Of a stretch of 39,575 bases of DNA, positions 1 through 39,575 are shown piece by piece. The stretch lies in NCBI GenBank assembly GCA_943357015.1, contig CALRFZ010000002.1:1-39575 (forward strand). The letters run 5' to 3'. This DNA comes from Candidatus Staskawiczbacteria bacterium. Its GTDB lineage: Bacteria; Patescibacteriota; Minisyncoccia; Minisyncoccales; Staskawiczbacteraceae. Below the pieces are notes generated by a model. The model was not told the origin of the DNA, made no database searches, and worked only from the letters and a program-made list of their open reading frames with translations. Numbering within the stretch: the first letter of the stretch is position 1; the number at the start of each line of letters is the position of its first letter. Made by a program: the position numbers and the translations under genes.

Positions 1-117
1 TCATTGTCCCGAGTTTTTCTATTACACGCAAGTGCAATTTCGCAAAAGTGTAAACAACCCTATCTTAATGTACAGCGTTATATTGCTAAATCTATTATTT
101 AAGGTTTAAATGTAGCT

Positions 118-1476
118 ATGAATACAGGAATAAAAAAATATTTAGATAATCTACCCAAAACCACAGGAGTGTATTTGTTTTATGAAAAATCTATAGACGC
201 TAGACCCTATCCCCTAGATCCTATCTACATCGGCAAAGCCATAAACATCAAGGACCGAGTGAAAAATCATTTCTTCCAGCCAAATTATAAAGACAATTTA
301 TATATTCACAGGGTCAGTAAAATTGACTTTATTAATACCAATTCAGAAATTGAGGCTTTAGTACTTGAAGCTCAATTAATTAAAAAACACCAGCCCAAAT
401 TTAATTCTGTCTGGCGCGATGACAAAAATTATTTTTATGTGGTAGTCGCCAATAAAAAATGTCCAATAGTATATATCGGTCACCAAAGAAAAGATCTAAA
501 AGCTTTATACATTGGCCCATTTACTGAAGGAAACGCCCTAAAAAAAACTTTAAAATTTTTGCGTAAGGTCTTTCCTTATTACACCACCAATAAACATTCT
601 GACAAAAAATGTACTTGGTGCCACCTAGACCTTTGCCCCGGACCAAAGCCGGATTTTAACGCATACAAAAAAAATATTAAAAAACTGACCCTAATTTTGC
701 AAGGAAAAAGTAAAACCGCCCTTTACGCTTTAAAAAAAGAAATGGCCTTAGCTTCAAAACAGAATAAATTTGAAGAAGCCTTAAAAATCCGCGATAAAAT
801 TACAGCTTTAGAAAAAATTATGGCGCATACGCAGGTGATTGAAAATCAAAATTCAGAAGTTAAAAGTCAAAAGCTAGCGGAGAAAAAATGGCAAAAAACG
901 GAAAAATTATTGCAAGAAATTTTAGAAATTAAAACGCCGATTTCAAAAATAGAATGTTACGATATTTCTAATATTGGTGGCGCGCTGGCCGTAGGATCAA
1001 TGGCAGTATTTGTAAATGGCGCGCCCAATAAAAGCCAGTACAAAAAATTTCGCATTAAAATGGAAAATAAACCCAATGACACTGCTATGCTAAAGGAAAT
1101 CTTAACCAGAAGATTAATGCACCCAGAATGGGCCTATCCAGAAGTTATGCTCATTGATGGCGGAATTTCACAATTAAATGTGGGAATAAAAAGCAAGAAC
1201 CAAAATTTACCAAAACCAACGGCCGTCGATTTTGGCAAGTACGCTAAAAACATTAAAATAATTTCCATTGCCAAAGGTAAAAAAGAATTAATTATTCAAG
1301 GACCCGCCACGGCTAAATCTATGACGGGAAAAGCAAAAAAAATTCCCTTAAATAAGCTACCACAAGATATTTATAATTTAATTACATACCTAGATGATGA
1401 GGCTCACCGATTTGCCATCAACTACCATAGAAACCTGAGAAAAAAATATCTGTTACCTAAGAATGCGCATTCGTAA
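118..1476 (+). CDS. uvrC: Excinuclease ABC subunit C (UvrC), short form lacking the C-terminal (HhH)2 domain
   Basis: GIY-YIG motif GVYLFY...IYIGKAINIKDRVKNHF. UVR helix KFEEALKIRDKITALEKI. RNase H-like endonuclease block IECYDISNIGG...MLIDGGISQLN...DDEAHRFAINYHRNLRKK. The ORF stops about 12 aa after that block. Confidence 0.85.
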   Translation: MNTGIKKYLDNLPKTTGVYLFYEKSIDARPYPLDPIYIGKAINIKDRVKNHFFQPNYKDNLYIHRVSKIDFINTNSEIEALVLEAQLIKKHQPKFNSVWRDDKNYFYVVVANKKCPIVYIGHQRKDLKALYIGPFTEGNALKKTLKFLRKVFPYYTTNKHSDKKCTWCHLDLCPGPKPDFNAYKKNIKKLTLILQGKSKTALYALKKEMALASKQNKFEEALKIRDKITALEKIMAHTQVIENQNSEVKSQKLAEKKWQKTEKLLQEILEIKTPISKIECYDISNIGGALAVGSMAVFVNGAPNKSQYKKFRIKMENKPNDTAMLKEILTRRLMHPEWAYPEVMLIDGGISQLNVGIKSKNQNLPKPTAVDFGKYAKNIKIISIAKGKKELIIQGPATAKSMTGKAKKIPLNKLPQDIYNLITYLDDEAHRFAINYHRNLRKKYLLPKNAHS

Positions 1477-1497
1477 TTCGCCAAAATTTGTAATTCG
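1467..1497. repeat. CGTAATTCG-family repeat overlapping the uvrC stop
   Basis: Its reverse complement matches 32392-32422 at 28/31 positions. Confidence 0.8.
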
Positions 1498-1561
1498 TAG
1501 GATTATTTATTTTTTACCCATCACCTTGATATTTTTGCCAAACCTTGCTAGTATTAAACTG

Positions 1562-1954
1562 ATGAAAAGTCTTCTGTCTTATATAATTAGTGCCGGATTA
1601 GGGCTTTGGCTCTCAACTTTATTTGTGGCTGGAGTTTTTGTTAAAGCCGTGCCTAATTCAAATTTTTTTGGACTGGCCATTAATACCCAGTGGCAACTTT
1701 TTATTTTGCTTGGCATAATACTGGGATTACTTAACTACTTTGCAAAACCAATATTAAGCATTATTACCCTACCTTTGCAAATTATTTCTTTAGGACTTTT
1801 TAGCTTTATAATCAATATGGGGTTAATTTGGATTCTAGATGTTATTTTTCAAGAATTTAGCGCGCCATTACTACTACCTTTAATTTGGACTACTATAATT
1901 GTTTGGACAATTAACATTTTATTAAGCAATTCAGTACTAAAGATTAGGGATTAA
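1562..1954 (+). CDS. Small multi-TM membrane protein, Phage_holin_4_2 / DUF360-like
   Basis: Family-like motif LLNYFAKPILSIITLPLQIISLGLFSFIINMGLIW. ATG 1562 (MKSLLSYII) is preferred because the ORF-track start 1463 translates a repeat element overlapping the uvrC stop. Confidence 0.6.
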   Translation: MKSLLSYIISAGLGLWLSTLFVAGVFVKAVPNSNFFGLAINTQWQLFILLGIILGLLNYFAKPILSIITLPLQIISLGLFSFIINMGLIWILDVIFQEFSAPLLLPLIWTTIIVWTINILLSNSVLKIRD

Positions 1955-2079
1955 ACTTAGAATCTAGAATCTTGTATCTTGAAGCTAGAATGAAATATAA
2001 AATAGAGAATGTGATAAAATTATCAATTCATTTTTATATTCATGCTACCAGATACTAAATTCAAAATTCATTTTTTAAA

Positions 2080-2310
2080 ATGGTATCCATTCAACAAATT
2101 TTATTTTTTACGCAAATTGGAGTGTCAGTAACCTTAATTATTTTAATTGCTATCCAACAGCGTGGCACGGCGCTTGGGTCTGGCTTTGGAGGCGGGGGCG
2201 GAGGCGAATTTTACTCCCAAAGGCGTGGTATACAAAAAAAAATCTACTATGCTACAATTGTCATAGCTGGACTCTTTATTGCTTTAGGTATTGCTAATCT
2301 CCTAGTATAA
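2080..2310 (+). CDS. secG: Preprotein translocase subunit SecG
   Basis: 76 aa with two TM helices separated by the Gly-rich loop GSGFGGGGGGEFYSQRRG, the typical SecG architecture. Confidence 0.75.
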   Translation: MVSIQQILFFTQIGVSVTLIILIAIQQRGTALGSGFGGGGGGEFYSQRRGIQKKIYYATIVIAGLFIALGIANLLV

Positions 2311-2312
2311 AA

Positions 2313-2404
2313 TAGTGGCTAGTTGGTAGTGAGTAGTTGGTAGATTTTTCTTGAATTAAAATAGTTTATTCAATTCTACTCACTACAAACTACTCACTAC
2401 AAAC
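2313..2404. repeat. Family B palindromic heptamer element, copy B1 (fills the secG-SBP spacer)
   Basis: Arms TAGTTGG-TAGTGAG-TAGTTGG and CTACTCA-CTACAAA-CTACTCA-CTACAAA around a 38-nt non-palindromic core. Confidence 0.85.
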
Positions 2405-2408
2405 TTTA

Positions 2409-4412
2409 TTGAAATTTCCTAGTTTTTCTCAATGGAAACAAATTTTTAAAGTACTAAAAAAAAGTGAGAGACTAACTCTTTTAATATTTTTTATACTCGC
2501 GGTTGGATCTTTTATTTTTTTAATTAGCAATTTTTATTTTAATCACACTAAAATTGTGCCAGCGCTAGGAAAAACCTTTACAGAAGGCGTTGTGGGTCAG
2601 CCAAGATTTATCAATCCCATATACGGAGAAACTAACGATACAGATAGGTCTCTGATTGAACTGATATTTTCTGGCTTAATGACTTACGATAAACAGGGTA
2701 ATATCGTCAATGATCTAGCAGATCAATACACAATTTCCAAAGATGGAAAAACTTACACTTTTACCCTTAAAAATAATATTTTTTGGCACGACTCAAAACC
2801 ACTAACCTCCGATGATGTGATTTTTACCATCAAAACCATACAAAATTCCGACTACAAAAGCCCCTTGCGCGCCAATTGGATAGACGTAACAACAGAAAAA
2901 CTATCAGACAAATCATTTTCTTTAACCCTAAAACAGCCATATAATTCGTTTTTGGAAAACTGCACCTTAAAAATCATTCCCAAACATATTTGGGAAAATA
3001 TTTCCCCAGAGAATTTCATTCTTTCACTCTACAATTTACAACCAATTGGATCAGGGCCGTTTACATTTGATAGTCTTAACCAAACCAAAACAGGCTACAT
3101 AGAAAGTTTGCAATTAAAATCAAATCGCAGGTACTATAATACTACTTCATTCATTGCCAATTTAGATTTTAAATTTTTTGAAAATTCTAATGATTTATTA
3201 AATTTGGCAAAATCACGCCAAATCAATGGTTTTAGTGTTGCTAATTCAGACCAAAATATCAAAGAATTAGAAGCGCAACTTGGTCAAGGTTGGCTAAGCG
3301 GTCAAAAATTTAACCGCTACTCACTTTTATTGCCAAGATATTTTGCCGTATTTTTAAATAACCAAAAATCAAGTATTTTTTCAGATAGCAACATCAGAAA
3401 GGCTTTACTTTATGCCGTCAACAAAGAAGAGCTAAACCAAGATATTAATCTTAAAACTGGCATTGAATCTAGTATAGTTAATTCACCAATTCTGCCAGAT
3501 TTTTACGGGTATCAGGCGCCCCAAAACACTTATTTATTTGATAAAGATAAAGCTAATGCCCTGTTAGATAAAACTGGATTTAAACTTAACGAAAATGGCC
3601 AAAGAGAAAAAACTACCACCAAAAATCCCGCCTTTCAGTTTAAAAGTTACCTAAAAACTGGATCAAAAGGAACTGAAGTAACTCAACTTCAAAACTGCTT
3701 ATTGGGCTTACCAAAAAATAATAAAGATTATTCCAGTGTGATGCAAGGTTATGTTAGTGGTACATATGGATTAAGCACTGAAAACGCTGTGACAGAATTT
3801 CAAAAAGAATATTTGCCAGCATTAAAGCCAACCGGAGAGACAGGCGCATCAACTCGTAAAAAATTTAACGAACTTTGCGCAACCCCAATAAAAAGCGTCC
3901 AAAATTTAACCTTTACCCTAACAACAATCAATCAGCCACAGCTATTAGAAGTAGCCAACGCCCTAAAAAACTACTGGCAAACAGTTGGAATTACAGTCCA
4001 AATAAACGCAACAAGCATTACCGATTTAAAACCAATTATCAAAAACAGAAGTTATGACGCTTTGCTTTACGGGGAAACCTTAGGTATGGAACCCGACCTT
4101 TACCCATTTTGGTATTCATCGCAAAAACAAGACCCAGGACTTAACCTTTCAGCTTACGAAAATAAAGAAGTAGATAAATTGCTAAAAAATTCCCGACAAA
4201 GTCTAAATCAAAATCAAAAACAATTAGATTTAGAAAAACTGCAAAATCTAATTACCGCCGATGCGCCCGCCCTCTTTTTATATAATCCAAATTTTACTTA
4301 TTTTGTTACCCAAAATGTGCAAGGCATAACTAACGGAAAAATTGCAGATCCGGCCAAGCGATTTATTGATATTACCCAGTGGTTTATACAAACCAAAAGA
4401 GCGTGGAAATAA
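2409..4412 (+). CDS. Membrane-anchored ABC-type solute-binding protein, family 5 (peptide/nickel type) with an inserted peptidoglycan-binding (PG_binding_1-like) module
   Basis: TTG start and N-terminal TM LTLLIFFILAVGSFIFLISNFYF. SBP_bac_5-like blocks: GVVGQPRFINP, GLMTYDKQGNIVNDLA, FTLKNNIFWHDSKPLTSDDVIFT, PIGSGPF, FLYNPNF. Insert: GSKGTEVTQLQNCLLGL...GTYGLSTENAVTEFQKEY...TGETGASTRKKFNEL. Confidence 0.75.
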   Translation: MKFPSFSQWKQIFKVLKKSERLTLLIFFILAVGSFIFLISNFYFNHTKIVPALGKTFTEGVVGQPRFINPIYGETNDTDRSLIELIFSGLMTYDKQGNIVNDLADQYTISKDGKTYTFTLKNNIFWHDSKPLTSDDVIFTIKTIQNSDYKSPLRANWIDVTTEKLSDKSFSLTLKQPYNSFLENCTLKIIPKHIWENISPENFILSLYNLQPIGSGPFTFDSLNQTKTGYIESLQLKSNRRYYNTTSFIANLDFKFFENSNDLLNLAKSRQINGFSVANSDQNIKELEAQLGQGWLSGQKFNRYSLLLPRYFAVFLNNQKSSIFSDSNIRKALLYAVNKEELNQDINLKTGIESSIVNSPILPDFYGYQAPQNTYLFDKDKANALLDKTGFKLNENGQREKTTTKNPAFQFKSYLKTGSKGTEVTQLQNCLLGLPKNNKDYSSVMQGYVSGTYGLSTENAVTEFQKEYLPALKPTGETGASTRKKFNELCATPIKSVQNLTFTLTTINQPQLLEVANALKNYWQTVGITVQINATSITDLKPIIKNRSYDALLYGETLGMEPDLYPFWYSSQKQDPGLNLSAYENKEVDKLLKNSRQSLNQNQKQLDLEKLQNLITADAPALFLYNPNFTYFVTQNVQGITNGKIADPAKRFIDITQWFIQTKRAWK

Positions 4413-4542
4413 TTTACAGAAATTCCTAATTACCAATACCCAATTTCCAATCAAATCTTAATTACCAAATTTCTAAAAAGTTTCAAGTCATTATTTTTAG
4501 AAGTTGATTGATTATTGAGCCTTGAGTATTGGGATTTAAAAT

Positions 4543-5133
4543 ATGTCTATTGATTTATCAAAACTTAACCCTGATACAAGATACTTAAATGATATGCGTA
4601 GCGTTTTACGCGACCAAGAATGGGCAAAATCTGCGTCAAATATGGCATTATATTTTATGTACCGAGGCATAGAAGAATTAAACCAAATACGCTATGATAT
4701 TACAGTGGTTCCCGCTAATATGCTTGGCCAAGAATATGTCAAAACTAAGGGACATTACCACATAGGCAAATACGGCGAAGTTTATACAGTATTAGAGGGG
4801 CAAGCAATCTACTTAATGCAAAAAAAATTTAACGATGACAATATAGCCGATGTTTATGCTGTGCAGGCAAAAAAAGGCGATGTAGTAGTTATTCCTTCAG
4901 ACTATGGACACATAACAATTAACCCATCAAAAGAAGAATTAAAAATGGCTAACTGGGTAGCGTCAGACTGCAAAAGCGATTACTCTCTTTTTGAAAAACT
5001 ACAAGGAGCCTGCTACCATTACACGCTAGAAGGCTGGCAAAAAAACGAAAATTATAAAAATGTCCCACCCCTAAGATTTGAAGAACCACTCAAAGAAGTG
5101 CCAAGCAATTTAGATTTTCTAAAGGTTAAATAG
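4543..5133 (+). CDS. Cupin-type glucose-6-phosphate isomerase (archaeal-type cPGI family)
   Basis: 196 aa with cupin metal motif TKGHYHIGKYGEVYTVLEGQAIYLMQ ... GDVVVIPSDYGHITINP. Confidence 0.65.
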   Translation: MSIDLSKLNPDTRYLNDMRSVLRDQEWAKSASNMALYFMYRGIEELNQIRYDITVVPANMLGQEYVKTKGHYHIGKYGEVYTVLEGQAIYLMQKKFNDDNIADVYAVQAKKGDVVVIPSDYGHITINPSKEELKMANWVASDCKSDYSLFEKLQGACYHYTLEGWQKNENYKNVPPLRFEEPLKEVPSNLDFLKVK

Positions 5134-5138
5134 AAATG

Positions 5139-5220
5139 GCCCGAGTGGCGAAATTGGCAACCGCACGCGCTTCAGGTGCGCGCGCCGAAAGGCTTGAGGG
5201 TTCGAGTCCCTCCTCGGGCA
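5139..5220 (+). tRNA. tRNA-Leu (anticodon CAG), type II with long variable arm, CCA not encoded
   Basis: Acceptor GCCCGAG/CTCGGGC with discriminator A. D-arm contains AATTGG. Anticodon stem CGCGC/GCGCG with loop TTCAGGT. T-arm GAGGG-TTCGAGT-CCCTC. Close resemblance to canonical bacterial tRNA-Leu(CAG). Confidence 0.85.
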
Positions 5221-5439
5221 CACAACTAAATTAACAAAAGCGATCTGTAGCAATTTTATAATTTTTAATTTTATAATTTTTAAATAATTTCTTAATTTCG
5301 TAATGTTTTAAACATTAAAAATTTAAGCTTTTATTTATAAAATTATAAAAATTTAAAAATTCACCATTATTCATTAAAATATATAAAAAAATTAACATTA
5401 ATCCCTACGCGACTCGCGTAGCGGGAAAAACAAAAAATT

Positions 5440-7350
5440 ATGGAAGAAAAACAAATAATCAAACCACTTCAGTCTAATCAAAGCAACCCTCCAAATATAA
5501 TTGGAGCTAGTCCTTTGAATTTAAATCAAAATAAAAGTTTTAATAGAGGTCATAGCCGAAAAACAAATCGTTCTAAAAATTCACGGCCGAGACCACGAGC
5601 TACTATTGGTAGTCAACAAGTCAATGAAACAAAAATTGAATTAACTCCTTCAAAGCCCAATACTTTACGAATCATCCCCCTTGGCGGTTGCGAAGAAGTG
5701 GGTCGCAATATGACCGTTTTTGAATATAATCAAGATATTGTGCTTTTAGATATGGGTTTGCAATTTCCTGAAGAAGATATGCCCGGAATTGACTATGTTA
5801 TTCCTAATACAGATTATTTAAAAGGCAAAGAACAAAATATTAAAGCTGTCATTTTTAGTCACGGACATTTAGACCATATTGGAGCGGCGCCAATTTTATT
5901 GGCAAAACTAGGTTATCCGCCAGTACTTGGCCGACCTTTAACTATGGAAATGATTAAGCACCGAATGGAAGACTTTGAAAAAGGCAGTTCCAAAAGACTA
6001 AAAACTACCTATATTCAATCTCTAGATGAAAAACATACATTGGGAAATTTCAATTTGTCGTTTTTTCAAATTGACCACGCCATTATGGACGCTGTGGGAG
6101 TAATTTTAGAAACTCCTGTTGGCACTGTTGTGCATCCGGGTGATTGGACAATTGAAAAAGATCCGATTGGTCGAGATATTTTGCACTATCATCAATTGGC
6201 AAATTTAAAAAGGCCAACGATTTTAATGTTAGAAGCCTTGGGAGCTGTCAACACCAAAACTCCTGTTACCGAACAAGAAATGATGACTAATATCACCAAA
6301 ATAGTTGGTGGGGCGCCTGGTAGGACAATTATTGCCACGTTTTCTAGTCAAATTGAAAGAATAAAACAAATTTTAGAATTTGCTCACCATACCGGCAAAA
6401 AAGTGGCGCTGGACGGTTTTTCTATGAAAATGAATATTGAGCTTGCCACCCAACTTGGCTATATTAAAATTCCAAACGGCGTAATTATTACCATTGATAA
6501 AATTGCCGAATACCCCGACAACAAAGTTATTGTTATTTGTACAGGCGCGCAAGGCGAAGAAATGGCCGCGCTTCCCCGCATTATTGCCGGCAACCACAAA
6601 TACATTACCATTAAAAAAGAAGATACAATTATTTTTTCTTCTTCAGTAATTCCCGGTAATGAAAGAACGGTTCAGCGTGTTAAAGACAATATTTATCGCC
6701 TGTCAGATAATGTTTATCACAACGATATTATTAGCGTGCACGCATCTGGGCACACTAATATTGATGGTATTAAACAAATGCTTGACGAAGTAAAACCCGA
6801 TTACTTTATTCCGGTTTATGGCAATCACTTTATGTTAAAAGAATGCGCGCGCATTGCCTATGGAATAGGTATACCAAAACACAAAGTTGTGGTGCCAGAT
6901 AACGGGTCAATTATTGTTTTTGATAATCACCCTTCGACAGGCTCAGGGCAAGAAAAAGTAGAAGTTTTGAAAGAAAAAGTCCCAACAAATTACGTGTTTG
7001 TAGACGGACTTGGCGTGGGCGATATTGGGGAAATTGTGCTTCGTGACCGACAAATGTTGGCGCAAGACGGAATGTTTGTTATTGTTACTATCATTGATAA
7101 GGCAACTGGAAAAGTTAAGGGTTCGCCAGATATTATTTCCAGAGGATTTGTGTACCTTAGAGAATCTAAAGAATTACTAAAACAAACTCGCAAAAAAGTG
7201 GTAGAAATTGCCGAAAGATCTGGTGGGCACGGATCAACTACTCCAGATTGGAATTATGTCAAAGACGAATTGCGCAACAAAATTGGAGACTTTTTGTTTG
7301 CCAAAACCGAAAGAAGGCCAATGATTTTACCAGTGGTAATTGAAGTGTAA
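5440..7350 (+). CDS. rnj: Ribonuclease J (metallo-beta-lactamase / beta-CASP) with a basic low-complexity N-terminal extension of about 75 aa
   Basis: LRIIPLGGCEEVGRNMTVFEY and HGHLDHIGAAP (HxHxDH). beta-CASP and C-terminal domain are also consistent (ASGHTN, VFVDGLGVGDIG). Confidence 0.85.
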   Translation: MEEKQIIKPLQSNQSNPPNIIGASPLNLNQNKSFNRGHSRKTNRSKNSRPRPRATIGSQQVNETKIELTPSKPNTLRIIPLGGCEEVGRNMTVFEYNQDIVLLDMGLQFPEEDMPGIDYVIPNTDYLKGKEQNIKAVIFSHGHLDHIGAAPILLAKLGYPPVLGRPLTMEMIKHRMEDFEKGSSKRLKTTYIQSLDEKHTLGNFNLSFFQIDHAIMDAVGVILETPVGTVVHPGDWTIEKDPIGRDILHYHQLANLKRPTILMLEALGAVNTKTPVTEQEMMTNITKIVGGAPGRTIIATFSSQIERIKQILEFAHHTGKKVALDGFSMKMNIELATQLGYIKIPNGVIITIDKIAEYPDNKVIVICTGAQGEEMAALPRIIAGNHKYITIKKEDTIIFSSSVIPGNERTVQRVKDNIYRLSDNVYHNDIISVHASGHTNIDGIKQMLDEVKPDYFIPVYGNHFMLKECARIAYGIGIPKHKVVVPDNGSIIVFDNHPSTGSGQEKVEVLKEKVPTNYVFVDGLGVGDIGEIVLRDRQMLAQDGMFVIVTIIDKATGKVKGSPDIISRGFVYLRESKELLKQTRKKVVEIAERSGGHGSTTPDWNYVKDELRNKIGDFLFAKTERRPMILPVVIEV

Positions 7351-7353
7351 ATA

Positions 7354-7494
7354 AATTTGAAATTTGAAATTTACAATTTGAAATCAATTTACAATAATTA
7401 AATTTGAAACTGTAAACATTAGTATTATTTTTTCAAATTTTAATATTTAAATAATTCAAATTGATTTCAAATTTCAAATTGTAAATTTCAAATT
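7354..7494. repeat. Family A palindromic element, copy A1 (fills the rnj-trpS spacer)
   Basis: 29-nt termini AATTTGAAATTTGAAATTTACAATTTGAA and TTCAAATTTCAAATTGTAAATTTCAAATT. The right end abuts the trpS ATG. Confidence 0.85.
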
Positions 7495-7495
7495 T

Positions 7496-8473
7496 ATGAG
7501 AATCGTATCTGGAATACAGCCAACTTCACAGCTTCATATCGGCAACTATTTGGGAGCCATAAAACAGTGGATACCACTGCAAGAAAATAACGAATGCGTT
7601 TTTTTCATTGCTGACTTGCACGCCATTACAACTCCCTACGATCCAAAAAACCTGCAAAACGCCATCAAAGAAACCGTAATTGCCTATATTTCAGCTGGTC
7701 TAAACCCAGAAAAGGCAATTATTTTTGTCCAATCGCAAATTAAAGAACATACAGAACTTGGCTGGCTCTTAAATACCATCTGTCCCATTGGCGAATTGGA
7801 ACGAATGACCCAATACAAAGATAAATCTAAAAAGTTTAAAGCCAATATCAACGCGGGGCTTTTAGATTATCCGGTCCTGCAAACCGCTGATGTACTTTTA
7901 TACAAAGGCCAAGCCGTACCAGTTGGTAAAGATCAAGAACAACACATTGAATTAATGCGAACTTTATCACGCAAATTCAATCAAAAATTTGGACAGACAT
8001 TTAGTGAACCCGCTTCAATGATTTTAAAAGAAGGGTCAAAAATTATGAGTCTGACCGACCCTAAAAAGAAAATGTCAAAATCCGATGACCCAAAAAGTTG
8101 CATTTTTTTATTTGATGAGCCAGAGGTCATTACCAAAAAAATCTTGTCGGCGCAAACCGATTCAGGTAAGGATGTAATTTACAATGTCACTAAAAAACCG
8201 GGAATTTCAAATCTTTTAACTATTTACAGTCTTTTAACTGGCAAAACCACTCAGCAACTGGAAGATGAATTTAGAGACAAAGGTTATGGCGACTTTAAAA
8301 AATCACTGGCTTTAGTGGTGGTAAATTACCTAGAACCATTCAGGCGTAAACAAAAAGAACTAGCCACAAGAGAAGTTTACATTCAAGAAATCTTAAAACA
8401 GGGCCATTCCCGCGCTCTAACAATTGCTCAAGAAACCATCAAAGAAGTAAAAGAAAAAATGGGATTGGTTTAG
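7496..8473 (+). CDS. trpS: Tryptophanyl-tRNA synthetase
   Basis: SGIQPTSQLHIGNYLGAI (HIGH motif) and KMSKS. The length of 325 aa is typical of bacterial TrpRS. Confidence 0.9.
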   Translation: MRIVSGIQPTSQLHIGNYLGAIKQWIPLQENNECVFFIADLHAITTPYDPKNLQNAIKETVIAYISAGLNPEKAIIFVQSQIKEHTELGWLLNTICPIGELERMTQYKDKSKKFKANINAGLLDYPVLQTADVLLYKGQAVPVGKDQEQHIELMRTLSRKFNQKFGQTFSEPASMILKEGSKIMSLTDPKKKMSKSDDPKSCIFLFDEPEVITKKILSAQTDSGKDVIYNVTKKPGISNLLTIYSLLTGKTTQQLEDEFRDKGYGDFKKSLALVVVNYLEPFRRKQKELATREVYIQEILKQGHSRALTIAQETIKEVKEKMGLV

Positions 8474-8477
8474 ATTT

Positions 8478-8511
8478 TAGTGGGTAGTTGGTAGTGAGTA
8501 GTTGGTAGATT
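8478..8511. repeat. Family B, half copy B2 (left arm only) abutting the trpS terminator
   Basis: 33/34 nt identical to 2313-2346. Confidence 0.85.
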
Positions 8512-8546
8512 AAAAAACAGCCTATTTATTAAAATGGCTGTTTTTT
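8512..8546. terminator. Bidirectional rho-independent terminator between convergent trpS and PMM/PGM
   Basis: AAAAAACAGCC-tatttattaaaat-GGCTGTTTTTT. Confidence 0.7.
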
Positions 8547-8557
8547 AGTCATACCAA

Positions 8558-9880
8558 TTATACACCAATAAACTCACTTAATTCTTTTTGTTTTTCATTT
8601 AGCAAATCCTGTGTCTTAGCCTCAATAGTTAGCTTTATCACCGGTTCGGTATTAGATGGTCTTAAATTAAACCACCAATCTTGATATTCCACCGTCACGC
8701 CATCTAAATAATCTTGCTTGCCATCAATATATTTTTGCTTTATTTTTTCCAAAACTACATTTGAATCATCTGTTTTAAAAGTAAGTTGCAATGGTTTAGC
8801 ATAAATTGTTAGACCTTTAACAATTTCTGAAACTGGCTTTTTTTCTTCTGAAATAATTTGCAGTAATGTTAAAAACGCAATCATACCAGAGTCGCAATAA
8901 AAATAATCGGCAAAACAATAATGCGCGGATAATTCCCCGCCCATAATACCGCCATTTTTTATCAGGCCTTCTCGCACATTAACAAAGCCAACCTGTGTGC
9001 GAATTGGCACACCGCCCCACTTTTTAATAAATTCTGGCACAGACCGTGAGCAAATTAAATTATAAGCAATTCCTTTGCCCGTATTTTTAACCAGAAAATA
9101 TTTGGCCAAAAGCAATAAAACAATATCCGCAGAAACCATTTGACCATTTTCATCCACCAAAAAAATCCTATCGGCGTCGGCGTCAAACATAAAACCAAAA
9201 TCAGCTTTTTCTTTTTTGATTATATTAGTAATTTGATCTGATGAACCCTCTTCTAAAGGATTTGGCGAATGATTAGGAAAATTCCCATCGGGCTGAAAAT
9301 TTAATGGAATAATTTCGCAGGGCAAATGTTTTTTTACCATTTCAATCACGCTTCCCATAACACCATTTGACGCATCCACCGCAATTTTAAAAGGTTTTAT
9401 GTTTCCAGAAAATTTAAGAATGTGTTTTATATAATCAGGCCAAATATCTAAATTTTCTATTTTTAAATTATCAGTTTTAATCTCATTTTCAACTACCAAT
9501 GATAATAAATCTTTTCCCCTTATCCAAACAATATCATTACCATTTTTAACCATCATTTTAAAACCATTATAATCCTTGGGATTGTGGCTGGCGGTAATCA
9601 TAATTCCAGCATCAAAATCATAACTGCCAACGGCAAAATATAGGCCCTCGGTTGGCGTTTGTCCGATACTGGTAACTTTTACTCCCTGCGCCAACAAACC
9701 CCGCGTTAAAGCTAAAAACAACGCTGGCGACGATAAGCGAGCATCATATCCAACAACCACATTTTTACACCCAGTTAATTTAACAAAGGCCTGACCCACA
9801 GCAAAAGCCGACCGATCATCAAGTTCGTCAGGATAAATTCCTCTCACATCATAAGATTTAAATATATTCTTATTTATCAT
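8558..9880 (-). CDS. Phosphomannomutase / phosphoglucomutase (alpha-D-phosphohexomutase)
   Basis: Active-site loop TASHNPKDYNGFK, metal loop FDADADR and sugar-binding GGELSAH. Confidence 0.85.
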   Translation of the reverse strand: MINKNIFKSYDVRGIYPDELDDRSAFAVGQAFVKLTGCKNVVVGYDARLSSPALFLALTRGLLAQGVKVTSIGQTPTEGLYFAVGSYDFDAGIMITASHNPKDYNGFKMMVKNGNDIVWIRGKDLLSLVVENEIKTDNLKIENLDIWPDYIKHILKFSGNIKPFKIAVDASNGVMGSVIEMVKKHLPCEIIPLNFQPDGNFPNHSPNPLEEGSSDQITNIIKKEKADFGFMFDADADRIFLVDENGQMVSADIVLLLLAKYFLVKNTGKGIAYNLICSRSVPEFIKKWGGVPIRTQVGFVNVREGLIKNGGIMGGELSAHYCFADYFYCDSGMIAFLTLLQIISEEKKPVSEIVKGLTIYAKPLQLTFKTDDSNVVLEKIKQKYIDGKQDYLDGVTVEYQDWWFNLRPSNTEPVIKLTIEAKTQDLLNEKQKELSEFIGV

Positions 9881-9919
9881 AATTAATCATTATACTATAT
9901 GTATTATAAAGAAAAAGCC

Positions 9920-9947
9920 TTGATTTTTAAAATATATTTGCTATAAT
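9920..9947 (+). promoter_or_regulatory. Candidate rpsF operon promoter
   Basis: TTGATT - 16 nt - TGcTATAAT. The leader of about 85 nt ends in the hairpin TAGAATAT...ATATTCTA (10004-10033). Confidence 0.5.
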
Positions 9948-10037
9948 ATCAATATATAAATTACTTTGCTTATTTGTGCTCTATTTAATAACATAGAATA
10001 TTAAAATATATTTTCATATTCTACATCATCCTTTAAT

Positions 10038-10490
10038 ATGAAACCTTACGAATTAACTTATATTATATCTTCACATATTGTATCTGAACAAGTGGAAAAC
10101 CTTAAAAAGGGGGTGGAAGATTTTGTGCAAAAAAATGGTGGCGTGATTGTAAAATCCGAAAAATCTATTGCTCAAAGCTTGGCTTATCCAATCAAAAAAC
10201 ACAGCTCTGGTTTTTTTATGACATTGGAATTTAATGCAGAAGAAAAAGACATTAAGGCCTTAAAAGCGGAGTTAGAAAAAACACCTGATATTTTGCGTCA
10301 TTTTATTGTTGTTAAAATGCCCGCCAAAATTATGAAGGCACGCCGAACCAGAAAACCTGCCGTAGATGAAACTAAGGTTAAATCCAAAACTGAAAACACA
10401 GAAGTATTTAAGGAAAAGGCCATAAAAGATGAAAAACCCGTTGCAGACGAAGATATTGATAAAAAGTTAGACGAGATTCTTAGCGAATAG
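10038..10490 (+). CDS. rpsF: 30S ribosomal protein S6 with Lys/Glu-rich C-terminal tail
   Basis: MKPYELTYII start and position in the conserved rpsF-ssb-rpsR arrangement. Confidence 0.85.
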   Translation: MKPYELTYIISSHIVSEQVENLKKGVEDFVQKNGGVIVKSEKSIAQSLAYPIKKHSSGFFMTLEFNAEEKDIKALKAELEKTPDILRHFIVVKMPAKIMKARRTRKPAVDETKVKSKTENTEVFKEKAIKDEKPVADEDIDKKLDEILSE

Positions 10491-10580
10491 TTTGTAGAAT
10501 TGTAGTGAGTAGTTTGTAGAATTGAATAAAATATTTTAATTCAAGAAAAAACTACCAACTACAAACTACTCACCACAAAC
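10491..10580. repeat. Family B, copy B3 (fills the rpsF-ssb spacer), inverted relative to B1
   Basis: Core TAGAATTGAATAAAATATTTTAATTCAAGAAAAAACTA matches the reverse complement of the B1 core at 36/38 positions. Confidence 0.85.
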
Positions 10581-10587
10581 TCGTAAA

Positions 10588-11133
10588 ATGAATTTAAACA
10601 AAGCGTTCATTCTTGGCAATGTCACGCGCGACCCAGAAATGCGGTCTTTGCCATCTGGCCTTCAAGTAGCTTCATTTGGAATGGCTACTAACAGATTTTA
10701 CACTGACGCTCAGGGCATTAAAAAACAAGAAGCAGAGTTTCATAACATAGTTTGTTTTGGAAAAACCGCCGATATTGCTTCCAGATTTTTAGTCAAAGGC
10801 GCAATGGTCTTAATTGAAGGCCGAATAAAAACCTCAAGCTGGCAAGGTACTGATGGCATTAAAAAATATAAAACCGAAATTATTGCCGAAAGTTTGCAAT
10901 TGGGACCAAGACCAAGTGGAGTAAATGGATCATCATCAGGACAAAATGCAAGACCAGCCTACTCTGCGCCAACACAAACAAATCCCGCCTCCGCGCAAAA
11001 CTACGGCGTGGCGAAGGAAGAAATACCAATCATAGAAGAAAACACCCCAGTAAACTTTAATATTGAAGAACCAAAAAGTTTCACCAGCGAAGAAAAATCA
11101 GACGAAATAGACGTAAAAGATATACCATTCTAA
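10588..11133 (+). CDS. ssb: Single-stranded DNA-binding protein
   Basis: OB-fold N-terminus MNLNKAFILGNVTRDPEMR...FHNIVCFGK...LIEGRI, disordered linker and acidic tip ending DIPF. Confidence 0.9.
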   Translation: MNLNKAFILGNVTRDPEMRSLPSGLQVASFGMATNRFYTDAQGIKKQEAEFHNIVCFGKTADIASRFLVKGAMVLIEGRIKTSSWQGTDGIKKYKTEIIAESLQLGPRPSGVNGSSSGQNARPAYSAPTQTNPASAQNYGVAKEEIPIIEENTPVNFNIEEPKSFTSEEKSDEIDVKDIPF

Positions 11134-11243
11134 ATTTCCAATTACCAATATCCAATTCCCAATGAAAATCTAAATTTTTATAATTAGAAATTATGCATTT
11201 TATTGGAAATTAGAAATTAGAAATTAGAAATTAATTTTAAATT

Positions 11244-11441
11244 ATGTTCTGCCATTTTTGCCGAAAAAATATTGACGAAGTAGATTTTAAAGACATTGAA
11301 TTGTTGGCTAAGTTTGTTTCCGGTTTTTACAAAATCAAACCAAGAAAAAAAACTGGCCTTTGCAGTCACCATCAAAAGAAAGTCGCCACTGCTATTAAAC
11401 GAGCTAGACAAATGGCAATGATGCCTTATACTCCGCGCTAG
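11244..11441 (+). CDS. rpsR: 30S ribosomal protein S18
   Basis: CHFCRKNIDEVDFKDIELLAKFVS...KIKPRKKTGLCSHHQKKVATAIKRARQMAMMPY. Confidence 0.9.
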   Translation: MFCHFCRKNIDEVDFKDIELLAKFVSGFYKIKPRKKTGLCSHHQKKVATAIKRARQMAMMPYTPR

Positions 11442-11459
11442 TTGGTAGTTTGTAGAACT

Positions 11460-11499
11460 AAAAAAACAGCCATAATCAAAAGATTGTGACTGTTTTTTT
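11460..11499 (+). terminator. Terminator after rpsR (copy 1 of a duplicated terminator)
   Basis: AAAAAACAGCCATAATC-aaaa-GATTGTGACTGTTTTTTT. Confidence 0.7.
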
Positions 11500-11505
11500 A
11501 TAAAT

Positions 11506-11533
11506 TTGACATGATTTTTATAAAGAGTAGAAT
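11506..11533 (+). promoter_or_regulatory. Promoter of the 85-aa ORF
   Basis: TTGACA - 16 nt - TAGAAT. Confidence 0.5.
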
Positions 11534-11567
11534 TATGAATAGACCTATCCCTAAATAATATAAAATT

Positions 11568-11825
11568 ATGACAAAAGAAAAATCTCTAAATATAAAAGAC
11601 ATCCAAGAACTACTAAACAATCAAACGGACGTTATTTTGAGCGCGGTTAATGAAAAAATCGAAGCACTCGATTTAAAATTTAGCCAAAAAATTGATTCTC
11701 TCACAACCACACTTGATAAATTTCTTAAAAGGATGACCGATATGGAGGATGAGTTTATGATGATGAAAAACGATTTAAATAGAATGAAAAAAGTTATCAA
11801 AGAAAAATTGGGTGTAGAGTTGTAA
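11568..11825 (+). CDS. Hypothetical 85-aa coiled-coil protein
   Basis: ORF with heptad-like Leu/Ile/Met spacing. It has its own TTGACA-16-TAGAAT promoter and its own terminator. No family recognised. Confidence 0.5.
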   Translation: MTKEKSLNIKDIQELLNNQTDVILSAVNEKIEALDLKFSQKIDSLTTTLDKFLKRMTDMEDEFMMMKNDLNRMKKVIKEKLGVEL

Positions 11826-11853
11826 TAGTAAATATCTAATTAAATCTTGATAT

Positions 11854-11894
11854 AAAAAACAGCCATAATCAAAAAAGATTGCGGCTGTTTTAGT
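11854..11894 (+). terminator. Terminator after the 85-aa ORF (copy 2)
   Basis: AAAAAACAGCCATAATC-aaaaaa-GATTGCGGCTGTTTT. The first 21 nt are identical to copy 1. Confidence 0.65.
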
Positions 11895-11898
11895 TTTA

Positions 11899-11907
11899 TT
11901 ATCCACA
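11899..11907 (+). promoter_or_regulatory. Third perfect TTATCCACA 9-mer, just after terminator copy 2
   Basis: Exact match. Confidence 0.4.
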
Positions 11908-11991
11908 AAACAATATTCTTTCGTCTTTACCTAAAAAATTCTCTGACCAAACACAATAAAGTTAATGGCTAAATGCTAAATGTCATTTAAA

Positions 11992-13035
11992 CTAGCTCTC
12001 CACATCTGCCGACTCTACTGGTGTTACAGATGGAGCTAAAGCTTCCTTTTTTATTCGTTCTATGATTTCTGGATGAGCTTTCAGGTACTGTTTTGCCACT
12101 TCCGTTCCCACACCCATTTTTTCTCCATCAAACATAAAGGTATTACCAGATTGCTTTATTACGCCCGACAACAACCCTGCCCGCAATGCGTCACCCGCTT
12201 TAGAAATGCCTTCGTTATAATAAATATCAAATTCAGCTACCCGAAATGGCGCCGCTACTTTATTTTTTACCACTTTAGCCTTAACCCGATTACCAATAAT
12301 TTCATCGCCAGATTTTATCTGCGCCGTGCGTGACAAATTTACTCTTACTGAAGCATAAAATTTTAAGGCTAATCCCCCTGGCGTGGTTTCTGGATTACCA
12401 AAGACCATACCAATTTTCATACGGGTTTGGTTGATAAATATAATCATCGTATTGGATTTTGACGCAATACTAGATAATTTCCGACAGGCTTGACTCATCA
12501 TTCGCGCTTGTAAACCCATATGCTGATCGCCAATTTCACCCTCTATTTCACGCTGTGGAGTTAAAGCTGCCACTGAATCTACTACCACCACATCCACATT
12601 TTCTGATTTTACCAAAGTTTCTACAATTTGCAGGGCCTGCTCCCCACTTGATGGCTGAGAAATTAACAAGTCATCGGTATTTACTCCAAGACGCTTGGCA
12701 TAATCAGGGTCCATTGCGTGCTCGGCATCAATATAAGCACACACTCCGCCCTTTTTTTGTGCTTCAGCTACAATATGCAAAGACAGTGTGGTTTTACCAG
12801 AAGACTCCGCTCCATAAATTTCAATAATTCTACCCCGAGGCATTCCACCCACCCCCAAAGCCATATCCATAGCAATAGAACCCGTTGGAATAACATCCAC
12901 ATTCACTTTATTGCTTTCGGACAATTTCATAATTGACCCTTCTCCAAACCGCTCTTTAATTTCGTTAATTGCTGATGTTAAAGCCTTATCCTGCTTAGTT
13001 TCTTCCAGCTTTTTCTCTTTTTTTTCTTTGGCCAT
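11992..13035 (-). CDS. recA: Recombinase RecA
   Basis: [20 protein letters not shown] (Walker A), [19 protein letters not shown] and [22 protein letters not shown]. Confidence 0.95.
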
Positions 13036-13043
13036 AATTAGTT

Positions 13044-13182
13044 AATTTGAAATTTGAAATTTACAATTTGAATTCAATATTTCAATTATTTAATAATTTA
13101 ATTCGAAAACTCGTCGAGTTTTAGTATTTTCAAATTTGATATTTCAAATTGAATTCAAATTTCAAATTGTAAATTTCAAATT
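13044..13182. repeat. Family A, copy A2 (fills the ftsK-recA spacer)
   Basis: Both 29-nt termini are identical to A1. The centre is diverged and contains AAAACTCG-t-CGAGTTTT. Confidence 0.85.
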
Positions 13183-13187
13183 CACAG

Positions 13188-15413
13188 CTACACTTTTTTC
13201 CACTCATTATCTTCTGTTTTCTGCGGAGTGTCTTCTGACTCATCTAATCCGCCGGGCTCCAAACTTTCGGATTTTGGAATTATAGTAGTGTTATCTCCGT
13301 AAACTTCACGCGGTTTGGCGCCATCAGCACCACCAACAATACCCCTGTCTTCTAACATATCAATTAAACGCGCGGCGCGAGAATATCCAATTCTTAACCT
13401 TCGTTGCAAAAATGACGCTGAAGCTTTTTTGGTTTCTAAAACTATTCTTTTGACATCTTCAAATAATGGGTCGTCATCGCCAAAAAAAGTTTCTCCACCC
13501 TCGGTTTTTTCTTGCTGGGACTGATCAAGTTGGTTTTTTAAGCTTTCAATTAAATCTACCTGAGGTTCCTGCACTTTTTTACCCATTTCAGTCACCCAAT
13601 CAGTCACTCTTTTAACTTCATTTTCTGAAACGTAAGGCCCTTGAACTCGCGTAATCTTAGAGCTTTTTGACGACAAAAACAACATATCACCCATACCTAT
13701 TAATTTTTCGGCGCCCGAAGTATCAAGCACGGTGCGTGAATCTATTTGTGATGCCACTTGAAAACTAATTCTAGAACTAATATTGGCCTTAATTAATCCG
13801 GTAATAACTTCAACAGAAGGTCTTTGAGTTGCCAAAACTAAATGAATACCAGTGGCTCGCGCCATTTGAGCTAACCTGACAATACCAGCTTCTAATTCCT
13901 TGCCTTTAGCTGCCATTAAATCAGCTAATTCGTCAACAATTAACACAATATAAGGCATTTGTTTGCCTTGAGCCATAACAGTTTTATTGGCGTTATAACT
14001 TTTAATATTACGGGTTGGAATTTCAGAAAATACTTCAAATCGGCGTTCCATTTCTCGGGCCAACCATTGCAAAGCATTAATGGTTTTAGCGGCATCGTTA
14101 ATAACCGGACACAATAAATGCGGAATATCATTATAATTTTGAAATTCCACGCGCTTGGGGTCAACCATAATTAATCGTATTTGATCTGGCGTACTTTTAT
14201 ATAATAAACTTAAAATCAAAGAATTTAGAAAAATCGTTTTTCCTGTTCCAGTGGCACCCGCCACCAACATATGAGGCTGTTCTTCTAATGCGGTATAAGT
14301 TGGAGAGCCTGACACGTCTTTGCCAAGCGCCAACATTAAAGGTGACTCCGATGACTGATATTGTTGATCAGCCACCAAATTTCGCAATACCACTGTGGCG
14401 CGCACCTTGTTTGGTACTTCAATACCCACTAGTGATTTACCCGGAATTGGCGCTTCAATTCTAATTGGGTGAGCGGCTAAAGCCAAAGCCAAGTTATTTG
14501 ATAAAGTGGTGATTTTAGAAAGTTTAACTCCTTCAGCGGGCTTAAAAGCGTACTGGGTAACAGTCGGACCAACATTGACTTCGGTCATTTCCACGGGAAT
14601 ACCAAAATTTTCTAAGGTTTTTTTAATAATCAAAGAGTTTTCTTTGATGTTTCCTGAGGTTGGCGAAGTTTCATTTTTAGATAACAGGTCAATTGGTGGC
14701 AAAGAATATTTACCCTTAGACTGGGCCGACATTAAAGTCACTGCTTCTGGTTTTTGACTTTTAGCTTCTAGTGTTTTAGCCAGTTGCCATTTTCCATTTG
14801 CAATTTGCTTTTTTGGCAATTCGGTTTTTTCTGGTTCTATACCCTTAATGCGAAAATTCGGAGCATCGGAACTTTTCAGCGGATCTGGTTTTATTATTTC
14901 TTTTGGTTCTAACATTTGCATCCATACAGATTGCGTAAAGATAAACAAACCAATAATTATTGTAGTTGCAAAAACAATATTGGCCACTAAAATTCCAAAC
15001 GACCCAACCAATAATTTAGCTAATAAAAAACCTATCCAACCGCCATTCATATTGGCAAGGTCGCGCCCGCCCAACACCCCTGCAATACCAATTAAGGCAA
15101 TTATAATCGCCAAAATCAGGGCCAGATTACTGGTTTTTTTCTTAGTTTTTAAAAAAATTAACCCGCCAAGCAATAAAAATAATGGTAAAGCATAGGCAGA
15201 ATTTCCCACTAAAAACTGAGAAATTTTGGTAAACCACATACCTGCCAAACCAGCCTTATCTAAGAAACTTAAAATAATAATAATCGCAAACAAAAACATC
15301 ACTATTGCTTTAATTAAACGCTTAGTGTGTAAAGTTAAAAGATATTCTTTCTTTTTTTCTTTGCCGTTTTTAACTGGTTTTTCCAACTTTTCGTCTTTCT
15401 CTTTTTTAGCCAT
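13188..15413 (-). CDS. ftsK: DNA translocase FtsK/SpoIIIE
   Basis: N-terminal TM helices, motor domain with HMLVAGATGTGKT (Walker A) and IVLIVDELADLM, and C-terminal gamma winged helix ASASFLQRRLRIGYSRAARLIDMLEDRGIVG. Confidence 0.9.
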   Translation of the reverse strand: MAKKEKDEKLEKPVKNGKEKKKEYLLTLHTKRLIKAIVMFLFAIIIILSFLDKAGLAGMWFTKISQFLVGNSAYALPLFLLLGGLIFLKTKKKTSNLALILAIIIALIGIAGVLGGRDLANMNGGWIGFLLAKLLVGSFGILVANIVFATTIIIGLFIFTQSVWMQMLEPKEIIKPDPLKSSDAPNFRIKGIEPEKTELPKKQIANGKWQLAKTLEAKSQKPEAVTLMSAQSKGKYSLPPIDLLSKNETSPTSGNIKENSLIIKKTLENFGIPVEMTEVNVGPTVTQYAFKPAEGVKLSKITTLSNNLALALAAHPIRIEAPIPGKSLVGIEVPNKVRATVVLRNLVADQQYQSSESPLMLALGKDVSGSPTYTALEEQPHMLVAGATGTGKTIFLNSLILSLLYKSTPDQIRLIMVDPKRVEFQNYNDIPHLLCPVINDAAKTINALQWLAREMERRFEVFSEIPTRNIKSYNANKTVMAQGKQMPYIVLIVDELADLMAAKGKELEAGIVRLAQMARATGIHLVLATQRPSVEVITGLIKANISSRISFQVASQIDSRTVLDTSGAEKLIGMGDMLFLSSKSSKITRVQGPYVSENEVKRVTDWVTEMGKKVQEPQVDLIESLKNQLDQSQQEKTEGGETFFGDDDPLFEDVKRIVLETKKASASFLQRRLRIGYSRAARLIDMLEDRGIVGGADGAKPREVYGDNTTIIPKSESLEPGGLDESEDTPQKTEDNEWKKV

Positions 15414-15445
15414 TTTTATGCAATTTATATACCTAGTCTATAGCT

Positions 15446-15475
15446 ATTGTATCACCTCCCACAACTTTTTCGCAA
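15446..15475 (-). promoter_or_regulatory. Candidate ftsK promoter
   Basis: Minus strand reads TTGCGA - 18 nt - TACAAT, about 35 nt upstream of the ftsK ATG. Confidence 0.35.
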
Positions 15476-15494
15476 GTGTATAATTTTACAAATT

Positions 15495-15528
15495 AAAAAA
15501 ATCCCCACACAATCTTGCGTAGGGATTT
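15495..15528 (-). terminator. Terminator closing the GC-rich cassette, upstream of the ftsK promoter
   Basis: Minus strand reads AAATCCC-(16-nt loop)-GGGATTTTTTT. Confidence 0.5.
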
Positions 15529-15585
15529 AGTCGCCAGTAAAAAATAATGACTCCAAGTCTGACTCATAATCATCTTCATAATTTA

Positions 15586-15672
15586 TCATTTTTCTCTTGT
15601 TAATTCTACGATAATTAAAATCAGAGCGAGGCCAAATAATATACCCATGAAGATACCCAGCAAAATAACCAT
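15586..15672 (-). CDS. Candidate 28-aa single-TM peptide MVILLGIFMGILFGLALILIIVELTREK (not in the ORF track)
   Basis: ATG preceded by GGAGA with a 6-nt spacer. One hydrophobic helix plus a charged tail. Lies between the hairpin after the 187-aa ORF and the terminator at 15495-15528. It competes with an overlapping 89-aa frame. Confidence 0.3.
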   Translation of the reverse strand: MVILLGIFMGILFGLALILIIVELTREK

Positions 15673-15725
15673 AAAATTTCTCCAAAAAAAAGTACAACTC
15701 AACACAAATCAATTGTGCTATACAT

Positions 15726-15761
15726 AAACCCCACCGCTGTACGAAGACAGAAGTGGGGTTT
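15726..15761. other. Interrupted hairpin immediately 3' of the 187-aa ORF
   Basis: AAACCCCAC / GTGGGGTTT (9 bp) with inner CTGT/ACAG. Confidence 0.75.
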
Positions 15762-15835
15762 TGTGAACGAAACGGTTCAAAGGGCTTAGTTTCCAAGGGT
15801 CAAAGGAGATCCAAGGATTTGAGCAACAAGAACTT

Positions 15836-16399
15836 TTACTTGCCTGCGACGGCCGCGGGAAAGTTGGAGCCAAAGCCATAGCCGAGCCAGACGTAGCCCC
15901 AGCTCCAGGACTTACCATTGAAGTAGAGGTAACGGACGTACAGATTGCCGTCGAAGAGCCGATAAATCGTACCCCAGAAGAAGACGTACTTGCCCTTCCA
16001 CTCTCCCGGAATCAGTTCCGGGTGGGCAAGCAAGTAGTCAAGCAGGTTGGCGTTATACACCCATTGGGTTTCCAGCACCAAGCGAAGTTCGTTGCCCCCG
16101 ATGCACTCGCCGCCTTGCTGCCCTGCGGCAAGGTAGAGTTGAACCTTTTGGGGATCCCACTCCAGTTGTCCGCCTTTCTTGTGGCTCTCGACTTTCCAGT
16201 TGTTGGGGATGTACGGGGTGGCGTCCATGTCGATGATGTGTTTGACGATCGTGATCTGGGCCTGGCCGTTAATCAACCTTCGGAGATCCTTTAGCTGAGG
16301 GAAATTCCTCATCTTTGTGACCTCATCAGGGGTGAAACCCGCCAATTCCAGAGCGTCGCCGAGCTGATTCATTTGGCCGATCGAAAACATAGTAGACAT
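15836..16399 (-). CDS. Hypothetical 187-aa protein of foreign composition (no recognised domain)
   Basis: Open frame in a segment of about 55-65% G+C. AAGGAG sits 6 nt upstream of the ATG. Strong GC3 preference (ATC 7 vs ATT 3, TAC 8 vs TAT 3). The W/Y/G-rich C-terminus FFWGTIYRLFDGNLYVRYLYFNGKSWSWGYVWLGYGFGSNFP looks like real protein. The antisense 90-aa ORF looks like a shadow. Confidence 0.75.
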   Translation of the reverse strand: MSTMFSIGQMNQLGDALELAGFTPDEVTKMRNFPQLKDLRRLINGQAQITIVKHIIDMDATPYIPNNWKVESHKKGGQLEWDPQKVQLYLAAGQQGGECIGGNELRLVLETQWVYNANLLDYLLAHPELIPGEWKGKYVFFWGTIYRLFDGNLYVRYLYFNGKSWSWGYVWLGYGFGSNFPAAVAGK

Positions 16400-16465
16400 C
16401 GTCTACTCCTTAGCTGTGGACACATCCGCACTTGGACATCGTCCGAAACACAGACCACCGAAATG

Positions 16466-16518
16466 GCAGTCATAGCCCTAAAATATCAAATTCATTGATA
16501 GCTTGGGGCTATGACTGC
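16466..16518. other. Long interrupted hairpin in the 5' leader of the 187-aa ORF
   Basis: GCAGTCATAGCCC (16466-16478) pairs perfectly with GGGCTATGACTGC (16506-16518). Inner stem TATCAA/TTGATA has a 5-nt loop. On the + strand it is followed by TCTTTTT. Confidence 0.8.
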
Positions 16519-16568
16519 TCTTTTTGCAAGTAATGTTAGTTGTAAAAGTGCTATTCTTACTATGTAAA

Positions 16569-16596
16569 ATTATAGCATATTATAGTTATATGTCAA
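16569..16596 (-). promoter_or_regulatory. Near-consensus sigma70-type promoter facing the 187-aa ORF
   Basis: Minus strand reads TTGACA - 16 nt - TGcTATAAT (extended -10). Located between the rpoC terminator and the 5' hairpin. Confidence 0.6.
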
Positions 16597-16634
16597 TATT
16601 AGACTGTACATATAGACCCACAACTACCACAACC

Positions 16635-16658
16635 AAAAAACCGCTTTTGCGGTTTTTT
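16635..16658 (-). terminator. rpoC terminator (symmetrical)
   Basis: AAAAAACCGC-tttt-GCGGTTTTTT, 43 nt after the rpoC stop. Confidence 0.8.
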
Positions 16659-16700
16659 GGTTTGACTAGACCCTAGACCCTAAACACTAGACCCTAATTT

Positions 16701-19700
16701 TTATTTCTTATAAAATCCGGTTCCAACTGGAATAATTTTACCGATAATTACGTTTTCTTTCAAACCACGCAATTTATCTTCTTTGCCTTCTAGAGAAGCC
16801 TTAATCAAAACACGAGAAGTTTGTTGGAAAGATGCGGCTGACAAGAAGCTTTCTGAAGCCAAGGCGACTTCGGAAATTCCCAATAAGATTTGAGACCCAA
16901 CTGGTACTTCTTTTTTGGCAATTCTGAGCCTTTCAACTTCTTCAGTAAATACCGACCACTCAACAATTTCACCTCTAACCCAAGTTGATTCACCCTCTTC
17001 TTTAATCCTAATGCGAGAAAACATTTTTTGAATAATCACTTCCACATGCTTGTCGTGAATATCCACACCCTGAGAAGCATAAATTCTTTGCACTTCTTTT
17101 AGAATATAATTTTGAGTTTCTTGTAGCCCAGAAGACTTGTATAACTTTTTTAGGTCTAGGTTTCCTCCACACAACGGCTGATTTTCTTTAACTTCGTCTC
17201 CAACTTTAACCAAAATTGCAATTCGGCCGGGAATTTGATAATCAACGGTCAATTCTTTACTGCCAGCTTTTTTGCCATCTTTACCGTATGGTTTAATAGT
17301 AACAATTTTTTTCTCTTCATCAATTCTGACCACCTCACCTTCCGATAAAGTCATAACTGCTTCTCCTTTTGGCGCTCGTGATTCAAAAATTTCTTCAATT
17401 CTTGGTAAACCCTGAGTAATATCCCCTGCACCGGCCACCCCACCCAAATGATGAGTTCTTAAAGTCAGCTGAGTTCCCGGTTCTCCAATGGCTTGAGCAG
17501 CCACCACTCCCACCGCTTCACCCAATTTAACCATTGCGTTTCTGCCCAAATCCCAACCATAGCAATTTTGACAAATACCACGGGCACTTCTGCAAGCCAA
17601 AGGACTTCGCACCAAAACCTTTTCAATTTCTTCTTTGGTAATTTGGTTGGCCTGTTGCCAAGTAATAATTTCACCCTTTTTAACAATCACATCTTTTTTA
17701 TCGGCTTTTGAAACCACATCCTCCATTGATATGCGACCCACTAATTTAAAAACATAATTTTGCTCAATTGAATCAGCATCTTTTCTAAAGGCTGTTACTC
17801 CCTTTTTATCACCACAATCCTCGTCGGTCACAATCATATCGTGAGCCACGTCCACCAATCGACGAGTCAAATAACCAGCTGAAGAGGTTCTTAGCGCGGT
17901 ATCTGCAGTTCCTTTTCTAGCTCCGTGAGTAGAAATAAAATATTCCAAAACATTAAACCCTTCGGTAAAAGAAGCCTTAACCGGCAATTCAATGATATCT
18001 CCGGCTGGGTTATTTACCAATCCTTTCATACCAGCCATTTGCACTAATTGCGCCCATGTGCCTCTAGCTCCAGCATTAATAATAGACAAGACTGGACCAT
18101 CTTCTGGCAAGGTGGTTTTTAATAAAGCTTCAAGTTTGGTTTTAGCAGTATGCCAAATTAAAATCTTTTGTGAAGTTTTTTCTTCATGACTTAGTAAACC
18201 TTTTTCGTAGTGACTTTCAATTCTCTCTGCTTCTTTTTCTGAAGCTAACATTAATGCTTCTTTTTCTGCCGGAACAATTAAATCATCCATACCCCAACTA
18301 ATCCCTGATAGCGTACAATATTCAAAACCTAATTTTTTAATGGCATCTAAAGCATCAATAGATTCTTTGCCAGGATACTTTTCAATAATATCCCTAACCA
18401 TCGCTTTTAAAGCTGGGTTATTAATTAATTTGCTCACATAAGGATATGTAGCAGGCAAACTGGCGTTTAAAATCAACCTACCAACCGAAGTTTCAATAAT
18501 TTCATGCTCTACTGATTTTGGATTTGGCACTTTCATTTTTTCATTCAATCCCAAATAGCCAAATTCATGCGCGGTAATCGCTTCTGAATCGCTAGAATAC
18601 CATTTTAAATCCTTTTGATCTTTAGGTTCTTTCATTTTTGACAAAAAATAACAACCCAAAGAAATGTCTCGATAAGGCCCAATTACAGGCATACCGTTAG
18701 CAGGCCTTAAAAGATTTAGACTAGAAAGCATAATTTCTCGCGCTTCTTTTTGCGCCTCATCTGACAATGGCAAATAAACAGCCATTTGATCTCCGTCAAA
18801 GTCGGCGTTAAAAGCTTCGCAAGCAAACGGATGCAATTTAATCGTGTCCCCCTCTGTCAAAACTGGGTGGAAAGCCTGAATACCAAGCCTGTGTAAGGTT
18901 GGGGCTCGGTTAAGCAGTACCACTTTATCTTTTACAATTTCTTCTAAAATTGCCCATACTTCTGGCACTTTTTCTTCTATTAACCTAGAAGCTCCCCTGA
19001 TATTATAAGCTAATTCTTTATCTAAAATTCTTTTAATCACAAACGGTTTAAATATTTCTAAAGCCAAAGATTTTGGCAATCCGCATTGTGAAAAATGCAA
19101 GTCGGTTCCCACAGTAATTACCGATCGGCCAGAATAATCCACGCGCTTACCCAATAGGTTTTGTCGGAATCTACCTTGCTTGCCAGCTAAAATCGCGGCC
19201 AAAGATTTTAACAATCTTTTTCCGCCAGTGGTGGCGGTTGTAGTTACGCCCTTACGCATTTCGTTATCAATTAGGGCATCAACGGCTTCCTGCAACATTC
19301 GTTTTTCGTTTCTGACAATAACCGATGGCGCAGAAATTTCCTGCAAATATTTTAACCGATTATTGCGGTTAATAACACGCCGATACAAATCATTTAAATC
19401 GCTAGATGCATAGCGACCGCCATCTAACTGAACCATTGGACGCAAATCCGGTGGTAAAATTGGCAAAACATCAATAAACATCCATTCTGGTCGCACTTTG
19501 GCGCGCAACATTCCTTGGAAAAGTTTCAGTCGGCGTAAAATCTTCTTTTTGGTTAAGGGTGGCGCTTCTTGACTTTCTTTAACTAATTCATCGGTAGTGA
19601 CTTGCAAATCAACTTTAGAAAATAAGTCCCTAATCACTTCCGCACCCGTGCCCGCTTCAAACATTTCTCCGTATTTTAAAGATAATTCATTGTAGGCAAC

Positions 19701-20276
19701 TTCAGATAAAATCATCAATTGCTTAATTGACAAAACTTCTTCTTTAACTTTTTCTCGCGCGCTCTTTAGTTCGTTTTTAGACGCCTCGGTAGTTTCTTTT
19801 TTAACTTTAGTTTTATATTCCTGCTCAACCTGATCTAAAATATTTTGACGCGCCTCATCGTTAACCTTAGTAATAATATAACTAGAAAAGTAAATAACTT
19901 TTTCTAATTGCTGGCTAGATTTATTTAACACCAAACCCATACGACTTGGCACTCCGCGCAAAAACCAAATATGCGAAACTGGCGTAGACAATTTAATATG
20001 TCCCATTCTTTCACGCCTAACTGAAGATTTAGTAACTTCAACCCCGCATCGGTCACAAACCACGCCTTTGTAACGGATTCTTTTATACTTTCCGCAGGCG
20101 CATTCATAATCTTTATCTGGCCCGAAAATTCGCTCGTCAAAAAGCCCATCCTTTTCCGGTTTTTGAGTCCGGTAGTTAATGGTCTCTGGGTTTATAACTT
20201 CACCGTGAGACCAAGACAAAATCTCTTCAGGCGAAGCCAATTTTATTCTGATTGATTCTAAATCTACTACTCGCAT
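16701..20276 (-). CDS. rpoC: DNA-directed RNA polymerase subunit beta prime
   Basis: Zn-ribbon CACGKYKRIRYKGVVCDRCGVEV, catalytic NADFDGD and trigger-loop/bridge-helix regions. 1191 aa. Confidence 0.97.
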   Translation of the reverse strand: MRVVDLESIRIKLASPEEILSWSHGEVINPETINYRTQKPEKDGLFDERIFGPDKDYECACGKYKRIRYKGVVCDRCGVEVTKSSVRRERMGHIKLSTPVSHIWFLRGVPSRMGLVLNKSSQQLEKVIYFSSYIITKVNDEARQNILDQVEQEYKTKVKKETTEASKNELKSAREKVKEEVLSIKQLMILSEVAYNELSLKYGEMFEAGTGAEVIRDLFSKVDLQVTTDELVKESQEAPPLTKKKILRRLKLFQGMLRAKVRPEWMFIDVLPILPPDLRPMVQLDGGRYASSDLNDLYRRVINRNNRLKYLQEISAPSVIVRNEKRMLQEAVDALIDNEMRKGVTTTATTGGKRLLKSLAAILAGKQGRFRQNLLGKRVDYSGRSVITVGTDLHFSQCGLPKSLALEIFKPFVIKRILDKELAYNIRGASRLIEEKVPEVWAILEEIVKDKVVLLNRAPTLHRLGIQAFHPVLTEGDTIKLHPFACEAFNADFDGDQMAVYLPLSDEAQKEAREIMLSSLNLLRPANGMPVIGPYRDISLGCYFLSKMKEPKDQKDLKWYSSDSEAITAHEFGYLGLNEKMKVPNPKSVEHEIIETSVGRLILNASLPATYPYVSKLINNPALKAMVRDIIEKYPGKESIDALDAIKKLGFEYCTLSGISWGMDDLIVPAEKEALMLASEKEAERIESHYEKGLLSHEEKTSQKILIWHTAKTKLEALLKTTLPEDGPVLSIINAGARGTWAQLVQMAGMKGLVNNPAGDIIELPVKASFTEGFNVLEYFISTHGARKGTADTALRTSSAGYLTRRLVDVAHDMIVTDEDCGDKKGVTAFRKDADSIEQNYVFKLVGRISMEDVVSKADKKDVIVKKGEIITWQQANQITKEEIEKVLVRSPLACRSARGICQNCYGWDLGRNAMVKLGEAVGVVAAQAIGEPGTQLTLRTHHLGGVAGAGDITQGLPRIEEIFESRAPKGEAVMTLSEGEVVRIDEEKKIVTIKPYGKDGKKAGSKELTVDYQIPGRIAILVKVGDEVKENQPLCGGNLDLKKLYKSSGLQETQNYILKEVQRIYASQGVDIHDKHVEVIIQKMFSRIRIKEEGESTWVRGEIVEWSVFTEEVERLRIAKKEVPVGSQILLGISEVALASESFLSAASFQQTSRVLIKASLEGKEDKLRGLKENVIIGKIIPVGTGFYKK

Positions 20277-20400
20277 GAATGTTAGTTCAAAAGTTAAAAT
20301 TCAAAATGCAAAATTTCAGGTTAAAAGTTAAACGTAATAAAACGATAACTTTTTAATTTTGATTTGCAATTCTGACTTTTACCTTTTGATTTTTGATTTT
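20277..20400. repeat. Heptamer-built imperfect palindrome occupying the whole rpoB-rpoC spacer
   Basis: TTCAAAA-GTTAAAA-TTCAAAA-TGCAAAA... is opposed by ...TTTTACC-TTTTGAT-TTTTGAT. Confidence 0.7.
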
Positions 20401-23400
20401 TTACTTTTTCTCCGGTTTAATCTCTCTAATCTTTTCTTTTACTTCCACTGCCATTCCTAAGGACTTTAATTCAGCTACCAGCAAATTAAACGAAGCTGGA
20501 ATATTAGGATTTTTAATTGGCTCACCCTTTAAAATGCTTTCGTAAGTTGTCGCTCTCCCCACTACGTCGTCGGATTTAATAGTCAACATTTCCTGCAAAG
20601 TGTAAGCGGCGCCGTAACCTTCTAGCGCCCAAACTTCCATCTCTCCAAATCTTTGACCTCCAAACTGAGCCTTTCCGCCTAGTGGTTGTTGGGTAATTAA
20701 AGAATATGGCCCAATTGATCTGGCGTGCATTTTATCGTCTACCATATGAATCAATTTCATTATATACATATAGCCCACGGTAATTGGTCTTGGAAATGGC
20801 AAACCTGTATGTCCATCGTAAAGAGTTGTTTGACCAGATTCTGGCAAACCCGCCTCTTTTAATTCCTTTTTAATATCTTCTTTATTGGCACCCAATAACG
20901 ATGGCGTAACGGCCAAATAATTTAATTTATGCGCAGCCCAACCCAAGTGAGTTTCTAAAATCTGCCCAATGTTCATTCGGCTTGGCACAGATAATGGTGA
21001 AAGCACCAAATCTACTGGCGTTCCGTCGGCCAAAAATGGCATTTCTGATTCTTGCAAAATCTTTGACACCACACCCTTGTTTCCGTGGCGACCAACTAAT
21101 TTGTCTCCCACTTTAATATGGCGGGTTTCAGAAATTTCTACCTGAATTTTCTTAATTACTCCGGGTTCTAATTTATGTCCCAATTCTCGTGAAAAGATTT
21201 TTACATTGGTAACTTTTCCACGCTTACCGTGTTCCATTCTTAATGAAGAATCTTTCACGTCTTTAGCTTTATCGCCAAAAATCGCGCGAAGCAGGCGCTC
21301 TTCTGGAGTTAATTCCGCTTCTCCTTTAGGCGAAATTTTACCAACCAAAATATCGTTAGGTCCAACGCTGGCACCCACTCTAATAACCCCTTCTTCATCT
21401 AAATCACGAAGTTTTTCTTCTCCCACATTAGGAATATCAGAAGTTGTAACTTCTGGCCCCAGCTTTGTTTCTCTAACATCGCAGGTAAAGTCTTCAATAT
21501 GAATAGAGGTAAATTCAAATTCTTTAACTAATTTTTCAGAAATTGTAATTGAATCCTCAAAACCGCCTCCGCGTAATGGCAAAAAGCAAACTAAAATATT
21601 TCTACCAAGCGCTAAGCGCCCTTGGTCTATAGAAGCTCCATCAGCCAAAACATCACCCTTTTTTATAATTTCACCTTTTTTAACAATTGGTTTTTGATGG
21701 AAACAAGAATATTGGTTGGTTTTAACAAAAGTCTGCAATTCGTAATCTTCGTTAACTTTTTTACCAGCAATATCATAGGTTACCAAAATATGAGAAGCGT
21801 CAACTTCTTTAATTACTCCGTTGGCACGCGCCAAAACCACTTGACCCGAATCTCGCGCTACATTTCTTTCCACGCCAGTACCTACTAAAGGCGCCTGTGG
21901 CCTTAATAGTGGCACGGCTTGCCTTTGCATGTTTGAACCCATCAAAGCTCTGGACGCATCGTCGTTTTGTAAAAATGGAATCAACGAAGCAGCAGCCGAA
22001 ATAAACTGCTTACTGGAAACATCAGAATAATCAACCTTAGAAATTTCAATTTCAGCTGGCTCTCCTTTTACTCTAGCTTCAACTTTATCAGGTGGAATTT
22101 CTGGCAAAATTTTTCCATTTTTATCAATTGGACAAGAAGCAGGCACAATTACATATCTTTCTTCTTCTTGAGCGGACAAATAATCTATTTCATCGGTAAT
22201 CTTGCCATTTTTAACTTTAAAATATGGCGCTTCAATAAACCCATAAGGGTTTACTCTGGCAAATGAAGCTAAATGTCCCACCAAACCAACGTTAGGACCT
22301 TCGGGAGTTTCAATCGGACAAATTCGGCCATAATGCGAAGGTTGTACGTCACGCACCTCAAATCCAGCACGTTCACGGGTTAATCCACCCGGACCGGTAG
22401 TAGTTAATCGGCGCTTGTGTTCAAGTTCGGCTAACGGGTTTTCGTTATCCATAAACTGAGAAAATTGCGATGAAGTATAAAATTCTTTTACCACCGCCAT
22501 TAGTGGTCGTGGGTTAATTAACTGAATAGCAGTTAAAGTGGCGGGGTCTAAAGTAGACATTTTATCTTTAATAATTCTTTCCATTCGCATCAAACCCACT
22601 CGCAATCGGTTTTGCAAAAGTTCAGACAGGGTTCTTACTCGCCTATTTCCTAGGTGATCAACCTGATCGGCCTTGGCGCCAGGAGTATTGTTTAGCCTAA
22701 TTACTTCTTTGACGACTTCAATTAAATCTTCGATCTTTAAAATTCTCTCCTCTTTTTCAATATCGTGAGTTTTAGTATTTTTATCAGTTTTGCTTAAGTT
22801 AGTTAGTCTTTGCCAAGTTTTCCATCGTCCAACTTTTGATAAATCATAACGATCAAAATTAAAAAACATATTAAAAATCAAATCTTGAGCGGTATCAACC
22901 GTCACCAAATCCCCCGGACGCAACCTTCGATAAATTTCCACTAACGCCTCTTTTTGATCTTTACAAGTATCGCGTCGTAAAGTTTCTTTAATATATTTTA
23001 AATCTCCAGTATCTACATCAGCAAATGCTTTTTCTACTTTTTCCACACTTTCTAGTCCTAATGCCATCAATAGAGTTGTGGCTGGCACTTTGCGTTTACG
23101 ATTAATTTTTACCCCAATAAAACCAGATTCTTCAGTTTCAAATTCAAGCCAAGCTCCGCGATTAGGAATAATTTTAGCTCCAAAAAAGTTTTTGCCTCGG
23201 CGGGAATTGACAGTAAAAAAAGCTCCCGGAGAACGGATTAATTGACTTACCACTACTCTTTCAACTCCATTAACCACAAAGGTACCCCTTTCGGTCATCA
23301 TTGGAAAATCAGCCAAAAACACTTCTTGCTCTTTAACTTCTTTGGTTTTTTTATTAACTAATCTAATTTTAACCCGTAAAGGCACTTCTAAAGAATCGTT

Positions 23401-23640
23401 ATTGCGTTTTGCCTCTAAACCGTTTTTATAATTTGGTTTGCCAAAATTATAATCTAAAAACCAAAGCTCAAATTCTTTGCCGGTGTGATCTAAAATTGGA
23501 GAAATTTCAGAAAAAAGTTCTTTGACTCTAACCTCAGTAAAATCATTCCACGTTTCCTGTTGCATCTGCAAAAGATGCGGAGTAGGAAAAGAAATTTTCG
23601 CTTTTGAAAAATTTCTAACTTTTTGTATTATCTCTGCCAT
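20401..23640 (-). CDS. rpoB: DNA-directed RNA polymerase subunit beta
   Basis: FMDNENPLAELEHKRRLTTTGPGGL, GRHGNKGVVSKI and GGQRFGEMEVWALEGYGAAYTLQE. 1079 aa. Confidence 0.97.
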   Translation of the reverse strand: MAEIIQKVRNFSKAKISFPTPHLLQMQQETWNDFTEVRVKELFSEISPILDHTGKEFELWFLDYNFGKPNYKNGLEAKRNNDSLEVPLRVKIRLVNKKTKEVKEQEVFLADFPMMTERGTFVVNGVERVVVSQLIRSPGAFFTVNSRRGKNFFGAKIIPNRGAWLEFETEESGFIGVKINRKRKVPATTLLMALGLESVEKVEKAFADVDTGDLKYIKETLRRDTCKDQKEALVEIYRRLRPGDLVTVDTAQDLIFNMFFNFDRYDLSKVGRWKTWQRLTNLSKTDKNTKTHDIEKEERILKIEDLIEVVKEVIRLNNTPGAKADQVDHLGNRRVRTLSELLQNRLRVGLMRMERIIKDKMSTLDPATLTAIQLINPRPLMAVVKEFYTSSQFSQFMDNENPLAELEHKRRLTTTGPGGLTRERAGFEVRDVQPSHYGRICPIETPEGPNVGLVGHLASFARVNPYGFIEAPYFKVKNGKITDEIDYLSAQEEERYVIVPASCPIDKNGKILPEIPPDKVEARVKGEPAEIEISKVDYSDVSSKQFISAAASLIPFLQNDDASRALMGSNMQRQAVPLLRPQAPLVGTGVERNVARDSGQVVLARANGVIKEVDASHILVTYDIAGKKVNEDYELQTFVKTNQYSCFHQKPIVKKGEIIKKGDVLADGASIDQGRLALGRNILVCFLPLRGGGFEDSITISEKLVKEFEFTSIHIEDFTCDVRETKLGPEVTTSDIPNVGEEKLRDLDEEGVIRVGASVGPNDILVGKISPKGEAELTPEERLLRAIFGDKAKDVKDSSLRMEHGKRGKVTNVKIFSRELGHKLEPGVIKKIQVEISETRHIKVGDKLVGRHGNKGVVSKILQESEMPFLADGTPVDLVLSPLSVPSRMNIGQILETHLGWAAHKLNYLAVTPSLLGANKEDIKKELKEAGLPESGQTTLYDGHTGLPFPRPITVGYMYIMKLIHMVDDKMHARSIGPYSLITQQPLGGKAQFGGQRFGEMEVWALEGYGAAYTLQEMLTIKSDDVVGRATTYESILKGEPIKNPNIPASFNLLVAELKSLGMAVEVKEKIREIKPEKK

Positions 23641-23742
23641 GCGTGAGAATTTTGAATTACTAATCTTGAATTTTGAATAAAATCAGAATTTTAAATTTTA
23701 GAAACCCAGAATATTTCCAAATTATATGATTCAAAATTTATT

Positions 23743-23770
23743 CGAAATTCGAAATTCGAAATTCGAAATT
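23743..23770. repeat. Perfect tandem heptamer (CGAAATT)x4 upstream of rpoB
   Basis: Read directly from the sequence. Related CGAAATTCG words occur at 33532-33545, 33633-33646 and 38283-38297. Confidence 0.9.
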
Positions 23771-23778
23771 TTAGTTTT

Positions 23779-23812
23779 AAAAACACAAAATACCCTGAGT
23801 TATTCTAGGGTA
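23779..23812 (-). terminator. Terminator or attenuator in the rodA-rpoB spacer
   Basis: Minus strand reads TACCCTAGAATAACTCAGGGTA followed by TTTTGTGTTTTT. Confidence 0.55.
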
Positions 23813-23931
23813 CTTAATTTATAGTTCCATTAAAACAAAAAGTCGATTTGCATTAAAAATTAACCATTTTAAGGCTTTCAATATTGAAAAGAAAAGAGAA
23901 TAAGTTGGCCACTTTTTTATTATCTATTCTG

Positions 23932-23959
23932 ATTATATTCTTTTAATAAAAAAAGTCAA
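23932..23959 (-). promoter_or_regulatory. Strong promoter just after the SEDS gene, pointing toward rpoB
   Basis: Minus strand reads TTGACT - 16 nt - TATAAT. A second GGTATTGACTT copy lies about 27 nt upstream. Confidence 0.5.
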
Positions 23960-23997
23960 TACCACCAAAGCAAAAATTGCAAGTCAATACCCTAAAC

Positions 23998-25089
23998 TTA
24001 AATCCTGCGCGCTTTTATGCTCTGTAAAATTCCGATACTGATAAAGTTTCCAATCAAACCAGATCCGCCGTAACTGGCGAAAGGAAAATACAAACCCACT
24101 ACGGGTAAAAAAGATAAATTCATACCAACATTAATTACAAATTGCGAAACCAACACAATAGCAAAGCCAACTGCAAAAAGACGTGGAAAATTAGTTTCAG
24201 CCAAAAGAGCAATACCCAGCACCCGCCAAACTAGTAAAAGATATAGCAAAAATAATACGGTAATACCTAAAAAACCCCACTCTTGCCCAATGGCCGAAAA
24301 AATAAAATCTGTATGCGGTTCTGGTAAAAATCCGTATTGCACCTGAGAATCACCGCCAATTCCCTGTCCAAATATTTGACCCGACCCAATAGCAACTTTA
24401 GTTTGAGCCTGACTCCACGACCCGCCCAAAACATCAGTAGGAAAAATAAAAGAAATCACTCGGCCTTTTTGATAATCTTTTAGTAAAAAACTCCACGAAA
24501 GTCCGGCAGTTAAAATAAAACACAGCAAAAGAATTAAAAAATGCTTTACTTTAATGCCAGAAATTAACAAAATTCCAAGCCAAATTAACAAAAGCACCAT
24601 AGTGCCACCCAAATCTGGTTTAATAAATACGGCAACGGCCATCAAAAAAACATAGGCCCCAGAAATAAAAATATGCCGGAATTTATACATTTCAATGTGT
24701 CGCATAGAAAAATATTTTGCTAACAAAATTATCAGCACAATTTTAGCTGGTTCCAGCGGATCAAAAGACAAAAATCCGATGCGATACCAACCACGCGTAC
24801 CCCTAATATTGGGGGCAAAAAAATGTAGTCCAATTAAAAGCGCCAAACAAATAAAATACAGCACCAAAATAAAATATGAATTATTACGTAAAACTCGATA
24901 GTCAAAAGATCCAACCAAAAGCATAACACTAAAACCAACGGCAAAAAAAACTAACTGTTTATAAAAATCAGAAAAGCTATGCTGAGCAATACCATAACTG
25001 TAAATTGCCATCAAACCAAAAACCGTCACGCCCACGGCGCAAAAAATCAAAACCCAATCTAATTTTTTAAAATATCCAATAAAATTCAT
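23998..25089 (-). CDS. SEDS-family peptidoglycan glycosyltransferase (FtsW/RodA/SpoVE)
   Basis: About 10 TM helices. Motifs IKPDLGGTMVLL, LPEPHTDFIFSAIGQEWGFLG and SYGGSGLI. Confidence 0.85.
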   Translation of the reverse strand: MNFIGYFKKLDWVLIFCAVGVTVFGLMAIYSYGIAQHSFSDFYKQLVFFAVGFSVMLLVGSFDYRVLRNNSYFILVLYFICLALLIGLHFFAPNIRGTRGWYRIGFLSFDPLEPAKIVLIILLAKYFSMRHIEMYKFRHIFISGAYVFLMAVAVFIKPDLGGTMVLLLIWLGILLISGIKVKHFLILLLCFILTAGLSWSFLLKDYQKGRVISFIFPTDVLGGSWSQAQTKVAIGSGQIFGQGIGGDSQVQYGFLPEPHTDFIFSAIGQEWGFLGITVLFLLYLLLVWRVLGIALLAETNFPRLFAVGFAIVLVSQFVINVGMNLSFLPVVGLYFPFASYGGSGLIGNFISIGILQSIKARRI

Positions 25090-25107
25090 TCTATAAAAGT
25101 CCTTAAA

Positions 25108-27135
<2,028 letters not shown>

Positions 27136-27161
27136 TTACAGACGTTTAACATCTGCCAAGT

Positions 27162-27692
27162 CTATGGATTAACTTGACTAGTTGAGCTTGCCTCGATTTG
27201 CCTTATAGTTTGGCGAAAAAACCCTTTTGAATTTATCGTAAACACCGAATAATTAGCATTAAAAGGATCTGGAGCTACCAAAGCGTACACCGTATAAGTT
27301 TTATCGGCCACAATAGCGTCATAAGTAATATAGCAATTTCTGCAAGTTGCAAGGTCGCAACCGTTAACTTCAATTGGAGTCGCAACGCAATTACTGCAAA
27401 AAGTGTCAGGACTAACACCAGCCTGATTGCAAGAATTGCAAATATCGCAAAAACCTCGACTGCCACCACTAGGAATTTTTTTTCGGTCCAAATATGAAGT
27501 TTTTTCAATCCCAGTATCGGCAGAATAAAATGCCGATGTTGAATTGCCAATAGCGCCAATTATTTTAATTTCATTAAATAGTATTGTTCCGATTGAAAGC
27601 ACAATTGCAATCATCACTGTCATAACCAAAAAAACAATAATCAAAGAAACCCCCTTCTGTGAATTTTTAATTTTACAATTTTTAATTTTCAA
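27162..27692 (-). CDS. Putative PilX-like / minor pilin with Cys-rich head
   Basis: N-terminal hydrophobic helix KGVSLIIVFLVMTVMIAIVLSIG. 8 Cys in about 45 aa (FCDICNSCN...FCSNC...GCDLATCRNC). Last gene of the pilin cluster. Confidence 0.5.
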   Translation of the reverse strand: MKIKNCKIKNSQKGVSLIIVFLVMTVMIAIVLSIGTILFNEIKIIGAIGNSTSAFYSADTGIEKTSYLDRKKIPSGGSRGFCDICNSCNQAGVSPDTFCSNCVATPIEVNGCDLATCRNCYITYDAIVADKTYTVYALVAPDPFNANYSVFTINSKGFFRQTIRQIEASSTSQVNP

Positions 27693-27758
27693 AATAATTT
27701 AAAAATTTTAAATTTTGGATTTTTTTGGAACTTGTAATTTTGAATTTGAGATTCTAAT

Positions 27759-28370
27759 CTATGGCAAATTCAAATTTCTCTGTGAGACTGTGGTTTGAAT
27801 AATTTTTTCCTGCTGACGACCTGTTAACTGAGTTTTAACATCTAACAAAACCGTTACCCTTGGTTGAATTAAATCACCACCTGTAGCAAATCCCAAAGTA
27901 CTATCGCCATTGATTATAAATTTACCATATTTAATTTCAAGTCTATCCGATAAAATATTTTTAGCCGTGCCATTACCTTTAATTTCCTTTAAAGCTGGCT
28001 TGGCTGGATCGGTAGTGCTATCTAAGAAAAATTCCTGACAAGCATTGCCATCTGTCTGATTAATAAATTTAACTCCGTGACAAATATTACCAGTGTCGCA
28101 GTGCGTTAAAAGATAAATATAACCTGCTTGGCCAAGGCAATTTCCACTCGCATCCTTAGTGGCCATACGAATTGCCTTAGACATATATTCTATCGCAAAA
28201 CTGGTTTGATTTAATAATTCTTGTTCAGCCAAAATTCGTCGCTCACTTGAAACCATAGAAATAAAAACATCTGCCACCACCCCAATAATAATTAAAAATA
28301 CAGCCAAAACCACCACCAGTTCAATAATAGTAAACCCTTTTTGATATTTTTTTTGTTTATCGTTTGTCAA
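27759..28370 (-). CDS. Prepilin-type minor pilin / pseudopilin
   Basis: Class III signal KGFTIIELVVVLAVFLIIIGV. A TTG start at 28370 is preferred (giving MTNDKQKKYQKG|FTIIE). The ORF-track start 28436 translates heptamer repeats. Confidence 0.6.
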   Translation of the reverse strand: MTNDKQKKYQKGFTIIELVVVLAVFLIIIGVVADVFISMVSSERRILAEQELLNQTSFAIEYMSKAIRMATKDASGNCLGQAGYIYLLTHCDTGNICHGVKFINQTDGNACQEFFLDSTTDPAKPALKEIKGNGTAKNILSDRLEIKYGKFIINGDSTLGFATGGDLIQPRVTVLLDVKTQLTGRQQEKIIQTTVSQRNLNLP

Positions 28371-28431
28371 TTTAGTAAAAGTTACTAGTGAATAGTTGGT
28401 AGTGAGTAGTTTTGCCAGTTGCCAGTTCGCC

Positions 28432-28466
28432 GTCAAATGTCAATTGTTAAATGTTAATTGTCAATT
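28432..28466. repeat. 35-nt heptamer block (GTCAAAT GTCAATT GTTAAAT GTTAATT GTCAATT), left partner of a 1.15-kb-spaced inverted repeat
   Basis: Matches the reverse complement of 29589-29623 at 32/35 positions. Confidence 0.85.
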
Positions 28467-28473
28467 ACCACCA

Positions 28474-29016
28474 CTACAACCAATTATACAAATATTCATC
28501 AGCCTGAAAATTAAAATCTTGATTATTATAGCTCCACAGTACCACCACATTAACTTTCAAAATATCACTGGTGCCCTCAACTGGACTAATTGTAATTTTT
28601 CTTTTAAATATTGTGGGCGTACTATTAGCATCATAATCGTAAAAACCCTGAGCATTTAAACCTAAAAATTCACCGTCATAGAGTGCCAATTGACCAGTAT
28701 TAATAGTTTTATAGCTGGCTATACAACCGCGATCACAGGGATTGCCCGCCAAACCCAGCGACCAAGTAATACCGGCATTACTTGGATCAGAAGCCATAGC
28801 AATAAAATTATTATCACGCAGGTTTCTGACAATTTCTAGGCCCTCTGAGGCTAAATAAACCGCGGTAAAACGCGAAGAAACGCCATAAGTTAGTGCTGTC
28901 ATACTTGAAAACGCGCTATAAACTAAAACCACACCAAAAAGCAATATTGACACTGCAATAATTATTTCAATTAAAGTAAATCCCCTGCTAGAGTTTAAAT
29001 TTTTTTTAACTTGCAT
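28474..29016 (-). CDS. Prepilin-type minor pilin
   Basis: MQVKKNLNSSRG|FTLIEIIIAVSILLFGVVLVYS. Confidence 0.65.
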   Translation of the reverse strand: MQVKKNLNSSRGFTLIEIIIAVSILLFGVVLVYSAFSSMTALTYGVSSRFTAVYLASEGLEIVRNLRDNNFIAMASDPSNAGITWSLGLAGNPCDRGCIASYKTINTGQLALYDGEFLGLNAQGFYDYDANSTPTIFKRKITISPVEGTSDILKVNVVVLWSYNNQDFNFQADEYLYNWL

Positions 29017-29049
29017 TAAATTATCAATATTAAACTAAAATCATTACAA

Positions 29050-29625
29050 TTATTTTATTTCCACCAGTCCCGATGTATTAACCGATACTGTTCTTTCTTG
29101 GGCCAGATCATCCTCAATCGCAAATATAATATTTACATTGCTTTGATTTGGTTGTAATTGGGTAATTGTAGTTGTGGGTCCCGGTGGAGTAAAATTTATA
29201 CTCACATTATTGCCAACCACATTTTGCACTTCCTTAATGATAATTCCCGGTTCAATAACACTAAGATCAATAACAGACACTAAATAATCTCCTAAATCAT
29301 ACTGAAAATTACCGGGATATTTATCGGCGTAAATAATATATTTTTTATTGTCTGACATATCCACATAAACTCCGTATCCGCTAATGGGTCGCTCAACACC
29401 ATTAGCATCTTTATACTTCATTGAAGTATTTTGGATTTTTCGGGTATTTTGCAAAAAACCGTGCACCGTCCGCGACAAAGATAAATTTAATCTAATTTGA
29501 GGGAAATTAGATATTAAAACTAATAAAAAAGAGGTCATTAAAGCTAAAACCACCATTATTTCGATAATAGTAAAACCCCTTTGGCGACAATTGACAATTG
29601 ACATTTGACAATTAACATTTGACAT
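29050..29625 (-). CDS. Prepilin-type minor pilin
   Basis: ...CRQRG|FTIIEIMVVLALM. An alternative ATG lies at 29604. The first 12 codons are made of the GTCAAAT/GTCAATT heptamer repeat. Confidence 0.65.
   Translation of the reverse strand: MSNVNCQMSIVNCRQRGFTIIEIMVVLALMTSFLLVLISNFPQIRLNLSLSRTVHGFLQNTRKIQNTSMKYKDANGVERPISGYGVYVDMSDNKKYIIYADKYPGNFQYDLGDYLVSVIDLSVIEPGIIIKEVQNVVGNNVSINFTPPGPTTTITQLQPNQSNVNIIFAIEDDLAQERTVSVNTSGLVEIK
29589..29623. repeat. Right partner of the inverted repeat
   Basis: See 28432-28466. It overlaps the first codons of the 191-aa pilin ORF. Confidence 0.85.
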
Positions 29626-29638
29626 CTATTGAAGTTTT

Positions 29639-30442
29639 TTAAAAAATAAGAAAACTCGAATACCAATTAATTATTTGGTTGCCAAACAACATTGCTATCA
29701 ATGTTCCGACAATTAAAAACGGCGCAAACGGAACCTCGCTTTTTAGACCTTTTTTATCAAAAAATATCAATATCAAACCTATTATAGCACCTAAAAAGAA
29801 AGCTAAAAATAGCCCCACTAAAATATTGGGACATCCCAAAGTTAATCCCAGCAAAATTGCCAGCTTTACATCACCAAAACCCATCCACTGACCACGGGAT
29901 ATTAAATAAATAAACAAGAAAAAACCAGAGGCGATAACAACGGCTAGAAAGTAATTCCCAATTCCCAATTCCCAATTCCCAATCAAAATACTGTTAACAA
30001 TGCGATATAAAAATGTAATAAAAATAGCTGGGAATAACACTTTATCTGGAATTAGGTAAAATTTAAGGTCGTAGACAAAAATAACTATTAAAGAACTAGC
30101 AATATAGAATAAAAAAGCAAGATTTATTAAGTCAATCGCATTGAAAATTGGTAATTGGTAATTGGTAATTAGTAAAAATACTATCGCCACTGATATTTCT
30201 ACCAACGGGTACTGTATGGAAATTTTCTTACAACAGTATTGGCATCGCCCTTTTAAAAATAAAAAACTTAAGACTGGAATTAAATCCAACCAAACCAAAT
30301 TATGTTTACACTCTGGGCAATATGATCTGCCACCTAAAAAACTTTGATTTTGTTCTAGTCTATATATAGCGCAGTTTAAAAAACTGCCAATACAAAGGCC
30401 AAATAAAAATACTAAAAAATTAAGTAAAATCACATCAATCAT
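29639..30442 (-). CDS. pilD: Prepilin peptidase (A24 family, PilD/ComC-like)
   Basis: GLCIGSFLNCAIYRL, CPECKHNL...GRCQYCCKKI and GFGDVKL. ATG 30442 is preferred over the GTG at 30484, which overlaps a palindrome. Confidence 0.85.
   Translation of the reverse strand: MIDVILLNFLVFLFGLCIGSFLNCAIYRLEQNQSFLGGRSYCPECKHNLVWLDLIPVLSFLFLKGRCQYCCKKISIQYPLVEISVAIVFLLITNYQLPIFNAIDLINLAFLFYIASSLIVIFVYDLKFYLIPDKVLFPAIFITFLYRIVNSILIGNWELGIGNYFLAVVIASGFFLFIYLISRGQWMGFGDVKLAILLGLTLGCPNILVGLFLAFFLGAIIGLILIFFDKKGLKSEVPFAPFLIVGTLIAMLFGNQIINWYSSFLIF
29953..29980. repeat. (AATTCCC)x4 tandem heptamer inside the pilD CDS
   Basis: Read directly. It encodes LIGNWELGIGNY on the minus strand. Confidence 0.9.
30147..30167. 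repeat. (ATTGGTA)x3 tandem heptamer inside the pilD CDS, inverted relative to the first array
   Basis: Read directly. It encodes ITNYQLPI. Confidence 0.9.
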
Positions 30443-30475
30443 ATAAGAATAATTATAACACAGGTCCCATAAATT

Positions 30476-30504
30476 AAAAAACACTTTTTTTAAAAGTGTT
30501 TTTT
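30476..30504 (-). terminator. AT-rich perfect palindrome between major pilin and pilD (possible attenuator)
   Basis: AAAAAACACTTTT-ttt-AAAAGTGTTTTTT, a 13-bp stem flanked by A/T runs. Confidence 0.4.
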
Positions 30505-30525
30505 AATTTATCGCTAAAACAAAAA

Positions 30526-30939
30526 CTAAATGCAAGCTCCTGCGGCTGGACAAGCAAGCGCGCAAGTATTAGCTGATTCTTTTTTAACCCCAGTAGAATC
30601 AACACAGAAAACATTTCCTGCTGTTACCTTTAAGGTTGAGCAAGCGCACCATGCAGTATTAGTTCCGTTTTGTGTACAAGTTGAAGCACCGCCAGCGCCT
30701 GCAATAGCTAACTGAGGAACTGTCACATTTGTACTTGCACAAAAACCAGCGTAAGTTGAATTAGTGTCGTAAAAAACTGCACCGTTAGTTAAGATAGTAG
30801 ACAAGTTTCCTTTAATCGATGCGTCTCTGCCTTTGTTGATGTAAGAGGTGACATTTACCAATACAATACCCGTTAAAACGGCGATAATAGCAACCACAAC
30901 TAAAAGCTCAATAATAGTAAAACCTTTTGATTTATTCAT
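30526..30939 (-). CDS. Type IV (major) pilin, Cys-rich C-terminal domain
   Basis: MNKSKG|FTIIELLVVVAIIAVLTGIVLV. 8 Cys in the globular part. ATG 30939 is preferred over 30966. Confidence 0.7.
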   Translation of the reverse strand: MNKSKGFTIIELLVVVAIIAVLTGIVLVNVTSYINKGRDASIKGNLSTILTNGAVFYDTNSTYAGFCASTNVTVPQLAIAGAGGASTCTQNGTNTAWCACSTLKVTAGNVFCVDSTGVKKESANTCALACPAAGACI

Positions 30940-31005
30940 TTTTATTTTTTCAATGACCAAAGTCATTTTCTAATTATTAAATCTAAAATCTCGACCTTTT
31001 AAAAT

Positions 31006-31014
31006 TTATCCACA
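31006..31014 (+). promoter_or_regulatory. Perfect DnaA-box 9-mer TTATCCACA upstream of the major pilin gene
   Basis: Exact match to the consensus R-box. Confidence 0.5.
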
Positions 31015-31076
31015 TTCAATCTCACGCAAAACTAACTTTATTATATTATTTATTACTACAATACACAATAAATAAT

Positions 31077-31085
31077 TGTGGATAA
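31077..31085 (-). promoter_or_regulatory. Second perfect DnaA-box 9-mer (TGTGGATAA on the + strand)
   Basis: Exact match in inverted orientation, 62 bp from the first. Confidence 0.5.
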
Positions 31086-31159
31086 CTCTATGCTAGCTGA
31101 TAAATAACAACTAACTACTAACTTCTGACTACGAATAAAACTACTCACTACAAACTAAC

Positions 31160-32368
31160 CTATATATTTCCTAGCGCGCCATATAAAGGAGCAAAAACTG
31201 ATATAGCCAAAATTCCCACAATCACGCCTAAAAATATAATCAACATCGGCTCTAGAAGAGTTAAAAATAAATCTATTGCTCGTTTAATTTCCTTTTGATA
31301 AAAAGCTACTACTTCCATAAGGGTCTTATCTAATTTACCAGTTTCTTCACCCACTTTAATCATCTGAATCACAAATGCTGGAAAATAAACTGGGTTGGCC
31401 AGTAAAACCGAACTAATTTTCTCGCCTTCAGAAACTTGTTTCCCTATTTGACCGATGATTTTTTTATAAACAGTGTTATTGACCGTATCTTCCGTAATTT
31501 TTAAAGCCTTATTAATAGAAATCCCCGAAGTCATAAGAGTAGAAATATTACCACAAAATCTAGCCAAAAACACTTTTCTTAAAATGTCCCCTAAAAATGG
31601 TATTTTAAGAGATAACTTGTCGTACAATTTTTTACCAGCTTCAGTTTTAAGATAAAAAAATATACCAATTGCGCAAATAAATAACGCTAAAATTATTGTC
31701 CACCAAAATTGGCCTAGTAAAGCATAAAAGCTCAACATTAGGGCAGTAAAATCTGATGGACTGCTAGTGGATTGCTCAATTAACTCTTTGATTTTTGGCA
31801 ACAAAAAAATAATAATGATATTAACAACCACAAAAAGAATTGAAATGGTAAATATAGGATAGATCATTGCCTGCTGGACCTGAGAAACAATATCGTGTTC
31901 TCGCTCCAAGTGTTCTGAAATATAATATAATGTTTCAGATATTTTGCCCGACAATTCTCCAGATCGAATCAAATTAACATAAAAATTATCGAAAGTTTTA
32001 GGAAAATGACTAAAAGCTTCCGATAAAGACACTCCACCTTCCACCAAACGCGAAACCTCAATAATAGTTTTTTTAAAGCCAGCTTTTTTCGTTTGAATTG
32101 CCAGACTTGCAAGACTCTGAATGACTGGCACGCGAGATTCAAGCATAACCGCTAACTGACGAGAAAATATTGCCAAATCTTTTGTTGAAACCTTACCCTC
32201 AAAACTAAAATTTTTAAAAAAAGAACCCTTAACATTTTCTGGTTCTATAGAAGTGACAAAAATATTATATTTTTGCAATAAAACCACGGCTAATTCTTTC
32301 GTATTAGCTTCAATTATTCCAGTTTCAATTTTTCCTTCTAAGGTTCGCGCCTTATATTTAAATTTCAT
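31160..32368 (-). CDS. pilC: Type IV pilus platform protein PilC (T2SSF family)
   Basis: Two T2SSF repeats and 3 TM segments. FSRQLAVMLESRVPVIQSL ... FCGNISTLMTSGISINKAL. 402 aa. Confidence 0.9.
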   Translation of the reverse strand: MKFKYKARTLEGKIETGIIEANTKELAVVLLQKYNIFVTSIEPENVKGSFFKNFSFEGKVSTKDLAIFSRQLAVMLESRVPVIQSLASLAIQTKKAGFKKTIIEVSRLVEGGVSLSEAFSHFPKTFDNFYVNLIRSGELSGKISETLYYISEHLEREHDIVSQVQQAMIYPIFTISILFVVVNIIIIFLLPKIKELIEQSTSSPSDFTALMLSFYALLGQFWWTIILALFICAIGIFFYLKTEAGKKLYDKLSLKIPFLGDILRKVFLARFCGNISTLMTSGISINKALKITEDTVNNTVYKKIIGQIGKQVSEGEKISSVLLANPVYFPAFVIQMIKVGEETGKLDKTLMEVVAFYQKEIKRAIDLFLTLLEPMLIIFLGVIVGILAISVFAPLYGALGNI

Positions 32369-32391
32369 AATTTCTTGCGAGAAATTTCCTG

Positions 32392-32449
32392 CGAATTACG
32401 AATCTTGGCGAATTACGAATACTTTGCTTATGGATTCGTAATTCGTAAG
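32392..32449. repeat. CGAATTACG-family palindrome filling the pilT-pilC spacer
   Basis: Two tandem left units plus the inverted partner GATTCGTAATTCGTAAG. Confidence 0.8.
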
Positions 32450-32454
32450 AATAT

Positions 32455-33519
32455 TTAAAGAAACAAATTCTTTAATTCCACTGGATTGGGTGAATAATCA
32501 ATGGCATTTTTTAAAGAAATTTCTTTTTGCCTGACCAGATCCCCTAAAGCTCGGTTTAAAGAAATCATTCCTTCTTTAGATGAAGTTTCAATTACTGATG
32601 GTATTTCATGGTTTTTATTTTCACGAATTAAATTTGAAATAGCGTTATTGCAAATCATAACTTCGCAAACCGGAATAAATCCCCCGCTAATTCTGGGAAC
32701 CAGCCTTTGCGATATCACTCCAAGCAAAGATGACGCTAACTGAAACCGAATTTGATTTTGCTGTTCCGCTGGAAAAACGTCAACCATTCTATTAATAGCC
32801 TGAGACGCTGAATTAGTATGCAATGTAGCAAAAACTAAGTGGCCAGTTTCGGCAGCGGTAATTGCCGTAGAAATAGTTTCTAAATCTCTCATTTCACCAA
32901 CCATAATTACATCAGGATTTTGCCGAAAAGTAGATTTTAAAGCATTGGCAAAACTGTGCGTGTCAGTTAAAACTTCTCGCTGTTCAATTATCGCCCTATC
33001 TCCCTGATAAATAAATTCAATTGGGTCTTCAATGGTAATAATATGCACGGACTTAGTATGATTTATTTCATCTAAAAGCGCGGATAGGGTAGTGGATTTT
33101 CCTTGCCCAGATGCGCCAGTTACCAGTAGCAAACCTTGTGATTTTTTAGTAAATTCGTGCAATACGGCCGGCAAAGCCAGTTCTTCTATTGTTCTAATTT
33201 TAGGAGAAATTAACCGCAAAGCCAAACTAATAGTGTCTTTTTGGAAAAAAATATTCACCCGAAATCTCGCCTTGCCGTCAAAGTCGTAAGAAAAATCCAT
33301 TTCTTTAGTTTCTAAAAATTTTACTTGTCTCGTTTCACCCATTAAATGAAAGGCAAAACCTTTAGAAATTTCTGGCGTAATAATTTTTTCCGAAAGAATT
33401 GGCACTAGTTGCCCGACAATTCTAATTGTCGGCGGATGACCAACGCAAATAATTAAATCCGAAGCCTTTTCTTTAATAGTAATGTCTAAGATTTTTTTAA
33501 AATTTTGCAGAAAATCCAT
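32455..33519 (-). CDS. pilT: Twitching-motility / retraction ATPase PilT
   Basis: ASDLIICVGHPP, Walker A GASGQGKSTTLSAL, GEMRDLETI and ATLHTNSA. ATG 33519 (MDFLQNF) is preferred over 33579. Confidence 0.9.
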   Translation of the reverse strand: MDFLQNFKKILDITIKEKASDLIICVGHPPTIRIVGQLVPILSEKIITPEISKGFAFHLMGETRQVKFLETKEMDFSYDFDGKARFRVNIFFQKDTISLALRLISPKIRTIEELALPAVLHEFTKKSQGLLLVTGASGQGKSTTLSALLDEINHTKSVHIITIEDPIEFIYQGDRAIIEQREVLTDTHSFANALKSTFRQNPDVIMVGEMRDLETISTAITAAETGHLVFATLHTNSASQAINRMVDVFPAEQQNQIRFQLASSLLGVISQRLVPRISGGFIPVCEVMICNNAISNLIRENKNHEIPSVIETSSKEGMISLNRALGDLVRQKEISLKNAIDYSPNPVELKNLFL

Positions 33520-33585
33520 AATGGTTAAATACGAAATTCGAATATATACATAGCTAAAACTATTTATATATTGCGTCACTCGGTC

Positions 33586-33614
33586 AGCATTTGAAAATTA
33601 TATTTTCAAATGCT
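33586..33614. promoter_or_regulatory. Perfect 13-bp inverted repeat with 3-nt spacer between pilB and pilT
   Basis: AGCATTTGAAAAT-tat-ATTTTCAAATGCT. No U-run follows on the coding strand. Confidence 0.6.
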
Positions 33615-33679
33615 TCCCTTCGCTAGCAGTATCGAAATTCGAAACAATAAACTAGCTTTAAACAATAAATAAAATATTT

Positions 33680-35407
33680 TTAATTTTCTTGGGTTACTCG
33701 GATAATTTCGGCAATTGTGGTCTGACCGTCAAGCACTTTTAAAACCCCTTCTTGCGCCATAGTTAGCATTCCTTGTTTTTGGGCAGATTTTAAAATAACA
33801 CTTTCGGCGGGATTTTTTAAAATTACTTCAATTAATTCTTCAGTTATTGGCAAAACTTCGTAAAGCCCCATTCTGCCCTTATATCCTTTAAAACTACAAA
33901 AATCACATCCATTCGCTTCAAATACTTGCAGGGGATTGGAAACTTTTAAGTCTTTTTTAATAAAATCTGGCAAAGTTTTTAAAATTCCAATAATATAATT
34001 TTTTACTTTTTCATTGGGATTAACTTTTTTCCGACACTTTGGACAAAGAGTTCTAATTAGTCTTTGGGCAATTACCGCCCGCAAAGTTGAGGGAATTAAA
34101 AATGGCCTGACACCCATATCAATTAATCTTGGAATAACTCCAACCGCAGAATTAGTGTGCAATGTTGATAGCACCACATGCCCCGTTAAAGCCGCGTTAA
34201 TTACCAGACTAGCAGTTTCTTCGTCGCGAATTTCACCCACCATAATAATATTGGGGTCTTGGCGTAAAATTTGACGCAAACCTTCAGCAAAACTATAACC
34301 AATATCGGCTCTAATTTGTGATTGATTAACTCCAGCAATAGAATACTCAATCGGGTCTTCAATGGTAACCACATTTACACTTTCCTGATTTAATATTCGC
34401 ATCAAACTATAAAGAGTGGTAGTTTTACCGGAACCCGTGGGTCCCGACGATAAAATTAATCCATAAGGCATTTTTAGAGCTTTTTGAATAACTTCTATAT
34501 TACGCGCTGAAAAACCCATATCATCAAATGATTTTAATCCTTCCATTGGGTTTAAAACTCTAATTTCTACTTTTTCACCGTATAAAATTGGAAAAGTTGC
34601 CACTCTAAAATCGATATCTTTATTATTAATCTTGGCTGAAAAACGACCGTCCTGAGGGATTCTGTTTTCATCAATTTTCAAATTAGCTAAAATTTTAATG
34701 CGCGAAACAATTGAAAGGTGAACTGATAATGGCAAAAAAAGACTTAAATGCAAAATACCATCTTGCCGAAAACGAATATTTAATCTATCCCGATTAGGCT
34801 CAATATGAATATCAGAAGCATTACCTTCAATGGCGTGTCTTAAAATTACCAACACCATTTTAATAACTGGCGCCTCATCGGCAAATTTATCGCTCACGCT
34901 GTTTTGATCTAAAGCTGTTAAAACTTCTTTTTTATCTTCTGTTTCCGTAATCTCCTGTAAAGCTTTTTTCGTTTCTATTTCTAAGGTTTTATACTGCTTT
35001 AAAATGGCGCGTAAATCGGAAAATGTAATCAAATAAACCTCACAGACAAAATTTTCCTTACGACTTAAAAATTGCAAAGCATTGCGACTGGCAATGTCTT
35101 CTGGGTAAACCATACCCACTCCAATGACTTTATCTTTTTTAAATAGTGGCACCATTTTATAGTTTGATGCGGCTGCTCCAGAAATTAACTCCAACGCCTC
35201 TTGAGGGATTCCTTTTTGATCAATTTTAGCTAATGGCACATTAATCAGTTTGCTTTTTAACTCAAAAAGCGAGGCCTCAGAAACAATATTATTTTCTAAA
35301 ATAATTTCCTCCTCGGTTTTAATCGATTTTTTTAGAATTGCAACAAGCTCATTTTTTTTCTGATCGGAAATTACGCCGTTGCCGTATAGTTCCTGAATAA
35401 GTTTCAT
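33680..35407 (-). CDS. pilB: Type IV pilus assembly ATPase PilB (GspE family)
   Basis: T2SSE_N-like N-domain, Walker A GPTGSGKTTTLYS, GEIRDEETA, STLHTNSA and tetracysteine CPKC...CDFC. Confidence 0.9.
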   Translation of the reverse strand: MKLIQELYGNGVISDQKKNELVAILKKSIKTEEEIILENNIVSEASLFELKSKLINVPLAKIDQKGIPQEALELISGAAASNYKMVPLFKKDKVIGVGMVYPEDIASRNALQFLSRKENFVCEVYLITFSDLRAILKQYKTLEIETKKALQEITETEDKKEVLTALDQNSVSDKFADEAPVIKMVLVILRHAIEGNASDIHIEPNRDRLNIRFRQDGILHLSLFLPLSVHLSIVSRIKILANLKIDENRIPQDGRFSAKINNKDIDFRVATFPILYGEKVEIRVLNPMEGLKSFDDMGFSARNIEVIQKALKMPYGLILSSGPTGSGKTTTLYSLMRILNQESVNVVTIEDPIEYSIAGVNQSQIRADIGYSFAEGLRQILRQDPNIIMVGEIRDEETASLVINAALTGHVVLSTLHTNSAVGVIPRLIDMGVRPFLIPSTLRAVIAQRLIRTLCPKCRKKVNPNEKVKNYIIGILKTLPDFIKKDLKVSNPLQVFEANGCDFCSFKGYKGRMGLYEVLPITEELIEVILKNPAESVILKSAQKQGMLTMAQEGVLKVLDGQTTIAEIIRVTQEN

Positions 35408-35429
35408 AATTTTGTAATTTTTAAATCAA

Positions 35430-35864
35430 TTACTTAATTGGAGCTTTAAGATTAGATTGGTAATAAGAAGTAAAGGGTTCGCTTCGACCAATATTTACTT
35501 CTTTTAAACTAACTACTTTAAATCCAGATTCTTCAAGTAAATTTTGGGCATCAAAAGGAGTGAGAGCTAAAATGTTGCCAGTAACTAATTTGCCCTGCTG
35601 ATTTTTAACCACATATACAAACTCGGTTTCCAAATTACTAAATAAGTTTAAATTTTTAACTTTTTCAGAATTTAAAATATCCAAATTAATTATAACATCT
35701 GGCTTGGAAAAAGACACTTTAACTTTAGCGCTAGGCGTCGCATTTAGAAACTTAGGAATTAAAATAACCAAAGAACCTATCACTAAAAGTAAAACCAATA
35801 ATATTAAAATGATTTTAATAACCGTTTTTTGTTTTTGTTTTGGCGAGATAAAAACAATAGCCAT
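35430..35864 (-). CDS. Hypothetical bitopic membrane protein inside the pilus operon
   Basis: N-terminal TM IKIILILLVLLLVIGSLVILI followed by an extracytoplasmic domain of about 100 aa. No family recognised. Confidence 0.45.
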   Translation of the reverse strand: MAIVFISPKQKQKTVIKIILILLVLLLVIGSLVILIPKFLNATPSAKVKVSFSKPDVIINLDILNSEKVKNLNLFSNLETEFVYVVKNQQGKLVTGNILALTPFDAQNLLEESGFKVVSLKEVNIGRSEPFTSYYQSNLKAPIK

Positions 35865-35913
35865 AGTGATTAAGTTTCTAATTTCTAATTCCTAATTTTT
35901 AATTTCTAGTAGG

Positions 35914-36468
35914 CTAGTAAGAATGAGTTTCCACTTCTAGTTGAAAGTCATATACCTGTTGTTGATTTTTTGATTTATTGGCATCTTGTGACGCAACTGG
36001 AGATTTGAAAGCAATAGCGTTTACCTCAAACAAGCGCGCGGAAGTTTCTAGTGAGGCTAGAAAGTTTTTTAATCCTTGATAATTACCTAAAACATTTAAA
36101 GTAAAAATAATATCTTTAATTTCTTTATTATCAGCTAAAGAAGAATTTTTTGTCATAACCACCGATTTTACCACCAGACCAGATTCAGCTCCCTTTTTTT
36201 GAAAAAAGTAGACTAACGGCGCCAAAGAAGAATCGGTTGGCAAAGCAATATTAATTTTTTCCAAAAGATCCTTTTTATCATCAATATCTTTAGATAAACT
36301 GGCAATTTTGGCATAATATTCAACATCTGCATCATACTTTGCCTGATTTTGCGCCAATTTATTTTCCAAACTAGATGATTCTTTGTATTTTGGAAAAACA
36401 AAAAGCAACGCCACAACAAGCGCAACGACAAAAATTATAATAGTAGAAAAGGTTTTATTAAATGTCAT
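35914..36468 (-). CDS. pilO: PilO-like pilus assembly protein
   Basis: N-terminal TM, a coiled coil, then the LP...L..L motif region ALPTDSSLAPLVYFFQKKGAESGLVVKSV. Position follows the pilM-pilN-like genes. Confidence 0.55.
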   Translation of the reverse strand: MTFNKTFSTIIIFVVALVVALLFVFPKYKESSSLENKLAQNQAKYDADVEYYAKIASLSKDIDDKKDLLEKINIALPTDSSLAPLVYFFQKKGAESGLVVKSVVMTKNSSLADNKEIKDIIFTLNVLGNYQGLKNFLASLETSARLFEVNAIAFKSPVASQDANKSKNQQQVYDFQLEVETHSY

Positions 36469-36483
36469 ACAAACCAGCTTGAT

Positions 36484-37017
36484 TTAATAGCTAAAAATCT
36501 TGGGATTTAAGGTCAAACTTAAAGTAAATTTAATTTTCCCCTGTTCGGTTATTTGTGAATTTAACACAGAAATTGCGATTACATAATCTTTACTTTCTTC
36601 CAAAACTTTAATCTGATTACTCAAAGTTGCCATATTATCCGATTCTCCACCCAAATTAATATTATTTTTTGCCTCTAAAATACTAAGATTGGAAAACCAA
36701 ACGCTAGGCAAGGTCTTTTTTTCAATAAAGTTAAATATATTTAAAGATATTTTATGATTATTAATAATTTGACTTACGTCATCAATCTTTTTTTTATAAG
36801 CTAAAACTTTAGCCTCAACTTTTTTTTGTTCTGGGGTGTTATACAATAGCGCTTTAATATCCAAATCATTAATTTTTTTAGTATCTATATTAACTTTAAG
36901 CGCCAATACTATATAAATTAAAAACACAATCGCCAACAAAAAAATTGCAAGGTATAGCATTACGCTTGGCCAACGAGACTGATTATCTTTTAATTGATAA
37001 AATGCTCCAGAATCCAT
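36484..37017 (-). CDS. pilN: PilN-like pilus assembly protein
   Basis: Bitopic TM VMLYLAIFLLAIVFLIYIVLAL. C-terminal INLGGESDNMATLSNQIKVLEES resembles the PilN core. The call is mostly position-based. Confidence 0.45.
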   Translation of the reverse strand: MDSGAFYQLKDNQSRWPSVMLYLAIFLLAIVFLIYIVLALKVNIDTKKINDLDIKALLYNTPEQKKVEAKVLAYKKKIDDVSQIINNHKISLNIFNFIEKKTLPSVWFSNLSILEAKNNINLGGESDNMATLSNQIKVLEESKDYVIAISVLNSQITEQGKIKFTLSLTLNPKIFSY

Positions 37018-37120
37018 ATCAAGAAAATTTTGAATTTTTAATTTCTAATTTCTAATTTCTAAAATTTAGGAATTATATATTTTAAATTTGGACTTTAGTA
37101 TAAATTATACCTTAATAAAT

Positions 37121-38188
37121 TCACTCATCCAATCCTCCCAGCGCCACGCCAATTGTGGCAGAAAAACTTGGACTTAAATCCTTAAGGGTTTCCTCAAGTA
37201 TGGGCGGATACAAAAAATCGGAAAAACAATTAGGCGCCAAAACGGTCTTTTTTAAACTCTCGGAAAAATATTCTTTTAAACCCGGCAAATTAGCCGTGCC
37301 ACCAGTTAAATAAATTTCTTCAATTGGTTTTTTTTCTGCCTGCAAAAATTCCTCAACAATATTTTTTATATCTGCCAGCAGAGGATCAATTAAAAGGTAT
37401 AAAGCTTTAGTGACATCCTGACGCTTAAATAACAATCCCTCTTTATTAATTATGTCTTGAGCTTGCGCCAAATCTACCTCTAAAACCTGCGCAACAGATT
37501 TTAATAATTGCCCGCTATTAAAATTAAAACTATAACTTTTTCTCAAAAAACCTCTTTCCACAATATTAATTGTAGAACTTTGCGCGCCAATATCAATTAT
37601 GCAAATTGACTTTTTATTGTTTTTTACCAAGGCCCGCGCTACGCCCAAAGCCTCAGCTTCTAGCGCGTATAATTTAAGTCCAGCCAAACGAGCTATTTCT
37701 TTGTAAGATTGAATAACCTGATTAGGAACTGCCACCAAAAAAACCTTAATTGGTTTAGATTTATCTCTTTGCAAACTTGGCTCAACCAACCAATCTAATG
37801 TAACTTCTGAAATTGGCAAGGTAATATACTGGGAAGCGTTAAAGTAAATTGCATTTGGAATTTCCTTTTCTGTCATTTGAGGAATTTCAAACGAGGTGCA
37901 AAAAGTAGAAAAATCAGGGATAGAAAAAATAGCTGATTTGGTTTTAATATTTGCCTCATCCAAAACCCCGCGTATAGTTTTGGCAATAAAATCATTGGAA
38001 AGCAAAGACCGGCCTTTTTGATTGGCATCCATTAATTCTTTATAAAAAGATGCGGATTTAATTTCTCCGTAATTTTCCACGGTTTTTCCTTGACCAAAAC
38101 GAGAAATTTCCACTATTTTAATAGAAGAAGTGCCAATATCAATCCCCACCATTTTTTTCGGAAAAAACATTCTAAAAGGATTAAACAT
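37121..38188 (-). CDS. pilM: Type IV pilus assembly protein PilM (actin-like ATPase fold)
   Basis: MVGIDIGTSSIKIVEI, ICIIDIGAQSSTINI and IYLTGGTANLPGL. Confidence 0.85.
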   Translation of the reverse strand: MFNPFRMFFPKKMVGIDIGTSSIKIVEISRFGQGKTVENYGEIKSASFYKELMDANQKGRSLLSNDFIAKTIRGVLDEANIKTKSAIFSIPDFSTFCTSFEIPQMTEKEIPNAIYFNASQYITLPISEVTLDWLVEPSLQRDKSKPIKVFLVAVPNQVIQSYKEIARLAGLKLYALEAEALGVARALVKNNKKSICIIDIGAQSSTINIVERGFLRKSYSFNFNSGQLLKSVAQVLEVDLAQAQDIINKEGLLFKRQDVTKALYLLIDPLLADIKNIVEEFLQAEKKPIEEIYLTGGTANLPGLKEYFSESLKKTVLAPNCFSDFLYPPILEETLKDLSPSFSATIGVALGGLDE

Positions 38189-38196
38189 AAGCTTAA

Positions 38197-38302
38197 TTTT
38201 GAATTTCCAATTTTGAATTTCGAATAAATTTATAATGCGTCAATTTTATAAACAAAATCTGAAATTCGATTTTTATTCAAAATTCGAAATTCGAAATTAA
38301 AA
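38197..38302. repeat. Heptamer palindrome in the divergent pilM / comF control region
   Basis: The arms 38197-38228 and 38272-38302 are complementary at about 27/31 positions. Confidence 0.7.
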
Positions 38303-38342
38303 ATTATGCTTTAATTATACACTATTTAAAAAATATTGTATT

Positions 38343-39164
38343 GTGAATAAAATGAATGCAAAAATAAAGGGTATTAAACCCTGTGTCGCCTGCGACGTTC
38401 GTGCACAAACGCATCACAATGTGTTTGTGCACTCACTATCCTGGGCAATAAAGAATTTTTTACTAGAAATTTTCTTCCCTTCTTTTTGTTTGGGTTGTAA
38501 AACTGAAGGAACTTTACTGTGTCAGGATTGCCAAGCCACACTAGAAATTTTGCAATATAATTATTGCCTCTGCAATAAAAATCCTCTACGACTAGCGCCA
38601 AATGAAAAAAATAGTAAATGCCAGCGTTGCCAAGATAAAAAACTAGCAGGAATTTACACTGCCTTATCCTACAAAGAAAAATTTTTAACCAAAAAATTAA
38701 TCCATCAATTTAAATATTCTCCTTACATAAAAACTTTAGCCAAGCCACTGGCAAAAATAATCACGGAACACTTACTAATAACCCAAAAAAATACTGAACA
38801 AATTTGGGCCAATAGCATTTTAGTGCCAGTGCCAATGGAAGTTTCTGGTCAAAAGTCTCGCGGTTACAGCCAAACCCAAATTCTAACTAAAGAGCTGGGA
38901 CATTTAATAAATGTCCCAGCAGTATTTGACTCATTGATCAAGATAAGAAAAACTCTACCCCAAATGAAGCTTTCCGCCAAAGATCGCGCCCAAAATCTTA
39001 AAGACGCTTTTGCCGTAAAAAATTCTCGCCAGATTAGTGGTAAAAAAATATTTTTAGTTGATGATGTCTACACCACAGGATCTACCATGGAAGAATGTGC
39101 CAAAACTTTAAAATCCGCCGGCGCTAAGCAAGTCTTTGGCATTACTATTGCCAGAGAAGAATAA
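38343..39164 (+). CDS. comF: ComF family protein (ComFC-like phosphoribosyltransferase with N-terminal Zn finger)
   Basis: FFPSFCLGCKTEG..CQDC, a second C...C pair and PRTase loop IFLVDDVYTTGSTMEE. The start is uncertain (GTG 38343, ATG 38352, or GTG 38421/38427 after a 10-bp hairpin). Confidence 0.8.
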   Translation: MNKMNAKIKGIKPCVACDVRAQTHHNVFVHSLSWAIKNFLLEIFFPSFCLGCKTEGTLLCQDCQATLEILQYNYCLCNKNPLRLAPNEKNSKCQRCQDKKLAGIYTALSYKEKFLTKKLIHQFKYSPYIKTLAKPLAKIITEHLLITQKNTEQIWANSILVPVPMEVSGQKSRGYSQTQILTKELGHLINVPAVFDSLIKIRKTLPQMKLSAKDRAQNLKDAFAVKNSRQISGKKIFLVDDVYTTGSTMEECAKTLKSAGAKQVFGITIAREE

Positions 39165-39241
39165 TTTTAAGCATATTGCTTCTTGCTTAGCTTATGCTAG
39201 AGTAAACTCAATTGTTAAATTTTTAACAGAATTAAAATTCT

Positions 39242-39575
39242 ATGTCTGACAGACTTTCTAAAGTCAATTCTCTTTTAGCTCACGAAATTAGCAAAATAAT
39301 TGCTCAGGATTTTGAATTTTCTGGCGGTATTATTACCTTAACCCACGTTGACGCCACGGCCAACTTAATTGAAGCTCGCGTATATATTTCTGTTTTACCC
39401 GAAGAAAAAACTGATTTAGCTGTTAAGGCATTAAATAATGATGTTTACAGTATTCAGCAAAAATTAAACAAAACACTTAATATGCGACCAGTTCCCAGAA
39501 TTAAATTTATCAAAGATGCAATTTTGGTTGAGGCAGCCAGAATTGAAGAGCTATTGGCAACATTGAAAAAAGAAG
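39242..39575 (+). CDS. rbfA: Ribosome-binding factor A (3' end runs off the window)
   Basis: My own translation: MSDRLSKVNSLLAHEISKIIAQDFEFSGGIITLTHVDATANLIEARVYISVLP...MRPVPRIKFIKD...RIEELL. This fits the RbfA KH-like pattern. It is absent from the ORF track because there is no stop inside the window. Confidence 0.75.
   Translation, partial: MSDRLSKVNSLLAHEISKIIAQDFEFSGGIITLTHVDATANLIEARVYISVLPEEKTDLAVKALNNDVYSIQQKLNKTLNMRPVPRIKFIKDAILVEAARIEELLATLKKE

Follow-up and report, generated by a model that had tools for sequence, protein, structure and literature searches.

The stretch of DNA analysed here (the window, 39,575 nt) belongs to Candidatus Staskawiczbacteria, an ultra-small groundwater bacterium of the candidate phyla radiation (CPR), and its closest relatives are Candidatus Staskawiczbacteria/Parcubacteria MAGs. 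Its genes include rpsF, ssb and rpsR, rpoB and rpoC, ftsK and recA, trpS, ligA and a series of pilus genes. Tandem arrays of 7-nt units are present in spacers between these genes and in several coding sequences, and were grouped by unit words into families (A to F). The hairpin elements found in spacers and leaders are given below.

2313..2405: family A hairpin, secG-SBP spacer; arms TAGTTGG/TAGTGAG and CTACTCA/CTACAAA; TRF arrays 2320-2343 and 2376-2405; fold z -3.9/-4.8
4419..4543: degenerate family C hairpin, SBP-GPI spacer; 81% to 11133-11169; z -2.4, 37.6 bits; below the TRF threshold
7351..7497: family B hairpin, RNase J-trpS spacer, occupied from stop+2 up to the last base ahead of ATG; arms AAATTTG/AAATTTA/CAATTTG; inverted repeat with 66-nt arms, 80% complementary; RNA z -6.6, DNA z -5.8
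10481..10581: family A hairpin, rpsF-ssb spacer, orientation opposite to 2313..2405; z -6.5/-8.4
11131..11238: imperfect hairpin, ssb-rpsR spacer; family C arm AATTTCC/AATTACC against an AGAAATT array; z -3.9, 43 bits
13041..13185: family B hairpin, ftsK-recA spacer; arms as in 7351-7497, inner part different; z -6.7
20287..20389: hairpin of TTCAAAA/GTTAAAA-type heptamers, rpoB-rpoC spacer; z -4.5
23646..23776: family D element, rpoB 5′ leader; arms AATTTTG/AATTTCG and 4.4 copies of CGAAATT; covariance model 117 bits
32376..32448: family F hairpin, pilC-pilT spacer; ATTCGTA/ATTCGCC units; z -4.2/-5.6
38189..38311: family D element, divergent pilM/comF region; z -6.7/-6.2; covariance model 99.7 bits

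Solo arrays were detected in the following spacers.

1958..1991, + strand: 4.9 copies of TAGAATC, directly after a stop codon
8478..8508, + strand: family A arm that keeps the register of the trpS stop; TAG recurs at 7-nt steps, starting at 8471
11439..11466, + strand: family A arm opening with the rpsR stop codon; terminator hairpin next
16666..16696, - strand: sense-strand TAGGGTC/TAGTGTT after the rpoC stop, then a GC-rich terminator
31105..31157, - strand: family A-type array, sense-strand TAGTTTG/TAGTGAG, after the pilC stop
35875..35908, - strand: sense-strand TAGAAAT/TAAAAAT after the pilO stop; no fold
37026..37062, - strand: 3 copies of TAATTTC upstream of the pilN-like start; polymorphic among strains

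Arrays that reach into coding sequence are the following.

842..873, + strand: 4.6 copies of AAAGTCA, variable linker of uvrC
26604..26638: family D-type array inside ligA, 5 copies of GAATTTT encoding 11 residues in an indel-rich loop
27662..27716: AATTTTT/AATTTTA array over the start of the PilX-like gene
28386..28473: two arms, one of family A and one of family E (the latter GTCAAAT/GTCAATT/GTTAAAT), 5′ end of the pilin gene 27759-28436
29582..29625, - strand: family E arm coding for the pilin leader peptide MSNVNCQMSIVNCRQRGFTIIE
29953..29989: family C arm inside pilD, 4.4 perfect copies of AATTCCC; in-frame 12-aa insertion compared to the L051 ortholog
30139..30175: reverse-complement family C arm inside pilD, 4.3 copies of AATTGGT; in-frame 9-aa insertion

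Intergenic DNA of the window had a strong period-7 signal. Over 4.5 kb, identity at lag 7 was 0.404 versus 0.304±0.007 in dinucleotide shuffles (z=14.6), and autocorrelation was also elevated at lag 14 (z=6.6) and lag 21 (z=3.5); coding DNA showed period 3 only. TRF reported ~35 period-7 arrays compared to 3-7 for each of periods 6, 8, 9, 10 and 11, and recovered all eleven arrays quoted in a first-pass annotation of this DNA (starts at 1958, 2320, 7353, 11133, 11202, 16666, 20286, 23740, 28432, 35875 and 37033). The periodicity proposed there was therefore confirmed, but its view that intergenic DNA consists almost entirely of heptamers has to be reduced: arrays of period 7, 14 or 21 covered 18% of intergenic bases (802/4418) versus 0.9% of coding bases, and counting whole hairpin elements, loops included, brings the intergenic share to ~32%, or about one third, by our own sum of the listed parts. 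Spacers 9881-10037, 11442-11567, 15414-15835 and 33520-33679 contained no heptamers, and spacer 5252-5361 is an AT-rich palindrome with periods 8, 15 and 27, not 7. GC content was 22% in heptamer units and 18-21% in the hairpins. When the window was searched with Rfam 15 at the gathering threshold, tRNA-Leu at 5139-5220 was the sole match, and the heptamer elements had none. Arrays were equally common after stop codons and before start codons, and abutted the starts of, e.g., trpS, recA, ssb, rpsR and the pilN-like gene. The rpoC stop is also trailed by TAGTGAG-type arrays in relatives L006 and L033.

Of the 24 spacers that measure 35 nt or more, about 10 are long-hairpin elements, with z of about -4 to -7 against shuffles. 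Facing arrays folding far beyond shuffles on both strands (z -3.9 to -6.7) were present in spacers 2300-2408, 7351-7495, 10491-10587, 11131-11243, 13036-13187, 20277-20400, 32369-32454 and 38189-38342. On the other hand, the short pilus spacers hold one direct array each, and 27693-27758, 28437-28473, 35865-35913 and 37018-37120 (pilM-N, O-144aa, pilin) were shuffle-like, with z about 0. Elements were 70-145 nt long and had arms of 25-66 nt that were 73-92% complementary. Both strands folded about equally, the antisense sometimes better (10491-10587, 32369-32454), and at 7351-7495 and 13036-13187 the hairpin begins directly behind the stop codon and ends immediately ahead of the next start. 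Excess folding over shuffled spacers was seen for facing arrays and not for single ones. The idea that most spacers fold whole as hairpins is overstated; hairpins do occur inside operons (rpsF-ssb, ssb-rpsR, rpoB-rpoC, pilC-pilT), but not in the pilM-N, O-144aa and pilin spacers.

At least six unrelated heptamer word families coexist within this one genome, and members of a family share more than their repeats. For family A, positions 2326-2393 and the reverse complement of 10502-10569 were 88% identical over 68 nt, loop included, and the loop itself (28/29 identical) is shared between the 10481..10581 element and the other strand of 2348-2376; the rpsF stop codon TAG is the first unit of the 10481..10581 element. 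In family B, the arm of 7351..7497 was 97% identical to 13044-13078, an asymmetric AC variant was conserved in the arms, and the 29-nt irregular arm sequence AATTTGAAATTTGAAATTTACAATTTGAA was found exact at 7354, at 13044 and in L003, and with 2-4 mismatches in L005, L007, L008, L033 and L085. Family D elements at 23646..23776, 38189-38311 and L085 11775-11900 align over their full length (~130 nt) with a mean column identity of 82%, so that three loci from two species enter one full-length alignment, and the covariance model built from it picked up ~17 more hairpins with this architecture, located in the window and in 10 other genomes. Non-repetitive sequence is also shared in family D, as the inner segment GAATAAAATCAGAATTTT, and in family C, as the tail CCAAT(G/C)AAAAT. 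A solo partner arm of family F at 1469-1502 was 91% complementary to the arm of the 32376..32448 hairpin.

Comparison with relatives revealed the insertion character of these elements. Between rpoB and rpoC, most relatives have 2-60 nt, and hairpin carriers 105-125 nt. Two size classes were also seen between RNase J and trpS (1-26 and 70-146 nt) and between rpsF and ssb (2-31 and 70-115 nt). At the latter two junctions, the long class contains heptamer hairpins whose families differ. Orthologous spacers carry different heptamer words in different species. Such comparisons show that the elements are discrete insertions, since many relatives have only a very short spacer at the site, and that one and the same family, loop or tail included, recurs at several loci and in more than one species, in either orientation. 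Since irregular non-repetitive sequence is shared by distant loci and species, the similarity cannot be convergent. Heptamer arrays were strong in L005, L008, L018, L006, L033, L055, L056 and L067, and absent from many relatives, including L002, the closest by rpoC; the same word families recurred among genomes of 33-45% GC. Among 110 related loci, the share of heptamer-rich spacers was 32% between convergent genes, 20% between co-directional and 7.7% between divergent ones. The arm of 13041..13185 was ~47/50 identical to the arm located 5′ of rpoC in L005 and L008 (alignment read by eye). This family B arm was 44/44 identical between L005 and L008, whereas their rpoC genes were only 75% identical (53% at third codon positions), which points to sequence constraint, concerted evolution or recent transfer. 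Neutral decay would not leave such identity in a selfish copy that both had inherited at orthologous positions.

Strain variation suggests how arrays change in length. In L116 (sample ERZ27280321, 99.5% identical), exactly 37039-37045 (7 nt) are missing and a SNP is present at 37052; this loss of one unit from array 37033-37062 was the sole indel in ~12.7 kb of variant-strain sequence. Unit-number polymorphism between strains was observed in this one case. Paralogous copies also differed by one 7-nt unit, as did orthologous elements of L008 and L082 (read by eye from the printed spacers). These alignments show that gain and loss proceed in steps of seven bases. About 10 arrays were unchanged between strains that differ by SNPs, implying that slippage is not fast; the element 10481..10581 was identical in L113, the hairpin 32376..32448 in L121 and the array 31105..31157 in L121 and L122. 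Logan contigs of the same organism break at arms, one of them at 7496. Slippage-driven growth, one of three origins offered by the first-pass annotation, is accordingly supported as a process acting on arrays, but alone does not explain the shared non-repetitive loops.

Several arms are part of proteins. The arm at 29953..29989 in pilD was 86% identical to 11133-11169, non-repeat tail included, and the 9-aa insertion encoded at 30139..30175 falls in the linker between the A24_N and Peptidase_A24 domains. At the ligA site, 7-aa-periodic segments were present in L005 (KFEIRNYKFEI) and L013, and other relatives had a gap. The 28386..28473 region was 86% complementary to 29582-29623, and the L005 ortholog of the pilin at 29582..29625 has a leader carrying the same AAATGTC array. 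On this comparative evidence, coding arms entered in frame at indel-tolerant sites (pilD, ligA) and as pilin leaders. The two complementary pilD arms lie 150 nt apart around native coding sequence, showing that arms can arrive singly, which a simple model of whole-element transposition does not predict.

Conventional expression signals were found outside the arrays. Good sigma-70-type promoters are located at 16596-16569 (12/12 match), 23959-23932, 11506-11533 and 9920-9947, and the family D element 23646..23776 sits downstream of the second of these promoter-like sites. GC-stem/T-tract terminators were read from the sequence at 8510-8550 (bidirectional, following the solo arm 8478..8508), 11460-11500, 11850-11890 and ~16640-16665, and a terminator scan made a call at 15528-15499. 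The heptamer hairpins were considered as intrinsic terminators and rejected, being AT-rich, long and uncalled by the scan. An SD-like motif was present in only ~1-4 of 33 genes.

We consider it probable (about 60%) that a few families of dispersed palindromic repeats, small and non-coding, have settled in the spacers, and that these repeats are similar to REPINs or MITEs but have heptanucleotide microsatellites as arms. The elements look like a variant of small selfish palindromic repeats and not a new kind of genetic signal. Among the origins originally offered, tiny mobile elements is the best-supported, given the dispersed families with shared loops and the discrete insertions. An arm is a degenerate array of ~4-5 heptamers, mostly AATTNNN or TAGNNNN, with a short family-specific tail; two inverted arms around a 15-70-nt spacer form a 70-145-nt element, which can fold as a hairpin in single-stranded DNA or in the transcript, and single arms are also present. 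Spread would proceed by copy-or-cut-and-paste in the REPIN/MITE manner, with a protein encoded outside the window, after which heptamer arrays would expand and contract through replication slippage. Hairpins in operon transcripts would then be a side effect, and may secondarily affect mRNA processing or translational coupling. The distribution shows that elements survive only where they do little harm: in spacers (especially 3′ of genes), leader peptides and in-frame protein loops. No transposase or RAYT-like gene was found in the window, and an IS200 TnpA query, run by tblastn against related loci (1.8 Mb) as a crude and weak test, gave nothing at E<0.4. The ends of family A, B and D copies showed no recognisable direct repeat that could represent a target-site duplication; only 2-3 full copies per family were visible in the sequence examined. 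A single IS-like end was seen (window 1-74; L117 1-260), and its termini are unrelated and contain no heptamers.

Other explanations account for parts of these data. Intercistronic or 3′-UTR hairpins could be RNA elements maintained by selection, with candidate roles as RNase III processing sites, as 3′-end stabilisers or terminators, or in bringing stop and start codons together to couple translation in SD-less operons. Their stability well above shuffles, the hairpins that run from a stop codon almost to the next start, the rarity of SD-like motifs, the enrichment 3′ of genes with depletion in divergent spacers, and the L005/L008 arm conserved beyond synonymous sites are consistent with such roles. 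Across 30 covariance model hits, 85% of stem cells were paired and both sides had changed at 41 of 42 pairs; however, these statistics fit a palindromic origin as well as RNA selection. Stem mismatches in 58 heptamer-rich co-directional spacers had no sense-strand excess of G:U (9, versus 11 A:C), as expected for an element symmetric at the DNA level, and the two strands fold alike. In addition, elements occur in either orientation, and some are found within ORFs or, at 38189-38311, in a promoter region between divergent genes. Many close relatives manage with 1-30-nt spacers at the same junctions, and heptamer-rich spacers of relatives were barely more structured than heptamer-poor ones (median z -2.9 vs -2.4, p=0.07). 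We therefore regard selected RNA elements as unlikely, and the proposal that the hairpins replace conventional signals is not supported, given the promoters and terminators described above.

It is less probable still that each array arose in its own spacer by slippage, the facing arm being added on the spot through inverted duplication or template switching, with no movement between loci and similar words attributed to an AT-rich genome. Heptanucleotide SSRs are the commonest long class in many bacteria and slippage has been proposed for them (Mrazek 2007, as cited in PMC4679880 and PMC4692102); unit-sized indels in this organism, different words in orthologous spacers of different species and the low GC content of the units agree with this scenario. 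Yet the family A loop, GAATAAAATCAGAATTTT, the family B AC variant and the family C tail are shared across loci or species, and spacer lengths are bimodal, not continuous. That the arrays are series of sites bound by a conserved host protein with affinity for DNA or RNA, with the palindromic layout secondary, appears similarly improbable. Candidate binders are S1, CspA or a CsrA-type translational regulator, as proposed for TAACTGA repeats of Beggiatoaceae, or a nucleoid protein. As for those repeats (PMC4679880), arrays adjoin start codons in an SD-poor genome. Arm conservation across species exceeds that of synonymous sites, and the same words span genomes of differing GC content. However, a single binding specificity does not fit so many unrelated word families, nor the change of words from species to species at a given gene start; arrays are as frequent after stops as before starts, and no candidate protein was found. 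A further possibility, which we also hold to be rather unlikely, extends the mobile-repeat explanation: non-autonomous mobile DNA of a class not yet described, with a protein recognising the iterated 7-bp termini, would have spread between species of naturally competent CPR bacteria and been co-opted as stop-start-coupling hairpins in SD-less operons. If true, this would explain why arms near essential genes (rpoC) are conserved beyond synonymous sites.

Several known systems share features with the dispersed palindromic repeats favoured here. MITEs, Correia/NEMIS elements and Rickettsia palindromic elements (RPEs) are non-autonomous, 100-150 bp long, bounded by terminal inverted repeats, located in spacers and co-transcribed as hairpins, and RPEs also insert in frame into protein-coding genes. 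To our knowledge, tandem-heptamer termini are not a described feature of these families. Our elements resemble MITEs in being short and non-coding, with terminal inverted repeats and dispersed copies similar beyond the repeats (families A and D), but no target-site duplication or parent IS was identified for them in the sequence examined. STRR repeats have the units CCCCAGT (STRR1), TTGGTCA (STRR2) and CAACAGT (STRR3); neither the window nor the related loci (1.8 Mb) contained any of these in tandem, and GGGAATC or GGGGAYT tandems were not found here. The latter are the heptanucleotide long simple-sequence repeats of Xanthomonas and Nostoc, respectively (PMC4692102). Shared features are degenerate tandem 7-nt units, mostly in ~4 copies and overwhelmingly intergenic, length variation between relatives, and some inverted pairs able to form stem-loops. 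In the sense of Mrazek 2007, as far as that work is represented in these later papers, the window arrays are long SSRs (unit 5-11 nt, excess over composition, period 7 dominant). STRR hosts are heterocystous cyanobacteria, whereas the elements described here are from a CPR bacterium whose genome is small and dense, and the single word family there contrasts with many here, set within dispersed palindromic elements with shared loops. The STRR comparison made earlier is apt as an analogy.

REPINs are REP doublets that form hairpins and are mobilised by RAYT transposases (Bertels & Rainey 2011, PMC3116915). Similarities include inverted short units around a variable spacer, a ~100-nt hairpin, several families per genome, singlets as well as doublets, extragenic location with a bias to gene 3′ ends, conservation within a clade, and scarcity in promoter regions (few divergent spacers being heptamer-rich). 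However, the REPIN unit is a 20-25-nt GC-rich imperfect palindrome and not an AT-rich tandem heptamer array, single arms here do not fold (z about 0 at 35865-35913 and 28437-28473), GTAG is found only in family A, no RAYT was found in the sequence searched, and arms also enter coding sequence. TAACTGA direct repeats are known from marine Beggiatoaceae, Cyanobacteria and Bacteroidetes (MacGregor 2015, PMC4679880). They likewise form arrays of 2-6 units within a few nt of start codons in SD-poor hosts, involve ribosomal-protein and RNA polymerase operons, and have a patchy phylogeny suggesting transfer, but they consist of one fixed heptamer that is almost always direct (1 inverted among 170 sets), compared to many words, often in inverted pairs, in our elements. 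TAACTGA tandems were not found here, and nine single occurrences were. In the literature on these bacteria, we found no description of heptamer-armed palindromes; the related phenomena (STRR, heptamer simple repeats, REPINs) are known elsewhere.

CPR/Patescibacteria genomes are usually described as streamlined and repeat-poor. In this Staskawiczbacteria window, about one third of the scarce non-coding DNA consists of repeat elements, which entered essential operons (rpoB-rpoC, rpsF-ssb-rpsR), pilin leaders and two protein-coding genes, pilD and ligA. Where short-read assemblies will break is predictable from the elements, which, because unit number varies, also offer strain markers. In addition, they introduce long hairpins into polycistronic mRNAs that lack SD sites, in organisms whose gene expression has hardly been studied. 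Finally, a distant lineage and a palindromic, dispersed form are added to the unexplained excess of 7-nt repeats in bacteria, and these elements may help separate polymerase slippage from protein recognition as its explanation.

The window spans 39.6 kb (35% GC) and carries its genes in the following order:

First block: uvrC, holin-like membrane protein, secG, peptide-binding SBP, cupin-type glucose-6-phosphate isomerase, tRNA-Leu, RNase J, trpS
Second block: phosphomannomutase, rpsF-ssb-rpsR, recA, ftsK
Third block: rpoB-rpoC, ftsW, ligA
Last block: type IV pilus cluster (four to five pilins, pilD, pilC, pilT, pilB, pilO/N-like genes, pilM), comF

Best RpoC matches were Candidatus Staskawiczbacteria MAGs (Parcubacteria, candidate phyla radiation). 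The closest showed 89% protein and ~78% DNA identity, so the genome collection includes no genome of the same species; a search for same-species relatives in genome and metagenome contig collections returned other species only (RpoC ≤89%, RNase J ≤84%). Strain variants and same-organism contigs were obtained by exact-protein look-up, the latter in three public assemblies (ENA ERZ27280317, ENA ERZ27280321 and Logan ERR5863124). Since spacer sequences were identical in independent assemblies, an assembly artefact is ruled out.

The first-pass annotation had described intergenic DNA as almost entirely heptameric and most spacers as palindromic. Period 7 was strong: TRF recovered every array quoted there and detected ~35 period-7 arrays in the window, compared to 3-7 per neighbouring period. 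Within 4.5 kb of non-coding DNA, identity between bases seven positions apart was 0.404 versus 0.304+/-0.007 in dinucleotide-preserving shuffles (z=14.6), with echoes at lags 14 and 21, whereas coding DNA showed the codon period alone and no lag-7 excess. The extent had been overstated, however. Arrays covered 18% of intergenic (0.9% of coding) bases and whole elements about one third; hairpin elements made up about 10 of the 24 spacers that reach 35 nt or more, and several spacers had no heptamers. Folding held for spacers with facing arrays, whose folds were far stronger than those of shuffles on either strand, under RNA and DNA parameters alike, but not for the short pilus spacers, each with one direct array.

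Strongly folding spacers (z -3.9 to -6.7, both strands)
2300-2408
7351-7495
10491-10587
11131-11243
13036-13187
20277-20400
32369-32454
38189-38342

A palindrome of another kind was present downstream of tRNA-Leu (5252-5361): it is AT-rich, with units of 8, 15 and 27 nt (AATTTTAT...) rather than heptamers, and has a fold z of -6.1.

The arms belong to a few word families that recur throughout the window.

Word families of the arms
Family A: TAGTTGG/TAGTGAG/TAGTTTG
Family B: AAATTTG/AAATTTA/CAATTTG
Family C: AATTTCC/AATTACC/AATTCCC
Family D: AATTTCG/AATTTTG/AATTTCT
Family E: GTCAATT/GTCAAAT/GTTAAAT
Family F: ATTCGTA/ATTCGCC

An arm consists of about 4-5 units and a short family-specific tail, and an element of two inverted arms around a 15-70-nt spacer (70-145 nt in total); solo arms also occur. 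The decisive detail of this anatomy is non-repetitive sequence common to copies. In family A, 2326-2393 matches 10502-10569, reverse-complemented, at 88% identity and over 28/29 loop positions, so this is one element in both orientations. The two family B elements have a 29-nt arm in common without a mismatch; it includes an irregular AC variant unit that, in both copies, lies one unit further inward in one of the arms. A common tail, CCAAT(G/C)AAAAT, marks the family C arms. In addition, complementary arms of the same family bracket whole genes at distances of 1.1-1.2 kb. These pairs may reflect chance, given the small number of families; inverted repeats of this kind could lend themselves to inversion or to pairing over long distances.

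Gene-bracketing arm pairs
28432-28473 and 29582-29623: two pilin genes
37033-37058 and 38280-38305: pilM
35872-35901 and 37060-37089: pilO and a pilN-like gene

The period-7 excess was distributed patchily over 110 related loci (1.75 Mb): about a dozen species had it strongly, even at RpoC identities as low as 62%, and many relatives lacked it, the closest by RpoC among them. Of the 302 arrays in these loci, 222 were intergenic. Spacer length was bimodal at three orthologous gene junctions.

Spacer lengths across relatives
rpoB-rpoC: 2-60 nt or 105-125 nt
RNase J-trpS: 1-26 nt or 70-146 nt
rpsF-ssb: 2-31 nt or 70-115 nt

The long forms contain heptamer hairpins whose word family usually varies from species to species, and elements are therefore discrete additions to spacers that can be near nil. 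A given family, in turn, occupies one locus in one species and another elsewhere. The family B arm was found exactly in related locus L003 and nearly exactly in L005, L007, L008, L033 and L085. A family D element at the RNase J/trpS junction of L085 aligns over its whole 130 nt with two window sites, 23646-23776 (rpoB leader) and 38189-38311 (between pilM and comF), with a mean column identity of 82% and a common non-repeat segment, GAATAAAATCAGAATTTT. A covariance model of family D retrieved ~17 further hairpins with the same build from the window and 10 other genomes. Over 30 model hits, stem positions were paired in 85% of cases, compared to 65% in shuffles and at most 55% with partners slid, and both sides had changed at 41 of 42 pairs. 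These statistics fit any palindromic origin and alone do not show RNA selection.

A ~190-aa membrane-anchored ORF ending ...STFKF(T/A)x lies between rpoB and rpoC in many relatives, among them L008 (9312-9893) and L005 (9349-9927). It also occurs upstream of rpoC in L004, L006, L009, L010, L017, L026 and L039; the window lacks it. The L008 copy (193 aa) is flanked on its two sides by the arms of one family B element and was rejected as a transposase, having only a weak PsbP_2 match.

Arms were also observed within coding sequence. pilD contains a perfect AATTCCC x4.4 arm and its reverse complement 150 nt away; compared with the L051 ortholog, these add 12 and 9 residues in frame, and one falls in the linker between the two Pfam domains. 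The ligA array encodes an 11-residue segment in an indel-rich loop, where L005 and L013 have a 7-residue-periodic segment and other relatives a gap. Pilin leader peptides are array-encoded in the window (MSNVNCQMSIVNC...), L005, L007 and L008. Arms entered genes at places the protein tolerates. At 1463-1561, the true start of the holin-like ORF is probably an internal Met (MKSLL..., about 1562), since its Pfam domain does not set in until residue 45; this would place the family F arm at 1469-1502 between genes, directly after the uvrC stop.

The first-pass annotation had also suggested slippage-driven growth, and comparison of strains of the window's species (L113, L116, L121 and L124; 99.5-99.96% identity) bore this out in part. 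Along with 22 SNPs in ~12.7 kb, the sole indel was the exact loss of one heptamer (37039-37045, TAATTTC array, adjoining a SNP). One 7-nt unit separates the two family A copies, and likewise the orthologous elements of L008 and L082 (as read from the spacer sequences). Whole-unit slippage therefore happens, but about ten other arrays or hairpins were identical between strains, and heptamer arrays are not hypermutable loci.

We favour, with a probability of about 0.6, dispersed palindromic repeats of a REPIN/MITE-like type, with heptanucleotide microsatellites as arms. The earlier suggestion of tiny mobile elements stands as far as our comparisons document discrete insertion, unit-wise slippage, dispersal of families, in either orientation, inside species and across them, and location-based purifying filtering; their mode of spread and the protein responsible are what we infer. 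Local slippage with inverted duplication as the sole source appears very unlikely, and an origin as iterated protein-binding sites is similarly improbable. Selected RNA hairpins are unlikely too, though less so. The family B arm upstream of rpoC is identical at 44/44 positions between L005 and L008, compared to 75% for rpoC and 53% for its third codon positions, which points to possible constraint at the sequence level. However, selection on transcripts should enrich sense-strand G:U among stem mismatches, and G:U versus A:C counts showed no bias either in 58 heptamer-rich co-directional spacers (9 sense, 11 antisense) or in all co-directional spacers (72 versus 62). Moreover, both strands of hairpin spacers fold about equally well, elements are found both ways round and also lie within ORFs and in a divergent promoter region, and in relatives the gain in structure (fold z) of heptamer-rich over heptamer-poor spacers is marginal. 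In relatives, the share of heptamer-rich spacers was 32% between convergent genes, 20% between co-directional genes and 7.7% between divergent genes. This is the bias known for REP-type elements; it fits either tolerance, with promoter regions constrained, or a role at 3' ends.

The idea that the structures substitute for conventional signals did not hold: GC-stem/T-tract terminators and near-consensus promoters lie outside arrays. Arrays as promoters were rejected, the best sigma-70-like sites being elsewhere.

Near-consensus promoters outside arrays
16596-16569 (- strand): perfect TTGACA-16-TGnTATAAT, followed by a ~160-nt leader before a 187-aa gene
23959-23932
11506-11533
9920-9947

The leader of the 187-aa gene contains a strong GC-rich hairpin (16461-16523), and the whole spacer (16400-16700, - strand) has a fold z of -9; this may represent an uncharacterised leader or an element of the riboswitch type. 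Rfam searches (whole window at gathering threshold; 15400-16720 at E<=1) returned tRNA-Leu and chance-level matches only. Shine-Dalgarno motifs were nearly absent from the 33 starts: hyp187 (AAGGAG) was the sole convincing case and 4 passed a loose test. Window starts follow A/T-rich sequence, often ...AAATT ATG; in relatives, a conserved ACGCC/AAACCC, not GGAGG, precedes rpoC. Arrays after genes tend to carry a sense-strand stop codon per unit, often in register with the gene stop (TAG every 7 nt), giving stops in all three frames within 21 nt.

Stop-bearing post-gene arrays
8471-8508
10488-10524
11439-11466
16666-16703

Across all loci, sense-only stop units outnumbered antisense-only ones in stop-adjacent arrays (37 versus 11), with no strand bias in start-adjacent arrays (17 versus 14). 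TGA ends 1 of the 33 genes (pilM) and TAG 15, high for a 35% GC genome.

Other repeat systems were considered. A DNA-uptake sequence was rejected, as no single word is over-represented and arrays are almost absent from coding DNA; TIGR or CRISPR-like arrays were rejected for want of ~36-nt-period arrays and spacers. Positions 1-74 are the end of a repeated IS-like element (~140 nt identical in two contigs; L117 1-260 and L115 1-140); this end has no heptamers. An ORF there reads away from the window and starts MHHSSKLFPYQKREIFAKWKQGERVASLARNYRVSRPTIYKVL (helix-turn-helix, transposase-like). An inverted second copy lies ~300 nt past the 3' end, after two tRNA-like genes, so a 39.9-kb segment is bracketed by inverted IS copies.

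Heptamers have been reported as the most abundant long simple-repeat class in many bacteria, with slippage proposed (Mrazek 2007, as cited in PMC4679880 and PMC4692102). Xanthomonas GGGAATC and Nostoc GGGGAYT repeats are likewise intergenic, with about four units, sometimes inverted (PMC4692102), and TAACTGA repeats lie directly upstream of start codons in SD-poor genomes (PMC4679880); no tandem copy of these units was found here. REPINs are inverted doublets that form hairpins (PMC3116915); a crude search of our loci found no Y1/RAYT transposase. Related repeats and hairpins are known elsewhere; for CPR bacteria (Patescibacteria, Parcubacteria), full-text searches on heptamers, MITEs and palindromic repeats turned up no description of such elements. 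Short-read, unitig-style Logan contigs of the organism (L001 and L114; ERR5863124) stop at 7496, 10531 and 13071, inside or at the edges of arms, as expected for sequence repeated elsewhere in the genome. The elements are likely a main cause of fragmentation of such MAGs.

What the first reader, a model, noticed from the sequence alone, without database searches (positions are those of the whole stretch)
15495..16596. Compositionally foreign single-gene cassette (unknown 187-aa protein) wedged between rpoC and ftsK
Seen: 15726-16518 is far more G+C-rich than anything else in the window. Hand counts give 40/60, 32/60 and 33/60 G+C for the lines starting at 15841, 16021 and 16201, against 16-26/60 in three sampled host lines. 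The segment carries one long minus-strand ORF (15836-16399) with synonymous codon choice opposite to the host genes (Ile ATC 7 vs ATT 3, Tyr TAC 8 vs TAT 3). The ORF has a textbook AAGGAG ribosome-binding site. It sits behind a near-consensus TTGACA-16-TGcTATAAT promoter placed right after the rpoC terminator, and it is closed by a terminator before the ftsK promoter. I recognise no domain. The protein has an N-terminal helical part of about 55 aa and a W/Y/G-rich C-terminal part (FFWGTIYRLFDGNLYVRYLYFNGKSWSWGYVWLGYGFGSNFP). Inference: this is a recent horizontal acquisition from a higher-GC donor, which for an episymbiotic lineage might be the host. It is parked in a core housekeeping neighbourhood and equipped for strong expression. 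It could be a defence, immunity or host-interaction factor, but its function is genuinely unknown.
Basis: partly seen in the sequence, partly recalled or inferred. Interest (0 to 1): 0.8.

Follow-up and report, generated by a model that had tools for sequence, protein, structure and literature searches.

The report
Orphaned hypervariable (DGR) protein gene
The G+C-rich island is the gene for a protein whose tip is rewritten by a reverse-transcriptase "diversity generator" common in ultrasmall Patescibacteria. In this contig the generator is missing, and the odd composition is shared by the whole gene family, so it is not a sign of recent import from a G+C-rich donor.

Summary
Region 15726-16518 has 52% G+C against 35% for the rest (z 5.7). 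The ORF's GC3 is 0.73 against 0.22-0.34 for the other 29 ORFs, and the promoter is a perfect consensus.

The gene is not an unknown one-off. It belongs to a very large Patescibacteria family (2,798 representative clusters) of DGR (diversity-generating retroelement) variable proteins. In homologous loci the gene is followed by a template repeat (TR), bAvd and a reverse transcriptase, with adenine-only TR/VR mismatches. A sibling-strain contig (L013) carries the same rpoC-gene arrangement plus the cognate TR and Avd. Its protein is identical over residues 1-147 and differs at 16 residues in 148-180. The window's variable region (VR, 15840-15963) differs from that TR at 15 positions, 14 of them TR adenines.

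The window has no TR, Avd or RT, so this copy is an orphan target. It is either frozen or served in trans.

The "recent import from a G+C-rich donor" reading is not supported. 25 of 28 homologs are similarly G+C-rich whatever the host composition, while the adjacent RT and Avd genes are host-like.

Two further results are a covariation-supported 5' leader RNA absent from Rfam, and the unexplained G+C excess confined to the target gene.

The parts
16634..16659 (-). rpoC intrinsic terminator hairpin (AAAAAACCGCAAAAGCGGTTTTTTGG); upstream boundary of the unit
   Evidence: Read directly from the sequence. Identical in sibling contig L013.
16569..16596 (-). Consensus sigma-70-type promoter, TTGACA-16 nt-TGcTATAAT
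   Evidence: 12/12 hexamer matches with an extended -10 TG. A promoter-like site at a similar distance upstream of the leader is seen in L001, L007, L014, L015, L017, L020, L022, L024 and L036.
16400..16545 (-). Conserved structured 5' leader RNA. It has a long three-segment hairpin H1 (16466-16518), a linker CAUUUCGGUGGUC, a hairpin H2 (16418-16444) and the AAGGAG ribosome-binding site (16407-16412).
   Evidence: The window fold has z = -4.2. In a 26-locus MAFFT alignment, 87.4% of cells pair against 72.7% in shuffles (0/500), with 98 compensatory cells against 31 (0/500); slid controls give 28-44%. The covariance model R1 scores 111.9 bits here and hits only directly upstream of target genes, including non-training loci L041, L040 and a second site in L031. 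There is no Rfam family.
15836..16399 (-). DGR variable-protein (target) gene, 187 aa, GC3 0.73
   Evidence: 840 homologs with E<=0.01 and 2,798 representative clusters. Homologs are followed by TR + bAvd + RVT_1 in L001, L004, L015, L020, L023, L025 and L036.
16256..16399 (-). N-terminal three-helix module (about aa 1-48), shared with other Patescibacteria proteins that have different C-terminal domains
   Evidence: AF2 helices 7-19, 24-31 and 36-43. The same MSxxFSIGQMNQLGDALE..AG module heads unrelated C-termini in L041-L044. L043 has an Avd gene about 400 bp downstream of its ORF.
15839..16252 (-). Alpha/beta C-terminal domain (aa 50-187) that carries the variable residues on its last strands
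   Evidence: AF2 pLDDT 97.1, pTM 0.91. Foldseek finds no significant match; the best are Bd2740 C-terminal domain (E 0.2) and C-type lectin CRDs (E about 1, TM 0.3-0.4).
15840..15963 (-). Variable region (VR), 124 nt, the last 41 codons. Its 3' end is the G+C-rich IMH-like segment CCCGCGGCCGTCGCAGGCAA (15840-15859).
   Evidence: 88% identical to the TR of sibling contig L013 (1446-1569). Of 15 mismatches, 14 sit at TR adenines and one is C->T. Cluster-mate P0270 differs from the window protein at 16 residues, all within aa 148-180, and at none in aa 1-147.
15761..15835 (-). Conserved 3' untranslated segment with CCTTNG-type motifs and short inverted repeats
   Evidence: Alignable across 22 loci. 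The proposed small hairpins get no covariation support: 65.4% paired against 65.0% in shuffles. The only window/L013 difference here is a T/G change at about 15825.
15726..15760 (-). Strong G+C-rich hairpin (likely transcript terminator). Homology with sibling contig L013 ends at about 15720, a few bases past the stem.
   Evidence: DNA and RNA folds. L013 matches window 16917..15720, then diverges into a -10-like box, the TR and avd. An equivalent hairpin follows the gene in nearly all homologous loci.
15495..15725 (-). A+T-rich filler between the unit and ftsK. It holds two tiny ORFs, 15586-15672 (28 aa, hydrophobic) and 15527-15589 (20 aa, acidic), plus a terminator at 15499-15528. It contains no TR, avd or RT.
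   Evidence: tblastn with three RTs and two Avds finds nothing in the window. No TR-like repeat is present; the best non-self hit has E = 0.11.

Best explanation
The island is the complete transcription unit of a diversity-generating retroelement (DGR) variable-protein gene of the Patescibacteria-specific DGR lineage. The unit runs promoter, structured leader, ORF, 3' segment, terminator.

**Shown.**
- The last 41 codons (15840-15963) are a VR copied with adenine-specific errors from a TR.
- That TR, followed by an Avd gene, lies directly behind the same gene in a sibling strain.
- The two strains differ almost only at TR-adenine positions.

**Inferred from established DGR biology (Bordetella phage BPP-1, Treponema TvpA).**
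- An RT-Avd complex reverse-transcribes TR RNA and misincorporates opposite adenines.
- The cDNA replaces the VR, re-randomising about a dozen Asn-templated (AAC) codons on the surface of the C-terminal domain.
- The result is a ligand-binding protein of changeable specificity.

**State of this copy.** In this contig the TR-avd-RT module is absent. Homology with the sibling contig ends a few bases after the terminator hairpin, and about 190 bp of A+T-rich DNA leads to ftsK. The most likely state is a recently orphaned target whose VR is now frozen, through deletion of the diversifying module. Less likely, it is still served in trans by a DGR elsewhere in the genome.

**Composition.** The G+C-richness is a long-maintained property of the target transcript throughout the family. 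It is not a footprint of recent transfer, and its cause is not established.
For: **Family identity**
- 840 homologs of 185-190 aa at 51-75% identity among the 120 listed, and 2,798 representative clusters.
- bAvd + RVT_1 follow the gene in L001, L004 and L015, and in L020, L023, L025 and L036.
- TRs with adenine-only mismatches: 16/16, 21/21, 25/25, 18/18 and others.

**This locus**
- L013 is 98% identical to window 16917..15720. Of 23 mismatches, 20 fall in the VR.
- L013 then carries the TR (RNSDGNLYVRYLYFNGKSWNWNYNWLDNDFNSNNPAAVAG) and an Avd fragment 75% identical to L015's Avd.
- The window VR differs from this TR at 15 sites, 14 of them TR adenines; the TR is 27% A.
- P0270 and the window protein are identical over aa 1-147 and differ at 16 sites in aa 148-180.

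**Orphan state**
- No RT, Avd or TR occurs anywhere in the 39.5-kb contig.
- Orphans are common in the family: ten loci with 1.6-8 kb of downstream sequence have no TR there.
- The orphan P0003 has exactly the same protein on 10 contigs (6 places shown, from several assemblies), consistent with a frozen VR.

**Contig colinearity**
- Relatives keep rpoC-[slot]-ftsK-recA synteny.

**Composition**
-.
Against: - The cognate TR and Avd were found in another assembly, not in this genome. Only one contig of this genome is available, so a trans-acting DGR cannot be excluded.
- The junction at about 15720 could not be checked with reads.
- One of the 15 VR/TR mismatches is C->T, not at an adenine.
- The C-type lectin fold expected of DGR variable proteins was not confirmed. 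No Foldseek hit reached E<=1e-3, and none of the listed hits is a solved DGR variable protein.
- The phage-type GC-stem/GRNA-loop cruciform 4-34 bp after the VR (PMC3240598) is not evident. The small inverted repeats present show no covariation.
- The protein has no signal peptide or transmembrane segment, so a surface role is not shown.
Confidence: 0.9

Rival explanations
1. Remote (trans) target. The genome still has an active DGR with this TR on another contig, and the gene at rpoC-ftsK is being diversified from a distance.
For: - Non-adjacent and remote targets are documented for DGRs: 45 of 372 DGRs, with Treponema having seven (PMC5758913).
- The window's VR keeps an intact IMH-like end identical to the TR end and an intact ORF.
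- Its VR differs from the sibling's at many TR-adenine sites although the flanks are about 99.7% identical. Diversification was therefore very recent.
Against: [quoted passage not shown] Targets more than 100 kb from the RT were found only in and near its lineage 4, not among CPR DGRs.
- In the sibling strain the TR and avd are adjacent to this very gene, so a second distant copy would be needed.
- No TR, RT or Avd is present in the 39.5 kb available.
Confidence: 0.3
2. Assembly artefact or population variant. The real genome has target-TR-avd-RT at this site, as in L013, and the contig skips it through a chimeric or collapsed join near 15720.
For: - Homology with L013 ends abruptly a few bases after a hairpin.
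- VR/TR repeats and hypervariable VRs fragment assemblies. Many homologs sit on contigs of about 1 kb, and several contigs end just after the gene (L016, L017, L022).
Against: - The breakpoint is not inside the VR/TR repeat.
- Both sides are colinear with the rpoC...ftsK-recA-SSB-S6 order of relatives.
- The filler segment has its own ribosome-binding site, small ORFs and terminator, and continues into the ftsK promoter.
- No remnant of L013's downstream sequence occurs in window 14901-17100, the part compared.
Confidence: 0.15
3. First reader's reading. This is a recently acquired foreign gene from a higher-G+C donor, possibly the host organism, of unknown defence, immunity or host-interaction function.
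For: - The composition is atypical.
- The gene is absent from this slot in relatives.
- DGRs are often laterally inherited (PMC5758913).
- Three homologs on putative viral contigs have the same G+C as their flanks: about 0.55/0.56 in two and 0.40/0.40 in the third.
Against: - The G+C excess is family-wide and nearly independent of host G+C (25/28 loci, r = 0.23).
- Neighbouring avd and RT genes of the same cassettes are close to or below the flank G+C, yet as diverged as the target.
- Synonymous sites are partly to fully saturated between homologs that all remain GC3-rich.
- All cellular homologs come from Patescibacteria-type contigs.
- There is no PADLOC hit.
- The viral homologs lack the N-terminal module and are only 46-51% identical.
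Confidence: 0.07

Closest known systems
Patescibacteria (CPR) DGRs: 'clade 2' of Roux et al. 2021 (PMC8144416) and the 'CPR set' with unclassified UVR variable regions of Wu et al. 2018 (PMC5758913)
   Same: - Cellular, Patescibacteria-restricted cassettes of a single target followed by TR, a reverse-strand avd and the RT.
- Small target proteins without recognisable transmembrane or other domains.
- A C-terminal VR templated by an AAC-rich TR.
   Different: - This copy lacks the TR/avd/RT module.
- I could not map this family to a named UVR class or target protein cluster, because the supplementary alignments were not consulted.
- The G+C-rich target transcript and the conserved leader RNA were not mentioned in the passages of these two papers that I read.
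Bordetella phage BPP-1 DGR (Mtd, TR, Avd, Brt)
   Same: - Adenine-specific TR-to-VR mutagenesis at the 3' end of the target ORF.
- A G+C-rich IMH-like end of the VR.
- An Avd accessory gene in homologous loci.
   Different: - Here the element is chromosomal rather than in a phage tail-fibre context.
- There is no 8-bp GC stem with a GRNA tetraloop within 4-34 bp of the VR (PMC3240598).
- The protein is not detectably similar to Mtd by sequence or Foldseek.
Treponema denticola TvpA and its remote targets
   Same: Target genes that lie away from the RT and TR yet carry a VR matching the TR.
   Different: Whether this genome retains any RT or TR is unknown. No lipoprotein signal is present, and there was no structural match.
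Nanoarchaeal AvpA (PMC5006420)
   Same: A DGR variable protein from an uncultivated 'microbial dark matter' lineage, with the VR at the C-terminus.
   Different: No sequence or Foldseek match to any solved DGR variable protein was listed. The C-type lectin resemblance is limited to weak hits to animal CRDs (E about 1).

Membership tests
DGR variable (target) gene | VR at the 3' end of the ORF, paired with a TR that differs from it essentially only at TR adenines | tested here: met
   The window VR 15840-15963 has 15 mismatches to the L013 TR, 14 of them at TR adenines. Homologous loci give 16/16, 21/21, 25/25 and similar. The TR is in a sibling-strain contig, not in the window.
DGR variable (target) gene | Between-strain hypervariability confined to the VR | tested here: met
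   P0270 and the window protein have 0 differences in aa 1-147 and 16 in aa 148-180. At the DNA level, 20 of 23 mismatches over 1,198 nt lie in the VR. The P0002/P0271 pair behaves the same way.
DGR variable (target) gene | G+C-rich IMH-type element at the VR 3' end, where TR/VR homology stops | tested here: met
   CCCGCGGCCGTCGCAGGCAA is shared by VR and TR. The sequences diverge immediately after it.
DGR variable (target) gene | Hairpin/cruciform just downstream of the VR (phage DGRs: 7-10 bp GC stem, GRNA loop, 4-34 bp away) | tested here: inconclusive
   Short inverted repeats are conserved in sequence at about +12 and +40, but they show no covariation. The strong hairpin lies 75 nt downstream and looks like a terminator.
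DGR variable (target) gene | C-type lectin (or Ig) fold carrying the VR | tested here: inconclusive
   The model is confident (pLDDT 97). Its order of two helices followed by VR-bearing strands is compatible with that fold, but the best Foldseek hits are only E 0.2-1 (animal C-type lectin CRDs, Bd2740 C-terminal domain). No solved DGR variable protein appears among the listed hits.
Complete DGR cassette in this window | DGR-type reverse transcriptase gene | tested here: not met
   tblastn with three family RTs finds no hit in the window. The one RT-sized ORF checked (347 aa) is RecA.
Complete DGR cassette in this window | Template repeat and Avd accessory gene | tested here: not met
   No TR-like repeat is present and there is no Avd hit. 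Both are present in sibling contig L013.
Recently acquired genomic island from a G+C-richer donor | Composition atypical for this host and gene absent from the same site in relatives | tested here: met
   composition; slot holds other genes in L046 and L048.
Recently acquired genomic island from a G+C-richer donor | Composition reflects the donor: homologs elsewhere match their own hosts, and co-transferred neighbours share the foreign composition | tested here: not met
   25 of 28 homologs are G+C-rich relative to their flanks. The avd and RT genes of the same cassettes are close to or below the flank G+C. Synonymous sites have diverged while GC3 is retained.
Recently acquired genomic island from a G+C-richer donor | Mobility signatures (integrase, flanking direct repeats, tRNA target) | tested here: not met
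   No repeats flank the unit. Neither neighbour is an integrase (rpoC on one side, ftsK on the other), and the only tRNA called is at 5139-5220.
Structured cis-regulatory leader RNA (candidate new motif) | Conserved secondary structure with compensatory changes, at a fixed position upstream of one gene family | tested here: met
   0/500 shuffles reach the observed pairing or covariation, and slid controls give 28-44% against 87%; the model's hits with E<=1e-5 on the modelled strand all lie directly upstream of target-type genes or, in one case, a second site in L031. G-U pairs and the much weaker reverse-strand scores point to RNA on the sense strand.
Structured cis-regulatory leader RNA (candidate new motif) | Membership of a described RNA family | tested here: not met
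   No relevant Rfam 15 match at E<=10 on 15300-16800 or at gathering score on the window plus five loci.
Structured cis-regulatory leader RNA (candidate new motif) | Ligand, protein partner or regulatory switch | not testable with these tools
   There is only a predicted pairing of the linker AUUUC with the ribosome-binding site in the window's minimum-energy fold. The linker is not conserved in all loci.

The most novel reading that the evidence does not exclude
The whole target transcript, not just the protein, is under selection. The elements involved are:
- a conserved promoter;
- a covarying leader RNA unknown to Rfam;
- a shared N-terminal module;
- an ORF kept at GC3 of about 0.7 in A+T-rich genomes, while the RT and Avd genes drift with the host.

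Together these may form a dedicated expression or recognition module for Patescibacteria DGR targets. The leader could be a new riboregulator or sensor that gates production of the variable protein. Alternatively, the RNA (or the G+C-rich DNA) could take part in target recognition or protection during retrohoming.
Probability: 0.15. Interest if true: 0.75.

Novelty: new member of a known kind. Interest (0 to 1): 0.5.

Why it matters
**For annotation.** A "compositionally foreign unknown gene" becomes a DGR variable protein of an uncultivated episymbiont lineage. In this lineage such proteins are the main candidates for rapidly adaptable binding functions. The window and its sibling contig form a natural pair, with and without the diversifying module. 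That pair could be used to ask whether VRs freeze after DGR loss.

**Leads for specialists.**
- Composition-based calls of horizontal transfer would misfire on this whole gene family. The target ORF stays G+C-rich in every host while its own RT and Avd do not. That asymmetry needs an explanation.
- A covariation-supported leader RNA precedes these targets and is not in Rfam.
- The same N-terminal module precedes several different C-terminal domains.

Both of the last two features suggest a regulated, modular delivery or expression system for the variable proteins.

Tried and rejected
- **Family libraries.** Pfam, PHROGs, PADLOC and NCBIfam scans of the protein gave nothing above noise. Pfam scans of ten longer or multi-copy family members also gave nothing.
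- **PDB by sequence.** A profile search found nothing.
- **Foldseek.** Searches of the full model and the C-domain model against PDB and BFVD gave no hit with E<=1e-3.
- **RT in the window.** I checked whether the 347-aa ORF at 11992-13035 was the RT. It is RecA.
- **FtsK and RecA look-ups.** The exact look-up of the window's FtsK found nothing on record. The exact RecA look-up gave a contig that stops before ftsK.
- **Metagenome search.** An exact 27-mer from the terminator hairpin had no match in the JGI metagenome contigs. No independent contig was therefore found to confirm either junction type.
- **Adenine depletion.** I tested whether off-target DGR mutagenesis explains the G+C excess. 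It does not: A3 (0.11) and T3 (0.16) are both depleted.
- **Translational selection.** Rejected, because rpoB, rpoC, S6, SSB and RecA have GC3 of 0.29-0.34.
- **Independent transfer of the target.** Not supported. Target, Avd and RT show similar pairwise divergence (0.56, 0.65, 0.60).
- **Extra mRNA structure in the ORF.** The signal is weak: z = -2.0, -1.9, -1.6, -2.9 and +0.55 against synonymous-codon permutations. An earlier run timed out.
- **Hairpins after the VR.** RNAalifold predicted nothing and the counts equalled the shuffles.
- **Phage association.** Only 3 homologs occur in 2.9 million viral contigs. They have no matching RT or Avd nearby and lack the N-terminal module.
Full report
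Region 15726-16518 has 52.3% G+C against 34.9% for the rest of the contig. No other 793-nt window exceeds 42.5%, which gives z = 5.7. The region carries one 187-aa ORF on the minus strand (15836-16399). GC3 of the ORF is 0.73, whereas all 29 other ORFs of at least 90 aa, including rpoB, rpoC, recA, S6 and SSB, lie between 0.22 and 0.34. The promoter at 16596-16569 is a 12/12 consensus with an extended -10 TG. AAGGAG precedes the ATG. Pfam, PHROGs, PADLOC and NCBIfam give nothing.

**2. What the gene is.**

*Family and context.* The protein is far from unique. There are 840 homologs with E<=0.01. Those listed are nearly all 175-200 aa and 51-75% identical, and the few that carry a source name are mostly named as Patescibacteria. 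An exhaustive profile-free search finds 2,798 representative clusters. Genomic context identifies the family. In L001, L004 and L015 the homolog is followed within about 500 bp by a reverse-strand bAvd gene (PF22296) and an RVT_1 reverse transcriptase. tblastn shows the same in L020, L023, L025 and L036. Between target and avd lies a 110-130-nt repeat of the gene's 3' end. It differs from the gene copy only where the repeat has adenine: 16/16 in L001, 21/21 in L004, 25/25 in L015, 18/18 in L020. This is the defining signature of a diversity-generating retroelement.

*This locus.* The proof for this particular locus comes from a cluster-mate. P0270, from ENA contig L013, is identical to the window protein over residues 1-147 and differs at 16 residues, all between 148 and 180. 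At the DNA level L013 matches window 16917..15720 at 98%. The match covers the rpoC 3' end, terminator, promoter, leader, ORF, 3' segment and hairpin. Of 23 mismatches, 20 lie in the VR. L013 then continues with a -10-like box, the template repeat (1446-1569, encoding RNSDGNLYVRYLYFNGKSWNWNYNWLDNDFNSNNPAAVAG) and a reverse-strand Avd fragment 75% identical to L015's Avd. The window VR (15840-15963) differs from that TR at 15 positions. Fourteen are TR adenines and one is C->T. L013's own VR differs at 17 positions, all adenines. Both strains have therefore been diversified from the same template, very recently relative to their roughly 0.3% flank divergence.

**3. What is missing here.** The 39.5-kb window is the whole contig. 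It contains no RT, Avd or TR, and the one RT-sized ORF checked is RecA. Homology with L013 stops a few bases after the stem of the hairpin at 15726-15760. The window then has about 190 bp of A+T-rich DNA with two tiny ORFs and a terminator (15499-15528), followed by the ftsK promoter.

Relatives with FtsK 75-80% and RpoC 85-89% identical keep the order rpoB-rpoC-[slot]-ftsK-recA-SSB-S6-PGM. They hold unrelated genes in the slot and have no target homolog in the 16-kb stretches fetched. The contig is therefore colinear with its relatives, and the rpoC-ftsK gap is a variable insertion site.

Orphan targets are common in the family. Ten loci with 1.6-8 kb of downstream sequence show no TR there. 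One orphan lineage (P0003) has exactly the same protein on 10 contigs (6 places shown, from several assemblies), as expected for a frozen VR.

I therefore favour recent loss of the TR-avd-RT module, leaving a frozen VR. A trans-acting DGR elsewhere in the genome and an assembly skip remain open, because only this contig is available and reads cannot be mapped.

**4. The composition is not a transfer footprint.** Across 28 other loci the target gene averages 54.9% G+C against 41.0% for its flanks. It exceeds the flanks by more than 5 points in 25 loci and correlates only weakly with host G+C (r = 0.23). In seven complete cassettes only the target is G+C-rich, and the avd and RT genes are close to or below the flank G+C. 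In L015, for example, the values are target 0.59, avd 0.33, RT 0.32 and flank 0.38. Yet target, Avd and RT have diverged to similar extents, with mean pairwise identities of 0.56, 0.65 and 0.60. Independent recent transfer of the target alone is therefore unlikely. At four-fold sites of conserved residues, the window and its homologs share the third base in 17-59% of cases, against 30-34% expected at saturation. All copies stay GC3-rich.

Three explanations were tested:
- Adenine-specific erosion is excluded, because A3 and T3 are both depleted.
- Translational selection is excluded, because housekeeping genes are A+T-rich at third positions.
- Extra mRNA structure is at best weakly indicated.

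The cause remains unexplained. Three homologs on putative viral contigs have the same G+C as their flanks (about 0.55/0.56 in two, 0.40/0.40 in the third). They lack the N-terminal module, have no matching RT or Avd nearby, and are only 46-51% identical.

**5. The rest of the unit.**

*Leader.* The 5' leader is conserved across the family. On a plain MAFFT alignment of 26 loci, a structure with a long three-segment hairpin (H1) and a second hairpin (H2) pairs in 87.4% of cells, against 72.7% in column shuffles (0/500). It has 98 compensatory cells against 31 (0/500), and slid controls give 28-44%. H1 carries the covariation; H2 is conserved mainly in sequence. A covariance model built on this structure gives strong hits (E<=1e-5 on the modelled strand) only directly in front of target-type genes or, once, at a second site in L031. 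These include loci that were not used to build it: L041 at 104.6 bits, L040, and the second site in L031. Weaker reverse-strand matches overlap the same sites, and a few hits with E>0.04 lie elsewhere. The model hits nowhere else in the window or in the relatives that lack the gene. Rfam 15 has no matching family. G-U pairs and the much weaker reverse-strand scores point to an RNA structure on the sense strand. In the window's minimum-energy fold, the linker between H1 and H2 pairs with the ribosome-binding site, but that linker is not universal. I take the leader to be a candidate cis-regulatory RNA of unknown trigger.

*3' segment.* The 3' untranslated segment is also alignable across loci, but its small inverted repeats show no covariation. 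The phage-type cruciform described for BPP-1 (PMC3240598) is not evident.

**6. The protein.** AlphaFold2 with family alignments gives confident models: pLDDT 93.8 for the full length and 97.1 for residues 50-187. The N-terminal three-helix module (aa 7-43) is followed by an alpha/beta domain. In that domain two helices precede the long strands that carry the VR. This order is compatible with a C-type lectin-like scaffold. However, Foldseek gives only weak hits to animal C-type lectin CRDs and to the Bdellovibrio Bd2740 C-terminal domain (E 0.2-1). None of the listed hits is a solved DGR variable protein. This fits published remarks that CPR targets lack recognisable domains and may hide new C-type lectin variants (PMC8144416; PMC5758913).

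The N-terminal module (MSxxFSIGQMNQLGDALE..AG..) also heads proteins with quite different C-termini in L041-L044. One of these has an Avd gene about 400 bp downstream of its ORF. Three of the four full-length ones are G+C-rich relative to their flanks by 0.07-0.18 (0.05 for L044). There is no signal peptide or transmembrane segment. Where the protein acts is not shown. A binding function with changeable specificity is inferred from DGR biology.

**7. Verdict.** The finding is a real and striking compositional island. It is a new member of a known kind: a Patescibacteria DGR variable-protein gene, here separated from its diversifying module. [quoted passage not shown] is supported.

Three results go beyond routine annotation:
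- the natural pair of loci with and without the diversifying module;
- the family-wide G+C excess confined to the target gene;
- the leader RNA, which is unknown to Rfam.

Interest is moderate (0.5).

Noticed in passing
window 16400-16545 (-); also L001 5851-6003, L020 4915-5072, L041 1132-1295 and others: A conserved, covariation-supported 5' leader RNA (hairpins H1 and H2) precedes DGR target genes of this family. It matches no Rfam 15 family. It is a candidate new cis-regulatory motif.
   Followed up: yes
28 loci L001-L039 (target genes) and 7 complete cassettes: The target ORF is G+C-rich relative to its flanks in nearly every host, while the avd and RT genes of the same cassette are close to or below the flank G+C. 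The cause is unknown. Adenine erosion, translational selection and independent transfer of the target were each tested and none is supported.
   Followed up: partly
L041 1293-1802, L042 2721-3425, L043 8001-8681, L044 7992-8624: The N-terminal module of about 45 aa (MSxxFSIGQMNQLGDALE..AG) is fused to several unrelated C-terminal domains. L043 has an Avd gene about 400 bp downstream of its ORF. This suggests a shared adaptor or targeting domain for different variable proteins.
   Followed up: partly
window 15586-15672 (-) and 15527-15589 (-): Two tiny overlapping ORFs sit between the island and ftsK. One encodes 28 hydrophobic aa (MVILLGIFMGILFGLALILIIVELTREK) behind a GGAG ribosome-binding site. 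The other encodes 20 acidic aa (MINYEDDYESDLESLFFTGD). A good terminator follows at 15499-15528. Whether they are real genes is unknown.
   Followed up: no
window ~15825 (-), 3' untranslated segment: The only difference between the window and the DGR-bearing sibling L013 in the 3' segment is a G->T change. It removes the loop-closing C:G pair of the first small inverted repeat after the VR. It could bear on homing competence, but that repeat has no covariation support.
   Followed up: partly
L046 5451-7000; L048 2472-7000: The rpoC-ftsK gap is a variable slot in related genomes. One relative holds a 118-aa ORF plus a proteasome-family protein. Another holds a 56-aa ORF, a 1,134-aa PG_binding/dockerin protein and a 192-aa membrane protein.
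   Followed up: partly
L004 5426-5546 and 5555-5800; L021 7507-7637: Some loci carry a second, more diverged TR-like copy. L004 also carries a second bAvd-like ORF upstream of the target. These may be remnants of duplicated or decayed DGR modules.
   Followed up: no
L031 2627-2758: A second copy of the leader motif (46.5 bits) lies about 800 bp upstream of the leader of the target gene. This suggests tandem target-type genes.
   Followed up: no
L025 10658-10777: A c-di-GMP-II riboswitch (60.2 bits, above the gathering score) lies about 240 bp downstream of the DGR reverse transcriptase gene in this locus.
   Followed up: no
window 2313-2405, 8478-8511, 10489-10581, 28386-28419; also 7344-7497, 13041-13185, 23648-23787, 38195-38315: Short repeated intergenic elements recur through the contig. 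One type is GTAGT-rich, including a 68-nt inverted pair at 2326-2393 / 10502-10569 that is 88% complementary. The other type consists of GAAATT/CAAATT-type arrays.
   Followed up: no
one search hit list; L016, L017, L022: Many homologs sit on contigs of only about 1-2 kb, and several longer contigs end within 150-950 bp after the gene. This is consistent with assemblies breaking at hypervariable VRs or VR/TR repeats.
   Followed up: no
L050 6076-6597, L051, L052 (IMG/VR contigs): Three homologs on putative viral contigs lack the N-terminal module. They have the same G+C as their flanks (about 0.55 in two, 0.40 in the third). In L050 the homolog lies about 1.5 kb from an ORF that looked like a DnaC/IstB-type ATPase by eye (not scanned), and no tail gene was recognised nearby.
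   Followed up: partly
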